Shown here: positions 1 to 64,000 of the stretch, in pieces
How the letters are laid out: every line of letters begins with the position of its first letter
Numbering within the stretch: position 1 is the stretch's first letter
Virus record (IMG/VR): IMGVR_UViG_3300028584_001240
Strand: one strand, 5' to 3'
DNA from: a virus
Taxonomy: Duplodnaviria > Heunggongvirae > Uroviricota > Caudoviricetes
Length of the DNA stretch: 64,000 nt
Position numbers and translations under genes: made by a program
Notes under the pieces: generated by a model
Database searches by the model: none
Seen by the model: the letters and a program-made list of their open reading frames with translations, nothing else
What the model was told of the DNA's origin: nothing

Positions 1-484
1 CATTTTTTCTCAAAATAATTTCGTTAATAATCTCATGATCACTGGTTTGCATATTCATCAAAACAGCACATTGTTGAATAACAGTATCAATTCTTGCAAT
101 AACATCTTCCTTTGAAACCTTACCCTTGTAAGAGCTGGTGGCAACCCCTGAATATTTTTGAATCGCTTCTGCGAAACGACCAACATAACCAGTCAAAGTA
201 ATGAATCCCATATGAATTTTTTCGATTTGATATGAACGCTTTTCACTAAAAGCATTAGCAATGATTGTATTTAAGATGTCAAAATCATCTGATAGATCAA
301 GATGAATAGACACGGCAACCAGTAAGGTGTCAATGGTTTCTTCAAGCATTTCTGAGCGGTCGTTAAGCACAATGGCTTCACCCAGTTCGCCCTGCTCTTC
401 TGTCAGTTTAGTATTTCGTTGAAACAACGTCTTTTTATCAAAAATCATTGAGTTTTTAACTAGCTTTTGTTGTAGATCAATCAT
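1..484 (-). CDS. MazG-like nucleoside triphosphate pyrophosphohydrolase domain protein, C-terminal part of gene (5' end outside window)
   Basis: Manual minus-strand translation from ATG (RC of 482-484): MIDLQQKLVKNSMIFDKK...LTEEQGELGEAIVLND...EETIDTLLV. The EExGELxEA ... EExxD pattern is typical of the MazG fold. GAGG SD sits 8 nt upstream. Not in ORF table because it is truncated by the window edge. Confidence 0.5.
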   Translation of the reverse strand, partial: MIDLQQKLVKNSMIFDKKTLFQRNTKLTEEQGELGEAIVLNDRSEMLEETIDTLLVAVSIHLDLSDDFDILNTIIANAFSEKRSYQIEKIHMGFITLTGYVGRFAEAIQKYSGVATSSYKGKVSKEDVIARIDTVIQQCAVLMNMQTSDHEIINEIILRKN

Positions 485-575
485 TATAATTCCTCTAAGT
501 TTGTCAATAATACTATATAAAAGCAGTATAGCAGACACCTATTTTTTTTTCAATTGTTTCCTTTGTCTAATTATC

Positions 576-866
576 TTAATGTAGACAAACAACACCTTCA
601 ATATGGCAATCACAGGTGCAAATTTCAATTTCTTTGCCATCAACAACCATTTTGTATTCAAAATAAAAGACAAGTGGTGGCATTTTCTTTAAAAATTGAA
701 AACGTCCTCTTTTCTGAGGTTGGTAAGATTTCTGCACACTAATAATAGGAACATCGTCATTGGCTTTATAACGCTTTTTATACGATTGTTGAAGTTTACC
801 TTCATCCAGTGTTCTATCCGGCTTTAAATACTGGTCGTAACAAAGCCTACAACATGCTGCTACCAT
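576..866 (-). CDS. small Cys-rich putative zinc-binding protein, paralog 1 of 4 (N-terminal ACCxxC; C-terminal CxCxCH...C.H)
   Basis: ORF table 96 aa, MVAACCRLCY...CTCDCHIEGVVCLH. Shares its Cys pattern with the next three ORFs. Confidence 0.55.
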   Translation of the reverse strand: MVAACCRLCYDQYLKPDRTLDEGKLQQSYKKRYKANDDVPIISVQKSYQPQKRGRFQFLKKMPPLVFYFEYKMVVDGKEIEICTCDCHIEGVVCLH

Positions 867-878
867 AATATTCTCCTA

Positions 879-1121
879 TTAATGCATACAATTAATGCCT
901 TCGACATGACAAGGACATGTGCAAAGGGATTGTTCTTTTTTACCATTGATAATATAAGTTCTTTCCAGTAACGGGAGATTGTCCCGAGTAAATGGATTCG
1001 TTTCTTGTCTAACTTCAATAACAGAACCTTTACCAAAAGCAGACTCAACAAATTGCTGACTAATCTCGCCATCGGCTTTAATATATTTTTTATAACAGTG
1101 GTCACAGCATGGCATTACCAT
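879..1121 (-). CDS. small Cys-rich putative zinc-binding protein, paralog 2
   Basis: 80 aa, MVMPCCDHCY...CTCPCHVEGINCMH. Confidence 0.55.
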   Translation of the reverse strand: MVMPCCDHCYKKYIKADGEISQQFVESAFGKGSVIEVRQETNPFTRDNLPLLERTYIINGKKEQSLCTCPCHVEGINCMH

Positions 1122-1143
1122 AATTTATTACTCCTAATTCTAT

Positions 1144-1395
1144 TTAATGCATAACACATAAGTTTGGGTCGTTCAGATGACAATCACAATCACATAACTT
1201 CGTTTCTTTACCATCATGAAGAACATACAAAACTTCCTGATCGGGAAGTTGTCGTCTGATTGAGCTAAATGGATGGGGTTCTTTTCGATATACAGTGGTT
1301 GCTTCCGAGCCAAAGTTCTTGGTTAGAAAAGACTTATTAACACTTTTATCCATTTCAATGTATCTGACTTCACTATATTGACAACATGCAAACAT
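1144..1395 (-). CDS. small Cys-rich putative zinc-binding protein, paralog 3
   Basis: Table ORF 1144..1449 overlaps the next gene. I chose internal Met MFACCQYSEV... as the likely true start because it matches the M-x-ACC N-termini of the paralogs. Ends CDCDCHLNDPNLCVMH. Confidence 0.45.
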   Translation of the reverse strand: MFACCQYSEVRYIEMDKSVNKSFLTKNFGSEATTVYRKEPHPFSSIRRQLPDQEVLYVLHDGKETKLCDCDCHLNDPNLCVMH

Positions 1396-1409
1396 GATAA
1401 TTCTCCAAT

Positions 1410-1664
1410 TTAATGCAAAACGTACAGTCCCATACCTTGAACATGGCATTCACAGGTACACAGTTTAATTTCTTCTTGCCCTTTAATCACATAGGTCACT
1501 TTAACATCTTTTAGTTTTCTTTCTGGTGTATTGTAGGGATTAGCTTCAATCCTGTGTTCAAAAGTGGCATTATCACCAAAATTTTCAACAAGAAACTCTT
1601 TTTTAATGCCACGATCTCCCATGATGTATGGGACATGTGCGTGTTTACAGCAAGCTTCACTCAT
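1410..1664 (-). CDS. small Cys-rich putative zinc-binding protein, paralog 4
   Basis: 84 aa, MSEACCKHAH...CTCECHVQGMGLYVLH. Confidence 0.55.
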   Translation of the reverse strand: MSEACCKHAHVPYIMGDRGIKKEFLVENFGDNATFEHRIEANPYNTPERKLKDVKVTYVIKGQEEIKLCTCECHVQGMGLYVLH

Positions 1665-1666
1665 AA

Positions 1667-2044
1667 TTATTTCACCTTATCTTTTAATAAAAATCCAAAA
1701 CTTAATACATACCTTGAACCACCTACAACTTTTGTCACTGAGTGTTTTGAGATGTCGGGTCTAAAAAACTTAATTCTAGGCCAATTAATGATACTGTTAT
1801 CAGCCACGAATTCACCACCAGAACGCGATTTTTTCAAAATAATATTTAAACGGTAATGTCTAAACCCTTCATCCACTTTGTCAACATGCTCAGGGATTTG
1901 AGATCCTTCTGGAAATTTAAGTAAATAGAGATCAAAAGGAATCGGCCACATAGATTCAAGCAAAGAAATCTTACTGTAACCAGAAGACTGCCGACCTTGT
2001 TTCCATGTAAACCTATCCGATAACTTCATTTTTAAAATCGCCAT
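1667..2044 (-). CDS. hypothetical protein; possible cupin or 2OG-Fe(II)-oxygenase-like small protein (HxD...H spacing)
   Basis: 125 aa ORF with IPEHVD...HYRLNI segment. Weak, pattern-only call. Confidence 0.3.
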   Translation of the reverse strand: MAILKMKLSDRFTWKQGRQSSGYSKISLLESMWPIPFDLYLLKFPEGSQIPEHVDKVDEGFRHYRLNIILKKSRSGGEFVADNSIINWPRIKFFRPDISKHSVTKVVGGSRYVLSFGFLLKDKVK

Positions 2045-2121
2045 AGTAAGAATCCATTTAAAAGTTAGGTCATATTATACATCAAAACAATACTCACTGT
2101 CAATTTAACAATTAATTAAAT

Positions 2122-2148
2122 AAAAAACCCGCACTAGGCGGGCTTTTT
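2122..2148. terminator. intrinsic terminator hairpin downstream of tyrS (cccgc-actag-gcggg flanked by A6 and T5)
   Basis: Sequence aaaaaacccgcactaggcgggcttttt read directly. Confidence 0.7.
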
Positions 2149-3408
2149 AATGAGTCGAAACTCTCGTTTACCACGTTGAAAGACAGCGAATTTACCAAAC
2201 TTGAAATCCGTAATTTCAAGAGCGTTCATATCATCCTCGCTGACTACCAACTTGTTACCGTTTACTTGAACCGCACCACTATGGATAAACTCTCGGCCTT
2301 GTCGTTTAGACTTAGCCAAACCAGTAGCGACCATCAAGTCAAGCACATTCAATGTTTCAGGAACAACAGCGACCATACCGTTCTTTTCAAGGTTGACAAA
2401 ATCATCTTCTTGCAAGCTATCAAAGTTGTTATCAAACAAAGCTTTGATGTTACGCAATACCGAATCAAGTGCTGCTTGACCATGAACAATAGCAGTTAAT
2501 TCCTCTGCCAAAAGCTGTTGAGCCATCGGTTTAGTGCGTTCTTTATCAGCTTCAAGGATAGCGTCAATTTCTTCAATAGACTTAAAGGACAGCATTTTGA
2601 AGAACTTCGGAATATCCGCATCGGCTACTTTCAACCAAAACTGGAAGAAATCAAAAGGGCTGGTCATTTCTGAAGATAACCAAACCGCACCGCTTTCACT
2701 TTTACCAAACTTCGTGCCATCCGCTTTGGTCAGCAAGGGAATGGTCAACCCAGTGGCTACGACATCATTACCTTCTTTACGATGGATAAGGTCAATACCA
2801 GCAGTGATGTTACCCCACTGATCGCTACCACCCAATTGAAGACGGCAATTTTTCTCTTTCATCAAGTGATGGAAGTCCATTGACTGCAGGAGCTGGTATG
2901 AGAACTCAGTAAAAGAAATACCTTGATCATCACGATCCAAGCGGCTACGTACCGAATCTTTACTCATCATAGCATTCACAGAGAAATGCTTACCCACATC
3001 ACGAAGGAAATCAATAACTGAAAGGTTAACAGTCCAATCATGGTTATCAACAAGTTCTACATCACCCAGAATATGTTTGATTTGACCAGCAATACCTGCT
3101 TTGAAACGATTAACGGTTTCCGCGTCATTCAAAGTACGTTCTTGTGCTTTAAAGCTAGGGTCACCAATCATGCCGGTAGCACCACCAATCAATGGGAACA
3201 CAGTATGGCCCGCTTTCTTAAAGCGAAGCATAGTAATCAATGGCAAAAGACTACCCACATGCAAAGACTCTGCTGTTGGGTCAAACCCGCAGTATAGGGA
3301 CAAGCCATTATCCATAAGGTCTGAAATTTTGCTTTCGTCTGTCATCTGAGAAACGAGGCCACGTTGTTTGAGTTCTTGAATAAATGCGTTCATAATATTT
3401 TTCTCCAC
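2134..3408 (-). CDS. tyrS: tyrosyl-tRNA synthetase, bacterial type with C-terminal S4 domain
   Basis: 424 aa. Class I HIGH-like motif (CGFDPTAESLHVGSL), KMSKS motif as KFGKSESG, and C-terminal S4-like KSKRQGREFIHSGAVQVNGNK. GGAG SD upstream of the ATG. Confidence 0.9.
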   Translation of the reverse strand: MEKNIMNAFIQELKQRGLVSQMTDESKISDLMDNGLSLYCGFDPTAESLHVGSLLPLITMLRFKKAGHTVFPLIGGATGMIGDPSFKAQERTLNDAETVNRFKAGIAGQIKHILGDVELVDNHDWTVNLSVIDFLRDVGKHFSVNAMMSKDSVRSRLDRDDQGISFTEFSYQLLQSMDFHHLMKEKNCRLQLGGSDQWGNITAGIDLIHRKEGNDVVATGLTIPLLTKADGTKFGKSESGAVWLSSEMTSPFDFFQFWLKVADADIPKFFKMLSFKSIEEIDAILEADKERTKPMAQQLLAEELTAIVHGQAALDSVLRNIKALFDNNFDSLQEDDFVNLEKNGMVAVVPETLNVLDLMVATGLAKSKRQGREFIHSGAVQVNGNKLVVSEDDMNALEITDFKFGKFAVFQRGKREFRLIKKPA

Positions 3409-3621
3409 GAAAATTTAATTGTGTTTGTGTATAGCTGATTTTTTAGTTAAATAGATAATGCCTCTAAAAGAAGCATAGAGCGGAGAAGTTCAATATCGAA
3501 CGGTGAAAGACTTTTGAAAGTGAAATGTTTTTGAAGCGTTCATGATGTAGTTCCTTTGATTGCGTTTCGTTTAATATGGCTATTCTATCAAAAAAACAAA
3601 AAGAAAGCAAGAAAATATTGC

Positions 3622-4251
3622 TTAATTATGTGATGGTTTCCATTGTTTCACTGGTTTTACTATGTCGGATTTAAAAATATCGTTACTACCTATTGTATAA
3701 TTGCTCATAATATCAAGCTTGAACAAATGACTATTATTTTTCAAAGTCTCGGAAGCAATTACATTGTAGACGGTCTTTTGATTTACAAATTCATTCTGGC
3801 TGATTTTATTCTTTTCGATGTTCTTTAATGTATCATTAGAAAGATAACTGCCAATTTCTTTCATGGATGAATGGAACTCATCAACGGTCTTGTTTTTACG
3901 ATGAGATAACATAGATTCTATCTGGTTGTCTGAAATCGCCAGATTGCTTGTATCAAGGGTTGGAAGGTCATTTTTCCACTCTGTTTCTATTTGTTTAATC
4001 TTTGGATAGAGATCAATAAAATCACGTCTTAAAACGACCACCTGTAAATCATTGTAATAGTTTTGAAAATAATTTTTAATATGATCACTTTTCGAATGTT
4101 GCATCAATTCATTGATAGTAAAAACTTGTTTCAATACGGCCAAATCATCCAAACCTTTCTGGTTAAGTGCGTTTAATTCTTTATCTTCTATGACATCAAG
4201 CATAACAACTACCATTTGTTTATTAATACAGTTTAACACAAAAATACACAA
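3622..4251 (-). CDS. hypothetical protein (true start may be an internal Met)
   Basis: 209 aa ORF with no recognisable motifs. Confidence 0.4.
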   Translation of the reverse strand: MCIFVLNCINKQMVVVMLDVIEDKELNALNQKGLDDLAVLKQVFTINELMQHSKSDHIKNYFQNYYNDLQVVVLRRDFIDLYPKIKQIETEWKNDLPTLDTSNLAISDNQIESMLSHRKNKTVDEFHSSMKEIGSYLSNDTLKNIEKNKISQNEFVNQKTVYNVIASETLKNNSHLFKLDIMSNYTIGSNDIFKSDIVKPVKQWKPSHN

Positions 4252-4285
4252 AAAAAAAGAGACATCGAAGTCTCTTAACTTTTTA
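4251..4285 (-). terminator. intrinsic terminator for gene 4299..4694 (gagac-atcgaa-gtctc + T9 on minus strand)
   Basis: RC reads aagagacttcgatgtctcttttttttt. Confidence 0.6.
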
Positions 4286-4298
4286 AACAGTCTTAGAA

Positions 4299-4694
4299 TT
4301 ATTGAGTAAGTGCTAATTCTACTATTTTGTAAAGGTTATCTACGCCACATTTTTCCAACATATCGATATCCACATTAAAAATATCAACCACTTCTTTTTC
4401 TACAGTTTTTGCCTGATAAATTAAGTCATCAAACATACTGAATACAAAGACTTTAAACACATCGCTTTCAATTGCACCCAAACCTGACCAGTGGTTGGCC
4501 GTTGTATCAACACCGGTTTCTTCTTTAAATTCACGAATCATGGCTTGAAGTGGTGTCTCATCCATTTCAATTTTTCCACCGGGGCCATTTAACAAACCAC
4601 GTTGCCATTCTGGGGTTAATTTGCGTATGAGCAATATTTTACGTTTGTCAGCACTGAAAGCTACGGCGAGAACATATTCTTTTTTATCTGTCAT
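4299..4694 (-). CDS. Nudix hydrolase
   Basis: 131 aa. Complete Nudix box GGKIEMDETPLQAMIREFKEETGV (Gx5Ex7REUxEExGU). Confidence 0.75.
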   Translation of the reverse strand: MTDKKEYVLAVAFSADKRKILLIRKLTPEWQRGLLNGPGGKIEMDETPLQAMIREFKEETGVDTTANHWSGLGAIESDVFKVFVFSMFDDLIYQAKTVEKEVVDIFNVDIDMLEKCGVDNLYKIVELALTQ

Positions 4695-4808
4695 AATAAT
4701 ACCCTTTTAGTTAAGTAATCTTTAAGAATACATCAAAAAATAAAAATTGAAAGAGTCGTTAAAAACATTTAAATTTAAATATATTATGATATAATAAGAA
4801 TAACAACT

Positions 4809-5885
4809 ATGTATTTTAATATGTATTTAAAAAGAGAATATATTGACGAAGCTGTCAAAAAAGATTTTTCAGAAAACCATCATGCAGAGTTCGCATGGGC
4901 GTATTACCAGAAAACTAAAGATGTTGAAAGTGTAGAACTCGCTATGGTGACCTTTGAACGTGATGAAAAAACACATAAGAGAGCTATTATCAAACAAAAG
5001 TATCTTTCAGATATTAACCAAAACAAATTGGGCGACAAATTTATTGACATTGGTGGAAATAAACCAAGATTAAGCAGCTCTTATTTAATCAATCCTAATT
5101 ATGACTACAAAGAAAATGAAATTACCAATATAGAATTAAAAACACTCAGCGAAGTTGAATTTAAAGAAATGTTTGGAACACTCAATACCATTAAATTAGA
5201 AGAAGCCAATGGATTGATGCAGAATTTTTGTAATCTAAAAGATCAAGGTGTTATCTATTCAAAAGAAGGTGAAGAATTCAGTTACAAAATTATTGAAAAC
5301 AGTGATATGACATTGGGTTCTTTATTGTTATTAGATGAATTGAGAGTATATAAGGACAATGTTCAAATAGGTTTTTTAAAGACTAAATACACTAATGATT
5401 CGATCATCAAAGAATTATTAGGACAAGATTATCAAGTACAAATCAATGACAATATGAGTGCTGATGAAAAGAAGGCATATTTAAAAGAAAAAGAAGTTGT
5501 ATTTACTGAAACTAATTATGACATCATCTTTAACATAAAAAAGAATGAATTAAAAGACCAGCTTAAGAAAATTCAAAGAGAATTGAAAATGTTTAATGAT
5601 GTTGCCACGATAGATTATTCAAAAATTAGTGATGAATTTAAGGGCAAAGGATTAGGCACACAAATATATTTAAAGATGGCTGAACATTACGATAATAAAA
5701 ATATTGTATTCAGAAGCTCTTCATTACAGTCTCCAAGTGCAAAAGGGTTATGGGAAAAGATGAAAAAAGAATATCCATCACAAATAGAAGAAATAAATAT
5801 AGCCGATCAAAACTATTACAAATTAAAAGGCAGCGGTCAGAAAGATAAAGTAACCCATAAAAGAAGAAACAAAAAGACTCTATGA
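4809..5885 (+). CDS. hypothetical Lys-rich protein
   Basis: 358 aa ORF. Upstream extended -10 (TGaTATAAT at 4787-4795). Hairpin with T-run at the 3' end. Confidence 0.5.
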   Translation: MYFNMYLKREYIDEAVKKDFSENHHAEFAWAYYQKTKDVESVELAMVTFERDEKTHKRAIIKQKYLSDINQNKLGDKFIDIGGNKPRLSSSYLINPNYDYKENEITNIELKTLSEVEFKEMFGTLNTIKLEEANGLMQNFCNLKDQGVIYSKEGEEFSYKIIENSDMTLGSLLLLDELRVYKDNVQIGFLKTKYTNDSIIKELLGQDYQVQINDNMSADEKKAYLKEKEVVFTETNYDIIFNIKKNELKDQLKKIQRELKMFNDVATIDYSKISDEFKGKGLGTQIYLKMAEHYDNKNIVFRSSSLQSPSAKGLWEKMKKEYPSQIEEINIADQNYYKLKGSGQKDKVTHKRRNKKTL

Positions 5886-5900
5886 AGAGTCTTTTTTTTA
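5871..5900. terminator. bidirectional intrinsic terminator between convergent genes (agactc-tatgaa-gagtct + T8)
   Basis: Read directly. Overlaps the stop codon of 4809..5885. Confidence 0.65.
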
Positions 5901-7892
5901 ACGATTAAATAATTTTGTTGCAATGTTTTTTAATAAGCTTTGTTTTTTAGAATCAGTATTAGCATCAATTTTTTCCTTTAACTCTTCTTTTAACGCCGGA
6001 TAACTTTTTAAATCATGTTTAATAATCTCTAATTGTAATATTTTAAACTCATCGTCATCATAAAGTTGATTATCATTTTTTAAGTGAGCGGCACTGTGAG
6101 AGCCGTCTTTATATAAGGTAATGCCAATAAGAGAATGATTATCAGCAGGCTCTTTGTTGAGATCATAAATGAAATATTGCTGACAGTCTTCTTTATAACT
6201 TTTAAAATGAACCTCATCTCGAACGATACACCAAGAAGTGCTACCAACCGCTGAGCTTTGTTGAAAGTTCTCTATTTTTAAAATAATCAGATTGTTATCA
6301 TTTTTAATCACTTCTGCATTAACAGACTTTGCTTTGTTAATAATGGCTTCTGTGTTAAATCCACTATTAATAGAATAAAGTTGTTTCAATGCTTTATTAA
6401 AGTCTTTACTGTTTTTGAAGGATGCTAGTTTTTTACCCAAGCTATCTTGTAATTCACTAGGTGGTATGTTTAAATCGTAGAGAAGTTCTAACGTCTTAAA
6501 AGCTTCTTCATCATAGAGATGTTGATACTTTTTACTGGATATACTGAGTCCGTATTGCTCTATTTTATGCTTACGAACAAAGGCATTCATTGAATCGTCT
6601 AACATTTCAAATAATGACTCATCTATTTCTTCAAGTAGATTATAGTCTTTTGATTTTAATATGGCTTCGTGTTCAAGATAGGTATCAGCAGCAATAAAAG
6701 CACGCTCACAATCATTGAAGTCTTCTTTTAACTTATTTACAAACATTTTAGCAATAGTAGGACTTTTTTTCAATCTATTAAACAATTCTTTTTGTATCAG
6801 CTTTTCAATTAGTGTATCTTTCAATTCTTTTGAATGAAGATCAACCCATTCACCTGTATTTTTTTTGATAGCTATACTGTTGTCATCAAAAATATTAATT
6901 TGACTGATATGTGAAGTTTTGTCATCAATTTTAATATCAACACGAATACGATTAACCGAATTCAAATCAGTATCAGCACGTTCCAATAACAGCAATTCAA
7001 CATTACTAGCGTTTTTAATAAAATTAACAAACTTATGGGCATAAGAATAAGTGAAATCAGCATTGTTTTTCATCAATTTATCAACAATGTCTTGTCGTAT
7101 TTTTTTGTATTCATTAATATGTTCGAAAATGTTGCTCTGCTTTATTAGATTATTCAAAAGGTTTTCTTGATTATAAAATTTTTCAAAAAATGAAAGGTTT
7201 CTCTTTAAATTGAAACAACTTTCTATGTAGGTTGATTTTTCTAAATCAGTTGGATTTCTTGATTTGAATATGTTTAAATCATAATCAACTTCTCTTAAAC
7301 TAATATCTATTTTCTCGATTTGACTTAAAATAGGTGTAATAACATCATCTGCTTTAATAGCGGCGAGTAGATCTTTAACTTTAAGATTTTGAGATGAAAG
7401 ATCGACACCTTCTAATTTAGCAATAGCTTCCCAACCTTTAAAATTAATCAATAAGTCATCATGGATAGACGAATGTGTTATTCTATGCAATGTTCTCATA
7501 ATTTCTCGAACAGAATATCTATATAAACTAGAACTAACCTGTTCAATATCATTAAAATCAGTATCAGTATGTAATTTTTTAAAGCCAATCATTTGTTGAG
7601 AGACTATATAATCACTAACACTCTGTTGATTATACAACCTATCAAGTGTAAAAAAATAATTATCAAATCGAGCATTATACTTATGCTCATTTTTACTATT
7701 GTATGTGCTATGAAATTGATTTCTTAATGTAAAATCTTCATAACTATCAAACTGATTGTCGTGGGCCGAACAAACACTTGTTATATCATCTCTTATTAAC
7801 ATAAATACATCGTGGTTTTTTATTATTATAACATATAATATAAAAAGTCTTAATCTATTTTTTACACTGAGTCGATTACATATTTTCTCCAA
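5898..7892 (-). CDS. large hypothetical protein (664 aa), paralog of 24585..26729 through shared C-terminal ~200 aa domain (SWCI...YFIYD...GITL...AAH)
   Basis: By eye: KKYQHLYDEEAFKTLELLYDLNI / SKYKHLYNAQSYKLFKELYDLGI, and LILKIENFQQSSAVGSTSWCIV / LILEISNFEQSKKLGSGSWCIS. Confidence 0.6.
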   Translation of the reverse strand: MEKICNRLSVKNRLRLFILYVIIIKNHDVFMLIRDDITSVCSAHDNQFDSYEDFTLRNQFHSTYNSKNEHKYNARFDNYFFTLDRLYNQQSVSDYIVSQQMIGFKKLHTDTDFNDIEQVSSSLYRYSVREIMRTLHRITHSSIHDDLLINFKGWEAIAKLEGVDLSSQNLKVKDLLAAIKADDVITPILSQIEKIDISLREVDYDLNIFKSRNPTDLEKSTYIESCFNLKRNLSFFEKFYNQENLLNNLIKQSNIFEHINEYKKIRQDIVDKLMKNNADFTYSYAHKFVNFIKNASNVELLLLERADTDLNSVNRIRVDIKIDDKTSHISQINIFDDNSIAIKKNTGEWVDLHSKELKDTLIEKLIQKELFNRLKKSPTIAKMFVNKLKEDFNDCERAFIAADTYLEHEAILKSKDYNLLEEIDESLFEMLDDSMNAFVRKHKIEQYGLSISSKKYQHLYDEEAFKTLELLYDLNIPPSELQDSLGKKLASFKNSKDFNKALKQLYSINSGFNTEAIINKAKSVNAEVIKNDNNLIILKIENFQQSSAVGSTSWCIVRDEVHFKSYKEDCQQYFIYDLNKEPADNHSLIGITLYKDGSHSAAHLKNDNQLYDDDEFKILQLEIIKHDLKSYPALKEELKEKIDANTDSKKQSLLKNIATKLFNR

Positions 7893-8574
7893 TATTATAC
7901 ATTTTCAACAACAGAAGTTCTCTTTTGGTTAATTTATTAAACTTTTTATCAAACAAAGACAAAGTGTGAGAGCTTAAATACTTTTCCAGCTCAGTTTTAA
8001 AACTCCTACTCAGGATAGAGCTGACATAGCGTTCACCTGTTAACGTTTTGGCATACAGCATCTGGTTATGCTGAAAGCAAACCGTTTCATCTTTTTTCGA
8101 AATAACAAAAGTGCTTTGATACTTGACAAAATGAGAACCAAACCGCAAAGCATTCAAATCTGAAAATTTGAACGATGAAGAATTCAAAACCTCAAAACCT
8201 TTAAAATAATAAGAAGCTCTGTCGAGATATATAAGGTTTTTCAACATCAAGCCTTCAGCACTTGGCGTGATGCCAGATAGCGTAATCTTATTAAGTGTTC
8301 GTCTGTTAATAAATCCAATTGGGATAAAAACGCCTAATTGTCCTCTGTTGTCATTGTAGTAACCAATAAAATATCTACGATCATTAAGTCCAATCAAATA
8401 AATATGACAATTATCTTCATCAAAATAGTATTTTAATTGAGGAAAAGCATATTTATTAACATGATTACCAATATCAAATCCACGAGTAAGATGCAGAAAA
8501 TCGGTGTCAGGTAATTCCGACATATCAGTTAAAAGAAGATCGTGAATCAGCGTTACATCAGGTTGTGTCATCAT
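7876..8574 (-). CDS. hypothetical protein (232 aa); near-terminal LLLLKMYNIGENM resembles the family tail with a 6-aa extension
   Basis: ORF table. Start overlaps the previous gene end. Confidence 0.45.
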   Translation of the reverse strand: MMTQPDVTLIHDLLLTDMSELPDTDFLHLTRGFDIGNHVNKYAFPQLKYYFDEDNCHIYLIGLNDRRYFIGYYNDNRGQLGVFIPIGFINRRTLNKITLSGITPSAEGLMLKNLIYLDRASYYFKGFEVLNSSSFKFSDLNALRFGSHFVKYQSTFVISKKDETVCFQHNQMLYAKTLTGERYVSSILSRSFKTELEKYLSSHTLSLFDKKFNKLTKRELLLLKMYNIGENM

Positions 8575-8627
8575 GAACCTCCAGATAAAAAAATATCTCC
8601 GAAGAGATATTTTAATTTGAAAACGTA

Positions 8628-9524
8628 TTAACGAATGCTTTCATTCGGGTGAGACATTGAAAAGAGTTTATCAATAGCCTTACCAATGGATGTTTCAAGA
8701 ACAGCGTCTAGACCGAACAAGCCAGCCAAACCACCACTTTTAGCCTTAACATCAGTATTCACCTGATACAGTTGGGCACCGTCTTTAAAAGCCTTCAAAA
8801 TAGCCGAGCGACTATCACCAATTTCATCAACAAGATGTTCCTTCAACACATCTTGTGCCATGTAAAAGTCACCTTCCATCAGCTTTTCAGGATTAATCAT
8901 AGGGCGATATTGCAATACATGGTTTTTGAACGCAGTGTGAATTTCAACCAGTTTTTGTTTGAAAATAGTTTCTTCGGCTTCACTTGGAAGTTTAGTAGGA
9001 ACCACAGAACGCTTATTGGTGCCTGCTGTGTAAACTCGAACATCAACACCGATTTTAGTCAGCACTTCTTCAAAGATAGGCACTTGCGAAACAACACCGA
9101 TAGAGCCAACAAAAGCAAACGGTTGAGCCACAATGCGATCACAGACCGAAGCCATCATATAACCACCACTGGCCGCGACTTCATCAACAAAACCAGTAAC
9201 CTTCAGACCGTGAGCACGAAGACGGTTGATTTGCTGAGCAGCATTCGCATAGGCGGTTACACTGCCACCGGGGCTTTTAATAATCATGTAGACAGCATCA
9301 CCACTTTTGGAGTTAAGGATAGTCATGTCCACATCACGTTCCAGTTTTTCAAACGCATTGCCTTTATCTTCGGCGTTAAAACGAAGAACAAAGATCTTAT
9401 TCAAATAAACGACATCTTTCGTTTTTGCTTTCAATTCACGTCGAACTTCACGACTCTCAATCTTTTTAATGAGTTCACGGTTCATATCTTTGATTTCTGT
9501 TTTAAAACGAATTTCTTTAGACAT
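8628..9524 (-). CDS. S49-family serine peptidase (SppA/SohB-like)
   Basis: 298 aa with a ClpP/crotonase-fold peptidase core (IIKSPGGSVTAYANAAQQI...VTGFVDEVAASGGYMMAS). Overall layout resembles SohB or short SppA. Confidence 0.7.
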   Translation of the reverse strand: MSKEIRFKTEIKDMNRELIKKIESREVRRELKAKTKDVVYLNKIFVLRFNAEDKGNAFEKLERDVDMTILNSKSGDAVYMIIKSPGGSVTAYANAAQQINRLRAHGLKVTGFVDEVAASGGYMMASVCDRIVAQPFAFVGSIGVVSQVPIFEEVLTKIGVDVRVYTAGTNKRSVVPTKLPSEAEETIFKQKLVEIHTAFKNHVLQYRPMINPEKLMEGDFYMAQDVLKEHLVDEIGDSRSAILKAFKDGAQLYQVNTDVKAKSGGLAGLFGLDAVLETSIGKAIDKLFSMSHPNESIR

Positions 9525-9601
9525 TTATTGCTCCTAGGCGTTATTAATGTGGGAATTATAATACATTTTTGAAACGTTGTAAAGGAATGATTTGTATCGA
9601 A

Positions 9602-9808
9602 TTATTTATGATAACGGGAAATTCTCGCAATCTCACCATCCATCCATTGAACAGCACTCAATTCTGGAAGAAGTTTATTCTCTGGTTCAAAGATAAAACG
9701 ACGAACACCACGAAGCAAACCATAACCATAGCTCAATTCAGAAACGATTTTGTAAAGGTTGCCACTGATTGAATACATCTTGCCGCAAATGAGAGGTTTA
9801 TGTTTCAT
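9602..9808 (-). CDS. small hypothetical protein (68 aa)
   Basis: AAGGAA SD upstream on the minus strand. The antisense 9569..9772 ORF is probably spurious. Confidence 0.35.
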   Translation of the reverse strand: MKHKPLICGKMYSISGNLYKIVSELSYGYGLLRGVRRFIFEPENKLLPELSAVQWMDGEIARISRYHK

Positions 9809-9917
9809 GGAGTTAATTCCTTGCTGGTCATTTAAGTAGGTCGCTATTGTATCAAAAATTTAATCACTAAGCAACTGAAATAGTATTAAAATAATCCTTT
9901 ACGGAAGTGTCATATTT

Positions 9918-9926
9918 TGTTATAAT
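9918..9926 (+). promoter_or_regulatory. candidate extended -10 promoter element TGtTATAAT for 9964 gene
   Basis: tgttataat read directly, about 40 nt upstream of SD aaggtgg and the ATG. Confidence 0.4.
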
Positions 9927-9963
9927 TTCCTTTAAATTTATTGATAATTATTGACAAGGTGGA

Positions 9964-10569
9964 ATGAAAAAAATGTTAAACAAAGAAGCACTACTCCATA
10001 AAATAAAAGAAAAAAGTACAAAGTTTCTAGAAATAAAAAATCCGGGTGAATTAAATTGTACACCAGAAGGAAACGTTATTGATTTTAATAATATATCATA
10101 CATTAGATTACATAAAGGTCTTTTTATCATCAATAAACACACCGCCAAAAGCTTTTTTAACATTGCTTTTGAAGGTGAAGAAGACGAATATTTAGAAAAA
10201 ATTATCGAAATTTTTAATATATACGCTCATTTTGATTACTTTTTGTATACACCTAAAGACGATGGTTTTAATGTTTACAGCAAAGGTTTTGAAGCGAACT
10301 ATATAGAAAGGAAAATTAAAAAAGAACCTGAAATTGAACAAAAAGAAGGCGTATTTTATTCCAACCTTTGTAAAGAAATATCGCTTGGGCCAATGATGGA
10401 ATGTACATTAGGTATGAAAAATACAGCTTATAGTTATAAAGAGTTATATGAAAACGTCATCTATCCACAATTTCAAGAAATGCTGAAAGAAAGCATTGGA
10501 TTAGAAATTACGCACATGAGCCAGTTTGATGACCGGGCTTTTGAACTATTAAAGATGGCAAGAATTTAA
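9964..10569 (+). CDS. hypothetical protein, C-terminal tail family (ends ...RAFELLKMARI)
   Basis: 201 aa. Met at -4 and Ile at -1, as in the big family. Confidence 0.5.
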   Translation: MKKMLNKEALLHKIKEKSTKFLEIKNPGELNCTPEGNVIDFNNISYIRLHKGLFIINKHTAKSFFNIAFEGEEDEYLEKIIEIFNIYAHFDYFLYTPKDDGFNVYSKGFEANYIERKIKKEPEIEQKEGVFYSNLCKEISLGPMMECTLGMKNTAYSYKELYENVIYPQFQEMLKESIGLEITHMSQFDDRAFELLKMARI

Positions 10570-10594
10570 CCACATTGCTGAACAGGAGGTAACC

Positions 10595-10930
10595 ATGTTA
10601 AATGCATTAAGGTATGTGTGGTCATTGTATGATTACTATACAAAGTTTAAACAATCCAGCGATTTCTTCATGCATGATGAATTATTGACGATTACACGTC
10701 TGCGAAATATGAACGGATTGATTGTTGACAGTCGCGGTGAACTTGGATGTTCCTCAATATCCATCAGTTCAAAATATGTAACATTGGACACACCACAAGC
10801 AACACTAGATTTATTTTTCAATAAGTCATGGCTCGAAGTGAAAGCTAAATATCCACGTAGACATTGGTATTATCAAATGGAAAAAAGAATGATTAATTAC
10901 CAACGTTCAAAAAATAAAAATGTAAAATAA
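10595..10930 (+). CDS. hypothetical protein (111 aa)
   Basis: Strong SD: caggaggtaaccATG. Confidence 0.5.
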   Translation: MLNALRYVWSLYDYYTKFKQSSDFFMHDELLTITRLRNMNGLIVDSRGELGCSSISISSKYVTLDTPQATLDLFFNKSWLEVKAKYPRRHWYYQMEKRMINYQRSKNKNVK

Positions 10931-10934
10931 ATAA

Positions 10935-10970
10935 AAAAGGCACCTAAGATAATTAGAATGCCTTTTTTTT
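10935..10970. terminator. hairpin + T8 (aggca...tgcct tttttttt), bidirectional terminator candidate
   Basis: Read directly between convergent genes. Confidence 0.45.
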
Positions 10971-10981
10971 GTAAACAATTT

Positions 10982-11791
10982 TTAAATAGCAGTCATCAAT
11001 AACAAATCTATTTTATCGGCAATATTTTCTTGTGGTATATCTAAAAATTCTTGATAAAATCCATTATGAAGATTACTCACATACATCATCAATATTTCAT
11101 CTGTAAAAACATCAATATCATGATCAGTAAAAAGGGTGCTGGCTTCTATAATATCTTCCAAGGTCACTAAGCCAGCTAAACTTTCTGGAAGTTTATATAC
11201 CTTTTTATCTGATAGGCTAAAATATAATGAAAAGGGTTGAGTATGATTAAAAAAACGGACTGTTGGAAATAAAGCTATCTTTCCATCGCGGGTTATTGAA
11301 AAGTTTCTAATGAATTCATATTGTCCAACATTTCTATAAGACCGACTAACACATGATGTTATACCATATTTATGGCTATCTTTTTCCAACATGTATGTTT
11401 TTGCAAAAGTATAAAATTCATGAGGCTTTATATCACTACTCAATTTCAATAATCTTGAGAAATTGGTGTTTTTTTGAAAAGAATTAAGAGCTTCATTGAT
11501 AAAATTAAAATCTTTTCTTGATGTTTTATGAATTTGAAACATTTGATTGAACTTGTCTAGATAAGAAAGATCTTTGAGACAAATTGAATGGAAAAGAGGT
11601 TGTCCCGGTGAAATACCGAAACTGAAAAATGGTTTATTTATATTAATGGGGTTCTTATGTTTTTTAAACAAAATATGAACTTGAGTGTCCATCATAGGAT
11701 ATTGTTCATATTCAAAAAATGTTGTTTTTGTTGTTTTGGTATTAAATGCCCCAGAAACAGCATTCCGAAAATTTTCCATAATAAGCTCCAA
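10982..11791 (-). CDS. C-terminal tail family protein (269 aa; ends ...DKIDLLLMTAI)
   Basis: ORF table. Tail motif with M at -4 and I at -1. Confidence 0.55.
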   Translation of the reverse strand: MELIMENFRNAVSGAFNTKTTKTTFFEYEQYPMMDTQVHILFKKHKNPININKPFFSFGISPGQPLFHSICLKDLSYLDKFNQMFQIHKTSRKDFNFINEALNSFQKNTNFSRLLKLSSDIKPHEFYTFAKTYMLEKDSHKYGITSCVSRSYRNVGQYEFIRNFSITRDGKIALFPTVRFFNHTQPFSLYFSLSDKKVYKLPESLAGLVTLEDIIEASTLFTDHDIDVFTDEILMMYVSNLHNGFYQEFLDIPQENIADKIDLLLMTAI

Positions 11792-11812
11792 AAATAATGA
11801 ATCATAATAACA

Positions 11813-12604
11813 TTATATACTATTCATTTCAACCAAGTTCATCATTTCAGCGTAATTAGAACAACTGTCAAAAATACTCTCAACCAGTTTCCTGTCGTTA
11901 AGGAGACTGTCAATATAGTAAAAGAAAATATCGTATGTCCAATTACTATCAATTGAAGTCTTTAAATCATTAATCTCAACACCATTATCGAACAATTGTT
12001 CAAAGGTCAATAAACACCTATCAGCATTGTTTCCACTAAACGTTGAAATATTCGCTGCTTTATTCAGTTCAGGCGATAGCAAAATTGAATAGGTCTTTTG
12101 TTTTAAAGAGATATCCAACACTAAGATTGGGCGAAATTTTCCAGAATTATCTAATACCATTCGCTTGTCATAAGAATAATAGAAGTTATGTCTTTTCGGT
12201 GAGTGATAAAGGTCTATATCTGATAATGTGCATGAATTATAAAACATATGCTCAACTCGCTGGTTAACAGTGACGACTCGATGAATGGATTTTAAATCAA
12301 AATCACCCTTGGTTTTAATCATATGAACAAGGGCATCATTCAAACAAAAAGATGAAAATGCTTTTTTGAGTAGCTTGTTTTCTTCTCGGGTATACATAAT
12401 ATCTGGAATACATGATAAATAGACATCTTCATTATAAAAAACTGAACGCGAAAGAACCTTCCCATGAAAATTTAACAAGGCGACTGGCTCATTGTTCTGA
12501 TGTGTTAATGAAAGTGTTGAACTGTTTAAAAATGTGGCCGAAACAAAATGACCATCAAAGGTTTTAGAAACAGCGTCAAGAAGCGTCTGGTTAATGTTTG
12601 ACAT
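11813..12604 (-). CDS. C-terminal tail family protein (263 aa; ends ...NLVEMNSI)
   Basis: ORF table. Tail motif. Confidence 0.55.
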   Translation of the reverse strand: MSNINQTLLDAVSKTFDGHFVSATFLNSSTLSLTHQNNEPVALLNFHGKVLSRSVFYNEDVYLSCIPDIMYTREENKLLKKAFSSFCLNDALVHMIKTKGDFDLKSIHRVVTVNQRVEHMFYNSCTLSDIDLYHSPKRHNFYYSYDKRMVLDNSGKFRPILVLDISLKQKTYSILLSPELNKAANISTFSGNNADRCLLTFEQLFDNGVEINDLKTSIDSNWTYDIFFYYIDSLLNDRKLVESIFDSCSNYAEMMNLVEMNSI

Positions 12605-12606
12605 TG

Positions 12607-13521
12607 TTAATACGTCAACATCTCAGTTACTTTCAATCGACCAATCAACTCGGATCTTGGTAAGGTCATCATTAATTTTTTCTCCTTCAATTTTAAGTTT
12701 TCAGCTCTACCAATAATATTGACCACACACTTTATGAATTTAGCATTAAATTTCTCAAATAGCTCATCAATAGAAGCTTCCATATTATCAGAAAACATAG
12801 GAACTGCATACTTAAATTTTAAAGTTGATAAGACAGGTAGGTTAAACAAAAACCCCGGCACGAATGCTCCTTTATCATCTCTCATCAATACAATTTCTAC
12901 TTTGGCCGGAGAAAATGAAAAGCTCGTTTGTTTTCTTGAGTTCTCAGTCTTTGAAAGATAACCATAATAAGATTTGCACAAACGTTGCTCTTTTGTATCT
13001 TTGTAAGTTTTAGTCTTCACAAAAAAATCTTTCAACTGTTGTGGAATAGCACTTTTTTCAAACTTTTCAAAGAATTCAAATTCATTAGTTTCTTTAATAT
13101 AACGATCAATAACCGTTTCCATAATGTAGGATGGAAAATCACGACTAGCCATCAACTGTTCAAATAAGGTGAGAACAACTTTACTTTTATCAATCTTATC
13201 ATTAAAAATTGAATAAACAGCTTGACCATCATACACATTGTTATAAACTCGTAAGTATTTATTATCAAAGGGCTTTGGCCCAGTCTCAAGGATAATTCTG
13301 AATCCATAAGTTTGATAGGGGTCATTAATTTCAATAGGATAAGTTTTAGGCCCATACTTATCAACCAGTATAGCTCTAATTTGTTTTATAAGTGGATCAT
13401 ATTCTTTCATAGCGGCCTCTTGTTTTTCTTTATTATCTTTTGTTGCTTGATTAAAAGTAGTCACTTTGACAGCACCACTGTTGATACTGCTAAGTAAGGC
13501 TGTTAGATCAATATTTTTCAT
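12607..13521 (-). CDS. C-terminal tail family protein (304 aa; ends ...LKVTEMLTY)
   Basis: ORF table. Tail motif. Confidence 0.55.
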   Translation of the reverse strand: MKNIDLTALLSSINSGAVKVTTFNQATKDNKEKQEAAMKEYDPLIKQIRAILVDKYGPKTYPIEINDPYQTYGFRIILETGPKPFDNKYLRVYNNVYDGQAVYSIFNDKIDKSKVVLTLFEQLMASRDFPSYIMETVIDRYIKETNEFEFFEKFEKSAIPQQLKDFFVKTKTYKDTKEQRLCKSYYGYLSKTENSRKQTSFSFSPAKVEIVLMRDDKGAFVPGFLFNLPVLSTLKFKYAVPMFSDNMEASIDELFEKFNAKFIKCVVNIIGRAENLKLKEKKLMMTLPRSELIGRLKVTEMLTY

Positions 13522-13536
13522 TATTAATATCCTATC

Positions 13537-14316
13537 TCAAATATGATGCATTGCAATGATGGAAAGGTGATCTTCAAAAGATTCCTTGTTAAGAGCTTTA
13601 AAGCCTGCTTCATCAATATCAAATAATTTTTTGAAAAGAGTTTGAACAATAGGATCGATTTCATTTTTGACTTTTGTCAAAAAGCCAGCAAGATTGTTCT
13701 GCATGGTGTGAGCACTAGACAAATGAATATCATGATCAATAGAACCAAACTTAATTTTAATATAAGGATACGAAGTAAATTGACCATCACGATATTGAAA
13801 CATCAGTTTAGTGGTCATCATGATCATTGAATTTTGAACTTTGTATAACTTAGCATTCAAAAAATGGTTTGAATAGCTTCTCATCGCATAAAAATAAGAA
13901 TGTGAGCTGTACGATCTAATGAAACCAAACTGTGATTTAAAGAGGTTCTTATCATGAAAATCTGAAGACTTTAATAAACTGTATTTGGTCGTAAAGTCTA
14001 AAAACCCCTTATTAAAATCTTTGATGAATGAATCAGCATCTTTATGCATAAGCATTTGAGATAGCTCATCAAGAAATGTTTCATTGATATCCGTTGAGAT
14101 GTGAATCGTCTTTTTATCTTGTCGATTAACATAGACATAAATAAATTTGTGCTCATTATTGACGCACACAGTAAATTTAATGACATCAGACTGACCCATA
14201 TCAACTTTATGTTTAATATTGGTTCCAATCACATCAAGATTAAATCTTTCTTTCAATAGATGACTAAAATCCTTCTTAATGACCAAAAGGTGATTGACTT
14301 CTTTTTTACTTGTCAT
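13537..14316 (-). CDS. C-terminal tail family protein (259 aa; ends ...LSIIAMHHI)
   Basis: ORF table. Tail motif. Confidence 0.55.
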   Translation of the reverse strand: MTSKKEVNHLLVIKKDFSHLLKERFNLDVIGTNIKHKVDMGQSDVIKFTVCVNNEHKFIYVYVNRQDKKTIHISTDINETFLDELSQMLMHKDADSFIKDFNKGFLDFTTKYSLLKSSDFHDKNLFKSQFGFIRSYSSHSYFYAMRSYSNHFLNAKLYKVQNSMIMMTTKLMFQYRDGQFTSYPYIKIKFGSIDHDIHLSSAHTMQNNLAGFLTKVKNEIDPIVQTLFKKLFDIDEAGFKALNKESFEDHLSIIAMHHI

Positions 14317-15125
14317 ACTTTTAACATCTCCAATACTTTAAAGTCATTAATCGAACCGTTAGCTTCACTGCTAATGCCAGCAACATTAAATTGATTGACA
14401 TAGAAAGTGTATAATTCAGGTGTTAGTTTATTCATGAAATCATTAATATAATCATTAAGTCCAACTAAGGTTGGGTTTTTATTAATAGCTACATTTCTAA
14501 CAATATCAACTGATGAAATAATGCTTATTGTTGTTGTGCTCAAATCCGGGTGCTCAGTATTTAATCTATAATGGTTAGTATCTAACAAATTAACAAACTG
14601 ACCAGAGTGTTCATCAATAAAGAATCGAGTTTTTCCAAATCCACGTAAATTGATACACAGATCAATAATGGGTTTAATTTTAAAATCTTCGGTCACCACA
14701 TAACCTAATTCGGTAAACAACATATTCCATGCATTCGTGTAATAGAACATAGGAGAGAGCGTTATTCTTTTTCCTACTATTTTCGACCTATTGAAAGTAT
14801 CAGCCTCAAAGAAAATAGGGTCTTTAAAAATAATTTTTGAAATCTCATGGTTAAACAAACTATCTGAAATCATTTGACACGTCTTAAAACTATCAAATTG
14901 TGTAAAAATAGAGTTGGCTGTCTCACGGAAATCAGGATCGGTTAATTTGTAGTAAGAAAATTTATGAGTTTCACTGTCATATCCAAAGTTAAGCACTTTA
15001 CTCATTGTCACATTGTTAAAAAGATAAAATGTCTGTTTGTCTTCATGAAAATCAAGAGAATAATCATCACCCAGTATTAAGCTGAATGCTTGTTTAATGC
15101 TATCAATGGTAGTGAATTCATTCAT
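14313..15125 (-). CDS. C-terminal tail family protein (270 aa; ends ...FKVLEMLKV)
   Basis: ORF table. 4-nt overlap with the downstream gene. Confidence 0.55.
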   Translation of the reverse strand: MNEFTTIDSIKQAFSLILGDDYSLDFHEDKQTFYLFNNVTMSKVLNFGYDSETHKFSYYKLTDPDFRETANSIFTQFDSFKTCQMISDSLFNHEISKIIFKDPIFFEADTFNRSKIVGKRITLSPMFYYTNAWNMLFTELGYVVTEDFKIKPIIDLCINLRGFGKTRFFIDEHSGQFVNLLDTNHYRLNTEHPDLSTTTISIISSVDIVRNVAINKNPTLVGLNDYINDFMNKLTPELYTFYVNQFNVAGISSEANGSINDFKVLEMLKV

Positions 15126-15886
15126 TAGATATTTTCCATAGTCATTAGTGTTAGATAACTTTTAATATCATCCTCAGAAAAACAGGTTATATCATCAAGA
15201 CAAAATTTTTCTGAAATAGTTGATGAAGCGTTTTTTAAAACAACAGCGTAAATGTTGCTGCACATTTTATTAACTCTATTCAAAAAGTCTTCGTCATCCT
15301 TTAAATCAAGAGAAATGGAATGAGCCGTAATAACAAATTGGATCATCTTACTAGATTTTAAAACGGAACCATCCAAATAGTAATAAGGTTTACTTTTAAG
15401 ACGTGCGTTCATGAAAGAAAATTCATTAAAATGGCTTTCAAATGAAATTTTACCTTGCAACATTTCTTTATGAATACAATATTTACTTTTTCTTTTTTTA
15501 TCATGGTAAATTTCACCCATAGGCTGAGCATTAAATTTAATATGCACTGAACCTACCTGAAATTCACTAAGAATGGCGTTGATAGAGTCTTTAATAAGAT
15601 GTAGTTGTTCATTTTCTTGTTTAGACATGAAAAACCAATAGAAGTCTCGAATCAGTCCGGGGTTGGCACTGGATTTAATAATAATTTCTTGAGTGTTGTG
15701 TAAATAATCTGCAGAAATAGAGTGCAATTTATTTTTTTCTGTTTTGTAGTAACAGGTAATAATAGATCCTGCTTGATCCGCATTGTCTTCAATAGAAAAA
15801 GAATCTAATTCACGAACTAAAACATCAACAATAAATTTTACAATATTGTTTTTAATAAACGTAGAATTGTCTAATAAAGTTGACAT
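15125..15886 (-). CDS. C-terminal tail family protein (253 aa; ends ...YLTLMTMENI)
   Basis: ORF table. GGAGA SD upstream. 1-nt overlap with the neighbour. Confidence 0.55.
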   Translation of the reverse strand: MSTLLDNSTFIKNNIVKFIVDVLVRELDSFSIEDNADQAGSIITCYYKTEKNKLHSISADYLHNTQEIIIKSSANPGLIRDFYWFFMSKQENEQLHLIKDSINAILSEFQVGSVHIKFNAQPMGEIYHDKKRKSKYCIHKEMLQGKISFESHFNEFSFMNARLKSKPYYYLDGSVLKSSKMIQFVITAHSISLDLKDDEDFLNRVNKMCSNIYAVVLKNASSTISEKFCLDDITCFSEDDIKSYLTLMTMENI

Positions 15887-15937
15887 GAATTAAATCTCCA
15901 AAATATGGCACAATTATACCATATTTTTAGGGTTAAA

Positions 15938-16771
15938 TCAATAAGCAGCCATTTCTGTTACAATGACATAATCAACAAGTTGTTGCATAGAGTATTCGGT
16001 AACTTCACCTAACGATTCATGGTCTTTAAGTCTAAGATTACGTTTAATGATATCATACAATTGGGAGCGAATACAGCGTTCATATTTATAAACTAACAAT
16101 TGAACGTCATCTTCACTAATACCTTTATTAGCATCCACCATAATAGTCAACTTAATATCAGCTAACAATGGGATGTTTAAAACATAAACAGGCAACAATT
16201 CACCTGTATAAGTAGACATATTTAAACTCATGGTACACACTGAATAGGCTGCTTTACTTTTTCTATTGCTAAATCGACGGCGTTGTTCAGCTTTACGACT
16301 ACGAGCTGAATAATAGAACATTGCCAAATGTTTTTTACTCGTTGATTTTCTTCGATGATTATCATCAGAAGTTAATGAATCAATGGATAAATCTTTTGGG
16401 TGATATTCCACAGAGTCAAACTGATTCCATTTTAACCCTGCTTCAAAAAACTTCTGAATAATAGCTTGAAGGTAGTTTTCATCCACAACAGGATCTTTAA
16501 AAAGTGTTGAATAAAGGTTCTTGTAGTCATCAATAGAACCATCCATGCCTACTTTTAAAAAGTTACCATTTTCACACGGTAACACGTAGGCATTAAGGAT
16601 GTTATAAGCACTCGATTTGTAACCTGTCTTTCTATTTTTAAAAATTGAAAAACCATCGTGTCCATAATCAACAGTGTATTGTTCAAAAGGGCGGTCCAAA
16701 CCATCTGACAGCACTGTTTTAGCATGATCTAACAGTGGCTGACAGATTTCTTTTGAATTGAGTTTAGACAC
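15938..16771 (-). CDS. C-terminal tail family protein (277 aa; ends ...VIVTEMAAY), GTG start directly abutting serS stop
   Basis: GTG at RC 16769-16771 with GGAG 8 nt upstream. serS TAA occupies 16772-16774. Confidence 0.55.
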   Translation of the reverse strand: MSKLNSKEICQPLLDHAKTVLSDGLDRPFEQYTVDYGHDGFSIFKNRKTGYKSSAYNILNAYVLPCENGNFLKVGMDGSIDDYKNLYSTLFKDPVVDENYLQAIIQKFFEAGLKWNQFDSVEYHPKDLSIDSLTSDDNHRRKSTSKKHLAMFYYSARSRKAEQRRRFSNRKSKAAYSVCTMSLNMSTYTGELLPVYVLNIPLLADIKLTIMVDANKGISEDDVQLLVYKYERCIRSQLYDIIKRNLRLKDHESLGEVTEYSMQQLVDYVIVTEMAAY

Positions 16772-18052
<1,281 letters not shown>

Positions 18053-18090
18053 TCAAATATTCGATATTCTAACACAGTAATACTATTTAT

Positions 18091-18855
18091 TCAATAGCGT
18101 TCGATAGCCAAAACTGGATAGTAACTCATAATCTCTTCGTTACTTAATGCATTTACTTGAGTATGCGTTAAATTATATAGACGAATAATTGTACCTAAAA
18201 TTTGTGTCTGATGGAGGTCATTAAATTGAGTGGCAAAAGTATGCATCTGCATTTTAACTAAACTATCCTGTTCACTTTTCTTCTGAAACCAAAAATCCAT
18301 ACCAAATGACATGAAGTGAAATTCATCATTAAGATAAAATTGATTATTCTCAAATATAAATTTAGCTATTTTATAAACCTTAAAAGTCTCAAAAGGTGTT
18401 GTAACTTCGGCATGAATAGTTTTATCCATCATGAGCGTTTTCCATGAACCAAATTTCAATATTCTTTTTGCAAAAGGTAAAACATTTATGTTTGAGATGA
18501 TTTTTAGTTGCTCGCTGTATTCACTTGCAGCCTTCATAAATAATGAAAAAGAATCTGTGCTTTGTTCACTGCAGTGTTTAATAAATTTATTATAAAGTGG
18601 CAAATATTTTTTGTTATCAATATCTAAGGTAATGTTATTTACTACATAATCACCTTTTTTAACATTATTATTGATAGTAAATCGAAAAATAGGCTTAGCT
18701 TTACTCGTATTGACATCTAAGCAACAAATTGTCCTACCACCAGTATACTGACCCAACCCAGTGCGGGTATGGAAAATAACAGAGCCTTTCATATTTTTTT
18801 CAAAGAAAGGTCTTAACTCTGAGATCATTGCTTGACATAATTCATTATCGTTCAT
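18091..18855 (-). CDS. C-terminal tail family protein, subfamily A paralog 1 (254 aa; ends ...SYYPVLAIERY)
   Basis: Shares PKFIFENNxFYL and SYYPVL blocks with the next two genes. Confidence 0.6.
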   Translation of the reverse strand: MNDNELCQAMISELRPFFEKNMKGSVIFHTRTGLGQYTGGRTICCLDVNTSKAKPIFRFTINNNVKKGDYVVNNITLDIDNKKYLPLYNKFIKHCSEQSTDSFSLFMKAASEYSEQLKIISNINVLPFAKRILKFGSWKTLMMDKTIHAEVTTPFETFKVYKIAKFIFENNQFYLNDEFHFMSFGMDFWFQKKSEQDSLVKMQMHTFATQFNDLHQTQILGTIIRLYNLTHTQVNALSNEEIMSYYPVLAIERY

Positions 18856-18873
18856 TTTTTGTGTTTCCTATCA

Positions 18874-19632
18874 TTAATAACGTTCCATTGACAATACTGG
18901 GTAATAAGACTGGAACTGTTTATCAGTCCAAAGACCAAACTCAGTAAAAGGCACATCATACAGTTCATTAATTTTTGAAGTAATAATTTCATAGTGATCT
19001 TCATAAAATTTATGAGCAAATTCTTTAACTTCAACCTTCATGACATCTACGTCTTCTGTTTTTTGAGCAAACGTATAGTGTTGACCTAGTGAAGTAAAAC
19101 TAAACTTATCATGTAAATAAAATTTATTATTTTCAAAAATAAATTTAGGTGTCTTATGAATGTTGATAACTTCAAAAGGAGTTGTCATAATGGCATGGAC
19201 AGCAAGATCCACTCTAATATAGTCACCATCTGCAATCAACTTTCTTTCCTCAAATGGCAATACATCAATAGCAGTTATTAATTTTAAATGATCAGTCTGT
19301 TTAAGTGTTTCATTCATAAACAAATTAAATGAATTAGAACTGTATTGGCTACACACAGCTATGAATTTATTCAATATGTTTAAATGTTTTTCATCGTGGA
19401 CTTTTATTTCGATAGATTTAAACTTTTGATCATAGATCCTTCTGTCTTTCATAATAATAAAAGATAATAAAAGTTGTCCGGTAGAGGACTGCATATGTAA
19501 AATATCCAAAGAAATACCATTAGGCTTAGTATTATTTAATGAAGCCTTAAACATAACAGGATAATTAAGATGTCGAGCCGCAAACAAGCTTAAAACTGAT
19601 TTCATACTCTCAACCAGTTGTTCTGTTGTCAT
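18874..19632 (-). CDS. C-terminal tail family protein, subfamily A paralog 2 (252 aa; ends ...SYYPVLSMERY)
   Basis: Paralog by eye. Confidence 0.6.
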   Translation of the reverse strand: MTTEQLVESMKSVLSLFAARHLNYPVMFKASLNNTKPNGISLDILHMQSSTGQLLLSFIIMKDRRIYDQKFKSIEIKVHDEKHLNILNKFIAVCSQYSSNSFNLFMNETLKQTDHLKLITAIDVLPFEERKLIADGDYIRVDLAVHAIMTTPFEVINIHKTPKFIFENNKFYLHDKFSFTSLGQHYTFAQKTEDVDVMKVEVKEFAHKFYEDHYEIITSKINELYDVPFTEFGLWTDKQFQSYYPVLSMERY

Positions 19633-20385
19633 TTAACAAACCTCCATCGCTAATACAGGGTAATAAGACATCAATAATTCTGGCGACCAATTAGAAACTT
19701 CATCAACAGGTGTATTATAGAGTTCACTCAATGCAGTAGTTATATAGAGAAAACATTTATTATAGAATAAATCGGCAAACTTTGAAACGTAATCATTAAT
19801 ATATTTTTCATTATTTTCTGTTCTTTTCATGAACTTAAAATTACCAACTTCCGAAGAAAATACAAATTCAGGATTAATATAGAATTTATTTTTTTCAAAG
19901 ATAAATCTAGGTCTTTGTTCTATTTCAATAGTTTCAAAGGCTGTTTCAAGGTTTGCATAAATTTGTGGATCGATAACACCATGCAATTTTGATGAATACT
20001 GAATAGTGCTGGAATCTTGTAGTATATTGACAGCTTTGATAAATTTCAAATGATTGCTTTGTCTAATCATAGCGTCCACAAATAATGAAAATGAATTAAA
20101 CCCATCAACACAATATTCCTTTACAAACAAATTATAGATGCCTAAATATTTTTGGTCACCAATCACTATATTAATTGAATGTCTTTTAGCCTCATTTGTC
20201 GATTCAAGAATAAAACTGAAAATAATGCTTCCTGATGCAGTGAGGACACGAACATCAGGAAAAAGATTATGACTGCCAACATTACCATTAGTCCGTTTCT
20301 GGAAAAAGACAGGTTCGAGCACATTATCTTTAAAAAATGGCTTTATTTTGGCTATAATTGAATCACATAAATCATTTATATTCAT
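19633..20385 (-). CDS. C-terminal tail family protein, subfamily A paralog 3 (250 aa; ends ...SYYPVLAMEVC)
   Basis: Paralog by eye. Abuts the previous gene and overlaps the next by 4 nt. Confidence 0.6.
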   Translation of the reverse strand: MNINDLCDSIIAKIKPFFKDNVLEPVFFQKRTNGNVGSHNLFPDVRVLTASGSIIFSFILESTNEAKRHSINIVIGDQKYLGIYNLFVKEYCVDGFNSFSLFVDAMIRQSNHLKFIKAVNILQDSSTIQYSSKLHGVIDPQIYANLETAFETIEIEQRPRFIFEKNKFYINPEFVFSSEVGNFKFMKRTENNEKYINDYVSKFADLFYNKCFLYITTALSELYNTPVDEVSNWSPELLMSYYPVLAMEVC

Positions 20386-21119
20386 ATTTTGTGCATCTCT
20401 AATAGTTGAACATATCGAACAATATCTTCATCTAATACTTCTTTTGGATCAAGCGTTATTTTTAAATTCTGCCGAATCCTATTAATAATAGATGATCTTG
20501 ATAAATTATAAAGACCTTTCTCTAAATCCTCATAATAAGATGGATGGTTATCCAATAATTGTGGGTGAGAACTGATGATTTTGTCAGAGAAATGAACAGA
20601 GCAATTTAATCGAAGGTCAAGATATAACTCTTTATTGTAAATAGTAAATACGCAATCATGTCGAATAGTTGTTAAGCCTAATACAGACGTGAACTTTGCC
20701 ACATTAGTTCCTGACAATTTATTAAAATCATTAACTCGGTTCACCCGATCAGATGTAAAAAGGTTAAAGATATTGTCTTCTGATTCGAGTTTGGTCATTT
20801 TGAATAATGATAATTGTTCATGTATGTTTTCAAACATTTTAATAATACGAGCATAGTGAGAATCAACTCGTTTAGCTTTCTTAACCATTTCACGTAAGTA
20901 AAGCTCACCTTCACCATCATAATGGTAAACGTTTAAGATAGGCAAGATGCCTTGTCTATCATTGATATAAATAATAAGTAAGTGTTGTTTCTTGTTGCCA
21001 GTATAAATACTCACTGTAAAAACTGGATTCACAGCCGGTACTTCTTCGACAACAACATCTACACTGAAATGTTCTTTAAAGAATTTAGTAAATACTGGAA
21101 TGATTAACTTTTTCAACAT
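20382..21119 (-). CDS. C-terminal tail family protein (245 aa; ends ...VQLLEMHKI)
   Basis: ORF table. Tail motif. Confidence 0.55.
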   Translation of the reverse strand: MLKKLIIPVFTKFFKEHFSVDVVVEEVPAVNPVFTVSIYTGNKKQHLLIIYINDRQGILPILNVYHYDGEGELYLREMVKKAKRVDSHYARIIKMFENIHEQLSLFKMTKLESEDNIFNLFTSDRVNRVNDFNKLSGTNVAKFTSVLGLTTIRHDCVFTIYNKELYLDLRLNCSVHFSDKIISSHPQLLDNHPSYYEDLEKGLYNLSRSSIINRIRQNLKITLDPKEVLDEDIVRYVQLLEMHKI

Positions 21120-21142
21120 ATCTGTAACTCCATCATTAAATT

Positions 21143-21952
21143 TTAAATTTTTGACATATCAATAACATCAATATAACTATCAAACAGTTCTTTACTAATA
21201 GTTTTAAGATCAATGTCCATATCCAAAAATTTTTTTCCAATACGATCTTTAAAGCTGTCATAAAAATAAGTGTAAAACATTCCCACTGATAATACCTCAG
21301 TTATACTGCTATTGGGGGAATGGACTAAAATAGGCGTTTCACCATTGTTATAAAATAAGAACGGACTTTGATCAAGAAACAATACCTTTGTCTGGAATGT
21401 AGCTGTAAACTCGCCATCGTCAAAGGATTGAGGAATACCACCTTTCAAATCAATTTTCTTAGTTTTAATAATCTTAGCGACAACTGGATTATAGGTAACA
21501 TTTTGAATGGCTACGTTAAACTTCTTATTAACAACAGAAGTATCCATATGGGAAAGCATAGAACTTGGTTTAAATTCTACATCACCCGTTTTGATAAATA
21601 AACCTACATCCAAACCTGCCTGAACATAGCTGTCATGAATCGCCTTCATGTAATTAAAATTAGTATTAAAGATTTTATCAAGGTAACGAAGCATACGAGC
21701 CGTCTTTTCTTCATCATCTTGTGTATTAAACGAAAAATGAAGTTCATAAGACTTAGAGTGACTGTTATTTTCCTTGGCAGTTTCTTCGATATAAAGAATA
21801 TCACCATTTTTATTAGGGATGCTCAACACGGAGAAAAATTTACGATCAAAAAATTTCGATTCACTGACTGATTTATCTTTATAGACAAAGCCTTCCGCAA
21901 ACAACTTGGCGGAATAATTTGAAGCAAATTGTTCTATAAATAGATTGTCCAT
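21143..21952 (-). CDS. C-terminal tail family protein (269 aa; ends ...YIDVIDMSKI)
   Basis: ORF table. Tail motif. Confidence 0.55.
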   Translation of the reverse strand: MDNLFIEQFASNYSAKLFAEGFVYKDKSVSESKFFDRKFFSVLSIPNKNGDILYIEETAKENNSHSKSYELHFSFNTQDDEEKTARMLRYLDKIFNTNFNYMKAIHDSYVQAGLDVGLFIKTGDVEFKPSSMLSHMDTSVVNKKFNVAIQNVTYNPVVAKIIKTKKIDLKGGIPQSFDDGEFTATFQTKVLFLDQSPFLFYNNGETPILVHSPNSSITEVLSVGMFYTYFYDSFKDRIGKKFLDMDIDLKTISKELFDSYIDVIDMSKI

Positions 21953-22005
21953 AGGATCTCCAATGAAAGATGACCCATTATATCATAAAAACATGTAAAA
22001 ATAAA

Positions 22006-22749
22006 TCAAATTTTAATCATTTTATAGACATTGATTGCTTTTTTAATAAATTCTTCCGATTCATGCATTAAAGAAATCTCTGTCTCTTTAAATATTTCAT
22101 TGTTAATTCTGTTCACAATGATTTTAAAGAATAACGATTCAAGTTCATGTTCTGCATAATCAACACCACAATAAGAGTATACATCATCATTATTATTAAA
22201 AATAAAATAATCATTATCAAAAGAATAGTAAGTTTTAGTGCTATAAAATACTTCACCATCGCTTGTAACATTAATGACATAATTATTTAATCGAAAGATT
22301 TTCTGACCACCCACTGTCTTTTTCATACTAGGTAAAACTTGGAAGAGCTTGTTATTAAACCGGGCATTGTATAAATTATCAGAAGCTGATTTCGTAAAAT
22401 CATCAATAGCGTCAACCACTTCACAGATCCCAAGATGTTCACAAATTTCTTTTTGAATAGCGTCTAGAATTTCATGTTTATGCGAGTTGAATGGAAAAAA
22501 AGATAGCTCTCTGTTTAAAATAACGGTTTTATTTTTTTCATTAATTTTCAATTGATCACAGCGATGAATGTCAACCAACAAACGTAAAGGCCGTTCATTA
22601 AAGAATGTAAATGTTAAAACATAATCGTCAGAAATCATTTTTAGCACAGAAATACTGGGAGAATGAGTAACCTTATGTACAGAATAGCCACCCAAACAAA
22701 AATCAGTGTGGTAACGCTCTAAAAATTTATTAATAATTACTTCTAACAT
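22006..22749 (-). CDS. C-terminal tail family protein (247 aa; ends ...INVYKMIKI)
   Basis: ORF table. Tail motif. Confidence 0.55.
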   Translation of the reverse strand: MLEVIINKFLERYHTDFCLGGYSVHKVTHSPSISVLKMISDDYVLTFTFFNERPLRLLVDIHRCDQLKINEKNKTVILNRELSFFPFNSHKHEILDAIQKEICEHLGICEVVDAIDDFTKSASDNLYNARFNNKLFQVLPSMKKTVGGQKIFRLNNYVINVTSDGEVFYSTKTYYSFDNDYFIFNNNDDVYSYCGVDYAEHELESLFFKIIVNRINNEIFKETEISLMHESEEFIKKAINVYKMIKI

Positions 22750-22758
22750 GTAATATCC

Positions 22759-23538
22759 TTAAATAGTCAGCATTTCTAATAATTGTATTTGTTCTTGATA
22801 TTTGTTATCAAAGTCAATGTCAAAATCAATATTTTTAAAACTTCTGTTGATATTTTTACGAATGGCACGTCTTCTTTTAACTGAAATATAATTTAAAAGC
22901 TGTTCTTTGTTCATATAGTGTTCATCAACTGAATAATGTTCATCAACATTATTAAATTTGATAGCAATAACGTCCCTATCAGAAAAGATGATGTCAATAT
23001 TATAGTTAACAATGATGTTCATATCAGTATCAAAACCTAAATGTTTACCAATAACGGTATTCATTTTAACTCGTCTATTTATTTTTTTATAAAAATCTTT
23101 ATATCCAATTTCGTAAATCAATTTATTAGTATTAAAGAAATCATGACAAGAATCCGAAATGGCATTGAACCGTTTAAATGATTGAATGGAGTCTAGTTGT
23201 TCATCATCAGTTTTAATAAAATCAAATATCTCAAAAACTCTTTTATATTCAATAGTAATAAAAGGTGCAGCCTTCAAAAAATCACGATAAATAGGCTGCT
23301 CTGGTGTTTTTAATGTAGCTAATTGAATTTTTATAGTGCTAGTGTGTGGGATAATTTCAAAAATATAGCAAGTCTCATCATTAAGATGAAAAGAGACATT
23401 AGACGAACCACTCGTATTGTAGCCATATTTCATTTCACTATCTGGCTTATTTTGGGAAATAATAGAGCCATACTTTTCAATAAACAAAGCAGTCAATCGA
23501 ACGAGTTCAGCATGTGTATTGCTCATATTACACCTCAA
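22759..23538 (-). CDS. C-terminal tail family protein (259 aa; ends ...IQLLEMLTI)
   Basis: ORF table. The start may be the internal Met MSNTH. Confidence 0.55.
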   Translation of the reverse strand: MRCNMSNTHAELVRLTALFIEKYGSIISQNKPDSEMKYGYNTSGSSNVSFHLNDETCYIFEIIPHTSTIKIQLATLKTPEQPIYRDFLKAAPFITIEYKRVFEIFDFIKTDDEQLDSIQSFKRFNAISDSCHDFFNTNKLIYEIGYKDFYKKINRRVKMNTVIGKHLGFDTDMNIIVNYNIDIIFSDRDVIAIKFNNVDEHYSVDEHYMNKEQLLNYISVKRRRAIRKNINRSFKNIDFDIDFDNKYQEQIQLLEMLTI

Positions 23539-24142
23539 TCATATCACAAAGAGACACATGAGAACGAATCGTTTCATCAGGCAATTCAAAAAAGAACTTC
23601 TTAGTCATCCCAACATTAGTTTTTTTGTTAACAATATAATGAAGAGAACCCATTGTTTCGACATAAAACAAATTAAGAAGTTCTTCCATAGTAACTTTTT
23701 TATGACTTTCGTTAACCTCACTAGGATGGCGGTAAGTGAGCCAAATATCACCCGTATCCAAATCAAACCAGAGATCTTTTTTATTCATTAGGTGGACCGG
23801 CCAGCAAAGGCGAAGAAAGTTACCAGAATAGATGTTTTTTATCCCCTCTTCTCGGGCTTCAAATTCTGTGTCGAAGCGATAATAGATAATCGAAGTTTTA
23901 GCGACTTTACCACTACTGGACTTACGACGATACGCTGTGCTGTATGTAATTCGTTCAAAATTATTGGATTGAGATTTCATGTAAGTGAATGTTGCTTCAA
24001 AACCATTCTCCATAACACGTCTCATAAAGCTTTCCACTGAAAAGCCAACATCCTGAAAAGCTCCAAGGTCAACACTCTTTTGAAATGCAGACTGAATAAA
24101 GGTCTTTACAGTAGTGAAATCAAATGAATTTAAATCTCTCAT
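23528..24142 (-). CDS. C-terminal tail family protein (204 aa; ends ...VSLCDMIEV)
   Basis: ORF table. Tail motif. Confidence 0.5.
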   Translation of the reverse strand: MRDLNSFDFTTVKTFIQSAFQKSVDLGAFQDVGFSVESFMRRVMENGFEATFTYMKSQSNNFERITYSTAYRRKSSSGKVAKTSIIYYRFDTEFEAREEGIKNIYSGNFLRLCWPVHLMNKKDLWFDLDTGDIWLTYRHPSEVNESHKKVTMEELLNLFYVETMGSLHYIVNKKTNVGMTKKFFFELPDETIRSHVSLCDMIEV

Positions 24143-24253
24143 GGTGATATAGCTCCAAAAAATGATGTCCCATCATAACATATTGGGTCATTTTGAGCAA
24201 GAAATAAAAAAGGCAACCGTTTTTGGCTGCCTATGGTATTTAAGTGGTTAAAA

Positions 24254-24409
24254 TCAATAACCGAGTGCTTTTTCTCGTAGCTGTTCGAAACGATCCCATG
24301 CTTGTTCTTTCGATACCCGTGGTGCAAATTTGGCTTCATGCTGTTTCCATGCCAGCTCAATTTCACGTTCTTTGCGTTCAGTTTTGGTGTTCACTACAAT
24401 TTTAGCCAT
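24254..24409 (-). CDS. small hypothetical protein (~51 aa, MAKIVVNTKTERKEREIELAWKQHEAKFAPRVSKEQAWDRFEQLREKALGY)
   Basis: Manual translation. GAGGAT SD upstream. Locally higher GC. Below the 60-aa cutoff of the ORF track. The overlapping 75-aa table ORF (24139..24366) is probably spurious. Confidence 0.45.
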   Translation of the reverse strand: MAKIVVNTKTERKEREIELAWKQHEAKFAPRVSKEQAWDRFEQLREKALGY

Positions 24410-24525
24410 ATCTAAATCCTCATTTAATTAAGCTTATGTGTTTGAGCTTTAAATATAGCAATATTTATCTTTATTGTCAATAGCCGAAAATAAACGAATT
24501 AAAGGCTTTAAAATAAGTAAATAAA

Positions 24526-24555
24526 TTGACAGATATCGTCATATTTTGCTATAAT
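24526..24555 (+). promoter_or_regulatory. near-consensus sigma70 promoter (TTGACA, 18 nt spacer, TATAAT) upstream of 24585 gene
   Basis: ttgacagatatcgtcatattttgctataat read directly. SD agaggtg follows at 24570-24576. Confidence 0.6.
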
Positions 24556-24584
24556 AGCCCAAATTTTAAAGAGGTGTTTATTGT

Positions 24585-26729
24585 ATGCATATCAATCCTA
24601 AGTTTTACAAAGTGCTTGAAGAACTGTGTTTGAAACAACAAGGTTATCACTATCATGGTTATAATTCAAGTTTCGATAGAGACTATGGGGCATTTGTTTA
24701 TTTAGACGATCTAGCGGACACTTGTAGATATGAAGCATTTAAAAAATATAATTTATCTGATATTCGTAATGATAATGATTTTAAACTGTGTTTAGGTTTA
24801 GAATTCCTAGATATGGATTTATCCATGCTCAGTATGACCAATAGAAAACTTGAAATGTGTAATTACATGGATTTTGACAGTGAGTCTCGACAATTCATGC
24901 CATCCATGATGAAAAGAAACAAAGATTTCTCAAAAGAAGAAATTATAAAAACATTTGAATACAAACTGATGAATTTTGAAAGTTCTATACAAATGAGCTA
25001 TCATGCGATCAGAGAAACATTTATGGTTCGAAATTTTTTAAATTGCACACCACTGGTAGATGAATGGTTGTCGTTTGCAAAGAAACATAATGTATCCATT
25101 GACAGTGAAATGGCACCTGTCCTTGAGTTTTTAGAAAAAGATAAGGATAGCTTTAAAATCTATCAGCAATTGATGTCTGATTTTAGTGATATTAGAAATA
25201 ATTCGATAGGGTTTATCAAGAAATCTCACAGTATCATGAGAGAGATTTATTACAACAAACCACACCACGGATTTGAAGGCTTTATTAATCCACACTATGG
25301 AATGAATTCAAACGACAATCGAATGACTGGTGAGCAATATGTTGTAGATAAGGAAATTATCAATGAGGTAGACACGCTTCAAGAAAAAATTGATTTTTTG
25401 AAAAATAACATCAAAAAGGCTATTAGTTCTGTTAAAAACGATGAATATGATGAAGTCGAAATTAGAAACAATAATAAAGTATTAGTCACTGCAATCTATT
25501 CAGCCTATAAGAAACTGAAAGATAAAATTGCTCTACCTGTAACAAAAGCAAAGTTTTTCAGTGAAGATGTAACGCTTTTGACACCTAATAAAATATGTGA
25601 CGAACATGCTATTGAGACTTTTTTAGAAAAAAGAACGAAAGATGTTATGTTGATTGCTGAGAATATTTCTCATCAAAATATCCATTATAAAAAAGTAATC
25701 GTTTTTGAAGATAAAAGTTTAGCTGTTTTGGTGGATGGTCAAGAACGATTTGAAGTTTTTGTTGATATTAATGAAACCAAACACCTTGTAAAAGCAGCAA
25801 TGGTTGGTTACTTGAAACACATGCTTAGAAAAAACCCAACAATTGCCAAGGTTATCAGCAATGCATTTGAAAGTAATATTAACAAAATAAATGAGAGTAC
25901 TGAGCGGTATCATGATAGACCATTCCAGCTCAATAAAATTATGGTATCTATTGATACTTATTTCAAAAATGAAAACATTTTAAAATCCTTGAAATTTGAT
26001 TTCATTGAAACTTGCAAAAAATTATCTTCATTTGAAAAAATTGATGACAAGATGCATAAATTAATTCGTGAACATAAAATTAAAAAATACGCTGAAAGCA
26101 TTGTGAGTAGCAAGTATAAACATTTGTATAATGCTCAAAGTTATAAGTTATTTAAGGAACTCTATGATTTAGGGATCGATTTGAAGATTGTTCAAGAAAT
26201 GATTGGTAAAAAGTTGGCGGCTGTTGAAACTGAAAAAATGTTTAATGAACATATTAAAAGTTTAATCAATAGTTTTAATGATTTTGATATGGAATCCATT
26301 AAAATTAAAGCTTCATCTAACAAAGTAAACGTTATTTCAGATACTGATAATATTCTTATTCTTGAAATCTCTAACTTTGAGCAATCTAAGAAATTAGGAA
26401 GCGGTTCTTGGTGCATTAGTCGAAACAAGACGTATTTTGACCAATATGTTGAAAGAGATGGAAAGCAATATTTCATTTATGATTTCAATCAAACATCAAA
26501 AAGTGTTAAATCACTGGTGGGCATCACTTTAACAAGTACAAAAACGGTAAAAGCGGCTCATAGTAAAAGTGATGGACATTTTAGCGACAAGAAGATGATT
26601 GATTATCTCATTGAGAAGGTGACGAAACTAGAAGAACAAGTCAAACCAAAAGTGACTGCAGTTAGAAAGACTAGAAAGAAAAAAGAAATTGATGGTGTCG
26701 ATATTACTCATTTAACCATTGGCTTCTAA
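24585..26729 (+). CDS. large hypothetical protein (714 aa), paralog of 5898..7892 (shared C-terminal SWCI/YFIYD domain)
   Basis: ORF table, compared by eye. Followed by a terminator and three tandem small membrane-protein genes. Confidence 0.6.
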   Translation: MHINPKFYKVLEELCLKQQGYHYHGYNSSFDRDYGAFVYLDDLADTCRYEAFKKYNLSDIRNDNDFKLCLGLEFLDMDLSMLSMTNRKLEMCNYMDFDSESRQFMPSMMKRNKDFSKEEIIKTFEYKLMNFESSIQMSYHAIRETFMVRNFLNCTPLVDEWLSFAKKHNVSIDSEMAPVLEFLEKDKDSFKIYQQLMSDFSDIRNNSIGFIKKSHSIMREIYYNKPHHGFEGFINPHYGMNSNDNRMTGEQYVVDKEIINEVDTLQEKIDFLKNNIKKAISSVKNDEYDEVEIRNNNKVLVTAIYSAYKKLKDKIALPVTKAKFFSEDVTLLTPNKICDEHAIETFLEKRTKDVMLIAENISHQNIHYKKVIVFEDKSLAVLVDGQERFEVFVDINETKHLVKAAMVGYLKHMLRKNPTIAKVISNAFESNINKINESTERYHDRPFQLNKIMVSIDTYFKNENILKSLKFDFIETCKKLSSFEKIDDKMHKLIREHKIKKYAESIVSSKYKHLYNAQSYKLFKELYDLGIDLKIVQEMIGKKLAAVETEKMFNEHIKSLINSFNDFDMESIKIKASSNKVNVISDTDNILILEISNFEQSKKLGSGSWCISRNKTYFDQYVERDGKQYFIYDFNQTSKSVKSLVGITLTSTKTVKAAHSKSDGHFSDKKMIDYLIEKVTKLEEQVKPKVTAVRKTRKKKEIDGVDITHLTIGF

Positions 26730-26740
26730 CTAGAGTATGT

Positions 26741-26766
26741 AAAAAAGACACTTCGGTGTCTTTTTT
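26741..26766 (+). terminator. intrinsic terminator (gacac-ttcg-gtgtc + T6)
   Basis: aaaaaagacacttcggtgtctttttt read directly. Confidence 0.65.
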
Positions 26767-26876
26767 ATTATCTGATGATTGCAAAAGGAAATCGTCATAT
26801 TATAATACTTAAAGTAGCAAAATAAATTAGATGTATTATTTAAACCACAACCTAAAACAATTATAATAAGGAAATT

Positions 26877-27317
26877 ATGAACACGCAGGATCAATCAATA
26901 TTAACTACAATTTATAGAATATTTATAGGACTCACAATCTGTGGGCCAATCATGGCATTATTCATTTCACTGCCCTTTGGACTACCAGTGGTGTTAACAA
27001 TCGCTCTAATAGCCAACTTAATAATGTCTATGAAATATTACAACGAACTGGTTCGCTCATCTTTTGATAGAGAGATTAGAAAATTACTTCATTTTTTTAC
27101 GACATCAATTACTATTTTGTTTCTAACATCCATACCTGCTTTAATAACTTCATACACTGTTGTAAATGACATGACTGCGACGATGGATATGATTGCTGTG
27201 GTTATTAAATTTATAGGATCTATCGTTGCATGGGGATATTACTTAGTTGTTTTGATAAAGGAATATCATCAATTTGAAAAAATGAAAAATAAAAAAAATA
27301 ATATATTTATAGCTTGA
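26877..27317 (+). CDS. small multi-pass membrane protein, paralog 1 of 3 (146 aa, ~4 predicted TM segments, KYY motif)
   Basis: Hydrophobic segments read from the ORF translation. Related to the next two ORFs. Confidence 0.55.
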   Translation: MNTQDQSILTTIYRIFIGLTICGPIMALFISLPFGLPVVLTIALIANLIMSMKYYNELVRSSFDREIRKLLHFFTTSITILFLTSIPALITSYTVVNDMTATMDMIAVVIKFIGSIVAWGYYLVVLIKEYHQFEKMKNKKNNIFIA

Positions 27318-27334
27318 AAACAACAATAATATTT

Positions 27335-27358
27335 AAAAGGCACTTAGGTGTCTTTTTT
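27335..27358 (+). terminator. terminator-like hairpin ggcac-ttag-gtgtc + T7 (member of repeated terminator motif)
   Basis: Read directly. Confidence 0.5.
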
Positions 27359-27875
27359 TAGTTCATTCGATTGTAAAAGAACAACTACATATTATAATAA
27401 TATAAACAACAATCAAAGATGTGTCCTCATGGATGACAACAACCGATATTCAACATTGAATAATATTTATAAAGCGTTAATTTTTATGACGTTTGCAGTG
27501 CCTACACTTTGTTTTTACATTGCGTTTCAATCGTATATACTTGCCATTCTTTTACTACTTTTATTCATTATTGTTCCACATGCCTTAATTTGGACAAAAT
27601 ATTATAAGCTTACTGACCATGACACTTTTCAATTGCATATTAAAAAAATATTGATGGCTTTTTGGATATCCGGTGGGATACTTTTAGTTTCTTTGTTGCC
27701 AATGTTAGTTTTTGTTGGAGCCGATGGTGGTCAACCCACTGGCGGCGAATATCTAATGATGTTCTTAGCAGCAATTGGATGTTTCATAGGGCCAGCGTTT
27801 TCTTGGTCTTATTATGGCTACAAATTGATGAAAAATTATAGTTTACTTGATAAACAAATAAGAGGTGAGATATGA
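27348..27875 (+). CDS. small multi-pass membrane protein, paralog 2 (175 aa; true start possibly the later Met MDDNN)
   Basis: ORF table. Hydrophobic segments and KYY motif. Confidence 0.5.
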   Translation: MSFFSSFDCKRTTTYYNNINNNQRCVLMDDNNRYSTLNNIYKALIFMTFAVPTLCFYIAFQSYILAILLLLLFIIVPHALIWTKYYKLTDHDTFQLHIKKILMAFWISGGILLVSLLPMLVFVGADGGQPTGGEYLMMFLAAIGCFIGPAFSWSYYGYKLMKNYSLLDKQIRGEI

Positions 27876-28300
27876 ATAGTTTTAACGAATACGAGTGTTT
27901 AAAGAACATTTATTCAAGAATGATCATGCTCACAGCTATATCACCAATAGCTGTCTTATTTTTTGGCCCATTTTTGTTTTTATATATATTGATACCTAAT
28001 CTTTATATTTATGTTAAATATTATAAAAGACATGGCAATACAAAATTTGAAGGGCATATCAGAAAAATACTTAAAACATGTTTAATTTCGTTAAGTGTTC
28101 TATTTATATTTTTGTTACCACTTATATCAATGGCCTTCATAGACTTTACAAAAATATATCAAGGAACAGCTTATATGATTTTAATGGTAGCAATGATTTG
28201 TGTTGGTGTTGGTCTTTTGATTTCGTGGGCTTATTATTTTCATAACTTAATGAAGCTATCAAAAACTATAGATGAAAATGACTTTAACAAACTTATTTAA
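27872..28300 (+). CDS. small multi-pass membrane protein, paralog 3 (142 aa)
   Basis: ATGA start/stop overlap with the previous gene. KYY motif. Terminator follows. Confidence 0.55.
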   Translation: MNSFNEYECLKNIYSRMIMLTAISPIAVLFFGPFLFLYILIPNLYIYVKYYKRHGNTKFEGHIRKILKTCLISLSVLFIFLLPLISMAFIDFTKIYQGTAYMILMVAMICVGVGLLISWAYYFHNLMKLSKTIDENDFNKLI

Positions 28301-28302
28301 AT

Positions 28303-28327
28303 AAAAAGGCACCTACGTGCCTTTTTT
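28303..28327. terminator. bidirectional terminator ggcac-ctac-gtgcc + T6
   Basis: aaaaaggcacctacgtgcctttttt read directly. Confidence 0.65.
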
Positions 28328-28332
28328 AATGC

Positions 28333-28746
28333 TTATTTTCCGTGCCATACATAACAGGGCTTAACCGCACAAATCGTGTAGCTATTGCTACCGACATGGC
28401 CCCAGTCTTCAACATACACACGCCAGCCAAGATCATTTGAACCATCATGTTGACAATCACCTTCCCACGGCTCTTTGAGTTCAATATGTTTTGCATCACG
28501 ACTGGCAAGCCACTGCTTAGCAAACGTATATGCTTCTGCAGCATAAATAGGTTCAGGAAACGCAATCGCTTCTGGTGTATTGTACCATAGAAAGACCAGC
28601 CCTTTGGTCGGCATGACAATATATCCTTTGGCTGATGCACCTTGTTCATTGTAATTACTTTGAATGTGAAACGCTAGTTTGATAGCTAGCTCAAGGTGTT
28701 CATCATCTTCGCCATTAACGTTAAAAATACGGTTATCGAAACTCAT
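28333..28746 (-). CDS. hypothetical protein (137 aa), locally higher GC
   Basis: Chosen over the overlapping 28326..28649 ORF because it is longer with better codon texture. Confidence 0.45.
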   Translation of the reverse strand: MSFDNRIFNVNGEDDEHLELAIKLAFHIQSNYNEQGASAKGYIVMPTKGLVFLWYNTPEAIAFPEPIYAAEAYTFAKQWLASRDAKHIELKEPWEGDCQHDGSNDLGWRVYVEDWGHVGSNSYTICAVKPCYVWHGK

Positions 28747-28799
28747 AGGGCAGACCTCTTAAAATAGATGGCTAAGTATATAGTAATTAGACGATTAGG

Positions 28800-29573
28800 T
28801 CAAATCAAAGACATCTCAGCTAAAGAAATATATTGTGGAAGATTCTTTTTATCTTGTAAAAACGTATCATTATCCATTTTCAGTAATTTAATTAAGACAA
28901 CACGAATACGTCTGAACGCATATCGTTTCAAGTGTCTAAACAATTGTGCTTCATTGACAACTTTATAATTTTTTCTATTACGACCGACTGAACTTAATGA
29001 TGTTAGGGTGCTCACTCGAAGTTGTTTGATATCATCCACTGGTTTAGAGATTTCAACTCGTACAACATAGCCATAGTTAACTAAAAAATCAATGTTAATT
29101 AATAGTTTTGGGGTTTCAGTAAAATCAAAAGACACACTGAAAAATATTTTGCTCCGCATAGCGACATCAGCCGCCCGGTATAAAGGTTTTTTTACATCGT
29201 GAAAATTTAAAGGTGTGATATCAACAGGAAGACTCATCTCATCAATATTAGGAAACGTTTTCAAACTTTTTTCATACGAATCATATGAGATCAATTTGTG
29301 TTCATCAAAACATTGAGCAACAGATGTCATCATGCCTACGATGGTAACAAATGACAGTTCGAAATAATTGCAAATATGTTCCATAATTTCTCTATTACAT
29401 CGTATATTTAAACTAGAACGATTAGCATTACAAATAAAACCAGTAGATTTAAAACTATTATACCTTGGAAATATATCGACTAATTGATTATCATGCTCAA
29501 ATGGAATGACAGATGACAAATGTTGTTGAAACTTTCGGATTTCATCCGCTTCCAGTGAAGTAATTTTTTGCAT
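28800..29573 (-). CDS. C-terminal tail family protein (257 aa; ends ...YISLAEMSLI)
   Basis: ORF table. Tail motif. Confidence 0.55.
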   Translation of the reverse strand: MQKITSLEADEIRKFQQHLSSVIPFEHDNQLVDIFPRYNSFKSTGFICNANRSSLNIRCNREIMEHICNYFELSFVTIVGMMTSVAQCFDEHKLISYDSYEKSLKTFPNIDEMSLPVDITPLNFHDVKKPLYRAADVAMRSKIFFSVSFDFTETPKLLINIDFLVNYGYVVRVEISKPVDDIKQLRVSTLTSLSSVGRNRKNYKVVNEAQLFRHLKRYAFRRIRVVLIKLLKMDNDTFLQDKKNLPQYISLAEMSLI

Positions 29574-30274
29574 TAAATAGTATCCATAGCAATCAGTGTC
29601 ATATATCGTCCAATGTCGTCAAATTCGGCTGATTTAATATCTTGTCGGCTGAACAATTTAATCTTCTTTGTCGTCAACAAACAAAGAACACGTTGTCGAA
29701 TAGCTTTTTTAATGATGTCATCAATTGATTGCATGTTATAATCAGGTGTAACACTCAGTAAGAAACGTTCTTTACGAGCCGTAGGTAAATAAATATCCAG
29801 AATCGGTTCAAAATGGTCACCTTTAACAATGAATCGCATTACTAATCGTACACTTGGATAAATATTATACCCTTTTCTAATGGTGTAAAAGGTTTCTTTA
29901 TTGGCAATGACATTCCTATCTTTCAGAGGAACCATCATTTCATAATTAAAACTATCGGCATGAAAGTTTTCAATATCAAAGGTAGGTTGATGACTGACAG
30001 TGGTTGTCAATTGAGTGTTTTCCATGCGTGACATATACAGATCAACAATTTCTCTCACAATCTTGAAATCCATTGAAAATAATCCATAAATCTCTTTAAG
30101 CATATTAAGATTTAAGGCAGTAACATTCACTTCAAAAACATCGGCTTTAATTTGACTTAGAGTCATGTATTGAGTGTAATTATTTTCCTCAATAAAATAT
30201 TTAAAGATACCTTCTTGATGGGCTTTTTTGTATTCATTGATTTCATTGATAACAATCTGTTTAAAGTTTTTCAT
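29573..30274 (-). CDS. C-terminal tail family protein (233 aa; ends ...MTLIAMDTI)
   Basis: ORF table. 1-nt overlap with the neighbour. Confidence 0.55.
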   Translation of the reverse strand: MKNFKQIVINEINEYKKAHQEGIFKYFIEENNYTQYMTLSQIKADVFEVNVTALNLNMLKEIYGLFSMDFKIVREIVDLYMSRMENTQLTTTVSHQPTFDIENFHADSFNYEMMVPLKDRNVIANKETFYTIRKGYNIYPSVRLVMRFIVKGDHFEPILDIYLPTARKERFLLSVTPDYNMQSIDDIIKKAIRQRVLCLLTTKKIKLFSRQDIKSAEFDDIGRYMTLIAMDTI

Positions 30275-30275
30275 T

Positions 30276-31013
30276 TTAAATTTTTTCCATGCTAAGAACG
30301 GTTAAGTATTGTTTAAGCGTTTCTTCATCAAATTCAACAGCGTCAAAACATTCTTCTGGGTAAGCGTCAATCAAGAAGGCTTTAAACTCACTCAGCACAC
30401 CTTCTTTGACTACTTTTTGGGCGACTTCATATAATTCATCGTTACCAAGAATAACAGAGAAATAGCCCTCTTCTGAGAGTGGGAATGTGATTTTAGCCCT
30501 TGGTTGAATGACACCATCTTGAAAATGCAAAAACAACTGAATATAAATACGGGCGTCTTTTAGATTTAATCCACCACTGAATTCCTTAGAGTAGTAATTA
30601 CCCTCTGCAGCGACTCCTGCAAAGGAATCATACTTACTGGTAAACTCTTCACGAAAGACAGCTTTTATATAAGAATCGTCATAACGGTCATGCATTTTGA
30701 AATCACGCATGTAGCTGACGTATGCTTCGCAAATAGAATCTACTTTGTCAAAATCAAAACCAAACGATTTATAAATTTGACGTTCAATCAATGAAAACTT
30801 GGTTTTCAAAACATAGATATCTGAATAGTCTTTAAATAGATTTTTTTCAACATTGATAGGTGTGAAATAATCAAGTTCCGACCATTTTACTGAATACTTT
30901 GTTAACTTTAATGATGTCTCATGAGCACCATTAAATAAAAGTTTATTCGTATCAAATGAATAGGCATTCAAGGTATTAACAAAATCTTTAAGCCCTTCGT
31001 TCATTGTACTCAT
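30276..31013 (-). CDS. C-terminal tail family protein (245 aa; ends ...YLTVLSMEKI)
   Basis: ORF table. Tail motif. Confidence 0.55.
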   Translation of the reverse strand: MSTMNEGLKDFVNTLNAYSFDTNKLLFNGAHETSLKLTKYSVKWSELDYFTPINVEKNLFKDYSDIYVLKTKFSLIERQIYKSFGFDFDKVDSICEAYVSYMRDFKMHDRYDDSYIKAVFREEFTSKYDSFAGVAAEGNYYSKEFSGGLNLKDARIYIQLFLHFQDGVIQPRAKITFPLSEEGYFSVILGNDELYEVAQKVVKEGVLSEFKAFLIDAYPEECFDAVEFDEETLKQYLTVLSMEKI

Positions 31014-31429
31014 GAGTTAAAACCTACACTGGATTCTGCTGTTTTAATGGAAACCCAATCCACCAAGGAAAGGACACTGAAATCACACATTTCATTAGTA
31101 ACAATAAAGGAACCCAGTGGGATTTTGAAATCTCCATGAACAAAGACTGAATGGTTTGTTTCAAAGTTAATTTGTTCGTCAAATGAATGCGTGAATGCCG
31201 CCAACGCTTCATCATAGCCAGCCATACCTTCTTCAAGTTTCTGGCAAGCACTCAAATCTTGTTGAACTTGCTCATAAAGATCTCGCCAACGGGTAATGAA
31301 AATAAACAAAGCATTTCTCAACAAATTATCAAATTCAATAACAGAATGATTAGATTCAATAACAATCACTGAAGCTTCGCTATTTTTACCATGATGGGTA
31401 AATGTTCTTGAAATAACAATCTGATTCAT
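31010..31429 (-). CDS. hypothetical protein (139 aa)
   Basis: 4-nt overlap with the downstream family gene. No tail motif. Confidence 0.45.
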   Translation of the reverse strand: MNQIVISRTFTHHGKNSEASVIVIESNHSVIEFDNLLRNALFIFITRWRDLYEQVQQDLSACQKLEEGMAGYDEALAAFTHSFDEQINFETNHSVFVHGDFKIPLGSFIVTNEMCDFSVLSLVDWVSIKTAESSVGFNS

Positions 31430-31490
31430 AATACGCTCTCTCTATAAAAATAATGCTTAAATTATAACACAACGATGAATTTTAGGCAAT

Positions 31491-31516
31491 AAAAAAGAAC
31501 CCGTAGGTTCTTTTTT
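31491..31516 (-). terminator. intrinsic terminator gaacc-cgta-ggttc + T6
   Basis: aaaaaagaacccgtaggttctttttt read directly. Lies between the start of 31010..31429 and the 3' end of 31533..32441, so it can terminate only the latter, on the minus strand. Confidence 0.6.
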
Positions 31517-31532
31517 AATTAAGCTTAGTCAA

Positions 31533-32441
31533 TTAAACTTTGTGGTGACCCAACTCAGTAGATCTCAAACCGGCTACCAAACTAGTCAACTCTTTAAGTT
31601 CAGCGTTAGTGCCTGCGTCACTGATAATAAGTGAACCTTTACCGTTTGCAACATCACGTAATGTGTCAAATTTGTTCAATTGAAGAATCATAGCTACTGC
31701 CATTTCATTAGAGATATTCAACGAAGAAGAAAGATTTTCAATCGCTTCATTAAAACCACGACTAATAGCAAGACGTTGATCAGCAATACCTTCACCTTGT
31801 AATTTCTTAGACTCTTTTTGTGCCTGAGCTTCTGCAACAATAGTAATTCTTGAAGCTTCTGCACGGTTCTTGGCAGCTTCTTTTTCACGCTCAGATGCAG
31901 TTACTGAGTTGTATGAGTCTTGAACATCACTGGTTGGAATTGGTTCGTCAACGAGAACCGCAACAATTTTGAAACCAAATTCTTCCATCTTTTTAGACAA
32001 CACTTCTTCAATGACATCTTGAATTTCATCACGAACGCTATAAAGTTCCAAGAATGTTTTCTTACCCACTTCTGAACGAACAAGGTTGCTAACATAACTA
32101 ATGATTTGTGTTTCTGGATCATCAAGTTCATAAGCAGCTTTTTCAGCATCAAGTACATGGTACTGAACGTTTATTGGGTATTTAATAAATAAGTTGTCAT
32201 TAGTTTTCAATTCAAGCACAGTGCTCAATTGTAAAATGTTCAAAGGAACAACTTTATCAACAGCTTGAATCGGCCAAGGAAGTTTAAAAGACAAACCAGC
32301 TTCTTTGATTGCAGAAAACTTACCAAATGTAACAATTACTGAAACATGTTTGTTTTTGGTCAAAACAACACATGAGTAAACTAATAGTCCTATTAATCCT
32401 ACTAATAGTAGTATCATAAAAGCATTTCCGAACATATACAT
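31533..32441 (-). CDS. SPFH/band-7 (stomatin/HflC/YqiK-like) membrane protein
   Basis: 302 aa. N-terminal TM segment followed by an SPFH domain, then an Ala/Glu-rich coiled-coil (EREKEAAKNRAEASRITIVAEAQAQKESKK). Confidence 0.7.
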   Translation of the reverse strand: MYMFGNAFMILLLVGLIGLLVYSCVVLTKNKHVSVIVTFGKFSAIKEAGLSFKLPWPIQAVDKVVPLNILQLSTVLELKTNDNLFIKYPINVQYHVLDAEKAAYELDDPETQIISYVSNLVRSEVGKKTFLELYSVRDEIQDVIEEVLSKKMEEFGFKIVAVLVDEPIPTSDVQDSYNSVTASEREKEAAKNRAEASRITIVAEAQAQKESKKLQGEGIADQRLAISRGFNEAIENLSSSLNISNEMAVAMILQLNKFDTLRDVANGKGSLIISDAGTNAELKELTSLVAGLRSTELGHHKV

Positions 32442-32520
32442 TTCTCCTTTTAAATTAATGCTTTTCTAGTATAAATTAAAGAAGATAAATGTCAAATTTG
32501 AAAATCTCAAAAATGATACA

Positions 32521-32546
32521 CAAAAAAAAATGAGGCCGAAGCCTCA
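32521..32546 (-). terminator. intrinsic terminator (tgaggc-cgaa-gcctca, T9 on minus strand)
   Basis: RC reads aatgaggcttcggcctcattttttttt. Confidence 0.65.
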
Positions 32547-32566
32547 TTAACAAGTATTATAATCAG

Positions 32567-33097
32567 TTAAAAGTCAACAGGAAGTTCAATGCGTTCACTT
32601 GCGACCAGTTCCCAGAAGCTGGTGTAAATCATGGCGTCCGTCAGTTGTCGAGTAAGTTTTTCGTTATAAATATATTCACAAATTGCACGAATTCTCATTT
32701 CAGCTTCACGGTATCCACGAACGAAAGGTTGCCAATTTAATTCTGAACCTGTATTGAATTGTTGGAAAAGGAGATAAATAAAAGCGAGTTCTTTTTGTTT
32801 CTTAGCGGCTTCGCCAAATTGTTTAATATTTTCTTTATTAACACCTTGTGCAGAGATGCGACGCTGAATGCTTGCAAACTGATAAAGCATATTGTCAATG
32901 GCAAAGGCATAGCTGATTGAATAGTATTTAAAAGCTTCTGCTGTATCAGCAAGGTTATAGTTTTCAACAGATTGTTCAAACATCAAGCGTGAATCGACCA
33001 GTTTTTTACGAGTTGGAGCTTCGATTAAGTCTGTCTCTAAATAGTGAGCATTGCCACTTTTTTGCGATTTAAAAAGCTTACTTAGTGAAGAATTCAT
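32567..33097 (-). CDS. hypothetical protein (176 aa)
   Basis: ORF table. No motif recognised. Confidence 0.45.
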   Translation of the reverse strand: MNSSLSKLFKSQKSGNAHYLETDLIEAPTRKKLVDSRLMFEQSVENYNLADTAEAFKYYSISYAFAIDNMLYQFASIQRRISAQGVNKENIKQFGEAAKKQKELAFIYLLFQQFNTGSELNWQPFVRGYREAEMRIRAICEYIYNEKLTRQLTDAMIYTSFWELVASERIELPVDF

Positions 33098-33226
33098 GGT
33101 TAGCTCCTGTCGATTGAGTAGAACTTATTATAGCACAATTTTTATGAAAACAAAATATTTTAATGCTCCACTTATCTTTTTTTTTAAATATGATAAAATG
33201 AATTAAAACAATAACAAGGAAAATTA

Positions 33227-34099
33227 ATGACTTTATTTCGTAAAAAAACTGCTGATGAAATGCAATCAAAAATATTAGATACCATCCAAGAATACAGAGA
33301 ATCATTGCATGAAAAACAAAAAATAGAAGAAAAAGTTGAAAGCAGTAGATTTAAGGCTATTGCTGGCATGTTAACAATGTCTGCGGCTTCACTGGGTGCT
33401 TTTGGTGTAATAACCGTAGCTTCTTCTGGTTTGATTGCAGCTCCACTTGCTGCAGCAATAGTAACAGCAAGTGTACCTATTAGTAGTGTCGCCTTAGCCT
33501 ATGCTGGTGTAAATCATCTTGTTAGAAAATATCATGAAAGTAAACTTTCGAATGGCTTCGGTATAAAATCAATGTTGACTGATGAAGATTTTGTTAAAAA
33601 AGCTGGAAGTAAATTTGATAAAAAAATAAATAATATTTTATCACAAACATCTGACCATAAACGATTGCAATATAGCCAACTTGATGAATTAAAAAAGGCT
33701 ATTATTAATGATAATGGAACTTCATTAGATGATGCGTTGAAAGCAATAAATCTACCAGATACAAAGCATAAAAAAGTATTCAAAGAAAATATATCAGGAC
33801 AACTTGAAGCTAGTTTAGAAAGAATTATGCCAAAGTCATTTTATTCAAGTAGAAAAGAAAGTTTGAAAACAGGATTAGGATTAACCGTTGCAATGGGCGG
33901 TGCAGTAGCTGCTGTTGGCGGAATGTCAGCCGCTTCTTTAATGGTCACTGGATTAGGTGTAATTGGTGGGGTTGGAGCCTTAGCGTGGTCAGGAATAAGA
34001 ATGGCAGCCGAAGCTATCGAAAATCGTCAAATCAAGAAAGAATTTGGTGTGAAAAATGACGAAGAAGCTGGAAAAAGAAAGACAAAATTAGCACTATAA
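33227..34099 (+). CDS. hypothetical membrane protein with two Gly/Ala-rich (glycine-zipper-like) hydrophobic segments
   Basis: 290 aa. Segments AGMLTMSAASLGAFGVITVASSGLIAAPLAAAIV and GLGLTVAMGGAVAAVGGMSAASLMVTGLGVIGGVGALAWSG. Confidence 0.5.
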   Translation: MTLFRKKTADEMQSKILDTIQEYRESLHEKQKIEEKVESSRFKAIAGMLTMSAASLGAFGVITVASSGLIAAPLAAAIVTASVPISSVALAYAGVNHLVRKYHESKLSNGFGIKSMLTDEDFVKKAGSKFDKKINNILSQTSDHKRLQYSQLDELKKAIINDNGTSLDDALKAINLPDTKHKKVFKENISGQLEASLERIMPKSFYSSRKESLKTGLGLTVAMGGAVAAVGGMSAASLMVTGLGVIGGVGALAWSGIRMAAEAIENRQIKKEFGVKNDEEAGKRKTKLAL

Positions 34100-34124
34100 A
34101 AAAAGGCACTTAGGTGCCTTTTTT
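34098..34124. terminator. bidirectional terminator ggcac-ttag-gtgcc + T6
   Basis: aaaaaaggcacttaggtgcctttttt read directly. Confidence 0.65.
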
Positions 34125-34133
34125 CAATCTTGA

Positions 34134-34433
34134 TTAGTTGGTTTTCAATTCAGTCGTTAGTCTGGAAACAAACCATTCTTCAAGTGTTTGAATGCTTGGC
34201 TCGGAGAATTCAAAACCTTTTTGTTTTTCTTTATTTTTAAAGTATCCAAAATACATCAATTCGAATTCTCGACCGATGAATTGGAATACATATTCCTTAC
34301 GCTCAACAGCCGCAAGGCAAGCAGTCATCATATCATAAAGAAATTTTTCTTTGCTTTCATATTCAAATGGAACGATGTCAGTCCCATACCAAGTGAACTC
34401 ATCACCGATAGAATATTCCATAACAAATCGCAT
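34134..34433 (-). CDS. hypothetical protein (~99 aa from MRFVMEYSIGDEF...)
   Basis: Table ORF 34134..34613 is extended through an AT-rich intergenic region. The internal Met is preceded by GAGGAT SD. Confidence 0.4.
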   Translation of the reverse strand: MRFVMEYSIGDEFTWYGTDIVPFEYESKEKFLYDMMTACLAAVERKEYVFQFIGREFELMYFGYFKNKEKQKGFEFSEPSIQTLEEWFVSRLTTELKTN

Positions 34434-34600
34434 ATTGAAATCCTCAACTGGTTTAATTGAAGCTATTATAACAGAAAACAAAGAAAAAGTAACTATTTTT
34501 TTATGTTCTTTTTTGTTGATAAAATTAAGGATAAGTGATAAAATCAAGAATAACTTTACTGGCTTTTTTTGGCTTGTATTAAAACAGATTAGGAAAATTA

Positions 34601-35494
34601 ATGAAAATAACACCCAAAGAATTAGAAGTCTTGAAAATCTATACTCAACAACTTAAACTGAGTGTTGTTGATGGCGTATTGCAGTTAAACGATGAACCAT
34701 TAGACTTATTTCCCTATCTTTTAAATAAATATCGTGGACTTCATGATATTCATATAGATTTTACGTCTCAAAGCATTAGAAATAATAATAAAGGTACTTT
34801 GTCTGTCTATGATAATAGTTTTACAGTGCTCACAGGTGACATTTTAATTAATGAAAACAATGTAAGATTTTTAGTTGATGGGTTTACATTTGAAAATGAT
34901 GAATTCTGTAAATATGTGTTAGAAATGAAGTCACTCAAACAAAATAGTAAAGATTTCTCAATGACATTAAATTATGAGAACTTTGGTAAATATAGATTAC
35001 GATGTGGAATGAATAATTCAACAATTTTGATGAGAATGTTAGCCGATCCATTGAATGAAACAAAATTTAAATTTCCTTATTTTAATTACGAAGAGTCGAG
35101 AGTAATTAAAGATAATACTGTATTGTATGAAACAATATGTAAAACTGAAATTGAAGAAGTTGACAAATATAGATCTTTATATGTAGCAAAAATACATGAA
35201 CTAATAAAAACATGTCAATTTGAACAGGGGCGATTAATTAATATTAAAACAACAGTTGATCTCAATTCAGCAGATATTTTATTTGACACGAATTTTATTT
35301 TGAATAAAAGTGAACAAAGAAAAATGTTGGAATATGTGTTCAATAACTATGATGAAATCAATGTTCCATTATATTCCTCAATCATAAAAAAGAGTGAAAA
35401 TTTTACAGCGAAAACATTTCAAACAGATGTTGTTTTCAATAGCCGAGAAATCATTAAAAACTTCTTAGACCTAACAGATATGGCAACTATATGA
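34601..35494 (+). CDS. C-terminal tail family protein (297 aa; ends ...NFLDLTDMATI)
   Basis: ORF table. Tail motif. Confidence 0.55.
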   Translation: MKITPKELEVLKIYTQQLKLSVVDGVLQLNDEPLDLFPYLLNKYRGLHDIHIDFTSQSIRNNNKGTLSVYDNSFTVLTGDILINENNVRFLVDGFTFENDEFCKYVLEMKSLKQNSKDFSMTLNYENFGKYRLRCGMNNSTILMRMLADPLNETKFKFPYFNYEESRVIKDNTVLYETICKTEIEEVDKYRSLYVAKIHELIKTCQFEQGRLINIKTTVDLNSADILFDTNFILNKSEQRKMLEYVFNNYDEINVPLYSSIIKKSENFTAKTFQTDVVFNSREIIKNFLDLTDMATI

Positions 35495-35587
35495 CGCCAT
35501 TATTTTATCCTCTAAAAACAAGATAAATATTTGACTTTAATAAGATTTAGCGTAATCTATAGTTAACTATAATTTATAATATAAGGT

Positions 35588-36343
35588 ATGATCGTGACTA
35601 AGACATTAAAATTAACCACACTGCTAATTGCTATGGCGGGAATACTGCCATCTCTAGCTGCTTACAGAATCGCAATTCCATTAGAAACAACACAAGGTGG
35701 TGCTCTTCCAAACGGAAGCATCGTTATAGGGAATGTTAATCAACCAACTCAACCAACACCACCAAGTACTAACTGTGTTTATAATAGTGAATCTTATGTT
35801 CAAATGCTTAAAATAAGTAATCCTACATTTGAAGCTGGAGATAGAGTTTTTATCTATAATAATAATCTTGTAGGTTATGATAGTCCATCAAATGGACTTA
35901 CACCACCTAACGGATTAACTGCTGGAACTCAACAAGCTGAGTTAATTGAAACTACTGACTTTGAGCTTTGTGGTGATAATCTAGAAAGTTATCCAGCATT
36001 ACCACCAATTGGCGGTGGTGGACCACCACCGGGACCAATAGATCCTCCAGTAGATGATCATACAGGACCGGATTGGACACCTGAATGTATATTGAATACA
36101 ACGACTGATTATGCAGCAATAAACACGCTCAATAATTCTCGTGAATTTCATTCAACGACATTTGGATTAAATCATGTTGCAGTCCAAAATTGGAATTATG
36201 TTCCTGCTGATTATGATCCAAATAATCCATCATCATATATATATTTTGATAAATCAGAACAAACAGGAGATCCACGAGTTTCTGGACCAAATCCTGATTT
36301 TACATATTCTGAAATATGTAGAGTTAGAAAAAGAGACTTATAA
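35588..36343 (+). CDS. secreted Pro/Gly-rich protein (signal peptide; PPIGGGGPPPGPIDPP)
   Basis: 251 aa. N-terminal hydrophobic signal-like segment LTTLLIAMAGILPSLAAY. Confidence 0.5.
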   Translation: MIVTKTLKLTTLLIAMAGILPSLAAYRIAIPLETTQGGALPNGSIVIGNVNQPTQPTPPSTNCVYNSESYVQMLKISNPTFEAGDRVFIYNNNLVGYDSPSNGLTPPNGLTAGTQQAELIETTDFELCGDNLESYPALPPIGGGGPPPGPIDPPVDDHTGPDWTPECILNTTTDYAAINTLNNSREFHSTTFGLNHVAVQNWNYVPADYDPNNPSSYIYFDKSEQTGDPRVSGPNPDFTYSEICRVRKRDL

Positions 36344-36451
36344 AAAATAAAGCACTTAGAAATAGGTGCTTTTTTTTGCTATGTAATAATTGTGTAAAGC
36401 TCATTGTAAATGATTATTATTTTGATATGATATGATCAAGATAACACCACA

Positions 36452-36874
36452 ATGGAGTTTACCATGAAAAAGATAATCACAAGTTTAGTTTTAGCCAGCA
36501 CATTACTATCAGTAGGTGTAGCTCAAGCACGCGGTGGACATCATCACGGCGGTGGAAATGATTTCGGTAGATTTGTGGGTTACACTGCGGCTGCAGCTTT
36601 AACAGTTGGTGCTGTATCCTATGTCATTAATTCTGGAAATAACAATGCTTACAATAGAGGTTATAATGATAGGGCTAGGTATCAAGCAGCAGCCAGAGAA
36701 CAAGCGGCTTACGATTATGAAATGAGCAGACGTTATCAGCCACAACCTGTATACTATTCACAACCTGTCTATTACGCTCCACCAGTAAGACAACAAGTTA
36801 TTTATGTTGATAGACCTGTTTACTACACACCACCTGTGCAAAGAGTGTATTACAATGGATACTACCCATATTAA
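36452..36874 (+). CDS. secreted His/Gly-rich protein with Tyr/Pro-rich repeats (GGHHHGGG; QPVYY x3)
   Basis: 140 aa. Signal peptide KKIITSLVLASTLLSVGVAQA. Repeats PVYYSQPVYYAPPV...PVYYTPPV. Confidence 0.55.
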   Translation: MEFTMKKIITSLVLASTLLSVGVAQARGGHHHGGGNDFGRFVGYTAAAALTVGAVSYVINSGNNNAYNRGYNDRARYQAAAREQAAYDYEMSRRYQPQPVYYSQPVYYAPPVRQQVIYVDRPVYYTPPVQRVYYNGYYPY

Positions 36875-36915
36875 AGAATAAAAAAAGACCTGAAAAGGTC
36901 TTTTTTGTTGTGTTG

Positions 36916-37086
36916 TTATTTCTCGTAATGTTCATTCATCCGTTGAAGATCTTCTGGGCTTAAATCCTTACCATCCCAATCAAGAATACCAAGTCTATCA
37001 TCAATACGCCATTGAGATTCAGCGTCTAATTTACCATAGTTAGTTGGACGTTCAAAACTTTTTTCAAACATTTCTCTTTGATTCAT
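36916..37086 (-). CDS. small hypothetical protein (~56 aa, MNQREMFEKSFERPTNYGKLDAESQWRIDDRLGILDWDGKDLSPEDLQRMNEHYEK)
   Basis: Manual translation. Below the ORF-track cutoff. Confidence 0.3.
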   Translation of the reverse strand: MNQREMFEKSFERPTNYGKLDAESQWRIDDRLGILDWDGKDLSPEDLQRMNEHYEK

Positions 37087-37130
37087 ATTTGCTCTCCAAT
37101 TAAAAATACATTAGGACCATCATGCTTTGC

Positions 37131-37215
37131 ACCATGCACTGAAGGAGTCGAACCTTCTAGTTTAGGGACTCGAACCCCGCTTAACACAACAGACTACTGC
37201 CGTTCGCCATCACGT
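37131..37215 (-). pseudogene. degenerate tRNA-like element with two tandem T-arm-like motifs; no complete cloverleaf found
   Basis: RC contains GCGGGGTTCGAGTCCC and GAAGGTTCGACTCCTTC (GGTTCGAnTCC T-loop consensus twice). I could not fold an acceptor stem or an anticodon arm. Confidence 0.3.
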
Positions 37216-37255
37216 CCTAAATCTGGTGAATGGATGTAAACCATCTCATTCATGT

Positions 37256-38095
37256 TTATACACTAATCATATCATTAAGCTTTAAAACATCTCGATAATC
37301 AAGATTAAAATCAATACCATATTCATCATTTAATCTTGGCTTCAAGTTTTTACAAGCCAAATCATAGAGATAACGATATACATAATCTTGCAATTCACTT
37401 TCAGCAATCACCAATGTTTCTTCTGGCACTAATTCATCTAATACTGCCAAGTCACTTTTATAATTTTCTTTTGGCTGACTGGTAATAAAAAGCTCTTGTG
37501 AACTTTTGGTATATACCATATTGACAACGACTTTATTTAAATCTTGTGTAAATAAAAGCTTGTCAGTTTCTAAACTTTCATAAAAAGCAAAAATACAGAT
37601 TGAATATTTTAACACAAATTGAAAGAAACTTCTATGTATATCTACAAAATCAGTACCTGAAAAATAAAATTCATTATCATGCTGCATAATACAGATTTCA
37701 CGTTGTTCAAGATTCGGGCCATCAGTGTAACTGAAAAAATAAAGCATTTCTTTTGGGTGTAAAATAAAACTAATATTATGTTTATCTTTAAAAATAGCAA
37801 AAAGCTTATCAACCAAGACATCAGAAACATGAAAAAAGATAGGGTATGCTAAATAACACATTACTCCATCAATTGTAGCCGTTTCATTAACGTAGAGTTT
37901 ACGAGCAATAGTTTTCAAAACGCATTGATTATTTTTATAAAAATAAATATCTTTGAGATCTTTCAACGTACATGACACCCCATTACTGGAAAATGCATGC
38001 ATCGTTTTTGTCATGTCATCATAATAGAAACTGATTTCAACGCCGTAAATACGAGACGTTTTAATAAACCAGTGTTGTTCAACATTCGGATGCAT
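37256..38095 (-). CDS. C-terminal tail family protein (279 aa; ends ...LKLNDMISV)
   Basis: ORF table. Tail motif. Confidence 0.5.
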   Translation of the reverse strand: MHPNVEQHWFIKTSRIYGVEISFYYDDMTKTMHAFSSNGVSCTLKDLKDIYFYKNNQCVLKTIARKLYVNETATIDGVMCYLAYPIFFHVSDVLVDKLFAIFKDKHNISFILHPKEMLYFFSYTDGPNLEQREICIMQHDNEFYFSGTDFVDIHRSFFQFVLKYSICIFAFYESLETDKLLFTQDLNKVVVNMVYTKSSQELFITSQPKENYKSDLAVLDELVPEETLVIAESELQDYVYRYLYDLACKNLKPRLNDEYGIDFNLDYRDVLKLNDMISV

Positions 38096-38149
38096 AACAA
38101 GACCTCAAAAAAATAAACCTTATAGAATTATAAGATTTATGTAATAATG

Positions 38150-38224
38150 TTGAAGAGGAAGGATTTGAACCTCCGACATACCCGCCCAAAATGCAGGCTG
38201 CTCTACCCACTGAGCTACCCTTCA
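38150..38224 (-). tRNA. tRNA, anticodon most likely UUU (Lys); no encoded CCA
   Basis: RC is TGAAGGG-TA-GCTC-AGTGGGTA-GAGC-...CCTGC-ATTTTGG-GCGGG...GGAGG-TTCAAAT-CCTTC-CTCTTCA. Acceptor stem (one G-U), D-arm and T-arm fold well. Junction spacing around the anticodon stem is slightly non-canonical, so the isotype is tentative. Confidence 0.6.
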
Positions 38225-38272
38225 AACTCTTTATAAAACAATAGAGCAACTAGGTTACTCTATTTTTTAAAT

Positions 38273-38349
38273 TGGTCGGAGTGGCAGGATTTGAACCTGC
38301 GGCATCTTGCTCCCAAAGCAAGCGGTCTACCGGGCTGACCTACACTCCG
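38273..38349 (-). tRNA. tRNA-Pro (anticodon UGG) with genomically encoded CCA
   Basis: RC is CGGAGTG-TA-GGTC-AGCCCGGTA-GACC-G-CTTGC-TTTGGGA-GCAAG-ATGCC-GCAGG-TTCAAAT-CCTGC-CACTCCG-A-CCA. Perfect cloverleaf, G37. Confidence 0.85.
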
Positions 38350-38521
38350 TTTCGATAAGTAAATAATACGATATTCATACTGCATTGTCAACATTTTTTT
38401 TTATGATTGAAATTTTATCAAAAATACAACACTTTAAAATTTTTAAAAATAATATTACTTATTGGTTTTTATTGACTTTTTATAAAAAATGGTAAACTGT
38501 TGAAAACATTTAATTTATTTT

Positions 38522-39259
38522 ATGAAGAATTGGCAAATATTTGAAAAGAATTGTTTGGACTATCTTAACCAGACCAACCTCGATGTAATGATGAAATATA
38601 CATCGAAAGGAAGTTCTGACTCCACAATATCAGATATCCAAGTCATGGAAAATGATGTATTGTCTTATTACATAGAAGCCAAAATGCCAAAATCTCAGTG
38701 TGGTCAATTTGTGCTACTAAAAAATGACAATAACGAGTTCTATTTTAGTGAAAGAAATAAGATTGCGATTAATGAATCTTCAAAAGAAATAATTGAATAT
38801 ATTAACAACAATCAATTAAATGAAATTGAAAAGAAAAACATTCCATTAGTTTTGTCACAAGAATTAATTGTAGATTACATTCTTACGCATTACAAAGAAA
38901 AAGAAGTAAAGTATATCATTACAAAGAAAAAAGATGATTACCAACTAATACCATTGAATAAAAATGACTTATTAAATGCCTTTGAATTTAGTGCAACATT
39001 ACGAATGAAGAAAAGCGGTTCAAGAAGTCTCACAAAATCTTTTGAAGATAAGCTAATTCATCATATAGAGAAAGAGTTCATCAGCAAAGAGAACATAGAC
39101 AATAAAACAATGTATCTGTTAAACAAAGAAGGTGATTTCATCATTCATATAGATGGTTATGACTTATTTTTCAAACAACAAGAAAATAAAATGTATGTGG
39201 TAAGAATATTGTCAAACACAAACAATTATTGTGTAATATTTTCATTGAATTTAAAATAA
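38522..39259 (+). CDS. hypothetical protein (245 aa)
   Basis: ORF table. Long AT-rich upstream region. Confidence 0.45.
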   Translation: MKNWQIFEKNCLDYLNQTNLDVMMKYTSKGSSDSTISDIQVMENDVLSYYIEAKMPKSQCGQFVLLKNDNNEFYFSERNKIAINESSKEIIEYINNNQLNEIEKKNIPLVLSQELIVDYILTHYKEKEVKYIITKKKDDYQLIPLNKNDLLNAFEFSATLRMKKSGSRSLTKSFEDKLIHHIEKEFISKENIDNKTMYLLNKEGDFIIHIDGYDLFFKQQENKMYVVRILSNTNNYCVIFSLNLK

Positions 39260-39295
39260 TGATAACATCTATGCCAATTATTATCATGAAAGACA

Positions 39296-39325
39296 AAAAC
39301 CGCATCTCTGCGGTTTTATATTTTC
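39296..39325. terminator. bidirectional terminator aaccgca-tctc-tgcggtt + T-rich
   Basis: Read directly between convergent genes. Confidence 0.55.
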
Positions 39326-39336
39326 AACAATTTCTC

Positions 39337-39999
39337 TTAAATAGTGGACATTTCAAACAGTAAACATAATGAATCATAATCCATAGTTTCAGGTGTAACA
39401 CCTACTTTGTATTCATCTGGAATGTCTTCATATCGTGTTCTTAATAAGGCTTTGATGGCTTTGCTTTGATCGGTAATTCCATGCTCAATAAACACATCGC
39501 CACGAGTAAATGAATACTCTCGAAGATCGACAAAAAAGCCAGTCTTCTTGTAATTTTCTATGTCATCTTGTTTGTATTCAGCAAACGTTCCTTTTTCTTT
39601 ATTCAAATTAATACAATGATTGAATCCATTGTTCCAACGAATAATCACACGACTAGGTTTAAGAATATCGTCAATAATATCAGAATCATAATGAACCGAT
39701 ATCGTATAGTGATAATTGTCATAACGCATGATGGGATATTTTAACATAGTAGCAAATGAATTAAATTTATCCATAAAACGCAAACTGTAATTAAAATACG
39801 ATTCGGTTGTGATATTATTTGTTTTTAAAATGTCATTAACTAAATCGGCCCAACCACTATAAGCACAATCTTTAATAATACGTTTATCTTTCCAGTAGAA
39901 ATGAAAAATATGTCTTCTCGACTTTGATGGTGTTTTAAAGTTGATTTGATCATCGTTTTTAATGTAACGAGATCCTACTGCTTTATCAAATTTCTTCAT
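39337..39999 (-). CDS. C-terminal tail family protein (220 aa; ends ...LCLLFEMSTI)
   Basis: ORF table. Tail motif. Confidence 0.55.
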   Translation of the reverse strand: MKKFDKAVGSRYIKNDDQINFKTPSKSRRHIFHFYWKDKRIIKDCAYSGWADLVNDILKTNNITTESYFNYSLRFMDKFNSFATMLKYPIMRYDNYHYTISVHYDSDIIDDILKPSRVIIRWNNGFNHCINLNKEKGTFAEYKQDDIENYKKTGFFVDLREYSFTRGDVFIEHGITDQSKAIKALLRTRYEDIPDEYKVGVTPETMDYDSLCLLFEMSTI

Positions 40000-40037
40000 A
40001 TGTGTACCTATCTATTAAAAGGTAACAAAACACGCTA

Positions 40038-40406
40038 TCAATGCAGTGTTTTCACCTTGGATGCGTTATAGAAACTCAGCTTCTGAGCGAGTTCCCCAAT
40101 GAGTGATGTTCGCGTAACTTCACAGATAGGATTGAAAATAGATTGAAGATGATCAAGACTGAGCTTATTATACTCTGCAATTTTCTGCATTTCCTGAAAA
40201 TCATCGGCGGTCTTAGGCTCCATAAAAAGCAAAATAAGAAAATCACCAACCTCAGATTCATCAGTAACCATAGCTTCTGGATGGCCGAGGGATTCAAGGA
40301 TAATAGCTGTTTCTTTTTCAAAGATATCCACTAAATCGCTATCTGCTTTCTGAACGTCTACTTTGTTAGTCATCTCGCCTCCAATATTATTGTCTAATAA
40401 TAGCAA
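40038..40406 (-). CDS. hypothetical acidic protein (122 aa)
   Basis: ORF table. Confidence 0.4.
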   Translation of the reverse strand: MLLLDNNIGGEMTNKVDVQKADSDLVDIFEKETAIILESLGHPEAMVTDESEVGDFLILLFMEPKTADDFQEMQKIAEYNKLSLDHLQSIFNPICEVTRTSLIGELAQKLSFYNASKVKTLH

Positions 40407-40492
40407 AAAAATACCATAATGTCAAACTTAAAGAAACTTGAAAGAACGTCTTAATTGTGTTAAAATAATGAAAATTTAATGGGAATTAATAG

Positions 40493-41266
40493 ATGAAAAT
40501 TAGAACGGGTATACTGACCAATGAGTACAAAGAAGAAACCACTTATGAATGGCCGGAAGGTTCGGGTTCGCAGGCGGGTGGTGGTTCACTTGATGGTATT
40601 GGTTCCGTAGTCTTTTTTGAAGTCTTTATTAAAGACATGAGTTATATCCGTGGTGAAGGTGCTACACTGGCAGATGCTGAAAAAGCCGCTTGGGATAAAT
40701 ACCAAGTGTATATGGGCTGTGAGCATGAATTTCAACGGTTCAGCGATACAAGCCAATTGGGTAAATGTAAGCACTGCAGTATGAAAAAAGACAAGCTGTT
40801 TAAAATGCTAACCACTTGCAACACCTGTGGCAAACATGAAGTCATCCATAATATTAGTTATGAATACTATTGTTATGAACACTACATGACTAAACTTGTA
40901 GACAACATTAAGACCTGTGACGATAACAGAGAACTGATTGCACAAGAAAAATGGCTGGGTTGTCATAAAGTGCTTGAAGAAGCTGGTGTTTTTGATGGCC
41001 TGACGGATGTTGAAATTCATACAGTCTTTCATAAAAACTATCATGGCTTCTTTGAATACATGATGGATGTTTGTAAAACTCTACAAAAAGAACACAACCC
41101 AACCAGTAAGTTGCATTATATTGATGTATTGGAAATGATGGAACATGATTCAACTGCTTTGAAAGCAATTTTCAACATTTATCTTTCTGAATGTAAAGGT
41201 GTGAACGTAAATAAAGATATTCAAGAACTTGAAGATTTGCTAATTACTTTCGTAAAAAGTAAATAA
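40493..41266 (+). CDS. hypothetical protein with two CxxC pairs (CKHC...CNTC), possible zinc ribbon
   Basis: 257 aa ORF. Confidence 0.45.
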   Translation: MKIRTGILTNEYKEETTYEWPEGSGSQAGGGSLDGIGSVVFFEVFIKDMSYIRGEGATLADAEKAAWDKYQVYMGCEHEFQRFSDTSQLGKCKHCSMKKDKLFKMLTTCNTCGKHEVIHNISYEYYCYEHYMTKLVDNIKTCDDNRELIAQEKWLGCHKVLEEAGVFDGLTDVEIHTVFHKNYHGFFEYMMDVCKTLQKEHNPTSKLHYIDVLEMMEHDSTALKAIFNIYLSECKGVNVNKDIQELEDLLITFVKSK

Positions 41267-41313
41267 AAGAATTAAACTTAACATTTTAAAAAGAATTGAT
41301 GAGGAATTGAAAA

Positions 41314-42333
41314 ATGACACCTATTGACCACGCAGCTATTTATGATTTCGCCAATGAACATCTTAAAAAAACTGATAAAAGCAAATCAGTTGTGAAAGCA
41401 TTAGCAGAAGATATTTTTAATACTTATTTTAAAGAGAACTTTAATAGTCAAACTATTAATCTACAAGGACATCTGAGAGCTGTTGTTGATAATAGGCCAA
41501 TGGCTGACTTTGAAAATCAACGACTATGGAGAGATTTAAAAGAAAGATACCTAAGCGTAATTGACTCTTATTTGTTAGCTCCTTTGGTTAAAGGAATTCA
41601 CAAGAAAGAAGAAATTGTGCCATTTTTCAAAAAAGGTGAAAATAATCCGCACTGGATGGAAGAAATTCACTGTGTTGATTGTGGTTGCAATCTCAAAGTA
41701 AAAAAGAAAGGTGACGCCTATACCAATGACTTGAAAGAAGACGAAGAACAATATTGGGTCTATGTCAAAGAAGCACAATCAGCGTGTAAATTCCCAGAAG
41801 GCGTAGGTCATTATAGCAACGTGATTGATGTACCATCAGGTAAATTAATTTTTTCAAACTATTTATTGAATTTGTTTGATAGAGAACTCGCCATTACATC
41901 CGATGAATACATCAGTGATAAATGTGGCTACCGAAATAGTATTAACAGTGATTATGGCGTAAAATTAAACACAGAGTTTTGGAATAACTTAAAAGTTATT
42001 TATATTCAAGTTGGTAATACATCACCGAACTTGTATCAAAATCCAAAAACTCATGAAATTACCTGCAAGATTGGTAAAGCTAAGAAGGATTCCATAAAAA
42101 AAGGTAAAATTGATACATCAATATGGGCTGTTTTTGGCATGGATTATGATGAATTTATCAAACTATGTAAAGAAAATGGAAAAAATACCGAAAATATTGA
42201 CGATATAGAAGCACTCGAAGCTCAGTACAAACCTGTCTATATTGATGTTCCGGTTGGTAAATATGAAGTTACTTCCTATAATGCGGCTAAATATGATGAT
42301 CAAGATACTTTCTTTACCATTAAAGCAGTATAA
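41314..42333 (+). CDS. hypothetical protein (339 aa; HCVDCGC motif)
   Basis: ORF table. Confidence 0.45.
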   Translation: MTPIDHAAIYDFANEHLKKTDKSKSVVKALAEDIFNTYFKENFNSQTINLQGHLRAVVDNRPMADFENQRLWRDLKERYLSVIDSYLLAPLVKGIHKKEEIVPFFKKGENNPHWMEEIHCVDCGCNLKVKKKGDAYTNDLKEDEEQYWVYVKEAQSACKFPEGVGHYSNVIDVPSGKLIFSNYLLNLFDRELAITSDEYISDKCGYRNSINSDYGVKLNTEFWNNLKVIYIQVGNTSPNLYQNPKTHEITCKIGKAKKDSIKKGKIDTSIWAVFGMDYDEFIKLCKENGKNTENIDDIEALEAQYKPVYIDVPVGKYEVTSYNAAKYDDQDTFFTIKAV

Positions 42334-42362
42334 CAAACAATTAAACTTAAAAAGAGTGAGAC

Positions 42363-42683
42363 ATGGAAAAATATACAATACGTTCTATTTTAAACGAACC
42401 AACCCAAAGTCCAGAAGGTTGCTTTTGTCTACCAATTGACCATCAATCATGGACATTAGACACCATTGGCTCCTTTACAGACGACAGTAGTAATTATGCA
42501 CCAGATTCAGAAGAATATTTGCCATTAGAAGTAAAAGATGGATCATGGATTGTTACACTGGATACTGCAACCATTGAAGATATTGTATTAAATGTTAAAG
42601 ATCAAAAAGAAAATGCAACAGTAGATGATTTATTGATTGCTTTTATCTATTATTTTGAAAATGATGCTTTTTTAATCCTTTGA
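42363..42683 (+). CDS. hypothetical acidic protein (106 aa)
   Basis: ORF table. Confidence 0.4.
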   Translation: MEKYTIRSILNEPTQSPEGCFCLPIDHQSWTLDTIGSFTDDSSNYAPDSEEYLPLEVKDGSWIVTLDTATIEDIVLNVKDQKENATVDDLLIAFIYYFENDAFLIL

Positions 42684-42736
42684 TTTATTAATAGGTTTAT
42701 GATATAATAAGTCATTATTTTAAAAGGAGTATCATC

Positions 42737-43831
42737 ATGGGTGGTAATGCATTAGCTCTTGCCGTAGTAAACGGTAACCCTGAGCCGGTTGGCGTGGAAT
42801 CGAAACGTCTCCATAAAAAAGATTTTGATAGCTTGACAGCGAAAGTCGTCAAGGTATTGAATGTTGCCATCGAAAAAGCAAACTCTATGGGTGCTCATAT
42901 TGTTGATGCTCCCCATGAAGTCAAAGCTTATCGTCAAAAAGAAACTTTTGGTGATCTCGATTTGCTGGTAGACGGTGAATTATTTAGCTTCGTTCCTTAT
43001 GAAGAAGTGATGGAAATGCTTCGTGTGGAATTTAATCACACTGGCCCATTGCCTTACAAGCCAAAAGACAAGAAAGATATGGTGATGAGTATCGGTCTGC
43101 CTTCGGATGAAAAAGATGTTTATTTTCAGCTTGACTTGATTGCTTCTGAGCGAGATTATTATAAGTTTCACTCTTCTTATTTGAATTGGAACGATTTGGG
43201 TAACTTGGTAGGTGTTGTTGCCAGCTCTAATGGTTTCTTGAAATATGGTCATGATGGTCTTCGGTATTTGTTCAGGGATGGTGATAACCTCTTCGAAAGC
43301 GTTGTGTTGACGAATGATTGGGATGAAGCGTTGGAGTTCTTTGGTTACTCACAAGAGCGTTATTATGCTGGTTTTGATAACCTCTTGGAAATTTATGAGT
43401 ATGCAGCATCAAGCCGCTATTTCAGCCCAAGCCTGTATGCATTTGAGAACCGTAACCATACACAACGTACCCGTGACCGTAAACGTCCAACGTATAATGG
43501 CTTCTTGAACTGGATTGAAGAACAAGATGCTCTGGGTTACTTTAAGGACAAGAAACCGATGGACAGTGATAAATGGAAAGAACGTGTTTATGAATTCTTC
43601 CCAAGTTTTGCACAAACCGAGAAGGATACTTGGGCTAAACTTGAACGCCGTAAAGTGTTTAAGGAATACTTTAATGGTGGGCGTCTCTTGAAATTTAAGC
43701 CAGAACTACAAAAGCAAGCAATCAGTGACTATTTGAAAGCACTTGAACAAAGTGTTCCAGACATTGAAGAATTTGTAGTCACTTATAAAGACGTTGCAAT
43801 GGAAATGCTTGTAAAAATGAAAGAAGCTTGA
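42737..43831 (+). CDS. hypothetical protein, possible Pol-beta-superfamily nucleotidyltransferase fold (G-D-L-D-L-L-V motif); noticeably higher GC than neighbours
   Basis: 364 aa. The ETFGDLDLLVDG segment resembles the DxD strand of minimal nucleotidyltransferases. SD aaggag before the ATG. Confidence 0.35.
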   Translation: MGGNALALAVVNGNPEPVGVESKRLHKKDFDSLTAKVVKVLNVAIEKANSMGAHIVDAPHEVKAYRQKETFGDLDLLVDGELFSFVPYEEVMEMLRVEFNHTGPLPYKPKDKKDMVMSIGLPSDEKDVYFQLDLIASERDYYKFHSSYLNWNDLGNLVGVVASSNGFLKYGHDGLRYLFRDGDNLFESVVLTNDWDEALEFFGYSQERYYAGFDNLLEIYEYAASSRYFSPSLYAFENRNHTQRTRDRKRPTYNGFLNWIEEQDALGYFKDKKPMDSDKWKERVYEFFPSFAQTEKDTWAKLERRKVFKEYFNGGRLLKFKPELQKQAISDYLKALEQSVPDIEEFVVTYKDVAMEMLVKMKEA

Positions 43832-43885
43832 TTTGAAAGCCCCTCGTGAAAATCTGGGGCTTATTTTTAAGGATATTTTTAAAAT

Positions 43886-44614
43886 ATGAATGAGAAATAC
43901 ACAATAGTCCAGAATGATAGTTTAGAATTTGATGAATTGTTCGATGTCAGTCAAATTAATATGAGTTATTATTTTTCAAATTGGGTTAACAATGAGATTA
44001 AAATGACAAAAATTATTAAAAAACTTTATCTGGAAGGTATAAAAGTTGATATGATTAATATGTATGCAAATCCAGACAAGGGAGATCACCGTGAATATTG
44101 TGATGTTGAGAATCGTGATGATAGAATATATTACAATTTTATTAGTCAATTATTAAAACAATCTCATGCTAGAAATGACTTCAATTATTATGAACATTTA
44201 CCATTATCTGATCGAAAAGGTTATATGGATATTTGCTATCTCTTCAATAGGCCAAAAATAGAAATAAGATATCACACTAAAACAATTAGCACTATTTTTA
44301 CATTTACTGAGACTGGTTTGGTTATTGTATACAAAATTAACAATAATGACAGTAATAAAATGATGATAGAAATAAAAATCAATGAGAATAATGAAATATT
44401 ATCAACAATTGTTCACTTTAATGGAAAGATTTATAAAGAACCAGAAAAGATAAAATTAAGTCATAAACAGCTAGATTATCTTATTGCTTTATGTCATTAT
44501 GGCATGATAGAAGAGAAAGATTTTAATGTAGAGCCATATATTGATAAGGTGTTAGCAGAAGATTATAAAGATGTAATTAATTATTTTAAAGTAAAAGAGA
44601 TGACTTACATATGA
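43886..44614 (+). CDS. C-terminal tail family protein, subfamily B paralog 1 (242 aa; ends ...NYFKVKEMTYI)
   Basis: Shares SNKMM, QLDYLI and KVKEM blocks with the next gene. Confidence 0.6.
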   Translation: MNEKYTIVQNDSLEFDELFDVSQINMSYYFSNWVNNEIKMTKIIKKLYLEGIKVDMINMYANPDKGDHREYCDVENRDDRIYYNFISQLLKQSHARNDFNYYEHLPLSDRKGYMDICYLFNRPKIEIRYHTKTISTIFTFTETGLVIVYKINNNDSNKMMIEIKINENNEILSTIVHFNGKIYKEPEKIKLSHKQLDYLIALCHYGMIEEKDFNVEPYIDKVLAEDYKDVINYFKVKEMTYI

Positions 44615-45405
44615 CAAATCAATATATCGTAAAAATACTCAGCTCAAAACATGTCTTTGATGAGACATCTAATAAGGGTGTTGAGAATAAATATTTAACT
44701 GTAAAAACAGAAAATGAAGACTTTAAAAAGTTATTGGATATTAGTGCTATAAACAGCAGATATTATTTTTCAGCGTGCTTAAATATTAAAGATAAAGTTA
44801 CTCAACATCTAAAAGAGACGAATAAAAAATTCGCAGACGTTAGACCTTATCACGCTCCTGATAAAGATGATTGCACGGAATATACAGATGTAAAAAATCA
44901 GAACTCTACTGTATACATGGATTTTATTGAGAACCTTGTTAAAAATGCACATGCAAGAAGTCATTTAACATTTGTGGACTATATTAAAGACATTCATAAA
45001 AAAGCTGACGTTATTTTTTCTCACTTTTTTGACAATGCTAAGATAAGTATCACCTATTTTACAAAACCTATCATGCTTTGTATGAATTTTGATAAAAATG
45101 GATTGAATATTGTCTATATGCTAAATAGTTGTGACAGCAATAAAATGATGTTAGACATTACTATTAATCACAACACTGAAATTATCTCAACAGAAGTTTA
45201 CTTTAATTTTAATAATACAAGATCAAATGAAACAGATATGATTACTTTAAACCATCAACAATTAGATTACCTTATTGTATTAAGTCATTATGCTGACGGT
45301 GAAGAGATTGATTTTATGGTTGAAAAATATGTTGATGACATTTTAGCTGAGAACTATCAAGATTTACTCGATTACATTAAAGTTAAAGAAATGATGCACA
45401 TCTAA
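44611..45405 (+). CDS. C-terminal tail family protein, subfamily B paralog 2 (264 aa; ends ...DYIKVKEMMHI)
   Basis: ATGA overlap with the previous gene. Confidence 0.6.
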   Translation: MTNQYIVKILSSKHVFDETSNKGVENKYLTVKTENEDFKKLLDISAINSRYYFSACLNIKDKVTQHLKETNKKFADVRPYHAPDKDDCTEYTDVKNQNSTVYMDFIENLVKNAHARSHLTFVDYIKDIHKKADVIFSHFFDNAKISITYFTKPIMLCMNFDKNGLNIVYMLNSCDSNKMMLDITINHNTEIISTEVYFNFNNTRSNETDMITLNHQQLDYLIVLSHYADGEEIDFMVEKYVDDILAENYQDLLDYIKVKEMMHI

Positions 45406-45420
45406 TTAACTTTAACTTCA

Positions 45421-45455
45421 AAAAAAAGAACTGTCTATGCAGTTCTTTTTTTTGT
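45421..45455. terminator. bidirectional terminator gaactg-tctatg-cagttc flanked by A8 and T8
   Basis: Read directly. Confidence 0.65.
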
Positions 45456-45466
45456 CGTCCAGTTTT

Positions 45467-45829
45467 TTAAGCTGTTGTAAGACTACGCTCATGTAGTTTT
45501 TTGGCTAAATCTACCAATTTATCATCAAGTTCAACAATACAAACACCCTCAAACAGTTTGGTAACAGCCGAAAAAGCGTTCAACGCATCCATTTTTTTAT
45601 CTTGCATTTCTCTTACAGAGTAAGTGCGAGGTTCAAACCTTGCTACACCTGAATATTCATTAGTATAGAATAAACTAGAAACTTCTGTATTGTCAGATAC
45701 TTTAAAATGTGGAACATTAACAGCATCTAAAATTTTATCAACTTCAGCTCTGTAAGCATTAACCAATGCAGTTGGTGGTGGCGTATATTCAGGAAAAAGA
45801 ACATCGGATATAAATTTTGGTAGCTTCAT
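45467..45829 (-). CDS. hypothetical protein (120 aa)
   Basis: ORF table. Confidence 0.45.
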   Translation of the reverse strand: MKLPKFISDVLFPEYTPPPTALVNAYRAEVDKILDAVNVPHFKVSDNTEVSSLFYTNEYSGVARFEPRTYSVREMQDKKMDALNAFSAVTKLFEGVCIVELDDKLVDLAKKLHERSLTTA

Positions 45830-45908
45830 TATAATCTCCTATTAGAAGCACTATAATAACATAAACAAGCAGAAATGACAATAAAAATGATTAATTGAAA
45901 GAAAAATA

Positions 45909-45937
45909 AAAAAACTGTTGACATTTTTTTAATTAAA
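45909..45937 (+). promoter_or_regulatory. candidate sigma70-type promoter (TTGACA, 17 nt spacer, cacaat) for thrS leader
   Basis: ttgacatttttttaattaaagatcacaat read directly. Confidence 0.4.
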
Positions 45938-45969
45938 GATCACAATATAAGTAATTGGAGAAAATTCAG

Positions 45970-46047
45970 ATGAAATTATTTGCAGTAAACACAACGACTA
46001 CAACAACTCAGTTCAATAGCTGGGCTGGTCGATTGTTGCTGTCTTAA
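45970..46047 (+). CDS. Thr-rich leader peptide MKLFAVNTTTTTTQFNSWAGRLLLS (six consecutive Thr codons)
   Basis: Manual translation. GGAG SD 8 nt upstream. Followed by a terminator hairpin with an alternative pairing, in the classic thr/trp-type attenuator arrangement. Confidence 0.7.
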   Translation: MKLFAVNTTTTTTQFNSWAGRLLLS

Positions 46048-46067
46048 AATAATCGGAACCACAAAAA

Positions 46068-46092
46068 CCCAGCTAAACGGCTGGGTTTTTTT
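46068..46092 (+). terminator. attenuator terminator cccagc-taaac-gctggg + T7; AGCTGGG at 46018-46024 in the leader can pair with CCCAGCT (antiterminator)
   Basis: Read directly. Confidence 0.65.
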
Positions 46093-46148
46093 ATGCCTAA
46101 AATAAATGATTAACACAAACACAAACTAAACTATCAAGGGGAAATAAA

Positions 46149-47327
46149 ATGAACGACAAATTAAATGAAGAAAAGAGATACATGAAAGTCGCCAAAGAAA
46201 TGAACTTATTCATGTTGGCTGAAAGTGCAGGTGTTGTTTACTGGAAACCAGAAGGGCTTAAATTGTATGAGAATTTAAAATCTTTTATTCGTAAACACCA
46301 TGAAGACGCTGGTTATCTTGAAGTCAAGAGTCCATCCATTGTGGTGCCTAGCTTATTTGAGCAGTCTGGTCATATGGATAAATACAAAGATAACATGTTC
46401 TTTCTCAATTCATCAGAAGCCAGTAACTACGCTCTCCGTCCTATGAGCTGTCCCAACCATATCCTAATCTATCAATCAGAAAAAAGAAGCTACCGTGAAC
46501 TCCCATTACCAATATTTGAGTTTGGTGAGGTGTTTCGTAATGAAGCGTCTGGTGCATTACAAGTGTTATTCAGACAAAGACAATTCTGTCAGGATGATAG
46601 TCATGTGTTTGTGAATGAAGAAAATCTAATCAGTTCGGTCAATCAATACATACAGATGAGCCAAAAAGCGTATGAAGAACTCGGATTCAAAAAGATTAAA
46701 TACGCCATTGCGTTACGTCCAGAAAAAAGATTTGGTGATGACATCTTATGGGATAAAGCCGAAGAAGCCTTGCGAGAAGCCTGCAGAATGAATAATCTTG
46801 ATTTCGTAGAAAACGAAAATGACGGGGCTTTCTATGGCCCGAAACTAGAACTCCAAGTAGAAGACAAACTCGGCAGATCATGGCAATTAGGTGTGATACA
46901 GCTTGATTATGTTCTTCCAGAACGTTTTGGACTTGAATACATTGATGCCGATAACAAACCTAAGCGTCCTATTATTCTCCACCATGCCGTATTAGGTTCA
47001 CTTGAACGCATGATAGGGATCTTGTTGGAGTCCTTTGGTAAAGACATACCTGACTTCTTACACCCTATGAAATCAGTGGTTATTCCAGTATCCGAAAAAT
47101 CTATGGAGTATGCAAAGGTCGTATTCTCTCATATGGATAAGAAATCATCTAAACTGGATCAAAGTGCTGATTCATTAGGTAAGAAGATTCGATACTGGAA
47201 AGAACGTGGTGTTCCTGAGATCATTGTAGTCGGTGAAGCTGAACAAAGTAAATATGACAATGAAGGTGTGATTAGTTTTGTCGTCAATCTTGGTGCTGTC
47301 AAAGAAGTCAGAGAAATTAAGCCATAA
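46149..47327 (+). CDS. thrS: threonyl-tRNA synthetase-like protein: catalytic core plus anticodon-binding domain only (N-terminal TGS and editing domains absent)
   Basis: 392 aa. Class II ThrRS blocks KSPSIVVPSLFEQSGHMDKYKDNMF, ALRPMSCPNH and FRQRQFCQDDSHVF align by eye with ThrRS from about residue 240 onward. Confidence 0.75.
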   Translation: MNDKLNEEKRYMKVAKEMNLFMLAESAGVVYWKPEGLKLYENLKSFIRKHHEDAGYLEVKSPSIVVPSLFEQSGHMDKYKDNMFFLNSSEASNYALRPMSCPNHILIYQSEKRSYRELPLPIFEFGEVFRNEASGALQVLFRQRQFCQDDSHVFVNEENLISSVNQYIQMSQKAYEELGFKKIKYAIALRPEKRFGDDILWDKAEEALREACRMNNLDFVENENDGAFYGPKLELQVEDKLGRSWQLGVIQLDYVLPERFGLEYIDADNKPKRPIILHHAVLGSLERMIGILLESFGKDIPDFLHPMKSVVIPVSEKSMEYAKVVFSHMDKKSSKLDQSADSLGKKIRYWKERGVPEIIVVGEAEQSKYDNEGVISFVVNLGAVKEVREIKP

Positions 47328-47347
47328 CAATCAACACCACTGAGAAT

Positions 47348-47371
47348 TAAAGAGGCTTCGGCCTCTTTTTC
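47348..47371. terminator. terminator agaggc-ttcg-gcctct + T5 (UUCG tetraloop)
   Basis: Read directly. Confidence 0.65.
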
Positions 47372-47991
47372 TATTGATAAAACATAATAACGGCTTTCTT
47401 TTCATCCTCAGACATCTCAGTAACAGTCTTGTCAAGAATGTGTTTAAAATAAGCCTCTCTGAAGGTTTCATTGATAACTCTTATTTGTTCATTGACATTT
47501 TGAAGTTGAGTGTGATTAAATTCAAGTTGAATGTATCCTGTTGGCGTTTGCATCGTCAAGTAAGGTAATGCGAGCGGCTTACTATTGTCAGGTCTAAAAT
47601 AAAATACATTGCTATAATAAAAACTTTTTGTCTCTAATGTATATTTCTCTGGATGTCTTTTATGCTTTTCAATGAGACGAACATTTTCCAAGAAAGTTAA
47701 AAAGAGTTTTCTAGTCTGAATGTGTTCAGAGTAATCAATAACTAAATTATTCTCAGTTATCGCTTTTGAATTAAATTTAACAGTGTTCATGAAAAACATG
47801 TCATATTGATCTATCGTATCTTTATCAAGATGGAAGAAAGCTTCACCCACAATAATAAAGTTATTTTCACTGAGTGCTTTATCAAATGCTATTTTATTAG
47901 AATGTCTATATATTTCACCTTCACAATGTGTGTAAGTGTGTTTTTGATTATCTAATTTATCTCTTAAAAAACGTTTAAAATCCTTAATCAT
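47371..47991 (-). CDS. C-terminal tail family protein, subfamily C paralog 1 (206 aa; ends ...EKKAVIMFYQ)
   Basis: ORF table. Tandem with the three following genes. Confidence 0.55.
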   Translation of the reverse strand: MIKDFKRFLRDKLDNQKHTYTHCEGEIYRHSNKIAFDKALSENNFIIVGEAFFHLDKDTIDQYDMFFMNTVKFNSKAITENNLVIDYSEHIQTRKLFLTFLENVRLIEKHKRHPEKYTLETKSFYYSNVFYFRPDNSKPLALPYLTMQTPTGYIQLEFNHTQLQNVNEQIRVINETFREAYFKHILDKTVTEMSEDEKKAVIMFYQ

Positions 47992-48000
47992 AAAAAGCCC

Positions 48001-48669
48001 TCAATAGTAATACATCTTAACAATTTGCTTTTCTGATTTAGTAAGCTTCTCTGTCGTGTCCTTTTTGTCAATAAGTTGTGAATAGTACCTAATAAAAAAT
48101 TCATTGTCAATCATTTTAACGGCATTCTCAAAACTATATTCATTGTTTTTTACAATAATATAAAGTTCTGGAAATTCTTTATACTTTTTAAATTTTAAAA
48201 CGATTTTTTGATAGATATTTCCATGTAACGAATGGTAAACATACACTGGATAGATTTCAATATGATCAAGGTTAGCATACACTGGGTTTTTCTTTTTATT
48301 TATTTCATCGCCTTTATTGATAAGACGAAGATGATTTGTAATCACCTTAAAAAATTTTTTAGCATGATAATTATCAACATTCTCAAAATAGACCTTTCTA
48401 GGCGATTCTTTTTTTGATAATAGATTAGGTTTAATGTCGAAAGAGCACTCATGCTCTGAGTCATGTTGGAAATAAGTCAGATTACCAATAGCATAAAATC
48501 TATCATAACCTGATCTTATTTTCGGTGTGCCATCTGGATTTACCGCTTCCTGAACAATAGTGTAACCAGAAGATATTTGATATCTATAATTAATATTACT
48601 GACGGAATGCTTTAAATAGTAATTAAAGGACGCCATATTGTCAGGTAAATCGAATTTTCCTATATCCAT
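48001..48669 (-). CDS. C-terminal tail family protein, subfamily C paralog 2 (222 aa; ends ...EKQIVKMYYY)
   Basis: ORF table. Confidence 0.55.
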   Translation of the reverse strand: MDIGKFDLPDNMASFNYYLKHSVSNINYRYQISSGYTIVQEAVNPDGTPKIRSGYDRFYAIGNLTYFQHDSEHECSFDIKPNLLSKKESPRKVYFENVDNYHAKKFFKVITNHLRLINKGDEINKKKNPVYANLDHIEIYPVYVYHSLHGNIYQKIVLKFKKYKEFPELYIIVKNNEYSFENAVKMIDNEFFIRYYSQLIDKKDTTEKLTKSEKQIVKMYYY

Positions 48670-48673
48670 AATA

Positions 48674-49414
48674 TTAATAGTAAACCATTTTAATCAACTC
48701 TTGTTCTTTTTTGTTAAAGAATTTGCCACGCTCAATTTTTTCACGATCAACAATACCATTATAATAACGTGTTTGAAATGTTTTTTCCATATCATCAATA
48801 GCGGCTAAAAATTTGTTGTCATCATTTAAAATAACAATTTTATGTTCTGGGTAGCCATTGCTTGCTTTAAATTTAAGGAGAGCACATTTACTAACGATTT
48901 GACTAATACGATCATATCTGTAGAAGCACCTAACCATAAGCGATTTTGAATCAAAATTAATAAGTTCACGTTTTTTATGCAAAAGAGTAGCTTCATTTAA
49001 AAGTTTAAGGTGCCGTTTTAATCTCACCCAAAATTCATCAACATGAAACCTATAAACATAATCAAATTTAATAGGTTTACCTGTATCATCTTTTGAAGTG
49101 AGCAGTGTAAAAGAGACTTCGAAATCAGAATCCCAATTACATTCACGACCATTAACAATACTGGCAACCTGATAAAATTTATCATAATACCGAATATGAC
49201 CACTGCCCCAACCAGAAGTTTCATAGACTCTAATTCTATGACCATCAGTCGTTAAGGGATAACGATGAACATAAATGGAATCATCACCATACTCATATTC
49301 GGCATTTGAAAATTTCGAAGAAAAGTATTTTGCAAGTTCAGTCGCTTTATTAATTTCAGTGGAAGGCATAAACATAATAAGAGAACCTTTTTTTAATTTA
49401 AGTAAGTGTATCAA
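48674..49414 (-). CDS. C-terminal tail family protein, subfamily C paralog 3 (246 aa; ends ...EQELIKMVYY)
   Basis: ORF table. Confidence 0.55.
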   Translation of the reverse strand: MIHLLKLKKGSLIMFMPSTEINKATELAKYFSSKFSNAEYEYGDDSIYVHRYPLTTDGHRIRVYETSGWGSGHIRYYDKFYQVASIVNGRECNWDSDFEVSFTLLTSKDDTGKPIKFDYVYRFHVDEFWVRLKRHLKLLNEATLLHKKRELINFDSKSLMVRCFYRYDRISQIVSKCALLKFKASNGYPEHKIVILNDDNKFLAAIDDMEKTFQTRYYNGIVDREKIERGKFFNKKEQELIKMVYY

Positions 49415-50142
49415 TAATAGGTCATTTTTACAAGTTCTTTTAAACGTTCATCCCATTTTGAAATATCCAATAGAGCATAAACATCATCAAAACTCATATT
49501 AGGATAAGCTTCTTTTATTTTGTCTTTGTAATACAGTTTAAAAAACTCAATGTCCATATTTTTTAACGTATTCTGTGTAGTTAACATATTATCCGTTACA
49601 TAGTAGACTGGAAGGATTTCACTAGATGATTTGTTACTTTTCATAAACTGAACAGCTAGAGTTCTTGAAATTTTTTTATTAAGCTGATCATATTTGAAAT
49701 TAAATTTAATTGAAAAGTCGTTGCAGACAATAAATTGATAATCGTCAGAAATATTTTTTTGATTGAGAAGTGTTAAGTGTTGATTAGTATGTTGCATAAA
49801 CAAATCAATCATTGGTGAAGATAAATCACCAAAACGTTCAGAATAAATATCATCGTATTTAGAAGATAATTCAAAAAAAAGTGAACTTGGTGTGTCACCT
49901 TTACCAACATGAGCAATAGTTTCCGACTTAGCGGCTGTGCCACCATACATTCCATAAGTAAAAGGAGCTTCTTTAAGTGCTTCAATAATCCGATTACCCT
50001 CTTTATCTAATGGATAACGACAGATTCCAATTGGATTAGTACCATACTCGTAGTGTTCATTTGTAAAGTTGTTTACAAAATAATCAAGGAATCCATACAA
50101 GGGAAACTGTTTCTTTTTTTCTTCATCAATGACTTCATTCAT
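49411..50142 (-). CDS. C-terminal tail family protein, subfamily C paralog 4 (243 aa; ends ...LKELVKMTYY)
   Basis: ORF table. 4-nt overlap with the downstream gene. Confidence 0.55.
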   Translation of the reverse strand: MNEVIDEEKKKQFPLYGFLDYFVNNFTNEHYEYGTNPIGICRYPLDKEGNRIIEALKEAPFTYGMYGGTAAKSETIAHVGKGDTPSSLFFELSSKYDDIYSERFGDLSSPMIDLFMQHTNQHLTLLNQKNISDDYQFIVCNDFSIKFNFKYDQLNKKISRTLAVQFMKSNKSSSEILPVYYVTDNMLTTQNTLKNMDIEFFKLYYKDKIKEAYPNMSFDDVYALLDISKWDERLKELVKMTYY

Positions 50143-50164
50143 AGTCGTTCCTTAATTTCGAATG

Positions 50165-50190
50165 CAAAAACGGATGGCCGAAGCCATCCG
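50165..50190 (-). terminator. terminator cggatggc-cgaa-gccatccg + T5 on minus strand
   Basis: RC read directly. Confidence 0.6.
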
Positions 50191-50208
50191 TAAACAGTAA
50201 ACATTTTA

Positions 50209-50859
50209 TCAATCTTTCTTGCCCATAATACTGAGGATTCGCAAGAACAAGTTGATGATGTCCATATACAGTGCAGCGGCTGAGTCTACGGCGTTATCGA
50301 CAGTTTTAGGAAGTGCCGAAGCTTTACCCCAGTCGTAACCGATATAACCACAGAAGATAGCAGCAATAATCCAGTCCATAATGCCCAAGTCCATTTTAAA
50401 CACAAAGGTCAAAATCAATTCAGCAATAATAGATGCCAGCAAACCCCAAAACAGACCTGATGCAATACTCTCAAAGAACTTAGGATAGGCAGTGCCCAAC
50501 ACCATCATAATACACGTTACCACCGTTGTAACCTGCATGGCATTGATAACCAGCTCAGGTGAATACTGTGATGTTACCATATTCACAATCAAACCAAATG
50601 GCACTGCCACAAAGTTAAAACCTATAAAGCTGACAAGAGCGTTATCAGATTTAGTAAACAAATAAATACCAAACAAGCAGCTTGCAAAATAACCAATCAA
50701 GAAAACCCAAATATTAATGGACAACAGACTGGCTACTGGAATGGTTTTAACGATAAAGACGTTCATCAAAAAACCATACAGCAATACAGCACCAATGATA
50801 AAATTATACAATCGTGTAGAAATTGTATTTTCCGAAGCATAAGCCGTAGATGTTTTCAT
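50209..50859 (-). CDS. Bax-inhibitor-1/YccA (TMBIM) family membrane protein
   Basis: 216 aa, about 7 TM segments. C-terminal AALYMDIINLFLRILSIMG matches the family signature (D-I-I-N-L-F-L). Confidence 0.65.
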   Translation of the reverse strand: MKTSTAYASENTISTRLYNFIIGAVLLYGFLMNVFIVKTIPVASLLSINIWVFLIGYFASCLFGIYLFTKSDNALVSFIGFNFVAVPFGLIVNMVTSQYSPELVINAMQVTTVVTCIMMVLGTAYPKFFESIASGLFWGLLASIIAELILTFVFKMDLGIMDWIIAAIFCGYIGYDWGKASALPKTVDNAVDSAAALYMDIINLFLRILSIMGKKD

Positions 50860-50928
50860 TTATTTTAAAACTCCAAGTAGTTAATGTTAAGGCCATATTA
50901 TAGCAAAAATCAGACATATTTACAACAA

Positions 50929-51498
50929 TTAAATGCAAATCATGCGAATAACTTCACGTTCTTCTGGTGTCATGCTTGCTAAGGGTTTAATCAATTCTTC
51001 TGGAATAGGTTGACCAAAATAGCTAATGTAATAATCTAACACTTTTCTTTCCATTTCTTCAATATTACTGTCATTTACTTCAAAAAGAGACATGTGATAA
51101 TCACCATATTCAAGCTCGTTAAATTCAAAGAGATGAACCTTTTGAATATGCCCAGATAAATTGATAAAATAATAAGCATACTCATTATAACATTCATCAT
51201 ATTTTTCAGGATTGAAAAACTCATCATAATCTTTAATGATATTATATAGCTTGGACTCAAATGAATATTTTTCTTCAAGATAATTTAAAAAATCACTCCA
51301 ATTGTGATGATCTGGGTTAATGCCAAAAGCATGACCTTCATCCAATGTGATGTGATCAACTAGATTGTGTTCATGGACAAGCTTTGGCCGGGTCAATCTA
51401 AAAGATTTTTTAGTAATCCCTTTCGAGATAAGAAAATCTTTGACCTGTTCATAAATTGTGTCATAGGAAAACTCTTTGGTTTCAATCATCAATATCAC
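50929..51498 (-). CDS. C-terminal tail family protein, subfamily D paralog 1 (189 aa; ends ...TPEEREVIRMICI)
   Basis: ORF table. Confidence 0.55.
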   Translation of the reverse strand: MILMIETKEFSYDTIYEQVKDFLISKGITKKSFRLTRPKLVHEHNLVDHITLDEGHAFGINPDHHNWSDFLNYLEEKYSFESKLYNIIKDYDEFFNPEKYDECYNEYAYYFINLSGHIQKVHLFEFNELEYGDYHMSLFEVNDSNIEEMERKVLDYYISYFGQPIPEELIKPLASMTPEEREVIRMICI

Positions 51499-51555
51499 CT
51501 TTAAAATAGATGAATCATTATAGCATTATAATAACAAAAAATCCACACAATCTAT

Positions 51556-52122
51556 CTAAATATGAATCATTTCAAGTAACGATATTTCTTCTTTTGATAA
51601 TTGACTTAATGGTCTTTTTAATTCTTCTGGTGTGTTGGCATTTCCAAAATACTGAAAATAGTAATCGAAAATTCTAGTTTCTAATGAGCGTAAATTAGTG
51701 TCATCAAATTCAAGAAACTTCATATAATCATTGCCCAACTCAATGTCAGTAAAGTCAAATGAATAAACTTTTCTCAGTCTTTGATCCATATCAAAAGCAT
51801 AATGACCATTAACATAATAACAGTCTTTTCTCGGATGCTTATTAAAAAAGTCATCATAAAAACCCAGTGTTTTTTCAAGGCGGCTCTCAAAAGAATAACG
51901 ATGGTCTAAATATTCAGCCAAAGGTTCACAAAAAGGATGGTTCCATTTGATTTTAAAACAATGCCCCATCGAAATAGTTTGATTATCAAAAATAATTTCA
52001 CGAGTCAGAATCTCTGGAATTGCTGCACAGAAGTCTTCCTTTTTGATAGAATTAATCAAACAAAAAGTTTGAAGAGATTCAAAGACAGTCTCATCAGTAA
52101 ACTTATAGGTTTCAATCGTCAT
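51556..52122 (-). CDS. C-terminal tail family protein, subfamily D paralog 2 (188 aa; ends ...SKEEISLLEMIHI)
   Basis: Shares DYYxxYFG, PEEL and RPL blocks with its neighbours. Confidence 0.55.
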   Translation of the reverse strand: MTIETYKFTDETVFESLQTFCLINSIKKEDFCAAIPEILTREIIFDNQTISMGHCFKIKWNHPFCEPLAEYLDHRYSFESRLEKTLGFYDDFFNKHPRKDCYYVNGHYAFDMDQRLRKVYSFDFTDIELGNDYMKFLEFDDTNLRSLETRIFDYYFQYFGNANTPEELKRPLSQLSKEEISLLEMIHI

Positions 52123-52137
52123 ATAAAACTCCTAGAA

Positions 52138-52758
52138 TCAAAACACATACATCAAAAATACTTTATATTCCTCTGGTGTCATCTTAGTAATAGGTTTTCT
52201 AAGTTCATCAGGTAAATCCGGCATATAACGAATATACGCTCTATTAAAGAATTCCTCAATCATTTCATAGTAAAGCGTATCATCCATGCCTTCATACATA
52301 ATAATTTCAACACCATCATCGTCTTCATTACAACAATCCGTCAATCTAAGCGTTCTAGCCACTTTAAGCAATCCATTTTTATCAAAATAAAAAGCTTCTT
52401 CATAATCATCAAATGGGTCGTCTTGAACATTAAGACTATTAGCAATTTGGTAAATTTTATCCATAATAGGAAAATGGATATCACCATCATTATTCTGTGT
52501 GCAATGTGCGGCTGCTAATTGAGTTAGCTTACGTTCACAGCTTTCAAGTTGCCAAAAAATAGTGAAACAATCCACCGAAATTTTACTGTATTCACAATAG
52601 TTATTATAGGTGGCAACATTCCCCATCACTTCATCAGTGGTATAGACCTTACCGTCTTTAGTAAATGTAATAGTATCTATAAATTTCCTAATATCATCAA
52701 TTGTGTATTCTTTTGAGATTTTAGGGTAGTTAGTATATTGATAAAAGTCGTGTTTCAT
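52138..52758 (-). CDS. C-terminal tail family protein, subfamily D paralog 3 (206 aa; ends ...TPEEYKVFLMYVF)
   Basis: ORF table. Confidence 0.55.
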   Translation of the reverse strand: MKHDFYQYTNYPKISKEYTIDDIRKFIDTITFTKDGKVYTTDEVMGNVATYNNYCEYSKISVDCFTIFWQLESCERKLTQLAAAHCTQNNDGDIHFPIMDKIYQIANSLNVQDDPFDDYEEAFYFDKNGLLKVARTLRLTDCCNEDDDGVEIIMYEGMDDTLYYEMIEEFFNRAYIRYMPDLPDELRKPITKMTPEEYKVFLMYVF

Positions 52759-53618
52759 ATTGTCTCCATCATTAATAAAGCAAGATAACGATCACGCATC
52801 TCAGTATTAGACAAATCAATCTGGTCTTTTTTCAACCCGTAACGTTGCTTAATGATAGGAAGAAGCCTACTGATAAATTGTGCTTCCATGATTTCAGGCA
52901 ATTGGTCTTTATTAATAGGTCGAGACATCGAAATAAGGTCTTCATAAGATCGAGCCGCAAACACTTGTCTAGTAGTATACACTGTATCAGCATAAACATC
53001 CACAATAAAACTGGCCGCATAGTCTTGGTCAAACCAAGTATCTACAATAAATATGGGTTTAAGGTTGTTGTGTTGATCAATATAAAAATGAAGTTGACTT
53101 TTAATCAAAGAAACCTTTATATGGCTGTATCGTTTATTTTTTTTGTAAGCCTGATTAAATTTTAATTGGGCAATGTTACAACGGCAACATACATCATCTT
53201 GGGCATATTTAGATTTAAAAGAAATATAAGCCACAGGATTTGCAGCTACTGTTTCAAAATCATTCTGCACAATAGACAATATGCCAGATGAAGACATATT
53301 TTTAGCAACATCAATATAAGCTTTTAATACATTGTCAACAGTTTCTCTTTTGATGTTAAAGGCTTTGCAGAAAGTGTGTTCAAACTCATTACGATCTTCT
53401 TTTACAAAGTGATCGACTTTAAAGATTGCACGATTTTTATGAATAAAAACATTAAAGTGACTGTCTGTATTAGTGATTTTAAATTCAAACTGTCCAAAAG
53501 TGCCGGGAACACTTCCGCCTTCTGATGGCGTGTTGATAGCTACATGGGAACTGAGAGCTTGATGTATGTGATCAGCAAAAATTTCTTCTGGCCGTAGACT
53601 GTTTGTAATAGATTGCAT
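52755..53618 (-). CDS. C-terminal tail family protein (287 aa; ends ...RYLALLMMETI)
   Basis: ORF table. 4-nt overlap. Confidence 0.55.
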   Translation of the reverse strand: MQSITNSLRPEEIFADHIHQALSSHVAINTPSEGGSVPGTFGQFEFKITNTDSHFNVFIHKNRAIFKVDHFVKEDRNEFEHTFCKAFNIKRETVDNVLKAYIDVAKNMSSSGILSIVQNDFETVAANPVAYISFKSKYAQDDVCCRCNIAQLKFNQAYKKNKRYSHIKVSLIKSQLHFYIDQHNNLKPIFIVDTWFDQDYAASFIVDVYADTVYTTRQVFAARSYEDLISMSRPINKDQLPEIMEAQFISRLLPIIKQRYGLKKDQIDLSNTEMRDRYLALLMMETI

Positions 53619-53675
53619 AACATCTCCCCAATAATAAGCTTTATTATAGCAAAAAAATAAAGGAGACGCAAGATG

Positions 53676-53710
53676 AAAAAAACCAACACGAATGTTGGTT
53701 TTTTATTTTA
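53676..53710 (-). terminator. terminator aaccaaca-cgaa-tgttggtt flanked by A/T runs
   Basis: Read directly. Confidence 0.55.
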
Positions 53711-53717
53711 AAGTTTA

Positions 53718-54950
53718 TTATTTTACAATAACCGTCGCCGTTAATGGAACACTACATCTTTCTTCATTGTTAACAGTCTTACATGCTGATATATAATAAG
53801 GATAAGTTCCAACTGCTGCTGGTGCATTAGTTGGAAAAGCTACAACTGCAGCCGTTGCTGAGTTAGTTGCCTTTCTAACAAGTGTTGATCCTGCTGATTT
53901 AGAGAACACATCAAAGGTTAATGCTGTATTAGGAGCTACTGTATTTTGGTATCTCACATTATTAATCATAGCAATAGTAGCCGTAGGTGATGCTTCAATC
54001 GTTAATGGCTTTGTTATGGATGCACTACCACCTGCTTCATTATAAGCAGCTAACACAATATTGAATGTGCCTTCACATACACCACATACAGTTTTTTGAA
54101 CGCCTGATGTTGCATCAACAAAAGTACTTGGAAAACCAGTATACGAACTAGATGATCTTATTTGATAACTTGTTGCATTAGTTGCATTAAAATTAAGTGC
54201 ATAAGTTTGACCACCATAAATGACACTTGGAAACTCAAATGAATTGATTACTGGTATAGCCACAGACTTCACCGTTACACTTTTTGTAAAGACTTTACCT
54301 TCTTCATTGGTAGCTTCAAGTGTGTAAATGGTATCACCAATTGGGTGAACTCGACCATAAGTTACAGTTTTAAGTGTTTTAGTTAATAATGCTGAATAGC
54401 CAAGATTATTCGTTAACTTTAATGTCGTAGGTGTTGGCATATCCCATGTAAATACCAAAGAAGTGTTAGTATTAGATACTACTGGTTTATCAACGGTGAA
54501 GCTAGTAATCATATTGACATCAGCTACATCTACTGTCAGTGTACGTTGTTCACTATTACCAAATGAGTCAATACCTTCCAATATATAATTAAAATTTCCA
54601 CTATTAGATTGAGTAACATTACGGCTAGTTGTTTTATTATCTATTACTTGTCCATTAAATTTTAATGTCACTGCATTTTTAATAGACCAATCAAATTTTG
54701 AAATATCACCTTTATTAACTGTATTTGAGTCTACAGTAAATGAAATAATTTCAATTTTATCTTTATCGTCAGGAATTGGATTTTCTTCAACAGGTGGAAT
54801 TTCTTCTACTGGCGGAACTTCTACTATAGGTTTACTGACAAACACAATGTTTGATTTATCAGGAGAAATTATGACTGTGTATTGGTTTGCAGCATAAGTG
54901 CTTGAAACTAACATCATGGATAATAATGTTATTTTTAGATTTTTATTCAT
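53718..54950 (-). CDS. secreted repetitive protein with Pro/Glu repeats (PPVEEIPPVEENPIP) and probable Ig-like beta domains
   Basis: 410 aa. Signal peptide MNKNLKITLLSMMLVSSTYAANQ. Confidence 0.5.
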   Translation of the reverse strand: MNKNLKITLLSMMLVSSTYAANQYTVIISPDKSNIVFVSKPIVEVPPVEEIPPVEENPIPDDKDKIEIISFTVDSNTVNKGDISKFDWSIKNAVTLKFNGQVIDNKTTSRNVTQSNSGNFNYILEGIDSFGNSEQRTLTVDVADVNMITSFTVDKPVVSNTNTSLVFTWDMPTPTTLKLTNNLGYSALLTKTLKTVTYGRVHPIGDTIYTLEATNEEGKVFTKSVTVKSVAIPVINSFEFPSVIYGGQTYALNFNATNATSYQIRSSSSYTGFPSTFVDATSGVQKTVCGVCEGTFNIVLAAYNEAGGSASITKPLTIEASPTATIAMINNVRYQNTVAPNTALTFDVFSKSAGSTLVRKATNSATAAVVAFPTNAPAAVGTYPYYISACKTVNNEERCSVPLTATVIVK

Positions 54951-55002
54951 ATACTTTATTATGGTTTTGTTATTATTATAATCATTTTCTAACGAAAGTC
55001 AA

Positions 55003-55027
55003 TAAAAAAGCCTCCGAAGAGGCTTTA
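55003..55027 (-). terminator. terminator gcctc-ttcg-gaggc + T6 (minus strand) downstream of ligA
   Basis: RC reads aaagcctcttcggaggctttttt. Confidence 0.6.
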
Positions 55028-55043
55028 TATATTGTTAAGTAAA

Positions 55044-56918
55044 TCAGACTGCAATGTATTTTGCAACAAATTCAGCTTCGGTCAAGATTTCAATATCAAC
55101 ACCTTTCGCTTTCAAGGCTTGGGCGTCAGCAAGTTTACTACCAGCACTTTCACCGTAAACAAGAATTTGTGTTGTCTTGCTTGCTTTGCTTTGGATCTTC
55201 GCACCTTTCGATGTGAAGAACGCTTCAATCTCTTTACGTGAGTAGCTAACCATTGTACCAGTTACCACCACGTTCTTACCAGAGAATGGACTATCATTGT
55301 CAACAACTGCTTGTGAAGACAATTCAAGATTGAACAAAGGACGCAAGGTATTAATCAATTCAAGTTTTTCTTGAATACCGGCTGGAATGAGAACGCTATT
55401 CACTGGGCCGTAACCTTTCATCTTAATCAACTTACCTTCTTCGACTTCATGCAGTGCGTCGATATTGAAGACTTTAAGCAACTTTTTAGAGTCGCCTTTA
55501 CCAAGACTCGAAATACCGAAGGCTGCAAGGAAACGCCAGTCTTCAATTTGACTTGATTTACTGGTTTCAAGAGCGGCGACCAAGTTAGGGCTTTCACCTT
55601 TACCAAAACCAGCGGTCAAGAAATCCTGCTCTTTCATTGCGTAAATCTTTTCCAAGGTGTCGAAACCTGCTTCAACCAACTTAGCGACTGTTTTACCACC
55701 AAAACCATCGTTGTTAGCCAATGTTGCAAAGAAGTGCAACAAGGTCTGGCTAATTTGTTCCGAGCAACCTGAATGGTTAGGGCAGAAAAGGAAGTGACTT
55801 TCCCATTCAAGCACAGTGTTACAGCAAGGGCAGTTCGTTGGAACTTCGTATTCAGCTTGGGTAATCACTTTTTCAATTTTAGGGATTACTTCACCACTAC
55901 GAATGATTTCAATGACGGCACCTACACCCATTTTGTTCGTGCGAACGTTGTTCATGTGGTGAGCGGTTACGTTACTAATCGTTGCACCAGACACAAGAAC
56001 AGGAGCCACAGCAAGAACCGGCGTGATAGTGCCAGTGCGACCTACTTGAAGTTTAACATCAAGCACAGTAGTCTGTGCAGTTTCACCACGTTCTTTAAAT
56101 GCACACTGCCATTTATTGTGATGGTTGTTGTAGCCCATGTATTCTTTGATTTCTGGAACAATGGATTCAATCACGAAACCGTCAATCAAGTAAGGAATAG
56201 CAGCACGCAAATCGTTGTTGATTTGTACAAGGTTAGCAAGAATGTCATCAGCCGTGCCAACATAAGCCTGCAACGTGGTGTAAGGCACAAAATGAATCGC
56301 ACCGTCATCCAAAGCCTTCTGAGTTTCAGGGCGTGTATCTTCCTGAGACAATACGCTGCTCATCATGTTACGTGGATGTGGGAACATCGAAGCAAGGTTC
56401 TCTGCGAAATAAGTCTTGTCAATCACCAACTCGCCACGACCTTCTGCATTTTCTTTACGAATAACACCTTTATCGTAGATGTAAGTAATGTCGTTACCAC
56501 GAATGCCATCACCACGAGTAGATAGTTTTTCTGTTTCATGGCAACCCGCAAAACCATCAAGTTTGCAAGTAACTTTATACATGGATTTTACATGAAGATC
56601 CTGAGCTACGTCTTCAACACGTTTAAACCATTTAGCCAAGGCTTCGGAAGTGTAGAATTTTTCGGTTGACAGCATAGGGGAAGAGTGAGTAATAGCGTTT
56701 TCGCCAACTTCTTCCAATTCAATTTCATCAAACCATGTTGATTCAGGGAATTTAGCACGAAAATCTTCAACAACAGCGTCATAATTTTCATCGGCAATTG
56801 GATCAAGACCAAACAATGCAGTCTTTGGCAACGATTTACGGTAGCAATCGTTATAATCTTCAAGCAGCTCAATGAAAGCAGCTTCGGTTGTTGGGTATTT
56901 GATGTCATTGATATTCAT
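55044..56918 (-). CDS. ligA: NAD-dependent DNA ligase
   Basis: 624 aa. Adenylation motif CKLDGFAG (KxDG), Cys4 zinc finger CPCCNTVLEWESHFLFCPNHSGC, HhH region and C-terminal BRCT domain. Confidence 0.88.
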   Translation of the reverse strand: MNINDIKYPTTEAAFIELLEDYNDCYRKSLPKTALFGLDPIADENYDAVVEDFRAKFPESTWFDEIELEEVGENAITHSSPMLSTEKFYTSEALAKWFKRVEDVAQDLHVKSMYKVTCKLDGFAGCHETEKLSTRGDGIRGNDITYIYDKGVIRKENAEGRGELVIDKTYFAENLASMFPHPRNMMSSVLSQEDTRPETQKALDDGAIHFVPYTTLQAYVGTADDILANLVQINNDLRAAIPYLIDGFVIESIVPEIKEYMGYNNHHNKWQCAFKERGETAQTTVLDVKLQVGRTGTITPVLAVAPVLVSGATISNVTAHHMNNVRTNKMGVGAVIEIIRSGEVIPKIEKVITQAEYEVPTNCPCCNTVLEWESHFLFCPNHSGCSEQISQTLLHFFATLANNDGFGGKTVAKLVEAGFDTLEKIYAMKEQDFLTAGFGKGESPNLVAALETSKSSQIEDWRFLAAFGISSLGKGDSKKLLKVFNIDALHEVEEGKLIKMKGYGPVNSVLIPAGIQEKLELINTLRPLFNLELSSQAVVDNDSPFSGKNVVVTGTMVSYSRKEIEAFFTSKGAKIQSKASKTTQILVYGESAGSKLADAQALKAKGVDIEILTEAEFVAKYIAV

Positions 56919-57003
56919 GTATTAAGCTCCGTTTGATTTCATATATTATACCATTTTAAATGGTCTAGATCAAGTAAATTAAGGCTTTGAAGGTGATTTT
57001 TTG

Positions 57004-57822
57004 TTAAATTTTCATCATATCGAAAAGTGTATTGATTGATTCGACATCAAAGCTCTCAAAATCAATAGTGGTGCCAGTGAAGGCTTCAAAACGAGCTTTA
57101 TAGTTAATGTTAAACAGCTCACGTTTAATCACATACGTCAACTCCGTTAAGAAGTCATCGAATTTTTCAAATGTCTTGGATGTTTGAAAAAGAACATTTT
57201 CTTTATCTAGGTCATCAAGACTAATGATTTTTACATTGTAATAAAAAACATTATTCAGTTTTCTGAAATTAATAATCAATTCTTGATGATTTTTCTGACC
57301 CATCATTACAGAACTGAACTTGGTTGGTGTATGAAAAGTATGTTGAATGCCTGCAATGTATTCATTAAAAATAATATCATAGGTTAACGACACTGGTATA
57401 GTGCTGTTTGTACGATAATTGCCGTGGTCGTCATAGATTTCAGCGGGCACAGTCATTCGATTAAATCGTTTATCATACCAAAAGCTGGATAGCTTACTGC
57501 TCATCCGTTGTGGGGTCTTAAATCGGCTTTCAAAGCCAGTACCTGATGTGAATAGTCGATAGTCAAACATCACCGTAAACAGATTAGTACAAATTTCAAA
57601 CATCTGTTCTTGACTGAATGGGGCTTCATACTCCATGTTATTAATCAAAGCAGTATATGCCTTATTAAAGCCAACTTGTAAATCAATACCATCTCTCGTC
57701 ACTTTGGGCAAGTTATGAATTACTAAGCCATTATCCACCATTTTTAGGCAGGATTTCATAAAAGGTTTAATCTCGTGATCATCAAAACCAGATTTATAAT
57801 GTTTAGCCATCAGTTCAATCAT
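57004..57822 (-). CDS. C-terminal tail family protein (272 aa; ends ...INTLFDMMKI)
   Basis: ORF table. Confidence 0.5.
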   Translation of the reverse strand: MIELMAKHYKSGFDDHEIKPFMKSCLKMVDNGLVIHNLPKVTRDGIDLQVGFNKAYTALINNMEYEAPFSQEQMFEICTNLFTVMFDYRLFTSGTGFESRFKTPQRMSSKLSSFWYDKRFNRMTVPAEIYDDHGNYRTNSTIPVSLTYDIIFNEYIAGIQHTFHTPTKFSSVMMGQKNHQELIINFRKLNNVFYYNVKIISLDDLDKENVLFQTSKTFEKFDDFLTELTYVIKRELFNINYKARFEAFTGTTIDFESFDVESINTLFDMMKI

Positions 57823-57938
57823 AACCAGCCCTCTAAAATTTTGTATATTGTATCAAAATAAATAAAAAAAGTCATCTTTTATTTAAAAAAAATGACTTCG
57901 TAGACAATAAAAAAGGCTAATCGTTTAGCCTTCTAAAT

Positions 57939-59210
57939 TTAAATGCAATTTCTTGCCAATAGTTTTTCTGCTACTTGTTGAATGTCTTTTTCTTTGGCAT
58001 CACACACTGGCAGTTTCTTATGATTTTTAGAAACAAATGTATAGGATTTTACCACCAAATCCAACCATTCAGGTTCAATTTCACCAGTTTCTGGTAGTTT
58101 GTACATAGGACTTTTATAACTATAAATACTAATGTAGCCATATTCTTTACTACCATGCACCATCTCGGTATCCCGTTTGTAAGTGCTGAGCATGTCTTCA
58201 TCAAAAGCAATATAGTATTTACCAGCAGAGTTCTTTTTCCATTTGCAATCACTTGACCACATGCCATAAGTATACAACAAATTAATATTGTCATAAGTCA
58301 TATATTCCATAACAGAAGCTAAACTGGTAACATCATAAGGTTTAGCTTTCTCAATCGAGAACTCCTGTGCCAAGCTCTCTCCAATAAAAGAAGACGTAAG
58401 AATAACATAAGGGTTTTCATTTTTAATAAAAACACCATTTTCAATGACAACACAAGGTTCAGCGTTATCAATGTAATGTTTTACAATTTCTGGATATTCA
58501 CCAATAACAATTGTGTCGTGAGGAAATTGTTCACCATCGACATTTTCTTCAAGCTCTTCAAAAACACGAATAGTGCCAGTATTCACATCACGTTCATACA
58601 GAATGAATTTAGTCACACACGCTGATGTACTGGTATATGAGACAATTTCTTTTGCACCTATTTGATGTTTATGAAAACAATCACTACGCATTTCAAATTC
58701 ATTTTCATAATCAGTTGAAGCGTCAAAAATAACATCAATATCACTTTTAAAACCAAAATTATAAAGAGCCATGTCTTCTTCAAAATAATGATATTTATCG
58801 TCAAAATGATTAAGATTAAGGGCAACCATCATTTTTTTCAACAATGAAATACTGGACACATGAAATTGATAAGATGACATCATGCTAAATGAACCATCAT
58901 TCTTCATTCGTTCCCATTCTTTTGGACTGGTTAACAGAGCGGTCATGATATGTTCTCGTTGGTAATCCATATTTTCAGCAAATTTTTCTTGTGCAATACG
59001 ATATACACTGAAAAGTTCATCCAGTTTAAAAATATACTGAAAACCATCATAAGGTTTTGATGTAATCAAGGTGGTTTCTGTTTTATTATTATGGTTTTTG
59101 ATCTCAGACAACTTCTTAAAGTCACCATTTTTAAGAGCTGTCAAAAATACATCTTCCAGCTCCATAACAATAGCAGCCGAAAATTTAGGCAAATCAATAT
59201 TTCGCATCAT
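57939..59210 (-). CDS. hypothetical protein (423 aa)
   Basis: ORF table. No motif recognised. Confidence 0.5.
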   Translation of the reverse strand: MMRNIDLPKFSAAIVMELEDVFLTALKNGDFKKLSEIKNHNNKTETTLITSKPYDGFQYIFKLDELFSVYRIAQEKFAENMDYQREHIMTALLTSPKEWERMKNDGSFSMMSSYQFHVSSISLLKKMMVALNLNHFDDKYHYFEEDMALYNFGFKSDIDVIFDASTDYENEFEMRSDCFHKHQIGAKEIVSYTSTSACVTKFILYERDVNTGTIRVFEELEENVDGEQFPHDTIVIGEYPEIVKHYIDNAEPCVVIENGVFIKNENPYVILTSSFIGESLAQEFSIEKAKPYDVTSLASVMEYMTYDNINLLYTYGMWSSDCKWKKNSAGKYYIAFDEDMLSTYKRDTEMVHGSKEYGYISIYSYKSPMYKLPETGEIEPEWLDLVVKSYTFVSKNHKKLPVCDAKEKDIQQVAEKLLARNCI

Positions 59211-59225
59211 AAAGTAATCCTCTAA

Positions 59226-59819
59226 TTAAGCTTTGGCTTTGTTGATAAGAAAAGCGATCATTTTGGCTTCTGGGTCTTTACACTTTTTAAGGTATTCAGC
59301 ACAAATATCAAGAAGTTCATCATCAGGCATTTTGTTATCAACTGCCACACTAAGTTCGCTAACCCTGACCAGTTCGTACAATTTTTTCTCAAAATACTCA
59401 GCTTTATCGATCTCATCTTCAAGATAATGGTGCGAAATTATTGAAATTAGTCGAGCATATTCAGCGTATTCGTTTAAATCAAGGTTTGAATGGTTAAATA
59501 CTTTCTTGCCATCAAAATCAAGGCCAACGAGTTCAAGCAGGCTATGAGGAATCATTGCTTTAACAACAGATTCAAGTCGTTCAATATGAGACTTTGCTCG
59601 TTCAATTTCGCCATCCGTAAGAGCCATGAAAACTTCATTGAGTTTAAATCTAACTTCTTCATCACGTTTAATATCATCCAAACCCAGACACGATTCAGAA
59701 AAGTATTCCAACATATGAGTTTTCATTTCATATTCACTTTTAGCTTGAGCAATCTCATAGCCAAGGGTCTTTAACACTCGATTGAAATCACTGCTGGCTC
59801 GCTTAAATAGATAAATCAT
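59226..59819 (-). CDS. hypothetical helical protein (197 aa)
   Basis: ORF table. Confidence 0.45.
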   Translation of the reverse strand: MIYLFKRASSDFNRVLKTLGYEIAQAKSEYEMKTHMLEYFSESCLGLDDIKRDEEVRFKLNEVFMALTDGEIERAKSHIERLESVVKAMIPHSLLELVGLDFDGKKVFNHSNLDLNEYAEYARLISIISHHYLEDEIDKAEYFEKKLYELVRVSELSVAVDNKMPDDELLDICAEYLKKCKDPEAKMIAFLINKAKA

Positions 59820-59846
59820 TAGAAATCTCCGTAAAGTAGATGATTA

Positions 59847-60287
59847 TTATAACACACCTTCACTGTTTTTGCTTCTTTTTAATGTTAAAATAAATCTTTT
59901 TTTATCAATATTTGAAATGCTTTCAATTGCTTTAAAACTCAGCAGAGTTTTAAAGACACTGTATTGCTGATAGTTAATACGATAATCCTTTATATATGCC
60001 AAAGCCATAGGCTCAGTCAAGGTTAAAAAGTATTTAATGTCATCGGCAAAACCATAATCAGTAAACAATTTATTAATCGCTTTAATGGTTAACGTATTAA
60101 GGTATTTAATGGTAAGCACATGGCCTACGTTATCCATGAAAATAAGAGGATTCTGAGGATCAATACATTCATCATTCATAGCATTAATAACAATGGCAAG
60201 ATAATTCTCTGGATAACCATCTTTTTCACATTGTAGTCTGTAACGAATTAAATTTACCCATTCTGCTGATGTATTTTTCATAACCAC
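59847..60287 (-). CDS. hypothetical protein (146 aa)
   Basis: ORF table. Confidence 0.45.
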   Translation of the reverse strand: MVMKNTSAEWVNLIRYRLQCEKDGYPENYLAIVINAMNDECIDPQNPLIFMDNVGHVLTIKYLNTLTIKAINKLFTDYGFADDIKYFLTLTEPMALAYIKDYRINYQQYSVFKTLLSFKAIESISNIDKKRFILTLKRSKNSEGVL

Positions 60288-60343
60288 CTCTACTTATTGC
60301 ATATTTTGTATAAAGATATTAACAAAAAAATATAAAAATCGCA

Positions 60344-60856
60344 ATGTTTTTTTTAGAAATAAATGCTATAATAAGAAATAATCAAACAAGAAAGGTTGCA
60401 AAAATGAGTGTATTAGAAGAAATTAAAGCAAAACTTGAAACCAATGAAGCATTGGACAAAGAAATCGGAAAAGCATTTAGCAATATCTATTCTTGTACAA
60501 GAGTATGGGCGGCATGGAGTTATGATACAATGACAGCAGATGACTTTCCTCCATTTGAAAAAGGTGATGAAGCCTTTGATGAGTTTGTTAAAGAATTAAA
60601 AACTTCTTTATTGACTGAAAATATTGATAATCCTGATAAGTTTTATGATCTTGTTGAAAAACATATTTGCAACTATGAATTGTATTACAATGAAGACGTT
60701 GATCGCTATTTTTATTCACAGGCTTTCAATGATGATTTTCTTGGTGAAACAGATTTAACCGATATTTATCCAGCGGCTAAAAAATATCAAGAAGTTCATG
60801 CACCAAAGCCAGAAACACCAGAAGTAAAAGTTAAACCGATTAAAAACAAGCCTTGA
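60344..60856 (+). CDS. hypothetical acidic protein (170 aa)
   Basis: ORF table. Possibly starts at the internal MSVLEEIKAK, which has SD aaaggttg upstream. Confidence 0.45.
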   Translation: MFFLEINAIIRNNQTRKVAKMSVLEEIKAKLETNEALDKEIGKAFSNIYSCTRVWAAWSYDTMTADDFPPFEKGDEAFDEFVKELKTSLLTENIDNPDKFYDLVEKHICNYELYYNEDVDRYFYSQAFNDDFLGETDLTDIYPAAKKYQEVHAPKPETPEVKVKPIKNKP

Positions 60857-60867
60857 TAACACTACAA

Positions 60868-60897
60868 ATAAAAACCACATAACGATGTGGTTTTTTT
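60868..60897. terminator. bidirectional terminator ccacat-aacg-atgtgg + T7
   Basis: aaaaccacataacgatgtggttttttt read directly. Confidence 0.65.
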
Positions 60898-60912
60898 GTA
60901 TTCAAATATTAT

Positions 60913-61692
60913 TCAAATATAAGACATTCTGATAAGATCAAGCTCTCTTTTATTAAACATCTTATTGGTTCTTAAAAAATGAGTAAAGCTACTACCATAC
61001 AGTTTAGTCACACTTATCTCACATGTTTTAAGAATATCACTCAGTAAAATAGATTCCAGTTCACCTGATTTAAAGACAAAATAATGCACATCATAAATAT
61101 TAACATCGTGTAAAGTGGTGCCATCTTCTTGAAGTATGCTTTTAATGGGGCGTTCAACCACCATAGGCACTGTGCCATTAATACCTTTCTGCAAAGGTCT
61201 GCAGTCTTCCAAGAAATACCAAATTTGGTCGATTTTAAACGTGGTATCATCAATTTCATATGACATGCTTTTTAAATAAAGATCTTTTAACAATCTTTTA
61301 GGTTTTGCAAATTTAATCATCCGTGGCAATCCTGACGGACTAAATGCTATGTTATATGACAAAGAATATTCGCTTCCTTTTTCAAAGGATGCACTAGTTA
61401 TTACAAAATAGGATTGCTCTTTTTTATCAACAACCGCCGAGGCAAGTTCAAGGACACATCCTTTGTTATTACTATATCTATAAATAATTTCATTAACTTC
61501 AAACCCAATATCATTAAAAAATTGATTGAGTTCATCCGTGTCCAAGTCAAACTTCAAGCAATAATTTGAACTTTCAATAATATTCATAACCAGCGGTTTG
61601 TATTCTTCACAGTTTTCTTTATTGATTAGATAATGATCAACATAATGAAATTCAATTCTAGATAAGTAATCTTCTTCAGTAGCTTCTGGCAT
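60913..61692 (-). CDS. C-terminal tail family protein, subfamily E paralog 1 (259 aa; ends ...KRELDLIRMSYI)
   Basis: Shares LQKGINGxxxMxxExP, NIYDVxY and DIL.xC blocks with the next two genes. Confidence 0.6.
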   Translation of the reverse strand: MPEATEEDYLSRIEFHYVDHYLINKENCEEYKPLVMNIIESSNYCLKFDLDTDELNQFFNDIGFEVNEIIYRYSNNKGCVLELASAVVDKKEQSYFVITSASFEKGSEYSLSYNIAFSPSGLPRMIKFAKPKRLLKDLYLKSMSYEIDDTTFKIDQIWYFLEDCRPLQKGINGTVPMVVERPIKSILQEDGTTLHDVNIYDVHYFVFKSGELESILLSDILKTCEISVTKLYGSSFTHFLRTNKMFNKRELDLIRMSYI

Positions 61693-61713
61693 ATTTAACT
61701 CCCTAAATCGTAT

Positions 61714-62496
61714 TTAGATATACATCATCTCAATGATATCCCGCTCTCTTTTAGTAAACATTTTAGACATAGTAAGAAAATCAGTGTAATCAGTGCCATA
61801 CATTCTAGCACAACTAAAATCACACTGTGTTAATATATCAATCAGTCGAACTTCCTTAGATTTACCATGTACAGTATAGTAAACATCATAGATATTTACA
61901 TTGTAAAATGACTGAGTGTTTTCAACAATTCTTTTTAATGGATGTTCAATAATCATTGTTATATAGCCATTAATACCTTTTTGTAGCTTTCTGTTATCGT
62001 TAAAACAATAACCAATTTGGTCGATCTTAAGAGTATCACAGTCTATGATATAATGAATAGATTTAAGGGTAAGTCCTTTCAATATTTTGTTTGCTGATTT
62101 AAATGTTCGAGAAACAGCAACACCTTGTAAATTGTAAGACGTAAAATAACTGTGAACGTAACGATCATTCTTAGTAAACTCAACCCATTGCAAGACATAG
62201 CGGTCTTGTACAACCTCACCCTCAATGACAGCAGTTAAATCAATCTCACATCCTTGGTTGTCATTGAATTTCAACGTATTTTCTTCAGATAAAAATCCAG
62301 ATAATGAGAGAAATTCATTCAATTGTGCTCGTTTTAAATCAAATTTTATGATGTAAGAATAATCTTTCAACATCTCAATGAGATTGTCTTTGTATTCATG
62401 CATATTATTTTCGTTAATAATATGTGTCTCCAAATAACGATATTCAATTTTGGCTTCTAACTTGGTAGGTTTTAGTGTATTCATAACAATCGTCAC
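61714..62496 (-). CDS. C-terminal tail family protein, subfamily E paralog 2 (260 aa; ends ...KRERDIIEMMYI)
   Basis: Paralog by eye. Confidence 0.6.
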   Translation of the reverse strand: MTIVMNTLKPTKLEAKIEYRYLETHIINENNMHEYKDNLIEMLKDYSYIIKFDLKRAQLNEFLSLSGFLSEENTLKFNDNQGCEIDLTAVIEGEVVQDRYVLQWVEFTKNDRYVHSYFTSYNLQGVAVSRTFKSANKILKGLTLKSIHYIIDCDTLKIDQIGYCFNDNRKLQKGINGYITMIIEHPLKRIVENTQSFYNVNIYDVYYTVHGKSKEVRLIDILTQCDFSCARMYGTDYTDFLTMSKMFTKRERDIIEMMYI

Positions 62497-62576
62497 TCAA
62501 TAATTCTTTGTATATTATACTATTTTACTTAATAAATCAATTGAAATGTTGATTTTCTTTTTTAATTTGTTATCCT

Positions 62577-63341
62577 ATGCCTAAGAAAAGGATACTGACC
62601 ATGAATATGAAAAAAGTTAAATTAGCAGACGTATTTGAAAAGTATGGCTCTCATTATATGGTGAAATATCATGCCAGTATAGAAAATGGTATTATTTTTG
62701 AAATTGAAAAAAAATTTGGACATTCTAGAGCTAAAAATACATTTTCGACGGAATATAATATTTTTACAACTTTTAATCCACTACTTGACGAAGATTACAA
62801 AAATCTAGTTGAATATCACAGTGAAGAAATCGCTCAACTAAATAAAGGTTCTTTCTTATCAACACTCATTAATAAAGATAAAAAAGAAAAAATTAAATAC
62901 CATCAAAACAGACTAGAAGCCTTAAATGAAGTGTATGCCACCAGCGAAAAAGATAGATATATCACCAATGAGAATGATGTTGTGGTTCTCTATACTTCTG
63001 AGATTAATGTAGGTGATCATTTGCATATTGTTGATTTAAGAAATAAAGAAGAAATTAACCTTGAAACAGTTTATGTAGATGAATTGGTTCCTTTTTTTGA
63101 TGATGATAAAAACATACGATTAAAAATAAACATAAGGGCTTTTAATGTTGATAAAGTTGAATTAGACAATATCAACTTCGTTGATAACTATTGTTCTCCA
63201 ATAACTGATTATCATGTATTTAATGATCGTGAAAAAGCTTATGATTTTTCAATAGAAGAACTCATGAAAAACGAATACAATGAAAACATAAAAATGAGAT
63301 TAAAGCTTGCCAAAAAGATAGACAATTTATTTGGATATTAG
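62577..63341 (+). CDS. hypothetical protein (254 aa)
   Basis: ORF table. No tail motif. Confidence 0.45.
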   Translation: MPKKRILTMNMKKVKLADVFEKYGSHYMVKYHASIENGIIFEIEKKFGHSRAKNTFSTEYNIFTTFNPLLDEDYKNLVEYHSEEIAQLNKGSFLSTLINKDKKEKIKYHQNRLEALNEVYATSEKDRYITNENDVVVLYTSEINVGDHLHIVDLRNKEEINLETVYVDELVPFFDDDKNIRLKINIRAFNVDKVELDNINFVDNYCSPITDYHVFNDREKAYDFSIEELMKNEYNENIKMRLKLAKKIDNLFGY

Positions 63342-64000
63342 ATATAAGTCATTTCGATGACTTTCAGTTCATCCTCATCAAAAACATTCTCAATATTCAT
63401 GAAGTGTTCCATATTATTGCCAATCAACCTATCAAAGCTAAAACCACATGTCTGAATAATATCAGATAAGGTGAAAGATCGAATACGATCTGTATCAGAA
63501 GTAATAATATAGACAATATCAAATATGGAGACATTGTTGAATAACTGATCATCAATAGTAATACTTAATAATGGTTCTTCTTCAATGCGATGAATATTAT
63601 AGTCAAGCTTATGTGCAAATGTTTTAAGCGAGTTTGAAGTATGTAATTCAATATGATTTAAATCGAAAAGATCGCATGAATGATGAATGCTTATGATATC
63701 ATACGTTTCTTTATCGAGTTTTATGACATAGTTAAAATCTACTGAGTATGTGCCCTTAGAATACTGTTCATATTGACTCTTGTAACTGATGTCAATTCTA
63801 TACATATGCTCAAATTCAAAAGAAATTCTTTTAACATTATCAGGGTAGTTAAGTGTTGATAAATAATAACCCTGTTTATGTTTAGGGGATGTACGGATAG
63901 ATAGAGTTAAGTGATAACCTGAACTATTCTTATAAATAGATCTTTCTTGTCGTTTAAAACCTAGCTTATTAAGAAATGAATCAATCTCGCCAACTGGCAA
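63338..64000 (-). CDS. C-terminal tail family protein, subfamily E paralog 3, 5' end outside window (ends ...DELKVIEMTYI)
   Basis: The ORF runs to the window edge. 4-nt overlap with the convergent gene. Confidence 0.55.
   Translation of the reverse strand: MPVGEIDSFLNKLGFKRQERSIYKNSSGYHLTLSIRTSPKHKQGYYLSTLNYPDNVKRISFEFEHMYRIDISYKSQYEQYSKGTYSVDFNYVIKLDKETYDIISIHHSCDLFDLNHIELHTSNSLKTFAHKLDYNIHRIEEEPLLSITIDDQLFNNVSIFDIVYIITSDTDRIRSFTLSDIIQTCGFSFDRLIGNNMEHFMNIENVFDEDELKVIEMTYI

What the first reader, a model, noticed from the sequence alone, without database searches (positions are those of the whole stretch)
1..64000. Gene content suggests a jumbo phage or large mobile genome carrying translation genes rather than core chromosome
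Of the roughly 85 ORFs, only about 10 resemble known proteins: TyrRS, SerRS, ThrRS-like, LigA, a SohB/SppA-type S49 peptidase, SPFH, BI-1/YccA, Nudix and MazG. No ribosomal, metabolic or cell-envelope housekeeping genes appear in 64 kb. Genes form long co-directional blocks with overlapping stops and starts. MazG, Nudix, NAD ligase, S49 protease, tRNA genes (one encoding CCA), a tRNA pseudogene and multiple aaRS genes is a combination typical of very large phages. SD sequences, intrinsic terminators and attenuation show the expression system is bacterial.
Basis: inference. Interest (0 to 1): 0.7.

Follow-up and report, generated by a model that had tools for sequence, protein, structure and literature searches.

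The report
Slice of a 1.85-Mb phage-like genome
The window is a piece of an undescribed, almost unannotatable genetic element of about 1.85 million bases. It runs on bacterial gene-expression signals and looks phage-like, but it is more than twice the size of any phage reported in the 2025-2026 papers I read. About 40% of its genes here belong to one novel protein family that ends in an invariant C-terminal motif.

Summary
The gene-content observation holds. I count 85 ORFs (93% coding), and only 9 have Pfam hits: TyrRS, SerRS, an editing-less ThrRS, LigA, an S49/SohB peptidase, SPFH, BI-1/YccA, Nudix and DUF7716. There are two tRNAs, strong Shine-Dalgarno (SD) use, intrinsic terminators and a Thr-codon attenuator. 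MazG and the tRNA pseudogene were not found.

- One exact window protein is recorded on a 1,851,360-bp contig.
- Syntenic relatives lie on contigs of 1.84, 1.86 and 1.92 Mb. The largest phage genomes in the literature I read are 735-841 kb.
- Regions up to 535 kb from the window's counterpart are equally ORFan-rich, so this is not a bacterial chromosome carrying an island.
- No virion gene appeared in about 240 kb sampled, so "phage" is unproven.

Three window ORFs do have homologues in jumbo phages of Proteobacteria. IMG/VR holds three contigs that carry the same gene families (437, 181 and 290 kb).

36 of 85 ORFs end in Φ-Φ-x-Met-x-x-Φ-stop, against 1.9% of bacterial ORFs. The signal is at the protein level. 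It is kept in all 14 distant homologues of one subfamily that I retrieved. The fold that carries it has no match in PDB or BFVD.

The parts
1..64000 (.). Slice of an AT-rich (about 32% GC), ORFan-dominated replicon of about 1.85 Mb that is expressed with bacterial signals
   Evidence: One exact window protein (P0026) is on a 1,851,360-bp contig. Syntenic relatives lie on 1.84- and 1.86-Mb contigs.
576..1664 (-). Tandem family of small (84-101 aa) Cys-rich proteins ending C-x-C-x-C-H...H
   Evidence: Paralogues by BLASTP. Copies are also present in the 437/604-kb relative. No Pfam or PHROG hit.
1667..2044 (-). 125-aa ORF with 40-50% identical homologues in jumbo phages (Ralstonia RP12, Pseudomonas Lu11 and Phabio, Vibrio nt-1)
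   Evidence: It is 70% identical in the 437-kb relative.
2134..3393 (-). Tyrosyl-tRNA synthetase (419 aa with the start called in relatives)
   Evidence: Pfam 2.1e-75. TIGR00234 1.9e-115. 79% identical in the relative. Gene calls.
4299..4694 (-). Nudix hydrolase
   Evidence: Pfam 1.2e-11.
5898..7802 (-). 'SWCI' family protein, copy 1 (634 aa). It has a conserved C-terminal domain with G-S-x-S-W-C-I and Q-Y-F-I-Y-D-F. The family is dispersed and multi-copy in this clade.
   Evidence: P0026 is the 100% identical protein.
8628..9524 (-). S49 serine peptidase, SohB-like
   Evidence: Pfam 1e-30. NCBIfam SohB 2.4e-62. A weaker hit to the PHROG head-maturation protease family phrog_53.
9964..10569 (+). 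C-terminal-motif family member (...LLKMARI-stop)
10982..16771 (-). Array of 7 C-terminal-motif family genes (253-304 aa each)
   Evidence: Orthologues keep the motif. AF2 model of 15938-16771.
16772..18043 (-). Seryl-tRNA synthetase
   Evidence: Pfam and TIGR00414 1.8e-144. 74% identical on the IMG/VR 437-kb contig. At most 54% identical in any GTDB species genome.
18091..24142 (-). Array of 8 C-terminal-motif family genes (204-269 aa). The first one has Ile in place of Met.
   Evidence: AF2 model of 18874-19632.
24585..26729 (+). 'SWCI' family protein, copy 2 (714 aa)
   Evidence: 35% identical to copy 1 over 344 aa. Alignment.
26877..28300 (+). Three tandem paralogous membrane proteins (142-175 aa)
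   Evidence: The sequences are hydrophobic.
28333..28746 (-). 137-aa ORF with 47-51% identical homologues in Xanthomonas jumbo phages XacN1 and Xoo-sp13
   Evidence: 54% identical in the 437-kb relative.
28800..31013 (-). Three C-terminal-motif family genes
31533..32441 (-). SPFH/Band-7 (HflK-like) membrane protein
   Evidence: Pfam 1.9e-27. TIGR01933 hflK 5.7e-21.
34601..35494 (+). C-terminal-motif family member
37256..38095 (-). C-terminal-motif family member
38149..38224 (-). tRNA-Lys(UUU), no encoded CCA. It reads AAA, the commonest codon in the window (68 per 1000).
38273..38349 (-). tRNA-Pro(UGG) with encoded CCA. It reads CCA, the commonest Pro codon.
39337..39999 (-). C-terminal-motif family member
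42363..42683 (+). DUF7716 protein
   Evidence: Pfam 1.7e-21.
42737..43831 (+). Pol-beta-like nucleotidyltransferase family found in jumbo and huge phages (phrog_24943). It also has Met at -4, but the rest of its C-terminus (LVKMKEA) does not fit the motif.
   Evidence: PHROG 3.3e-33. tblastn hits at 27-34% identity in Pseudomonas pPa_SNUABM_DT01, Acinetobacter ME3, LR756504 (636 kb) and LR756501 (735 kb). No PDB relative by sequence.
43886..45405 (+). Two C-terminal-motif family genes (42% identical to each other)
45970..46092 (+). Attenuator. The leader peptide MKLFAVNTTTTTTQFNSWAGRLLLS carries six consecutive Thr codons and has an SD 9 nt upstream. It is followed by an intrinsic terminator (46065-46092) just before ThrRS.
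   Evidence: It matches no Rfam family.
46149..47327 (+). Threonyl-tRNA synthetase, catalytic plus anticodon-binding domains only (no N-terminal editing domains)
   Evidence: Pfam. TIGR00418 4.2e-117. It aligns to E. coli ThrRS residues 242-601.
47371..50142 (-). Four C-terminal-motif family genes (the ...KMxYY subtype)
50209..50859 (-). BI-1/YccA-type membrane protein
   Evidence: Pfam 3.3e-20.
50929..53618 (-). Four C-terminal-motif family genes
53718..54950 (-). Protein with a hydrophobic N-terminus (probably secreted), function unknown. Its only hit is a weak match to a PHROG family labelled tail protein.
   Evidence: phrog_3995 at 1.5e-4 only. Sequence.
55044..56918 (-). NAD-dependent DNA ligase, highly divergent, especially in the adenylation domain
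   Evidence: Pfam. TIGR00575 5.4e-92. PDB comparison. Below 30% identity to any GenBank phage.
57004..57822 (-). C-terminal-motif family member
60913..62496 (-). Two C-terminal-motif family genes (38% identical to each other)
63338..64000 (-). C-terminal-motif family member. Its N-terminus runs off the window; near-identical DNA calls it as 289 aa.

Best explanation
The window is a piece of a giant, non-cellular replicon of about 1.85 Mb that replicates in a bacterium. It is most probably a virus derived from tailed phages, a "megaphage" far beyond the known size range, infecting a Gram-negative host that may be a gamma- or beta-proteobacterium.

**Shown**
- Genes carry SD sites, intrinsic terminators and TTGACA/TATAAT-type promoters in the intergenic gaps.
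- One gene sits behind a ribosome-dependent attenuator, so transcription and translation are coupled on bacterial machinery.
- The replicon carries its own TyrRS, SerRS, an editing-less ThrRS, and tRNAs for its commonest Lys and Pro codons (AAA, CCA).

**Inferred**
- These genes keep translation of its AT-rich mRNAs going during takeover of the host.
- The Thr-codon leader raises ThrRS expression when charged tRNA-Thr runs low.
- A set of membrane quality-control proteins (SohB-like S49 peptidase, HflK-like SPFH, YccA/BI-1) acts on the host inner membrane or on the FtsH network.

**The gene family**
- About 40% of the genes here belong to one lineage-specific superfamily of proteins of about 250 aa.
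- Shown: their sequences have diverged beyond recognition except for a C-terminal amphipathic stretch that ends Φ(-7)-Φ(-6)-[E/D/K](-5)-Met(-4)-x-x-[I/Y/V](-1)-COOH.
- Inferred: the register to the free C-terminus never changes, so the tail is probably a common handle. One shared partner could read it for packaging or targeting, assembly, or timed proteolysis. The variable body would carry each paralogue's specificity.
For: **Size and relatives**
- The exact 634-aa product of window 5898-7802 (P0026, 100% identical) is recorded on a JGI contig of 1,851,360 bp.
- Syntenic DNA was read from ENA contig k141_522346 (1,843,594 bp, 79% nt identity) and JGI contig Ga0308158_10000001 (1,859,102 bp, 72%).
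- Further relatives lie on contigs of 1,917,244, 1,539,155, 834,842, 773,483, 604,313 and 520,353 bp.

**Not a chromosome with an island**
- On the 1.84-Mb contig, a region 535 kb away has 33 of 35 genes without any Pfam hit.
- On the 437-kb relative, two further regions have only about 7 of 43 ORFs with Pfam hits.
- No ribosomal protein, RNA polymerase or rRNA was seen anywhere.
- No GTDB species genome has a SerRS above 54% identity.
- ThrRS lacks its editing domains and LigA is very divergent.

**Phage-like features**
- IMG/VR holds three contigs that carry the same gene families (437, 181 and 290 kb).
- Three window ORFs have homologues in jumbo phages of Proteobacteria and in the 636- and 735-kb huge phages.
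- Related loci carry an endolysin-type cell-wall hydrolase, nucleoside deoxyribosyltransferase, HD dNTP/dNMP hydrolases, a MazG-like protein and Nudix.
- There are no matches in PLSDB plasmids.
- The tRNAs match the top codons.

**Bacterial expression**.

**The family**
- Met at -4 occurs in 36 of 85 ORFs against 23 of 1204 bacterial ORFs (binomial P about 7e-39). The strict motif occurs in 33 of 85 against 1 of 1204.
- Conservation sits at codon positions 1 and 2, stop codons vary, and nothing is conserved downstream of the stop.
- The motif is kept in orthologues and in 14 of 14 distant homologues.
Against: - **No virion genes.** No major capsid, portal, terminase or tail gene was found in the 64-kb window or in about 180 kb of related DNA. 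One window ORF hit a PHROG family labelled "portal protein" (E 1.9e-9). I could not assign it to an ORF. The only unassigned ORFs above 260 aa are the aaRS genes and LigA, so it is not a portal.
- **Size has no precedent.** 1.85 Mb is 2.2 times the largest phage genome reported in the papers I read. It would need a capsid far larger than that of phage G.
- **Incomplete catalogue support.** The scans of viral contigs (IMG/VR) returned only the 437-kb contig, not the 604-kb or the 1.8-1.9-Mb contigs. Why they are absent is unknown.
- **Thin, biased sampling.** I read only about 3% of any one 1.85-Mb contig, and the sampling was anchored on one gene family.
- **The source contig was not read.** The 1,851,360-bp contig could not be fetched. 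Its link to the window rests on one identical protein and the recorded contig length.
- **Host assignment is weak.** It rests only on aaRS similarity and on which phages share homologues.
- **The "handle" role is inference.** The motif could simply be a buried core helix of the fold.
Confidence: 0.5

Rival explanations
1. A giant non-viral extrachromosomal element of a bacterium: a megaplasmid-like or "bacterial Borg-like" replicon of about 1.85 Mb. It would be maintained in the cell and never packaged.
For: - The size exceeds that of any known phage.
- No virion gene was seen in any sample.
- It carries host-like membrane and repair genes: SohB, HflK-like SPFH, YccA, PspC, MutM, a PerM-type transporter, an SMR-family (PF00893) membrane protein, GAPDH and TnpB.
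- The viral-contig scans returned only the 437-kb fragment.
Against: - No replication initiator, partition, relaxase or conjugation family was seen in any sample.
- The SWCI domain finds nothing in 72,556 PLSDB plasmids.
- Known megaplasmids are built of well-annotated bacterial genes. Here about 85-95% of genes have no family.
- The few gene links that exist are to jumbo phages.
- Auxiliary aaRS genes with codon-matched tRNAs are a viral trait (the trait itself is from my general knowledge).
Confidence: 0.28
2. The chromosome of an unusual, fast-evolving bacterium, for example an intracellular symbiont. The window would be one of its effector-rich regions, and the C-terminal motif would be a secretion signal.
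For: - A size of 1.85 Mb is typical of a bacterium.
- TyrRS, SerRS, ThrRS, LigA, SohB, an HflK-like protein, YccA and the tRNAs are all ordinary cellular genes.
- The aaRS genes are about 50% identical to proteobacterial ones.
- C-terminal secretion signals are known for type IV effectors (from my general knowledge).
Against: - Every region sampled has only 0-17% of genes with a Pfam hit. This includes a region 535 kb away on the same 1.84-Mb contig and three regions of the 437-kb relative.
- No ribosomal protein, RNA polymerase, rRNA or core-metabolism cluster was seen.
- ThrRS lacks its editing domains, and the LigA adenylation domain is barely recognisable.
- The aaRS genes are not in their conserved operon contexts.
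- No GTDB species genome matches.
- Mean ORF length is 233 aa.
Confidence: 0.07
3. An ordinary huge phage of 800 kb or less. On this reading the 1.8-1.9-Mb contig lengths are assembly artefacts such as concatemers or chimeras.
For: - The relative in IMG/VR is 437 kb, and the same sequence is 604 kb in a sister assembly.
- Concatemer artefacts are known in viral catalogues (from my general knowledge).
Against: - At least four contigs of 1.84-1.92 Mb come from different samples, assemblers (JGI, and ENA contigs with k141_ names) and strains (100%, 90%, 71% and 68% protein identity).
- Each protein looked up occurs once per large contig.
- The two regions read from the 1.84-Mb contig, 535 kb apart, have different gene content.
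Confidence: 0.05
4. A giant virus of a eukaryote (Nucleocytoviricota). Such viruses also reach this size, are AT-rich, and carry aaRS genes, tRNAs, NAD-dependent ligase and large paralogous families.
For: - Genome size, AT-richness, aaRS genes, tRNAs, NAD-dependent ligase, Nudix and expanded families all resemble mimivirus-like viruses (from my general knowledge).
- Genomes above 1 Mb are so far reported only in that phylum.
Against: - An SD motif precedes 56% of ORFs, against 5% in the control.
- Stop and start codons overlap in the ATGA/TAATG manner.
- Terminators have GC-rich stems followed by T runs.
- A leader-peptide attenuator needs coupled bacterial transcription and translation.
- No double-jelly-roll capsid protein, A32 ATPase, VLTF3 or family B polymerase was found in any clade locus. 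The one PolB hit lies on an unrelated 271-kb contig that lacks the motif.
Confidence: 0.02

Closest known systems
Huge phages or megaphages from metagenomes (Al-Shayeb et al. 2020 clades up to 735 kb; BF3 at 841 kb, bioRxiv 10.1101/2025.01.14.633092)
   Same: - The genome is ORFan-rich and uses the bacterial genetic code and expression signals.
- It carries auxiliary aaRS genes, tRNAs, NAD ligase, Nudix and nucleotide-metabolism genes.
- Genes lie in long co-directional blocks.
- A Pol-beta-like NTase is shared with LR756501 (735 kb) and LR756504 (636 kb).
- The relative is listed in IMG/VR.
   Different: - It is 2.2-2.5 times larger.
- No virion genes have been seen.
- No DNA match, and only remote protein matches, to any of 50,697 GenBank phage records.
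- A single tagged superfamily takes up to about 40% of the genes locally.
Borgs and jumbo extrachromosomal elements of Methanoperedens (PMC12660748, PMC13444090)
   Same: - They are giant elements (0.5 to over 1 Mb) with few annotatable proteins.
- They have multicopy gene families.
- Their status as virus or plasmid is unresolved.
   Different: - Those elements are archaeal. This one uses bacterial SD sites, sigma-70-type promoters, intrinsic terminators and attenuation.
- No shared genes were detected.
- Borg hallmarks such as linearity and inverted terminal repeats could not be checked.
Capsid-targeting and cargo-loading peptides: the N-terminal targeting sequence of T4 internal proteins, and the C-terminal cargo-loading peptides of encapsulins (from my general knowledge)
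   Same: A short conserved terminal peptide is shared by otherwise dissimilar proteins. That is what a common address label would look like.
   Different: - The motif sequence has no similarity to those signals.
- Nothing here shows packaging.
- The T4 signal is N-terminal and is cleaved off.
- Here the bodies probably share one fold, so common descent alone could explain the shared tail.
Leader-peptide transcription attenuators (E. coli thr operon thrL; pheST leader pheM) (from my general knowledge)
   Same: - A short ORF with its own SD carries a run of six cognate (Thr) codons.
- It is followed by a terminator.
- Part of the terminator's 5' arm is repeated upstream, which allows an alternative pairing.
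   Different: - It controls a threonyl-tRNA synthetase gene. In E. coli that gene is regulated by translational autorepression, not by attenuation.
- It matches no Rfam family.
- It sits on a mobile or viral genome.

Membership tests
Tailed phage (Caudoviricetes), jumbo or huge class | Encodes an HK97-fold major capsid protein, a portal and a large terminase | tested here: inconclusive
   None was found in the window or in about 180 kb of related loci by PHROGs or Pfam. More than 85% of any one genome was never read.
Tailed phage (Caudoviricetes), jumbo or huge class | Tail, baseplate and lysis genes | tested here: inconclusive
   The only hits are an endolysin-type cell-wall hydrolase on the 437-kb relative and a weak match to a PHROG family labelled tail protein, 1.5e-4. 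The "head-tail adaptor" hit was absent from the six clade loci rescanned. It therefore comes from L117 or L119, and I could not tell which.
Tailed phage (Caudoviricetes), jumbo or huge class | Shares phage-specific gene families with known phages | tested here: met
   Three ORFs have homologues in jumbo phages of Proteobacteria and in huge metagenomic phages.
Tailed phage (Caudoviricetes), jumbo or huge class | Genome size within the known range (200-841 kb) | tested here: not met
   Contigs of 1.84-1.92 Mb, against a reported maximum of 735-841 kb.
Bacterial chromosome | rRNA operon, ribosomal-protein clusters and RNA polymerase, with most genes assignable to known families | tested here: not met
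   This holds for the sampled parts only. Pfam hits cover 9 of 85 ORFs in the window, 2 of 35 in a region 535 kb away, about 7 of 43 on the 437-kb relative and 0 of 23 in L131. The 16S 515F site is absent from the IMG/VR contigs that carry the clade's gene families. There is no close match in 185,579 GTDB species genomes.
Plasmid or megaplasmid | Replication initiator, partition and (for mobile ones) relaxase or type IV secretion genes; relatives in plasmid databases | tested here: not met
   This holds for the sampled parts only. No such Pfam family was seen. tblastn of the SWCI domain against PLSDB found nothing.
Nucleocytoviricota (giant viruses of eukaryotes) | Eukaryote-type expression, and core genes (double-jelly-roll capsid protein, PolB, A32, VLTF3) | tested here: not met
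   SD use, ATGA overlaps, intrinsic terminators and an attenuator all point to bacterial expression. No core genes were found in any clade locus.
Leader-peptide transcription attenuator | Short ORF with SD, a run of cognate codons, a downstream intrinsic terminator and an alternative antiterminator pairing | tested here: met
   ORF 45970-46047 has six consecutive Thr codons and an SD 9 nt upstream. The terminator is at 46065-46092. AGCUGGG is repeated upstream of the terminator arm. Fold z = -2.25. Function was not tested.
   No hit at E<=0.01 in Pfam, nor among the PHROG and NCBIfam families listed for the window.

The most novel reading that the evidence does not exclude
These contigs would be the first bacterial viruses with genomes well above one megabase (about 1.85-1.92 Mb). 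Failing that, they would be a new class of giant virus-like element of bacteria. Hundreds of their genes would belong to one new-fold superfamily. The invariant C-terminal Φ-Φ-x-Met-x-x-Φ-COOH tail would be an address label read by a single machine, for loading into the particle or a compartment, or for timed proteolysis.
Probability: 0.35. Interest if true: 0.95.

Novelty: new variant of a known kind. Interest (0 to 1): 0.85.

Why it matters
**Size limit of bacterial viruses.** Reviews up to September 2026 state that genomes above 1 Mb are confined to giant viruses of eukaryotes, and that phages stop at 735-841 kb. Here, several independently assembled contigs of about 1.85 Mb carry bacterial expression signals, phage-type accessory genes and almost no recognisable proteins. 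They would more than double that limit, or else define a bacterial counterpart of the archaeal Borgs. Either outcome changes what is thought possible for mobile genomes in bacteria. It also makes the question of how large a bacterial virus can get directly testable, because the contigs already exist in public data.

**The gene family.** About 250 aa, a new fold, and an invariant Met four residues from the C-terminus in 36 of 85 genes. This is a clean, experimentally tractable puzzle about how a giant element organises dozens to hundreds of paralogues.

**The attenuator.** A Thr-leader attenuator on a mobile, editing-less ThrRS is a neat example of an element sensing the host's charged-tRNA pool.

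Tried and rejected
- **DNA signal versus protein motif.** I asked whether the shared gene ends were a promoter, terminator or recombination site. Rejected. Conservation sits at codon positions 1-2, third positions and stop codons vary, and nothing is conserved after the stop.
- **Uniting the motif proteins by sequence.**
  - Iterative HMM searches recovered only their own seeds.
  - hhalign linked only one pair of subfamilies (95.7% probability) out of 325 comparisons.
  - A motif-only HMM scores 13 bits or less, too weak for database searches.
- **Exact look-ups.** Look-ups of TyrRS and SerRS failed because of a wrong start codon or strain differences. The 1,851,360-bp contig itself could not be fetched.
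- **16S rRNA.** A scan of IMG/VR found six unrelated contigs and none of the contigs that carry the clade's gene families.
- **Misleading hits.** The PolB, dCMP deaminase and RNA ligase hits in the pooled scan looked like clade genes. PolB and the deaminase trace to L119, a 271-kb contig with no motif ORFs, so I discounted them. L129 (GC 23%) was likewise set aside as a different entity.
- **Literature.** Searches for sample accessions, or for any described bacterial element or phage of this size, found nothing relevant.
- **Other aaRS leaders.** The TyrRS leader has no Tyr-rich peptide. Rfam finds no T-box or other leader.

Full report
**1. What is in the window**

A greedy, non-overlapping ORF set gives 85 ORFs of at least 50 aa. 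They cover 93% of the 64 kb, with a mean length of 233 aa and about 32% GC.

Pfam scans of all ORFs of at least 60 aa matched only nine:
- TyrRS
- Nudix
- an S49 peptidase, which NCBIfam calls SohB
- SerRS
- SPFH/Band-7
- DUF7716
- a class-II aaRS
- Bax1-I/YccA
- NAD-dependent LigA

The class-II enzyme is ThrRS without its N-terminal editing domains. It aligns to E. coli ThrRS residues 242-601. LigA is very divergent. Its adenylation domain is barely detectable against E. coli LigA, and no GenBank phage ligase is more than 30% identical.

ARAGORN and Rfam agree on two tRNAs, Lys-UUU and Pro-UGG. Only the second encodes CCA. They read the commonest Lys and Pro codons of the window, AAA at 68 per 1000 and CCA.

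**2. The expression signals are bacterial**

- An SD core lies 3-12 nt upstream of 44 of 78 ORFs, against 5.2% at random positions.
- Fifteen same-strand neighbours overlap, ten in the ATGA/TAATG manner.
- Terminator-like hairpins with T runs number 17, against 7.7±2.7 in shuffles, in a 20-kb sample.
- Intergenic gaps hold near-consensus TTGACA-N17-TATAAT sites. The overall count of such sites is not above chance in this AT-rich DNA.

The "attenuation" remark is right. Upstream of ThrRS there is a 25-codon ORF (45970-46047) with its own SD. It encodes MKLFAVNTTTTTTQFNSWAGRLLLS, with six consecutive Thr codons. A strong terminator follows (46065-46092). Part of its 5' arm is repeated upstream, which allows an alternative pairing. 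The layout is that of a leader-peptide attenuator, which requires coupled bacterial transcription and translation. It matches no Rfam family.

**3.

Thirty-six of the 85 ORFs have Met exactly four residues from the C-terminus. The pattern is [L/V](-7)-Φ(-6)-[E/D/K](-5)-M(-4)-x-x-[I/Y/V](-1)-stop. A weaker amphipathic pattern runs back to about -22.

- Among 1204 ORFs from 80 bacterial loci, Met(-4) occurs in 1.9% (binomial P about 7e-39).
- A stricter pattern fits 33 of 85 window ORFs against 1 of 1204 bacterial ORFs.
- The DNA around the stops is conserved only at codon positions 1-2. Stop codons vary and nothing is conserved downstream, so the signal is in the protein.

These genes take up 42% of the window. 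Most are 200-300 aa and lie in tandem arrays.

By sequence they fall into many small groups that BLAST, HMMs and hhalign cannot join. They match nothing in Pfam and only marginally in PHROGs.

AlphaFold models of two unrelated groups were compared:
- window 15938-16771: pLDDT 84.6, pTM 0.83, from a 21-sequence alignment;
- window 18874-19632: pLDDT 75.6, from a 3-sequence alignment.

I infer one very divergent superfamily with a fold not represented in those libraries.

Orthologues at 55-90% identity keep the tail. An exhaustive profile search of 1.84 billion representative proteins found only 16 clusters for one subfamily. All 14 distant members that I retrieved end in the motif in the same register.

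**4. Where the window comes from**

- No GenBank phage matches at the DNA level.
- The SerRS scan of IMG/VR found a 437-kb contig (IMGVR_UViG_3300031133_000383) with 74% identical SerRS. Its gene order matches window 576-18043, TyrRS is 79% identical, and it carries the same C-terminal motif.
- An identical stretch lies on a 604-kb contig in a sister metagenome.
- GTDB species genomes offer at best 54% identical SerRS, from gamma- and beta-proteobacteria.

Protein searches then changed the picture.
- The exact 634-aa product of window 5898-7802 is recorded on a JGI contig of 1,851,360 bp.
- Orthologues lie on contigs of 1,843,594 bp (ENA), 1,859,102 bp (JGI) and 1,917,244 bp (JGI). Others lie on contigs of 1.54 Mb, 835, 773, 604, 520 and 392 kb.
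- I read the syntenic DNA of the 1.84- and 1.86-Mb contigs. They are 79% and 72% identical to the window at the nucleotide level.
- Each protein looked up occurs once per large contig, which argues against concatemers.

Reviews and surveys up to September 2026 put the largest phage genomes at 735-841 kb. One review states that genomes above 1 Mb are known only in Nucleocytoviricota.

**5. Is it a chromosome with an island?**

To sample other places I used a dispersed family of proteins of about 600 aa. They share a conserved C-terminal domain with G-S-x-S-W-C-I and Q-Y-F-I-Y-D-F. The window has two copies, and two further paralogue types are recorded on the same 1,851,360-bp contig.

This reached the following regions:
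- 286-307 kb and 317-338 kb of the 437-kb contig;
- two regions of a 181-kb IMG/VR contig;
- one region of a 290-kb IMG/VR contig;
- Logan contigs;
- 1,468-1,490 kb of the 1.84-Mb contig, 535 kb from the window's counterpart.

All are alike. GC is 27-34%, motif-family ORFs are present, and few genes are recognisable:
- about 7 of 43 ORFs on the 437-kb contig: an endolysin-type cell-wall hydrolase, VWA, TnpB, DUF305, an HD 5'-deoxynucleotidase, MerR and a trypsin-like protein;
- 2 of 35 on the 1.84-Mb contig;
- 0 of 23 in L131;
- elsewhere MutM, a PerM-type transporter, GAPDH, UvdE, nucleoside deoxyribosyltransferase and MYG1.

No ribosomal protein, RNA polymerase or rRNA was seen. The universal 16S 515F site is absent from the IMG/VR contigs that carry these gene families. 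A bacterial chromosome is therefore unlikely. I put it at about 7%.

**6. Is it a phage?**

In favour:
- Three window ORFs have 27-51% identical homologues in jumbo phages of Pseudomonas, Ralstonia, Xanthomonas, Stenotrophomonas, Acinetobacter and Vibrio. They also match the 636- and 735-kb metagenomic phages.
- The accessory repertoire is typical of large phages.
- IMG/VR lists three contigs that carry the same gene families.
- Nothing plasmid-like was seen.

Against:
- No capsid, portal, terminase or tail family turned up in the window or in about 180 kb of related DNA.
The only unassigned ORFs longer than 260 aa are the aaRS genes and LigA, so it is not a portal.
- The "head-tail adaptor" hit was absent from the six clade loci rescanned. 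It therefore comes from L117 or L119. The PolB hit traces to L119, which has no motif ORFs.

I read only a few percent of any one genome. Missing a contiguous structural module is expected and says little.

My estimates are:

| Reading | Estimate |
|---|---|
| Virus of tailed-phage descent | about 50% |
| Non-viral giant element | about 28% |
| Unusual bacterial chromosome | about 7% |
| Size is an assembly artefact | about 5% |
| Giant virus of a eukaryote | about 2% |

**7. How it most likely works**

Shown:
- The genes carry bacterial SD sites, terminators and sigma-70-type promoter sequences.
- The replicon carries TyrRS, SerRS, an editing-less ThrRS and codon-matched tRNAs.
- ThrRS sits behind a Thr-codon attenuator.

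Inferred:
- The translation genes sustain decoding of the AT-rich message pool during takeover of the host.
- The attenuator raises ThrRS when charged tRNA-Thr is scarce.
- The SohB-like peptidase, the HflK-like SPFH protein and YccA/BI-1, with PspC just outside the window, act on the host inner membrane or on the FtsH network.
- The motif family diversifies by tandem duplication.
- Because its tail keeps a fixed distance from the free carboxyl end, in every member and in every distant homologue retrieved, it is probably read by one common partner. That partner could serve packaging or targeting, oligomer assembly, or a C-terminus-recognising protease.

The alternative is that the tail is only a buried core helix of the fold. 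I could not inspect the model coordinates to decide.

**8. Verdict**

The object is stranger than "a jumbo phage". It is a recurrent clade of replicons of about 1.85 Mb that I did not find described in the literature I could search. Its proteome is almost entirely novel and is dominated locally by one tagged superfamily. Whether it makes virions is the decisive open question. The public contigs named above can answer it.

Noticed in passing
window 45970-46092 (+), upstream of ThrRS at 46149: A leader peptide carries six consecutive Thr codons (MKLFAVNTTTTTTQFNSWAGRLLLS) and has its own SD. An intrinsic terminator follows, and a repeated AGCUGGG segment allows an alternative pairing. This is a thr/pheST-style attenuator placed on a threonyl-tRNA synthetase gene. 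It matches no Rfam family.
   Followed up: partly
window 46149-47327 (+): ThrRS has only the catalytic and anticodon-binding domains (E. coli residues 242-601). The N-terminal editing domains are missing, so it may mischarge Ser unless the host edits in trans.
   Followed up: partly
window 5898-7802 (-) and 24585-26729 (+); also L112, L114, L116, L118, L131, L133: A dispersed multi-copy family of proteins of about 600 aa shares a conserved C-terminal domain (G-S-x-S-W-C-I ... Q-Y-F-I-Y-D-F). In several of the other loci a conserved gene of about 460-540 aa follows it. It has no Pfam or PHROG match. Its only outside link is a marginal hit in the 642-kb phage LR756502.
   Followed up: partly
window 576-1664 (-): Tandem small Cys-rich proteins (84-101 aa) end in C-x-C-x-C-H...H. 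Copies also occur in the 437/604-kb relative. They may bind metal. No family match.
   Followed up: no
window 8628-9524, 31533-32441 and 50209-50859; L106 20000-20266: Inner-membrane quality-control genes recur: a SohB-like S49 peptidase, an HflK-like SPFH protein, YccA/BI-1, and PspC just outside the window. In E. coli, HflK and YccA both modulate FtsH (from my general knowledge). This hints that the element manipulates that protease.
   Followed up: no
window 55044-56918 (-): The NAD-dependent ligase has well-conserved OB, HhH and BRCT parts. Its adenylation domain is almost unrecognisable against E. coli LigA. It also matches weakly a two-subunit NAD ligase in the PDB (9hu3).
   Followed up: no
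L001 1934-6093 (437-kb relative): A different tandem family of four proteins (277-427 aa) ends in Y-x-Y-F-Y-Y-x-x-C-R-K-P-[IV]. This is a second example of a conserved C-terminal end in this clade. It is absent from the window.
   Followed up: no
window 18091-18855 (-) and 7876-8574 (-): Two variants of the motif occur. One member has Ile in place of the invariant Met (...PVLAIERY). One carries four extra residues after the motif (...LLLKMYNI-GENM). These are natural test cases for whether the Met and the free C-terminus matter.
   Followed up: no
L129/L130 (Logan SRR25400119 and SRR25400317, 27-kb contigs): A more distant entity (GC 23%) has an SWCI-like protein but almost no motif ORFs. It carries NifU, LspA, Nudix, Thg1-like and RNase T genes. 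It is probably a different large AT-rich element.
   Followed up: no
L116 4912-6342 (437-kb relative): The relative carries a TnpB/OrfB_IS605-type gene, so IS200/IS605-like elements live in these genomes. I assigned the Pfam hit to this ORF by sequence features only.
   Followed up: no
window 2119-2203 (-): A sub-threshold Rfam match to the Trp operon leader (27 bits against a gathering score of 41, E 0.27) lies at the 3' end of TyrRS. It is most likely just the terminator hairpin.
   Followed up: no

What the first reader, a model, noticed from the sequence alone, without database searches (positions are those of the whole stretch)
576..1664. Four tandem paralogs of an 80-96 aa cysteine-rich protein (ACCxxC ... 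LCxCxCH ... C.H) next to tyrS
Each copy starts M-x-x-ACC-x-x-C and ends with CTCDCH/CTCPCH/CDCDCH/CTCECH, then about 7 residues, then C/L.xH. This is a compact, probable two-site zinc-binding module that I cannot match to a named domain. Four divergent copies in a row suggest diversifying duplication, as for small binders or inhibitors.
Basis: seen in the sequence. Interest (0 to 1): 0.6.

Follow-up and report, generated by a model that had tools for sequence, protein, structure and literature searches.

The report
Split metal-knot mini-proteins of huge phages
Four neighbouring genes encode small cysteine/histidine-rich proteins of an undescribed phage family, and they matter because their two chain ends appear to join into a probable metal-binding knot that relatives carry as one continuous 19-residue stretch.

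Summary
Four minus-strand genes (84, 83, 80 and 96 aa; 1410-1664, 1144-1395, 879-1121, 576-866) each have a ribosome-binding site. All four are under purifying selection (dN/dS 0.06-0.28). They hold the only four CxCxCH motifs in the 64-kb window.

The invariant signature is M-x(2-3)-CC ... CxCxCH-x7(9)-H-stop. That is five Cys and two His. The third Cys of "CCxxC" is not conserved.

There is no match in Pfam, NCBIfam, PHROGs, PDB sequences or PDB folds. An exhaustive profile search finds about 200 representative relatives. About a quarter of those read carry the same motifs in swapped order, as one continuous knot: CxCxCH-x7-H-x3-CC. The window proteins are therefore a circular permutation, nicked exactly after the second His. 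In 128 of 128 split forms that His is the last residue, and Met-removal rules predict exactly three residues before CC (p = 2e-26).

The knot is common in phage contigs. It also occurs fused to a C2HC finger and inserted into a thymidylate synthase.

The four genes share an operon with a 2OG-Fe(II)-oxygenase-like gene, behind a conserved perfect sigma-70 promoter. Copy number is 2-4 in related genomes.

The metal and the function are untested. My best inference is that these are zinc-stapled small binders made early in infection by a huge phage.

The parts
2074..2103 (-). Perfect sigma-70-type promoter (TTGACA, 18-nt spacer, TATAAT) driving the five-gene operon
   Evidence: It scores 12/12 against the consensus. 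Both hexamers and the 18-nt spacing are identical in orthologous loci L003, L006, L007 and L009, while the spacer and flanks differ.
2121..2149 (-). Intrinsic terminator of tyrS, separating tyrS from the operon
   Evidence: A 12-bp stem with a T-run.
1667..2044 (-). First gene of the operon: a 125-aa 2OG-Fe(II)-oxygenase-like protein with an HxD...H...R motif
   Evidence: Matches phrog_13746 at E = 1.7e-38 and Pfam 2OG-FeII_Oxy_3 weakly at E = 0.0014. Homologs occur in about 30 jumbo phages, one annotated as a 2OG-Fe(II) oxygenase. Its stop codon lies 2 nt before the next start codon.
1410..1664 (-). Copy 1, 84 aa (MSEACC ... CTCECH-x9-H); CxCxCH codons at 1443-1460
   Evidence: The AlphaFold2 model has pLDDT 81.8, with helix 22-29 and strands 34-40, 54-61 and 64-68. 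dN/dS is 0.09-0.16.
1144..1395 (-). Copy 2, 83 aa (MFACC ... CDCDCH-x9-H); CxCxCH codons at 1177-1194
   Evidence: A GGAG ribosome-binding site precedes ATG 1395. Orthologs begin MRACC or MQSCC. dN/dS is 0.12.
879..1121 (-). Copy 3, 80 aa (MVMPCC ... CTCPCH-x7-H); CxCxCH codons at 906-923
   Evidence: dN/dS is 0.06-0.10.
576..866 (-). Copy 4, 96 aa (MVAACC ... CTCDCH-x7-H), with a longer and more diverged insert; CxCxCH codons at 603-620
   Evidence: It is absent from the L003 relative and present in L007 and L009. dN/dS is 0.26-0.28. It sits in a separate clade in the NJ tree.

Best explanation
These are four real, co-transcribed genes. They encode small cytoplasmic proteins of an undescribed family found mainly in large lytic phages.

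Each protein is built around one compact Cys5His2 metal knot. In many relatives the knot is a continuous 19-residue stretch: C-x-C-x-C-H-x7-H-x3-C-C. In the window proteins the chain is circularly permuted. It starts three residues before the CC pair and ends exactly at the second His. The knot can therefore only form when the N- and C-termini come together. A variable alpha/beta insert of about 55 residues is held between the two halves.

Inferred, not shown: the knot binds metal, most likely two Zn(II) sharing one bridging thiolate, and staples the small fold shut.

Inferred: host RNA polymerase transcribes the genes early in infection from the conserved consensus promoter, together with a small 2OG-Fe(II)-oxygenase-like enzyme.

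Inferred: each paralog uses its own conserved insert surface to bind or modulate a different host or phage macromolecule, in host take-over or counter-defence. The array gains and loses members over time.

I put the structural and evolutionary part at about 0.85 and the functional part at about 0.35.
For: Genes are real: each has a Shine-Dalgarno site, the spacing is tight, and dN/dS is 0.06-0.28.

Seven invariant ligands across 31 sequences.

Circular permutation:
- A profile built only from split forms hits about 200 representatives. Of the 176 sequences read, 47 match in two stretches in swapped order.
- Re-joined split cores and contiguous cores align without gaps over 46 columns at 53% mean column identity, with C4, C6, C8, H9, H17, C21, C22 and Y29 invariant.
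- P0150 carries two contiguous knots, which is the intermediate expected from permutation by duplication.
- In 128 of 128 split forms the second His is the last residue. Leaders of form M-x-x-x-CC have a Met-aminopeptidase-removable second residue in 72 of 73 cases. Leaders of form M-x-x-CC have a non-removable one in 46 of 52 (Fisher p = 2e-26). The mature leader therefore equals the invariant 3-residue linker.

The knot is an autonomous module. A scrambled-spacing control gives 44 loci and 6 clean hits. The knot also occurs at N-termini, at C-termini, fused to a C2HC finger, and inserted in a loop of a thymidylate synthase.

No N-terminal signal-peptide-like hydrophobic stretch is evident by eye, so the cysteines should sit in the reducing cytoplasm.

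Phage context: homologs occur in Chimalliviridae, Straboviridae and Ackermannviridae. The window itself has aminoacyl-tRNA synthetases, tRNAs and PHROG hits.

The promoter is conserved across orthologous loci.

Array turnover: 2-4 copies, and 28-43% identity against 68% for the neighbouring gene.
Against: - No metal, no structure with metal and no expression data exist.
- I could not read the AlphaFold coordinates, so contact between the two ends was not checked. The ends have the lowest confidence (pLDDT 50-72).
- Seven ligands do not make two ordinary tetrahedral sites unless one Cys bridges or an outside ligand is used.
- No fusion partner or conserved neighbour points to a target.
- Close orthologs show purifying rather than positive selection.
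- Near-consensus promoter-like sites are not enriched in the window overall (10 found against 6.1 +/- 2.2 in shuffles).
- 'Early expression' rests on the promoter type alone.
Confidence: 0.55

Rival explanations
1. The small proteins are substrates or partners of the co-transcribed 125-aa 2OG-Fe(II)-oxygenase-like enzyme. They might be hydroxylated, for example at the NP[FY] loop of copies 1-3. Alternatively they might deliver or buffer iron for the enzyme. On this reading the operon is one functional unit.
For: The gene order 2OG-like gene then Cys array, with stop and start 2 nt apart or overlapping, is kept in every relative of this clade examined. This holds even where the array members have diverged to 28-43% identity. 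The enzyme has an HxD...H...R signature (read from the sequence; one search gives a weak Pfam match).
Against: Cultured jumbo phages with the 125-aa homolog have no CxCxCH ORF within 3 kb. Phage Viktualia has both genes about 116 kb apart. Family members elsewhere stand alone. The NP[FY] motif is not conserved outside the three closest paralog groups.
Confidence: 0.12
2. The knot holds a redox-active or soft-metal centre, either an Fe-S cluster or a Cu(I) cluster. The proteins would then act in electron transfer, metal sequestration or sensing rather than as structural zinc scaffolds.
For: CxC and CC pairs, together with the common Met residues next to the ligands (V-M-H-F-M-P-C-C consensus), resemble Cu(I)- and cluster-binding motifs (the resemblance is from general knowledge). 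One relative lies on the same 6-kb contig as a Fer2_BFD gene, about 1.6 kb away.
Against: The Met positions interchange with L, F and I, as hydrophobic core residues do. Seven invariant ligands in 19 residues are more than one cluster needs. The knot appears as a passive insert in a thymidylate synthase and as an appendage in unrelated architectures. No redox partner is conserved nearby.
Confidence: 0.12
3. They are zinc-finger-type nucleic-acid-binding regulators of phage or host transcription or translation.
For: A large sub-family carries the knot directly followed by a C2HC finger (CC-x2-C-x2-C-x10-12-H-x3-C), a type often used on nucleic acids. Several members sit among tRNA genes.
Against: The window copies lack the C2HC finger. 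I saw no helix-turn-helix or other known DNA-binding signature, and I did not measure charge. The tRNA regions are also general hot-spots for small accessory genes.
Confidence: 0.12
4. The ORFs are chance or decaying reading frames rather than functional genes.
For: They are short and have no database annotation.
Against: dN/dS is 0.06-0.28, each ORF has a ribosome-binding site, the termini are conserved, and there are about 200 homolog clusters.
Confidence: 0.01

Closest known systems
Binuclear and cross-braced zinc modules (Gal4-type Zn2Cys6; RING, PHD and LIM 8-ligand cross-braces)
   Same: Many closely spaced Cys/His ligands in a very short stretch, probably holding two metal ions. Adjacent ligands (C-H, C-C) probably go to different ions or bridge. 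The module acts as a staple for a small fold.
   Different: The ligand pattern CxCxCH-x7-H-x3-CC (5 Cys + 2 His, seven ligands) fits none of their signatures. There is no sequence or fold match. The comparison comes from general knowledge, not from a test.
Circularly permuted domain families that arose by tandem duplication (for example saposin/swaposin)
   Same: The same two sequence halves occur in both orders. A two-module protein (P0150) exists, as do tandem gene arrays that would give one form from the other by fusion and trimming.
   Different: Here the break falls inside the metal site itself, exactly after a ligand. Both new termini are trimmed to the residue. I am not aware of a described zinc module with this property.
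Small accessory and early proteins in variable regions of T4-like and jumbo phages, including anti-defence gene arrays
   Same: Size of 55-100 aa, location among tRNA genes and other small unknown ORFs, a host-type promoter, tandem paralogs, variable copy number and fast divergence.
   Different: No member has a known target or phenotype. Close orthologs show purifying rather than positive selection.
Uncharacterised single-copy homologs in Chimalliviridae (PA1C QBX32529.1, PS119XW A0A5C1K862, Psa21 PSA21_412, Viktualia CDS0292, an unannotated ORF in 201phi2-1)
   Same: True family members: same split topology, same seven ligands, 28-35% identity, and the same predicted fold (TM 0.69-0.74).
   Different: They are single copy, not next to the 2OG-like gene, and absent from phiKZ itself.

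Membership tests
Gal4-type Zn2Cys6 binuclear cluster | C-x2-C-x6-C-x5-12-C-x2-C-x6-8-C, six Cys and no His | tested here: not met
   The invariant pattern is C-x-C-x-C-H-x7-H-x3-C-C. No Pfam hit.
CDGSH (mitoNEET) 2Fe-2S domain | C-x-C-x2-[ST]-x3-P-x-C-D-G-[SAT]-H | tested here: not met
   The pattern is absent from all copies. No Pfam hit.
Metallothionein-like peptides | Very high Cys content (about 15-30%), with little regular secondary structure or hydrophobic core | tested here: not met
   The copies have 5-7 Cys in 80-96 residues (6-9%). The model shows a confident helix plus three-stranded sheet.
New family proposed here: Cys5His2 knot, split topology | Seven invariant ligands: CC within 4 residues of the start, and CxCxCH-x7(9)-H ending the chain | tested here: met
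   All four window copies and 128 of 128 split-type relatives meet this.
New family proposed here: Cys5His2 knot, split topology | Homology of both halves to the contiguous knot CxCxCH-x7-H-x3-CC in swapped order (circular permutation) | tested here: met
   Two-stretch swapped HMM matches down to E = 4e-9. Gapless 46-column joint alignment. A two-knot intermediate, P0150.
New family proposed here: Cys5His2 knot, split topology | The N- and C-termini are in contact and jointly bind metal | not testable with these tools
   Model coordinates cannot be read and AlphaFold does not place metals. The only evidence is indirect: the exact trimming of both termini.
2OG-Fe(II) oxygenase superfamily (the neighbouring 125-aa protein) | HxD...H iron triad plus a 2OG-binding Arg on a jelly-roll fold, scoring above Pfam's threshold | tested here: inconclusive
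   The motifs are visible in the sequence. The Pfam 2OG-FeII_Oxy_3 score is 19.9 bits against a cut-off of 27. There is a strong match to the function-unknown phrog_13746. One phage homolog is annotated as a 2OG-Fe(II) oxygenase.

The most novel reading that the evidence does not exclude
The CxCxCH-x7-H-x3-CC knot is a previously unrecognised class of binuclear metal mini-domain that is largely specific to phages. Nature uses it in two ways: as a continuous plug-in module, and as a precisely nicked, circularly permuted clasp that closes small effector proteins by joining their two ends. The window's array would then be a set of such clasped effectors, each aimed at a different host target.
Probability: 0.4. 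Interest if true: 0.7.

Novelty: new variant of a known kind. Interest (0 to 1): 0.55.

Why it matters
If confirmed, this adds a new and very small (19-residue) metal-binding fold to the catalogue. It would be a rare natural case in which a circular permutation cuts through the metal site itself, so that metal binding closes the protein like a clasp.

That is of interest for three reasons. For protein evolution, it shows permutation by duplication with the intermediates still present. For protein design, it offers a tiny metal-dependent scaffold that displays a variable insert. For phage biology, it describes a widespread family of small unannotated proteins in jumbo and T4-like phages that are candidate host take-over or counter-defence factors.

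It also gives annotators a simple signature for hundreds of "hypothetical" small phage ORFs.

Tried and rejected
- **Family libraries.** Pfam, NCBIfam and PHROGs scans of split forms, contiguous forms and other architectures gave no significant match.
- **PDB sequence profiles.** The only hit is 8tto_A 'Hachiman' (53 aa, E = 0.007). It covers the Lys/Glu-rich middle and none of the ligands. I could not trace it in the literature and treat it as probably spurious. The core profile gave no hit.
- **Second AlphaFold job.** I spent it on a single sequence (P0079) without an alignment. The model is unusable at pLDDT 49, so there is no model of a contiguous form.
- **Faulty DNA scans.** Two scans used a pattern that was one base short. 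Their zero counts mean nothing.
- **Conserved neighbours.** No conserved neighbouring gene family was found around 92 IMG/VR knot genes.
- **Link to T4 gp30.3.** Rejected. The RSP15 neighbour is unrelated to the window's 125-aa protein.
- **Extra Cys pair.** Covariation between the optional Cys at CC+3 and a Cys two residues before the last His is weak (p = 0.02, uncorrected for phylogeny).
- **EF-hand reading.** An EF-hand-like reading of the Y-x-K-Y-I-N-x-D-G-x-I-D tail is rejected. Position 1 does not fit and the window copies do not keep the motif.
- **Literature.** Searches for the motif and for the Chimalliviridae homologs found nothing on this family.

Full report
**1. What is in the sequence**

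On the minus strand, four short ORFs follow one another. They lie at 1410-1664 (84 aa), 1144-1395 (83 aa), 879-1121 (80 aa) and 576-866 (96 aa). The second copy is also listed as a 101-aa ORF from 1449. Three things place its real start at ATG 1395: the GGAG box before that ATG, the overlap of the longer frame with copy 1, and the N-termini of its orthologs (MRACC, MQSCC).

Every copy has a Shine-Dalgarno sequence, and the gaps between genes are 2-22 nt.

Upstream lies a 125-aa gene (1667-2044) whose stop codon is 2 nt from the start of copy 1. It is preceded by a perfect TTGACA-18-TATAAT promoter (2103-2074). The promoter in turn follows the tyrS terminator (2149-2121). The unit is therefore a five-gene operon separate from tyrS.

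The pairwise identity of the four copies is 28-42%. CxCxCH occurs nowhere else in any frame of the 64-kb window.

**2. Are they genes?**

Relatives of this genome turn up in metagenomes with the same gene order: Nudix, a 197-aa gene, tyrS, the 125-aa gene, then the array. I compared each copy with its orthologs in three such loci. This gave dN/dS of 0.09-0.16 (84 aa), 0.12 (83 aa), 0.06-0.10 (80 aa) and 0.26-0.28 (96 aa). For comparison, the 125-aa gene gives 0.08-0.18 and tyrS gives 0.03. All four copies are protein-coding and constrained.

**3. The conserved signature**

In an alignment of 31 homologs, seven positions are invariant: two adjacent Cys near the start, C-x-C-x-C-H near the end, and a His that is the last residue. 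Family-wide that position is C 53%, T 26%, S 7%.

**4. No known family**

- Pfam, NCBIfam and PHROGs give nothing for these proteins or for any relative tested.
- Profile searches of PDB sequences give nothing credible.
- An AlphaFold2 model of the 84-aa copy, built from the family alignment, is fairly confident (pLDDT 81.8). It has a helix at 22-29 and strands at 34-40, 54-61 and 64-68, with lower confidence at both ends.
- Among predicted viral structures, only uncharacterised homologs from phages Psa21 and PS119XW match.

**5. Relatives, and the key finding**

The word-indexed search found only about 30 close clusters. tblastn found single-copy homologs at 28-35% identity in Chimalliviridae: the PA1C group, Psa21, Viktualia and 201phi2-1, but not phiKZ itself.

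The exhaustive HMM search with the family profile found 206 representative proteins at E <= 0.001. Reading them showed two topologies.

- 120 sequences are 'split', like the window copies.
- 47 carry the C-terminal motif running directly into the N-terminal motif: ...I-C-x-C-x-C-H-x-x-G-x-x-V-M-H-F-M-P-C-C-x-L-[TC]-Y-x-K-Y-I-N-x-D-G-x-I-D...

The spacing in the second group is nearly fixed, at x7 in 44 of 47 and x3 in 46 of 47.

When the split forms are re-joined end to start, they align with the contiguous forms without a single gap over 46 columns. Mean column identity is 53%, and C4, C6, C8, H9, H17, C21, C22 and Y29 are invariant. One protein, P0150, has two contiguous knots. The stretch between them is exactly a split-type protein, which is the classic intermediate of permutation by duplication.

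**6. The termini are trimmed to the residue**

I used a definition that does not presuppose the answer: CC within the first 12 residues and a later CxCxCH. In all 128 such proteins, nothing follows the second His.

- 73 have four residues before CC. In 72 of them the second residue is V, S, A, P or C. By the established specificity of methionine aminopeptidase, these residues allow removal of the initiator Met.
- 52 have three residues before CC. In 46 of them the second residue is M, F, L, R, Q, E, N or I, which blocks removal.

The association is strong (Fisher p = 2e-26). The predicted mature N-terminus is thus three residues before CC in about 94% of cases, the same length as the invariant H-x3-CC linker. 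The split proteins therefore look like the knot with one peptide bond removed, right after a ligand.

This is indirect but strong evidence that the two ends sit side by side in the folded protein. I could not check distances because model coordinates are not exposed.

**7. The knot is a widespread, mostly viral module**

Of these, 90 are clean hits in ORFs of 35-400 aa. The same codons with scrambled spacing (x5/x5) hit 44 contigs in total, with 6 clean. Non-ligand positions are also conserved: G three residues after CH, I/V at position 12, and P/A before CC.

Many of these proteins lack the Y-x-K-Y tail, so the knot defines a broader superfamily. Three architectures recur: knot alone, knot plus a C2HC finger, and a form with a further CxCxxC upstream. 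The knot sits at N-termini, at extreme C-termini, and once inside a loop of a thymidylate synthase (L023). That fits a self-contained unit whose own ends are close together.

Only about 19-25 of those 120 hits look genuine. Most of these are in MAG contigs, for example Saccharibacteria, and could be phage DNA.

Cultured phages with the contiguous form include T4-like phages of Acinetobacter (AbTZA1, 55 aa), with weaker tblastn matches in Vibrio and Aeromonas phages, and Ralstonia phage RSP15.

**8. Genomic setting**

The window is AT-rich (about 32% GC). It carries TyrRS, SerRS, a third class-II synthetase, an NAD-dependent ligase and two tRNAs. It also has some PHROG hits (head-maturation protease, DNA polymerase). 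Most of its ORFs are unknown. Its TyrRS is 46-48% identical to those of CBB/GAP32-type jumbo phages. This looks like a very large phage.

The promoter hexamers and their 18-nt spacing are identical in four orthologous loci although the spacer differs, so the promoter is under selection. That argues for transcription by host sigma-70 polymerase, which for lytic phages usually means early genes. This last step is inference.

**9. The array over time**

The NJ tree groups the 84-, 83- and 80-aa types together, as a lineage-specific expansion. The 96-aa type falls apart from them.

Copy number varies among relatives:
- 3 in the L003 relative;
- 4 in L007 and L009;
- 3 in L295;
- 2 in L304.

In all these loci the array sits directly after the 124/125-aa gene. 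In L295 the 125-aa protein is 68% identical to the window's, but no array member is more than 43% identical to any window copy.

The array therefore evolves by birth, death and fast divergence, while each member is constrained in the short term. Two near-identical relatives (L007, L009) differ sharply only in the 80-aa gene (dS about 1), which suggests allele exchange by recombination.

**10. The neighbouring enzyme**

The 125-aa protein matches phrog_13746 (E = 1.7e-38) and, weakly, Pfam 2OG-FeII_Oxy_3. It shows an HxD...H...R pattern. Homologs occur in about 30 jumbo phages.

In five such phages I found no CxCxCH ORF within 3 kb. In Viktualia the two genes are about 116 kb apart. The linkage is therefore conserved within this clade but not beyond it. 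A functional tie is possible, not established.

**11. Interpretation**

Shown:
- the genes are real;
- the family is new;
- seven ligands are invariant;
- the split form is a circular permutation of a widespread phage knot;
- the termini are trimmed exactly;
- the operon and promoter are conserved;
- copy number varies.

Inferred:
- metal binding, with zinc most likely: the proteins are cytoplasmic and Cys/His-rich, and seven ligands fit two tetrahedral sites with one bridging thiolate;
- the clasp-like closure of the fold;
- early expression;
- a role as small binders of host or phage targets.

Rivals are a partnership with the 2OG-like enzyme, a redox or copper centre, and nucleic-acid binding. 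None is excluded.

**12. Verdict**

This is a new family of a familiar general kind, small Cys/His metal modules in phage accessory proteins, with an unusual twist: a permutation that cuts through the metal site. It deserves moderate to fairly high interest. Function is still open.

Noticed in passing
L003 (JGI 3300034157, contig Ga0370506_000001, 788356-800610): A close relative of this region, with the same gene order and 87-98% protein identity, lies on a 1,917,244-bp metagenomic contig. Other relatives lie on contigs of 520, 216 and 170 kb. Most genes there have no Pfam hit. The contig could be an exceptionally large phage-like genome, a cell carrying this element, or a misassembly.
   Followed up: no
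window 5898-64000: The window holds at least eight further groups of paralogous ORFs, most of them tandem. Examples are 18091-20385, 26877-28300, 48001-50142, 60913-64000, 43886-45405 and 50929-52122. Tandem duplication is therefore a general habit of this genome, not special to the Cys-rich array.
   Followed up: partly
window 16772-18043, 46149-47327, 55044-56918, 38149-38349: Besides tyrS, the window encodes a seryl-tRNA synthetase, a second class-II synthetase with an HGTP anticodon-binding domain, an NAD-dependent DNA ligase with a BRCT domain, and tRNA-Lys and tRNA-Pro.
   Followed up: partly
L007 vs L009, the 80-aa gene (L007 6535-6777; L009 5180-5422): These two relatives are identical in the 84-aa gene and nearly so in the 83-aa gene. 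They differ strongly in the 80-aa gene (dN 0.20, dS about 1.0). This suggests replacement of one array member by recombination.
   Followed up: no
L023 (IMGVR_UViG_3300002460_001525), 314-aa ORF, knot at residues 163-181: A thymidylate synthase (ThyA-like) carries the CxCxCH-x7-H-x3-CC knot as an insertion in a surface loop, just before the conserved QRS-D--LG-PFN segment.
   Followed up: partly
L024, L028, L032, L050, L088, L122 (IMG/VR); L178, L192, L235, L237 (Saccharibacteria MAG contigs): A recurrent 55-100-aa architecture joins the knot directly to a C2HC finger (CC-x2-C-x2-C-x10-12-H-x3-C). It is common on contigs binned with candidate-phyla-radiation bacteria. It has no Pfam match either.
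   Followed up: partly
Pseudomonas phage 201phi2-1, NC_010821.1 301753-302007 (minus strand): A full-length family member (31% identity to the PA1C protein, E = 1e-8) lies where the reference record has no annotated gene.
   Followed up: no
window 24526-24555 (+) and 24480 (-): A second perfect TTGACA-18-TATAAT site lies upstream of the 714-aa gene at 24585. It is back to back with an 11/12 site on the other strand, which looks like a divergent promoter region.
   Followed up: no
L295 46-216 and L304 1744-1908: In more distant relatives, a conserved 54-56-aa gene precedes the 2OG-like gene within the same operon. The window lacks it.
   Followed up: no
PDB 8tto_A: A 53-aa chain named 'Hachiman' gives a marginal profile match (E = 0.007) to the Lys/Glu-rich region after the CC pair (profile positions 10-46). 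The match covers none of the ligands. I found no paper on this entry.
   Followed up: partly

Follow-up and report, generated by a model that had tools for sequence, protein, structure and literature searches.

A C-terminal tail shared by 37 otherwise dissimilar proteins of a huge phage-like genome, and its possible role as a docking handle

Analysis of the window (the whole 64,000-nucleotide stretch of viral DNA, IMG/VR record IMGVR_UViG_3300028584_001240) showed a common C-terminal tail in 37 of its 79 genes, nearly half, with the short consensus hydrophobic-x-x-Met-x-x-Ile at the chain end. The motif is real, lies far above chance, is not an effect of composition and is confined to C-termini. 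We tentatively favour the reading that the tail is a docking handle common to all members, for one shared putative receptor. The tail proteins are listed in Table 1; the family starts before position 9964 (at 7876-8574) and runs on past position 64000 (loci L105/L106).

The gene set consisted of 79 ORFs called across the window, all non-nested and 80 aa or longer. Met was present at position -4 in 36 of these, in agreement with the original prediction of about 36 ORFs with a common tail, and all of the quoted tails were found at their places. The last residue was Ile, Val, Tyr, Leu, Phe or Cys in 34 of the 36, and Ile was C-terminal in 26 ORFs of the complete set. With a background of 2.6% Met at internal positions, the binomial probability of the observed Met(-4) count was approximately 8 × 10−36. 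Among 398 out-of-frame ORFs from the same DNA, Met(-4) occurred in 11 (2.8%), with a hydrophobic end as well in five; among 1,514 ORFs from other phage and bacterial loci it occurred in 23 (1.5%), with a hydrophobic end in eight (0.5%). Two 50-kb pieces of other AT-rich huge phages (GC 0.29-0.31) gave 0/59 and 1/66. The fixed Met had been predicted to exceed both chance and the expectation for AT-rich DNA, and it did. Total membership was 37, including one member with a four-residue extension (7876-8574, outside 9964-64000) and one with a Met-to-Ile change (18091-18855). The ORF at 42737-43831 was rejected, as its Met(-4) is a chance occurrence (PSSM score of -10.5 bits).

The predicted restriction to protein ends was confirmed by a leave-one-out, 11-residue PSSM. 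At a cut-off of at least 8 bits, 25 of 79 C-termini were matched vs 6 of 18,233 internal windows, an enrichment of approximately 1,000-fold at the true C-termini. The top internal match was in 7876-8574 (RELLLLKMYNI followed by GENM), four residues before the chain end. Met lies at a constant distance from the chain end in paralogs and orthologs. Synonymous codons vary around the motif, and selection is therefore at the protein level. All three types of stop codon are in use after the tails, and the DNA 3' of the tails varies (overlapping start, spacer or terminator). Many genes overlap the start codon of the next gene. This overlap, the exact register relative to the stop codon and conservation back to about 22 residues, roughly tunnel length, could be consistent with a nascent-chain effect, in which the last ~20 residues would act in the ribosome exit tunnel at the stop codon, through stalled termination or coupling to the next gene, and would so explain the fixed stop distance. 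However, the use of all three stop codons, the several tail genes that are operon-last with a terminator behind them, and the helix-cap and heptad-like features, which fit a predicted folded element, make this the least probable of the explanations considered.

The shared module is comprised of about 22-32 residues in a fixed register. The motif in the last 7-10 residues had been recognised correctly; its extent had been underestimated, as conservation reaches back to about -22 to -30. The module contains, in order, a helix end (hydrophobic-Y/F-G/N), a short acidic loop, an S/T-x-x-E cap, and a terminal helix of 12-16 residues ending exactly at the C-terminus. The most conserved positions are the hydrophobic residue at -7, Met(-4) and Ile/Val/Tyr(-1), with information content maxima of 2.30, 4.85 and 2.34 bits, respectively. 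As these positions are spaced i/i+3/i+6, they would form a stripe on one helix face, adjoining the free carboxylate. The stripe lies on another face than the hydrophobic positions that vary more (-13, -10, -9 and -6), which calls for some revision of the amphipathic helix originally predicted. The acidic patch was present, though of modest strength (acidic residues in 58% at -22, 39% at -15 and 50% at -5). No conserved protease cleavage site was identified upstream of the tail, the S/T-x-x-E element being a helix cap. As predicted, there were no signal-peptide-like segments, nor any transmembrane-like segments, in any tail protein; the proteins are mildly acidic and, judged from their sequences, soluble. 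Because the module is in register over its ~22-32 residues, a single origin is indicated, and the shared element is a homologous module rather than a convergent heptapeptide.

The bodies of the 37 members fall into approximately 26 sequence families without detectable profile similarity. No bodies were merged by iterative HMM or hhalign analysis after tail removal, and a profile comparison of the two best-sampled body families showed no similarity. The strongest of the weak links were 29573/30276 (E 3 × 10−4) and 12607/15938 (E 4 × 10−4), and such links were mostly collinear. Two confident AlphaFold models, compared without direct superposition, differ in architecture (n = 2 bodies): the first has two alpha+beta sandwiches and then a terminal helix (residues 243-254), and the second a long beta-meander, short helices and a terminal helix (residues 248-258). 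Large antiparallel sheets are present in the second half of both. The claim of unrelated bodies is in keeping with these results, as is that of a short C-terminal helix, modelled at -13 to -2 in one protein and -12 to -2 in the other. Both models set this terminal helix apart from the rest of the protein by a coil of about 6-13 residues, which is short and not a long flexible tether; the model confidence is lower for the helix (72-79) than for the core (85-96).

One hyper-diverged paralog family, formed by tandem duplication and having no common external receptor, would be an unlikely alternative, with a helix-loop-helix retained as a structural or oligomerisation element (e.g., a homo- or hetero-oligomer bundle) while the rest drifted. 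Tandem duplication clearly contributed, because the tail proteins include seven small sequence clusters; the tandem arrays, similar lengths (186-304 aa), collinear links, single-origin module and antiparallel sheets also fit. However, the two best-sampled family profiles are dissimilar, the invariant stripe is not on the face of the variable hydrophobic positions, and an intramolecular packing helix would be expected to co-vary with its own body, not to fix Met, Ile and the exact chain end. We infer instead that the tail is constrained by an intermolecular partner that all members share.

The conservation in orthologs was higher in the tail than in the body in 13/13 ortholog groups with four or more sequences (0.72-1.0 for the last 10 residues vs 0.56-0.79 for the body), and non-tail control proteins showed no consistent excess of end conservation. 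Positions -4 and -1 are invariant in orthologs, whereas -2 and -3 drift. For one family, remote members were retrieved from 1.84 billion representative proteins, and even the remotest of them keep the tail although the body has diverged. The tail system also persists in relatives with core-enzyme identities of only 69-74%. Some tails of a more distant relative are degenerate, with Met changed to Ile or one to two residues added; the terminal constraint is therefore strong but not absolute.

The window looks like part of a huge phage-like genome. Contigs with these genes reach ~1.85-1.92 Mb, a 437-kb relative is classed as viral in IMG/VR, the best match of the SerRS among 185,579 GTDB species is only 54%, and only a few of the window's proteins have Pfam matches. 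The gene set is typical of phages, with an S49 'head maturation protease', PNKP, R2K, NAD ligase, tRNAs and several tRNA synthetases within 45 kb. The contig size and the many ORFan paralogs could also suggest a ~1.9 Mb AT-rich bacterium, whose tail would be a secretion or translocation signal, as in Dot/Icm-like type IV effectors; the C-terminal signals of Dot/Icm substrates likewise have acidic residues and a hydrophobic residue near -3/-4. To our knowledge, those signals have no invariant residue, unlike the tail. As the genome looks like that of a huge phage, not of a cell, we consider secretion highly improbable.

The tail genes form arrays that are driven by sigma-70-like promoters and also contain polymerase, ligase and tRNA-synthetase genes; they lie outside any recognisable structural module. 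The largest array ends with a ClpP-fold S49 peptidase, which matches the PHROG family 'head maturation protease' (phrog_53, E 5 × 10−32). The tail could be a degron or timer: a protease or unfoldase, either from the host (ClpXP, Lon, FtsH or Prc) or the S49 peptidase of the phage, would recognise it and remove a class of early proteins together at a set time. The adjoining peptidase gene, the C-terminus-dependent recognition with a hydrophobic last residue, and promoters resembling those of early genes are compatible with this. Known C-terminal degrons include ssrA (…LAA) and the MuA type (…RRKKAI); by-eye comparison showed the tail to be unlike these or others, a folded capped helix with an invariant internal Met would be unusual, and a conserved module of ~30 residues exceeds what a degron needs. 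A degron is accordingly improbable.

The peptidase could also point to cargo loading, in which the tail would attach proteins to the inside of the procapsid, or of some other shell or compartment made by the phage, to be packaged, perhaps injected, or concentrated there. Loading peptides typically consist of a helix at the very C-terminus, preceded by a loop, as is predicted for the tail; parallels are encapsulin cargo-loading peptides, microcompartment encapsulation peptides and the C-terminal capsid-binding helices of P22, 80-alpha and herpesvirus scaffolding proteins. As the genome is very large, a large capsid or internal compartment is plausible, and giant phages package many proteins, some from gene clusters (phiKZ inner-body proteins, PMC13282480). 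Nevertheless, none of the window's genes was recognised as encoding a capsid, portal, terminase, encapsulin or chimallin protein. The 634-aa protein 3' of the peptidase showed no similarity to solved capsid proteins; its conserved Cys and His in the C-terminal part (stretch GSSSWCI…) are reminiscent of some enzymes. The co-transcription with replication and translation genes, the lack of a conserved cleavage site ahead of the tail, and a mild acidity unlike that of DNA-associated internal head proteins also argue against cargo loading, which we regard as rather unlikely.

Table 1. Tail proteins of the window, with their C-terminal residues and PSSM scores.
Coordinates	Strand	Length (aa)	C-terminus	Score (bits)	Remarks
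7876..8574	-	232	…KRELLLLKMYNI-GENM	16.1	4-residue extension
9964..10569	+	201	…AFELLKMARI	14.3	
10982..11779	-	265	…KIDLLLMTAI	10.2	
11813..12604	-	263	…MMNLVEMNSI	4.4	
12607..13521	-	304	…RLKVTEMLTY	7.3	body related to 15938
13537..14316	-	259	…HLSIIAMHHI	13.8	
14313..15125	-	270	…DFKVLEMLKV	8.7	
15125..15886	-	253	…YLTLMTMENI	6.2	
15938..16771	-	277 from GTG, 202 from first ATG	…YVIVTEMAAY	11.1	
18091..18855	-	254	…YYPVLAIERY	10.5	Ile at -4; Met in 2/3 orthologs
18874..19632	-	252	…YYPVLSMERY	14.0	
19633..20385	-	250	…YYPVLAMEVC	9.6	
20382..21119	-	245	…YVQLLEMHKI	20.7	
21143..21952	-	269	…YIDVIDMSKI	19.4	
22006..22749	-	247	…AINVYKMIKI	6.6	
22759..23526	-	255	…QIQLLEMLTI	14.0	AlphaFold model 1
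23528..24142	-	204	…HVSLCDMIEV	3.4	first gene behind sigma-70-like promoter 24480-24452
28800..29573	-	257	…YISLAEMSLI	9.5	
29573..30274	-	233	…YMTLIAMDTI	15.2	body weakly related to 30276
30276..31013	-	245	…YLTVLSMEKI	16.7	
34601..35494	+	297	…FLDLTDMATI	11.3	
37256..38095	-	279	…VLKLNDMISV	4.2	
39337..39999	-	220	…LCLLFEMSTI	7.0	then terminator-like hairpin
43886..44614	+	242	…YFKVKEMTYI	17.3	directly 3' of DNA-polymerase-like gene
44611..45405	+	264	…YIKVKEMMHI	19.5	
47371..47991	-	206	…EKKAVIMFYQ	-3.4	atypical end, Gln(-1); weakest member
48001..48669	-	222	…EKQIVKMYYY	11.6	
48674..49375	-	233	…EQELIKMVYY	5.8	
49411..50142	-	243	…LKELVKMTYY	13.0	
50929..51489	-	186	…EREVIRMICI	10.9	
51556..52122	-	188	…EISLLEMIHI	19.6	
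52138..52758	-	206	…EYKVFLMYVF	4.4	
52755..53618	-	287	…YLALLMMETI	12.8	
57004..57822	-	272	…INTLFDMMKI	7.6	
60913..61692	-	259	…ELDLIRMSYI	19.7	AlphaFold model 2
61714..62484	-	256	…ERDIIEMMYI	18.4	100% identical to P0008 (1,851,360-bp JGI contig)
63338..64000	-	288-289 in L105	…ELKVIEMTYI	22.0	N-terminus cut at window end

The tail proteins had no match in Pfam, PHROGs, NCBIfam, PADLOC or PDB, consistent with the original statement that no described sorting signal corresponds to the tail, which is new as a motif. We know of no address label of this kind described in bacterial viruses. In the docking reading that we favour, the variable bodies would be target-binding modules, each with a family-specific job, probably the binding of different targets, while the Leu/Met/Ile stripe and terminal carboxylate of the constant tail would plug into one shared receptor, of phage or host origin. 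The adaptor-and-hub logic of such docking resembles that of SspB-ClpX and of the poxvirus ankyrin/PRANC proteins with Skp1.

Met was present at position -4, counted back from the last residue (-1), in 36 of the 79 proteins encoded by non-nested ORFs of at least 80 aa in the window. The last residue was hydrophobic in 34 of these, and Ile was last in 26 overall. Relative to an internal Met frequency of 2.6%, the binomial P for Met at -4 was ~8e-36, in agreement with the original prediction that a fixed Met in this C-terminal tail (hydrophobic-x-x-Met-x-x-Ile-COOH) could not be due to chance. Met(-4) occurred in 11 of 398 out-of-frame ORFs taken from the window DNA, in 23 of 1,514 ORFs of other phage and bacterial loci, and in 0/59 and 1/66 ORFs of two other AT-rich huge phages, each sampled over 50 kb. 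AT-rich composition as a cause was excluded by the out-of-frame ORFs and the two AT-rich phages, and the enrichment was confirmed as lying above the compositional expectation. The tail was likewise restricted to chain ends as predicted, with a leave-one-out matrix of 11 residues reaching at least 8 bits at 25/79 C-termini versus 6/18,233 internal positions.

The best of the apparently internal matches lay four residues before the end of the 232-aa product of 7876-8574, which is thus a further member with a short extension. The product of 18091-18855 has Ile at -4 in the window and Met in two of its three orthologs. Counting both, the window encodes 37 members, and there are more past its right end. 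An internal tail-like segment (HYIDVLEMMEH, 9.4 bits) was identified at residues 208-218 of the 257-residue product of 40493-41266 (+), ~40 residues before the end; it may mark a former member that has since gained a C-terminal extension, or may match by chance. A profile of the tail scored held-out members at 8-18 bits and decoys at no more than 7.5 bits, which is too low for searches of databases with billions of entries. A literature search for a description of the tail motif returned nothing relevant.

The codons at the tail varied synonymously and the downstream DNA differed between the genes, indicating that selection acts on the protein. All three stop codons were used. A DNA-level cause, such as a promoter, ribosome-binding site or terminator lying over the gene ends, was excluded by the synonymous codons, the three stops and the differing context.

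The prediction of a short tail was correct as to the motif but not as to its extent. The right-aligned tails share a common register back to about -22, and in an alignment of the last 32 residues an aromatic residue and Gly/Asn at about -27 to -29 mark the end of a preceding helix. The columns comprise an acidic residue at -22 (58%), hydrophobic residues at -21 and -20, Ser at -17, Glu at -15, Asp at -14, a hydrophobic residue at -13, Tyr or Glu at -10, a hydrophobic residue at -9, Leu/Val/Ile at -7 (35/36), a hydrophobic residue at -6, Glu at -5, Met at -4 and Ile/Tyr/Val at -1. The information content is 4.85 bits at -4, 2.34 at -1 and 2.30 at -7, with every other position at or below 1.4. 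Positions -7, -4 and -1 are spaced i, i+3 and i+6 and would form a single stripe on a helix, while the geometry of the information content suggests that the variable hydrophobic positions -13, -10, -9 and -6 would form another face. The shared register to about -22 and beyond indicates a single origin of the module, rather than a convergent heptapeptide.

In four syntenic relatives (50-90% identity per gene), nearly every paralog had a separate ortholog; the tail genes are thus old and individually retained. Each of the 13 ortholog groups containing four or more sequences showed higher conservation in the last ten residues (0.72-1.0) than in the body, i.e., the rest of the protein (0.56-0.79). 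Non-tail proteins showed no consistent excess of C-terminal conservation. Among the orthologs, Met(-4) and the last residue were invariant, with drift at -2 and -3. When 1.84 billion representative proteins were searched with the profile of one family, only 12 clusters were retrieved world-wide. Tail-less homologues from other lineages were sought among these as a check on modularity, and every full-length protein ended in the tail, even where the body was barely recognisable. A scan of IMG/VR with the family of the tail gene 60913-61692 identified no relatives. In a more distant relative of 437 kb, the strict tail was present in 7/23 ORFs in each of two regions, and a few other ORFs had Ile in place of Met, or one or two additional residues.

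The bodies had been described as unrelated, and this was largely supported. BLASTP of the tail proteins gave six small clusters and many singletons, and iterative HMM analysis with the last 14 residues removed (window and five related loci) gave 7 small clusters and 19 singletons. The exceptions were two weak collinear links (E 3e-4 and 4e-4), the only ones found by hhalign of ortholog profiles lacking the last 30 residues; the two best-sampled families showed no profile similarity. The bodies as one family were rejected, as all-against-all phmmer, the iterative HMM and hhalign returned small clusters only. The bodies may yet share a very distant common ancestor; the two AlphaFold models were compared without superposition, and the confidence in their tail regions (72-79) was below that of the core. 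Searches of Pfam, PHROGs, NCBIfam and PADLOC gave no meaningful match for any of the 37 members, the curated families gave no significant profile match to body or tail, and a PDB search with the tail profile returned nothing. No signal-peptide-like or transmembrane-like segment was present in any of the 37, as had been predicted for N-terminal signal peptides.

The tails probably meet a shared intermolecular partner. The invariant Met, Ile and exact chain end, across families with nothing detectable in common in their bodies, suggest a docking handle, in which each body would perform a family-specific job and the Leu/Met/Ile stripe and terminal carboxylate would insert into a common receptor. 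Packing of the tail against its own body is a poor explanation, because such residues would co-vary with the body. We consider it unlikely that a single hyper-diverged family has simply kept the tail as an oligomerisation or structural helix, a reading that the single origin of the module and the two weak links between bodies speak for; if it were so, the family would show cleanly how far bodies can diverge while a C-terminal element stays fixed.

The window is AT-rich (GC 0.29-0.37) and 90% coding. The recognisable genes, near-consensus promoters and other features are listed in the table; nearly all of the other window genes could not be assigned to a family.

Coordinates of recognisable genes, promoter examples and proteins near the tail genes (window positions, except for the last row)
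Feature	Location	Strand	Remarks
TyrRS	2134-3393
SerRS	16772-18043		inside tail-gene operon
Third class II tRNA synthetase	46149-47327
tRNA-Lys and tRNA-Pro	38149-38349
Divergent NAD-dependent DNA ligase	55044-56918
DNA-polymerase-like protein	42737-43831		phrog_24943
NUDIX protein			in the window
Band-7/SPFH protein	31533-32441	-
S49 ClpP-fold peptidase	8628-9524	-	PHROG 'head maturation protease' family, E 5e-32; also weak NfeD-like match
634-aa paralog	5898-7802	-	no family
714-aa paralog	24585-26729	+	no family
137-aa protein	28333-28746	-	end of tail-gene array; no family
Near-consensus sigma-70 promoter	24452-24480	-	example
Near-consensus sigma-70 promoter	24526-24555	+	example
Near-consensus sigma-70 promoter	2074-2103	-	example
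Near-consensus sigma-70 promoter	40397-40425	-	example
Near-consensus sigma-70 promoter	9555-9583	-	example
Motif proteins of a 635-kb huge phage (L104)	12868-13770, 27242-29392, 35149-36595, 41541-42947, 49199-49974		examples

The three aminoacyl-tRNA synthetase genes and the two tRNA genes lie within 45 kb, set among ORFans. The best match to the SerRS in 185,579 GTDB species genomes was 54% identical. The 437-kb relative, a contig entered as viral in IMG/VR, encodes a SerRS of 74% and a ligase of 69% identity in syntenic surroundings. An exact look-up of the SerRS protein found no record, and a megablast of 24 kb of the window against the INPHARED phages gave no matches. Hairpin terminators, Shine-Dalgarno-like sequences and overlapping stop and start codons are visible in the window. 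Sigma-70-type promoters (TTGACA-17/18-TGnTATAAT) were identified, with 20 of the 27 best sites falling in the 10% of non-coding DNA, typically 23-38 nt 5' of a start codon. The divergent gap at 24143-24584 holds a back-to-back pair of these promoters.

The distance of the SerRS, the IMG/VR relative, the matches to huge phages, the promoters, the Shine-Dalgarno-like sequences and the terminators mark the element as a very large phage-like genome with a bacterial host; the ~100 kb read of its roughly 1.85 Mb looks viral, not cellular. Window proteins were found to be identical on a JGI contig of 1,851,360 bp (including P0008, the counterpart of the 61714-62484 product, and P0046), with diverged relatives on contigs of 1,843,594, 1,917,244 and 1,859,102 bp and on fragments of 437-773 kb. 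The literature search gave 841 kb as the size of the largest phage genome (bioRxiv 10.1101/2025.01.14.633092), so the contigs of 1.84-1.92 Mb, if phage, would be more than twice that size; a literature search for phages above 1 Mb returned nothing relevant. Whether the element is a virus in the strict sense or a cell or megaplasmid bears on which receptor is to be expected.

The tail arrays lie behind sigma-70-like promoters, and some share an operon with the SerRS or directly follow the polymerase-like gene. This arrangement, together with the lack of a recognised structural gene nearby, favours adaptors that connect to a hub, as does the modelled alpha+beta-sandwich body, which resembles small protein-binding modules. 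Such putative adaptors are the form of the shared-partner reading that we favour, albeit tentatively. Several tail genes come last in their operons, which makes an effect of the nascent chain at the stop codon hardly credible as the basis of the motif.

The 634-aa and 714-aa paralogs are candidates for the receptor. They share a C-terminal domain with an invariant Trp-Cys and a nearly invariant His (…GSSSWCI…AAH.KND…) and are possibly enzymes. Weak matches to the 714-aa protein were confined to two published huge phages (635 and 642 kb); the protein and its orthologs end in …IGF. The 137-aa protein, another candidate, is 88-95% identical in four of the five relatives compared, far above its neighbours. 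Four tandem small paralogs of 80-101 aa at 576-1664 (-), with Cys-rich N-termini (M..CC..C) and ends of the form C-T-C-x-C-H-…-H, have no family and look like metal-binding mini-proteins. Three tandem paralogs of ~145 aa with transmembrane-like segments are present at 26877-28300 (+) and are 65-94% conserved in three close relatives. The S49 peptidase, which may or may not be a head maturation protease, lies in the same region as the Band-7/SPFH gene. Prokaryotic NfeD-type proteases and stomatins are functional partners. The S49 peptidase, the 232-aa protein and the 634-aa protein were considered as a protease-scaffold-capsid trio; this was without support, as the 634-aa protein has a conserved C-terminal Cys/His and its family matched nothing in Pfam, PHROG or the PDB.

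A terminal label on many unrelated proteins is a sorting method of cells and of some protein shells, and we know of no comparable code for phage-encoded proteins inside an infected cell. A linear C-terminal sorting signal, by which dozens, possibly hundreds, of unrelated proteins of a ~1.9-Mb bacterial virus would be addressed to a compartment, particle or processing machine made by the phage, is conceivable, but we regard it as doubtful; if true, it would be the first signal-peptide-like targeting code in a phage. The label consists of three residues on one helical face and the chain end, is carried by nearly half of the genes in the 64-kb region and is kept across diverged relatives. Being so sharply defined, widely carried and conserved, it makes the question directly testable, and one peptide could serve as bait for the receptor or as a tag for the destination. 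Part of the genome gigantism (1.85-1.92 Mb) might then be explained by the expansion of proteins with a variable body and a constant handle.

Among known systems, the poxvirus ankyrin/PRANC proteins, in which a constant C-terminal module binds one hub (Skp1) and a variable part binds the targets, are similar in being a tandem multigene family of a large virus with a constant short C-terminal helical module. However, the bodies of the tail proteins are not made of repeats and fall into many unrelated families. To our knowledge, the SCF ligase is absent from bacteria, and none of the 37 members matched the Pfam PRANC or F-box profiles; the resemblance is one of logic only. SspB similarly combines a target-binding body, a linker and a short C-terminal XB peptide tethering it to one machine (ClpX), but the XB sequence (…LRVVK) is unrelated and is found on a single protein, and the linker here is short.

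Loading of the tail proteins as cargo into a particle or compartment is another form of the shared-partner reading, and an unlikely one. Encapsulin cargo-loading and microcompartment encapsulation peptides resemble the tail, as a short terminal peptide or helix after a linker docks unrelated cargo on a shell protein, but they label few cargo proteins per system, not dozens. The encapsulin family 1 peptides are Gly/Ser/Leu-rich, such as GSLxIGSLK/R, and follow a flexible linker; the tail has no Gly/Ser-Leu repeat. No HK97-fold encapsulin shell gene was matched by Pfam or PHROG among the ~40 non-tail window proteins scanned. The C-terminal capsid-binding helices of scaffolding proteins (P22 gp8, 80-alpha gp46, SaPI1 CpmB, herpesvirus scaffold and protease) are common to more than one protein and reach the same procapsid site. 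These are also a helix or helix-loop-helix at the extreme C-terminus, but are basic or of another hydrophobic type and occur on two or three proteins, as against 37 here. A capsid gene was not identified in the window, where the S49 peptidase provides the sole link to head maturation. The T4 capsid targeting sequence and the phiKZ inner-body proteins illustrate that phages send several proteins into the head. The former is N-terminal, spans ~10 residues and is cut by the prohead protease at L/I-x-E; the tail is C-terminal, and the N-termini of the tail proteins share nothing. The phiKZ inner-body genes are clustered and their proteins packaged, with no shared C-terminal motif described (PMC13282480), and import in nucleus-forming jumbo phages is reported to use a recognition surface and to involve no conserved signal sequence (PMC11087766).

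A common degron, also counted as a shared partner, is very unlikely: the tails end in …M-x-x-I/V/Y and not as ssrA (…LAA) or the …RRKKAI ClpX degron. The tail is not a class I (S/T-x-hydrophobic) or class II (hydrophobic-x-hydrophobic) PDZ ligand, as -3, where the PDZ-defining residue would lie, is variable (E6, I5, T4, S4 of 36) and the conserved residue is -4. Nor is it an HbYX motif (hydrophobic-Tyr-any, at the chain end), with Tyr(-2) in 8/36 tails (47-52 kb and 60-64 kb arrays and the gene 43886-44614), or a sliding-clamp motif (Q-L-[S/D]-L-F), with no conserved Gln and mostly Glu, Asp or Lys at the equivalent of the second Leu. A truncated sigma-70 region 4 or LuxR-type helix (LTKRERDIIEMMYI resembles region 4.1) was rejected, as one Pfam scan at E up to 1 and another of all 37 members gave no Sigma70_r4 or GerE match; the tail proteins end where the second helix of such an HTH would start.

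The Dot/Icm signals are also C-terminal elements (~20-35 residues, acidic upstream, hydrophobic near -3/-4) on hundreds of unrelated effectors, but they are compositional (E-block, small polar residues), lack an invariant residue or fixed register and require a cellular secretion system. The tails have Met(-4) in 35/36, Ile/Val/Tyr at -1 and a fixed register, and the gene content makes a secretion signal of a cell highly improbable. The view that the tail corresponds to no described sorting signal was upheld when the features of the encapsulin peptide, ssrA and the Dot/Icm E-block were checked.

Another C-terminal motif, R-[D/E]-x-K-L-x-x-L-G-I, in some cases with a few residues after it, is present on ~15 small proteins without a Pfam match at a locus of the 635-kb huge phage (LR745206.1, 570000-619999); shared C-terminal helices on many small proteins may thus be a wider habit of huge phages. 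The motif and all 37 proteins are previously undescribed; elements of this kind, with which diverse proteins share one terminus for docking or targeting, are known.
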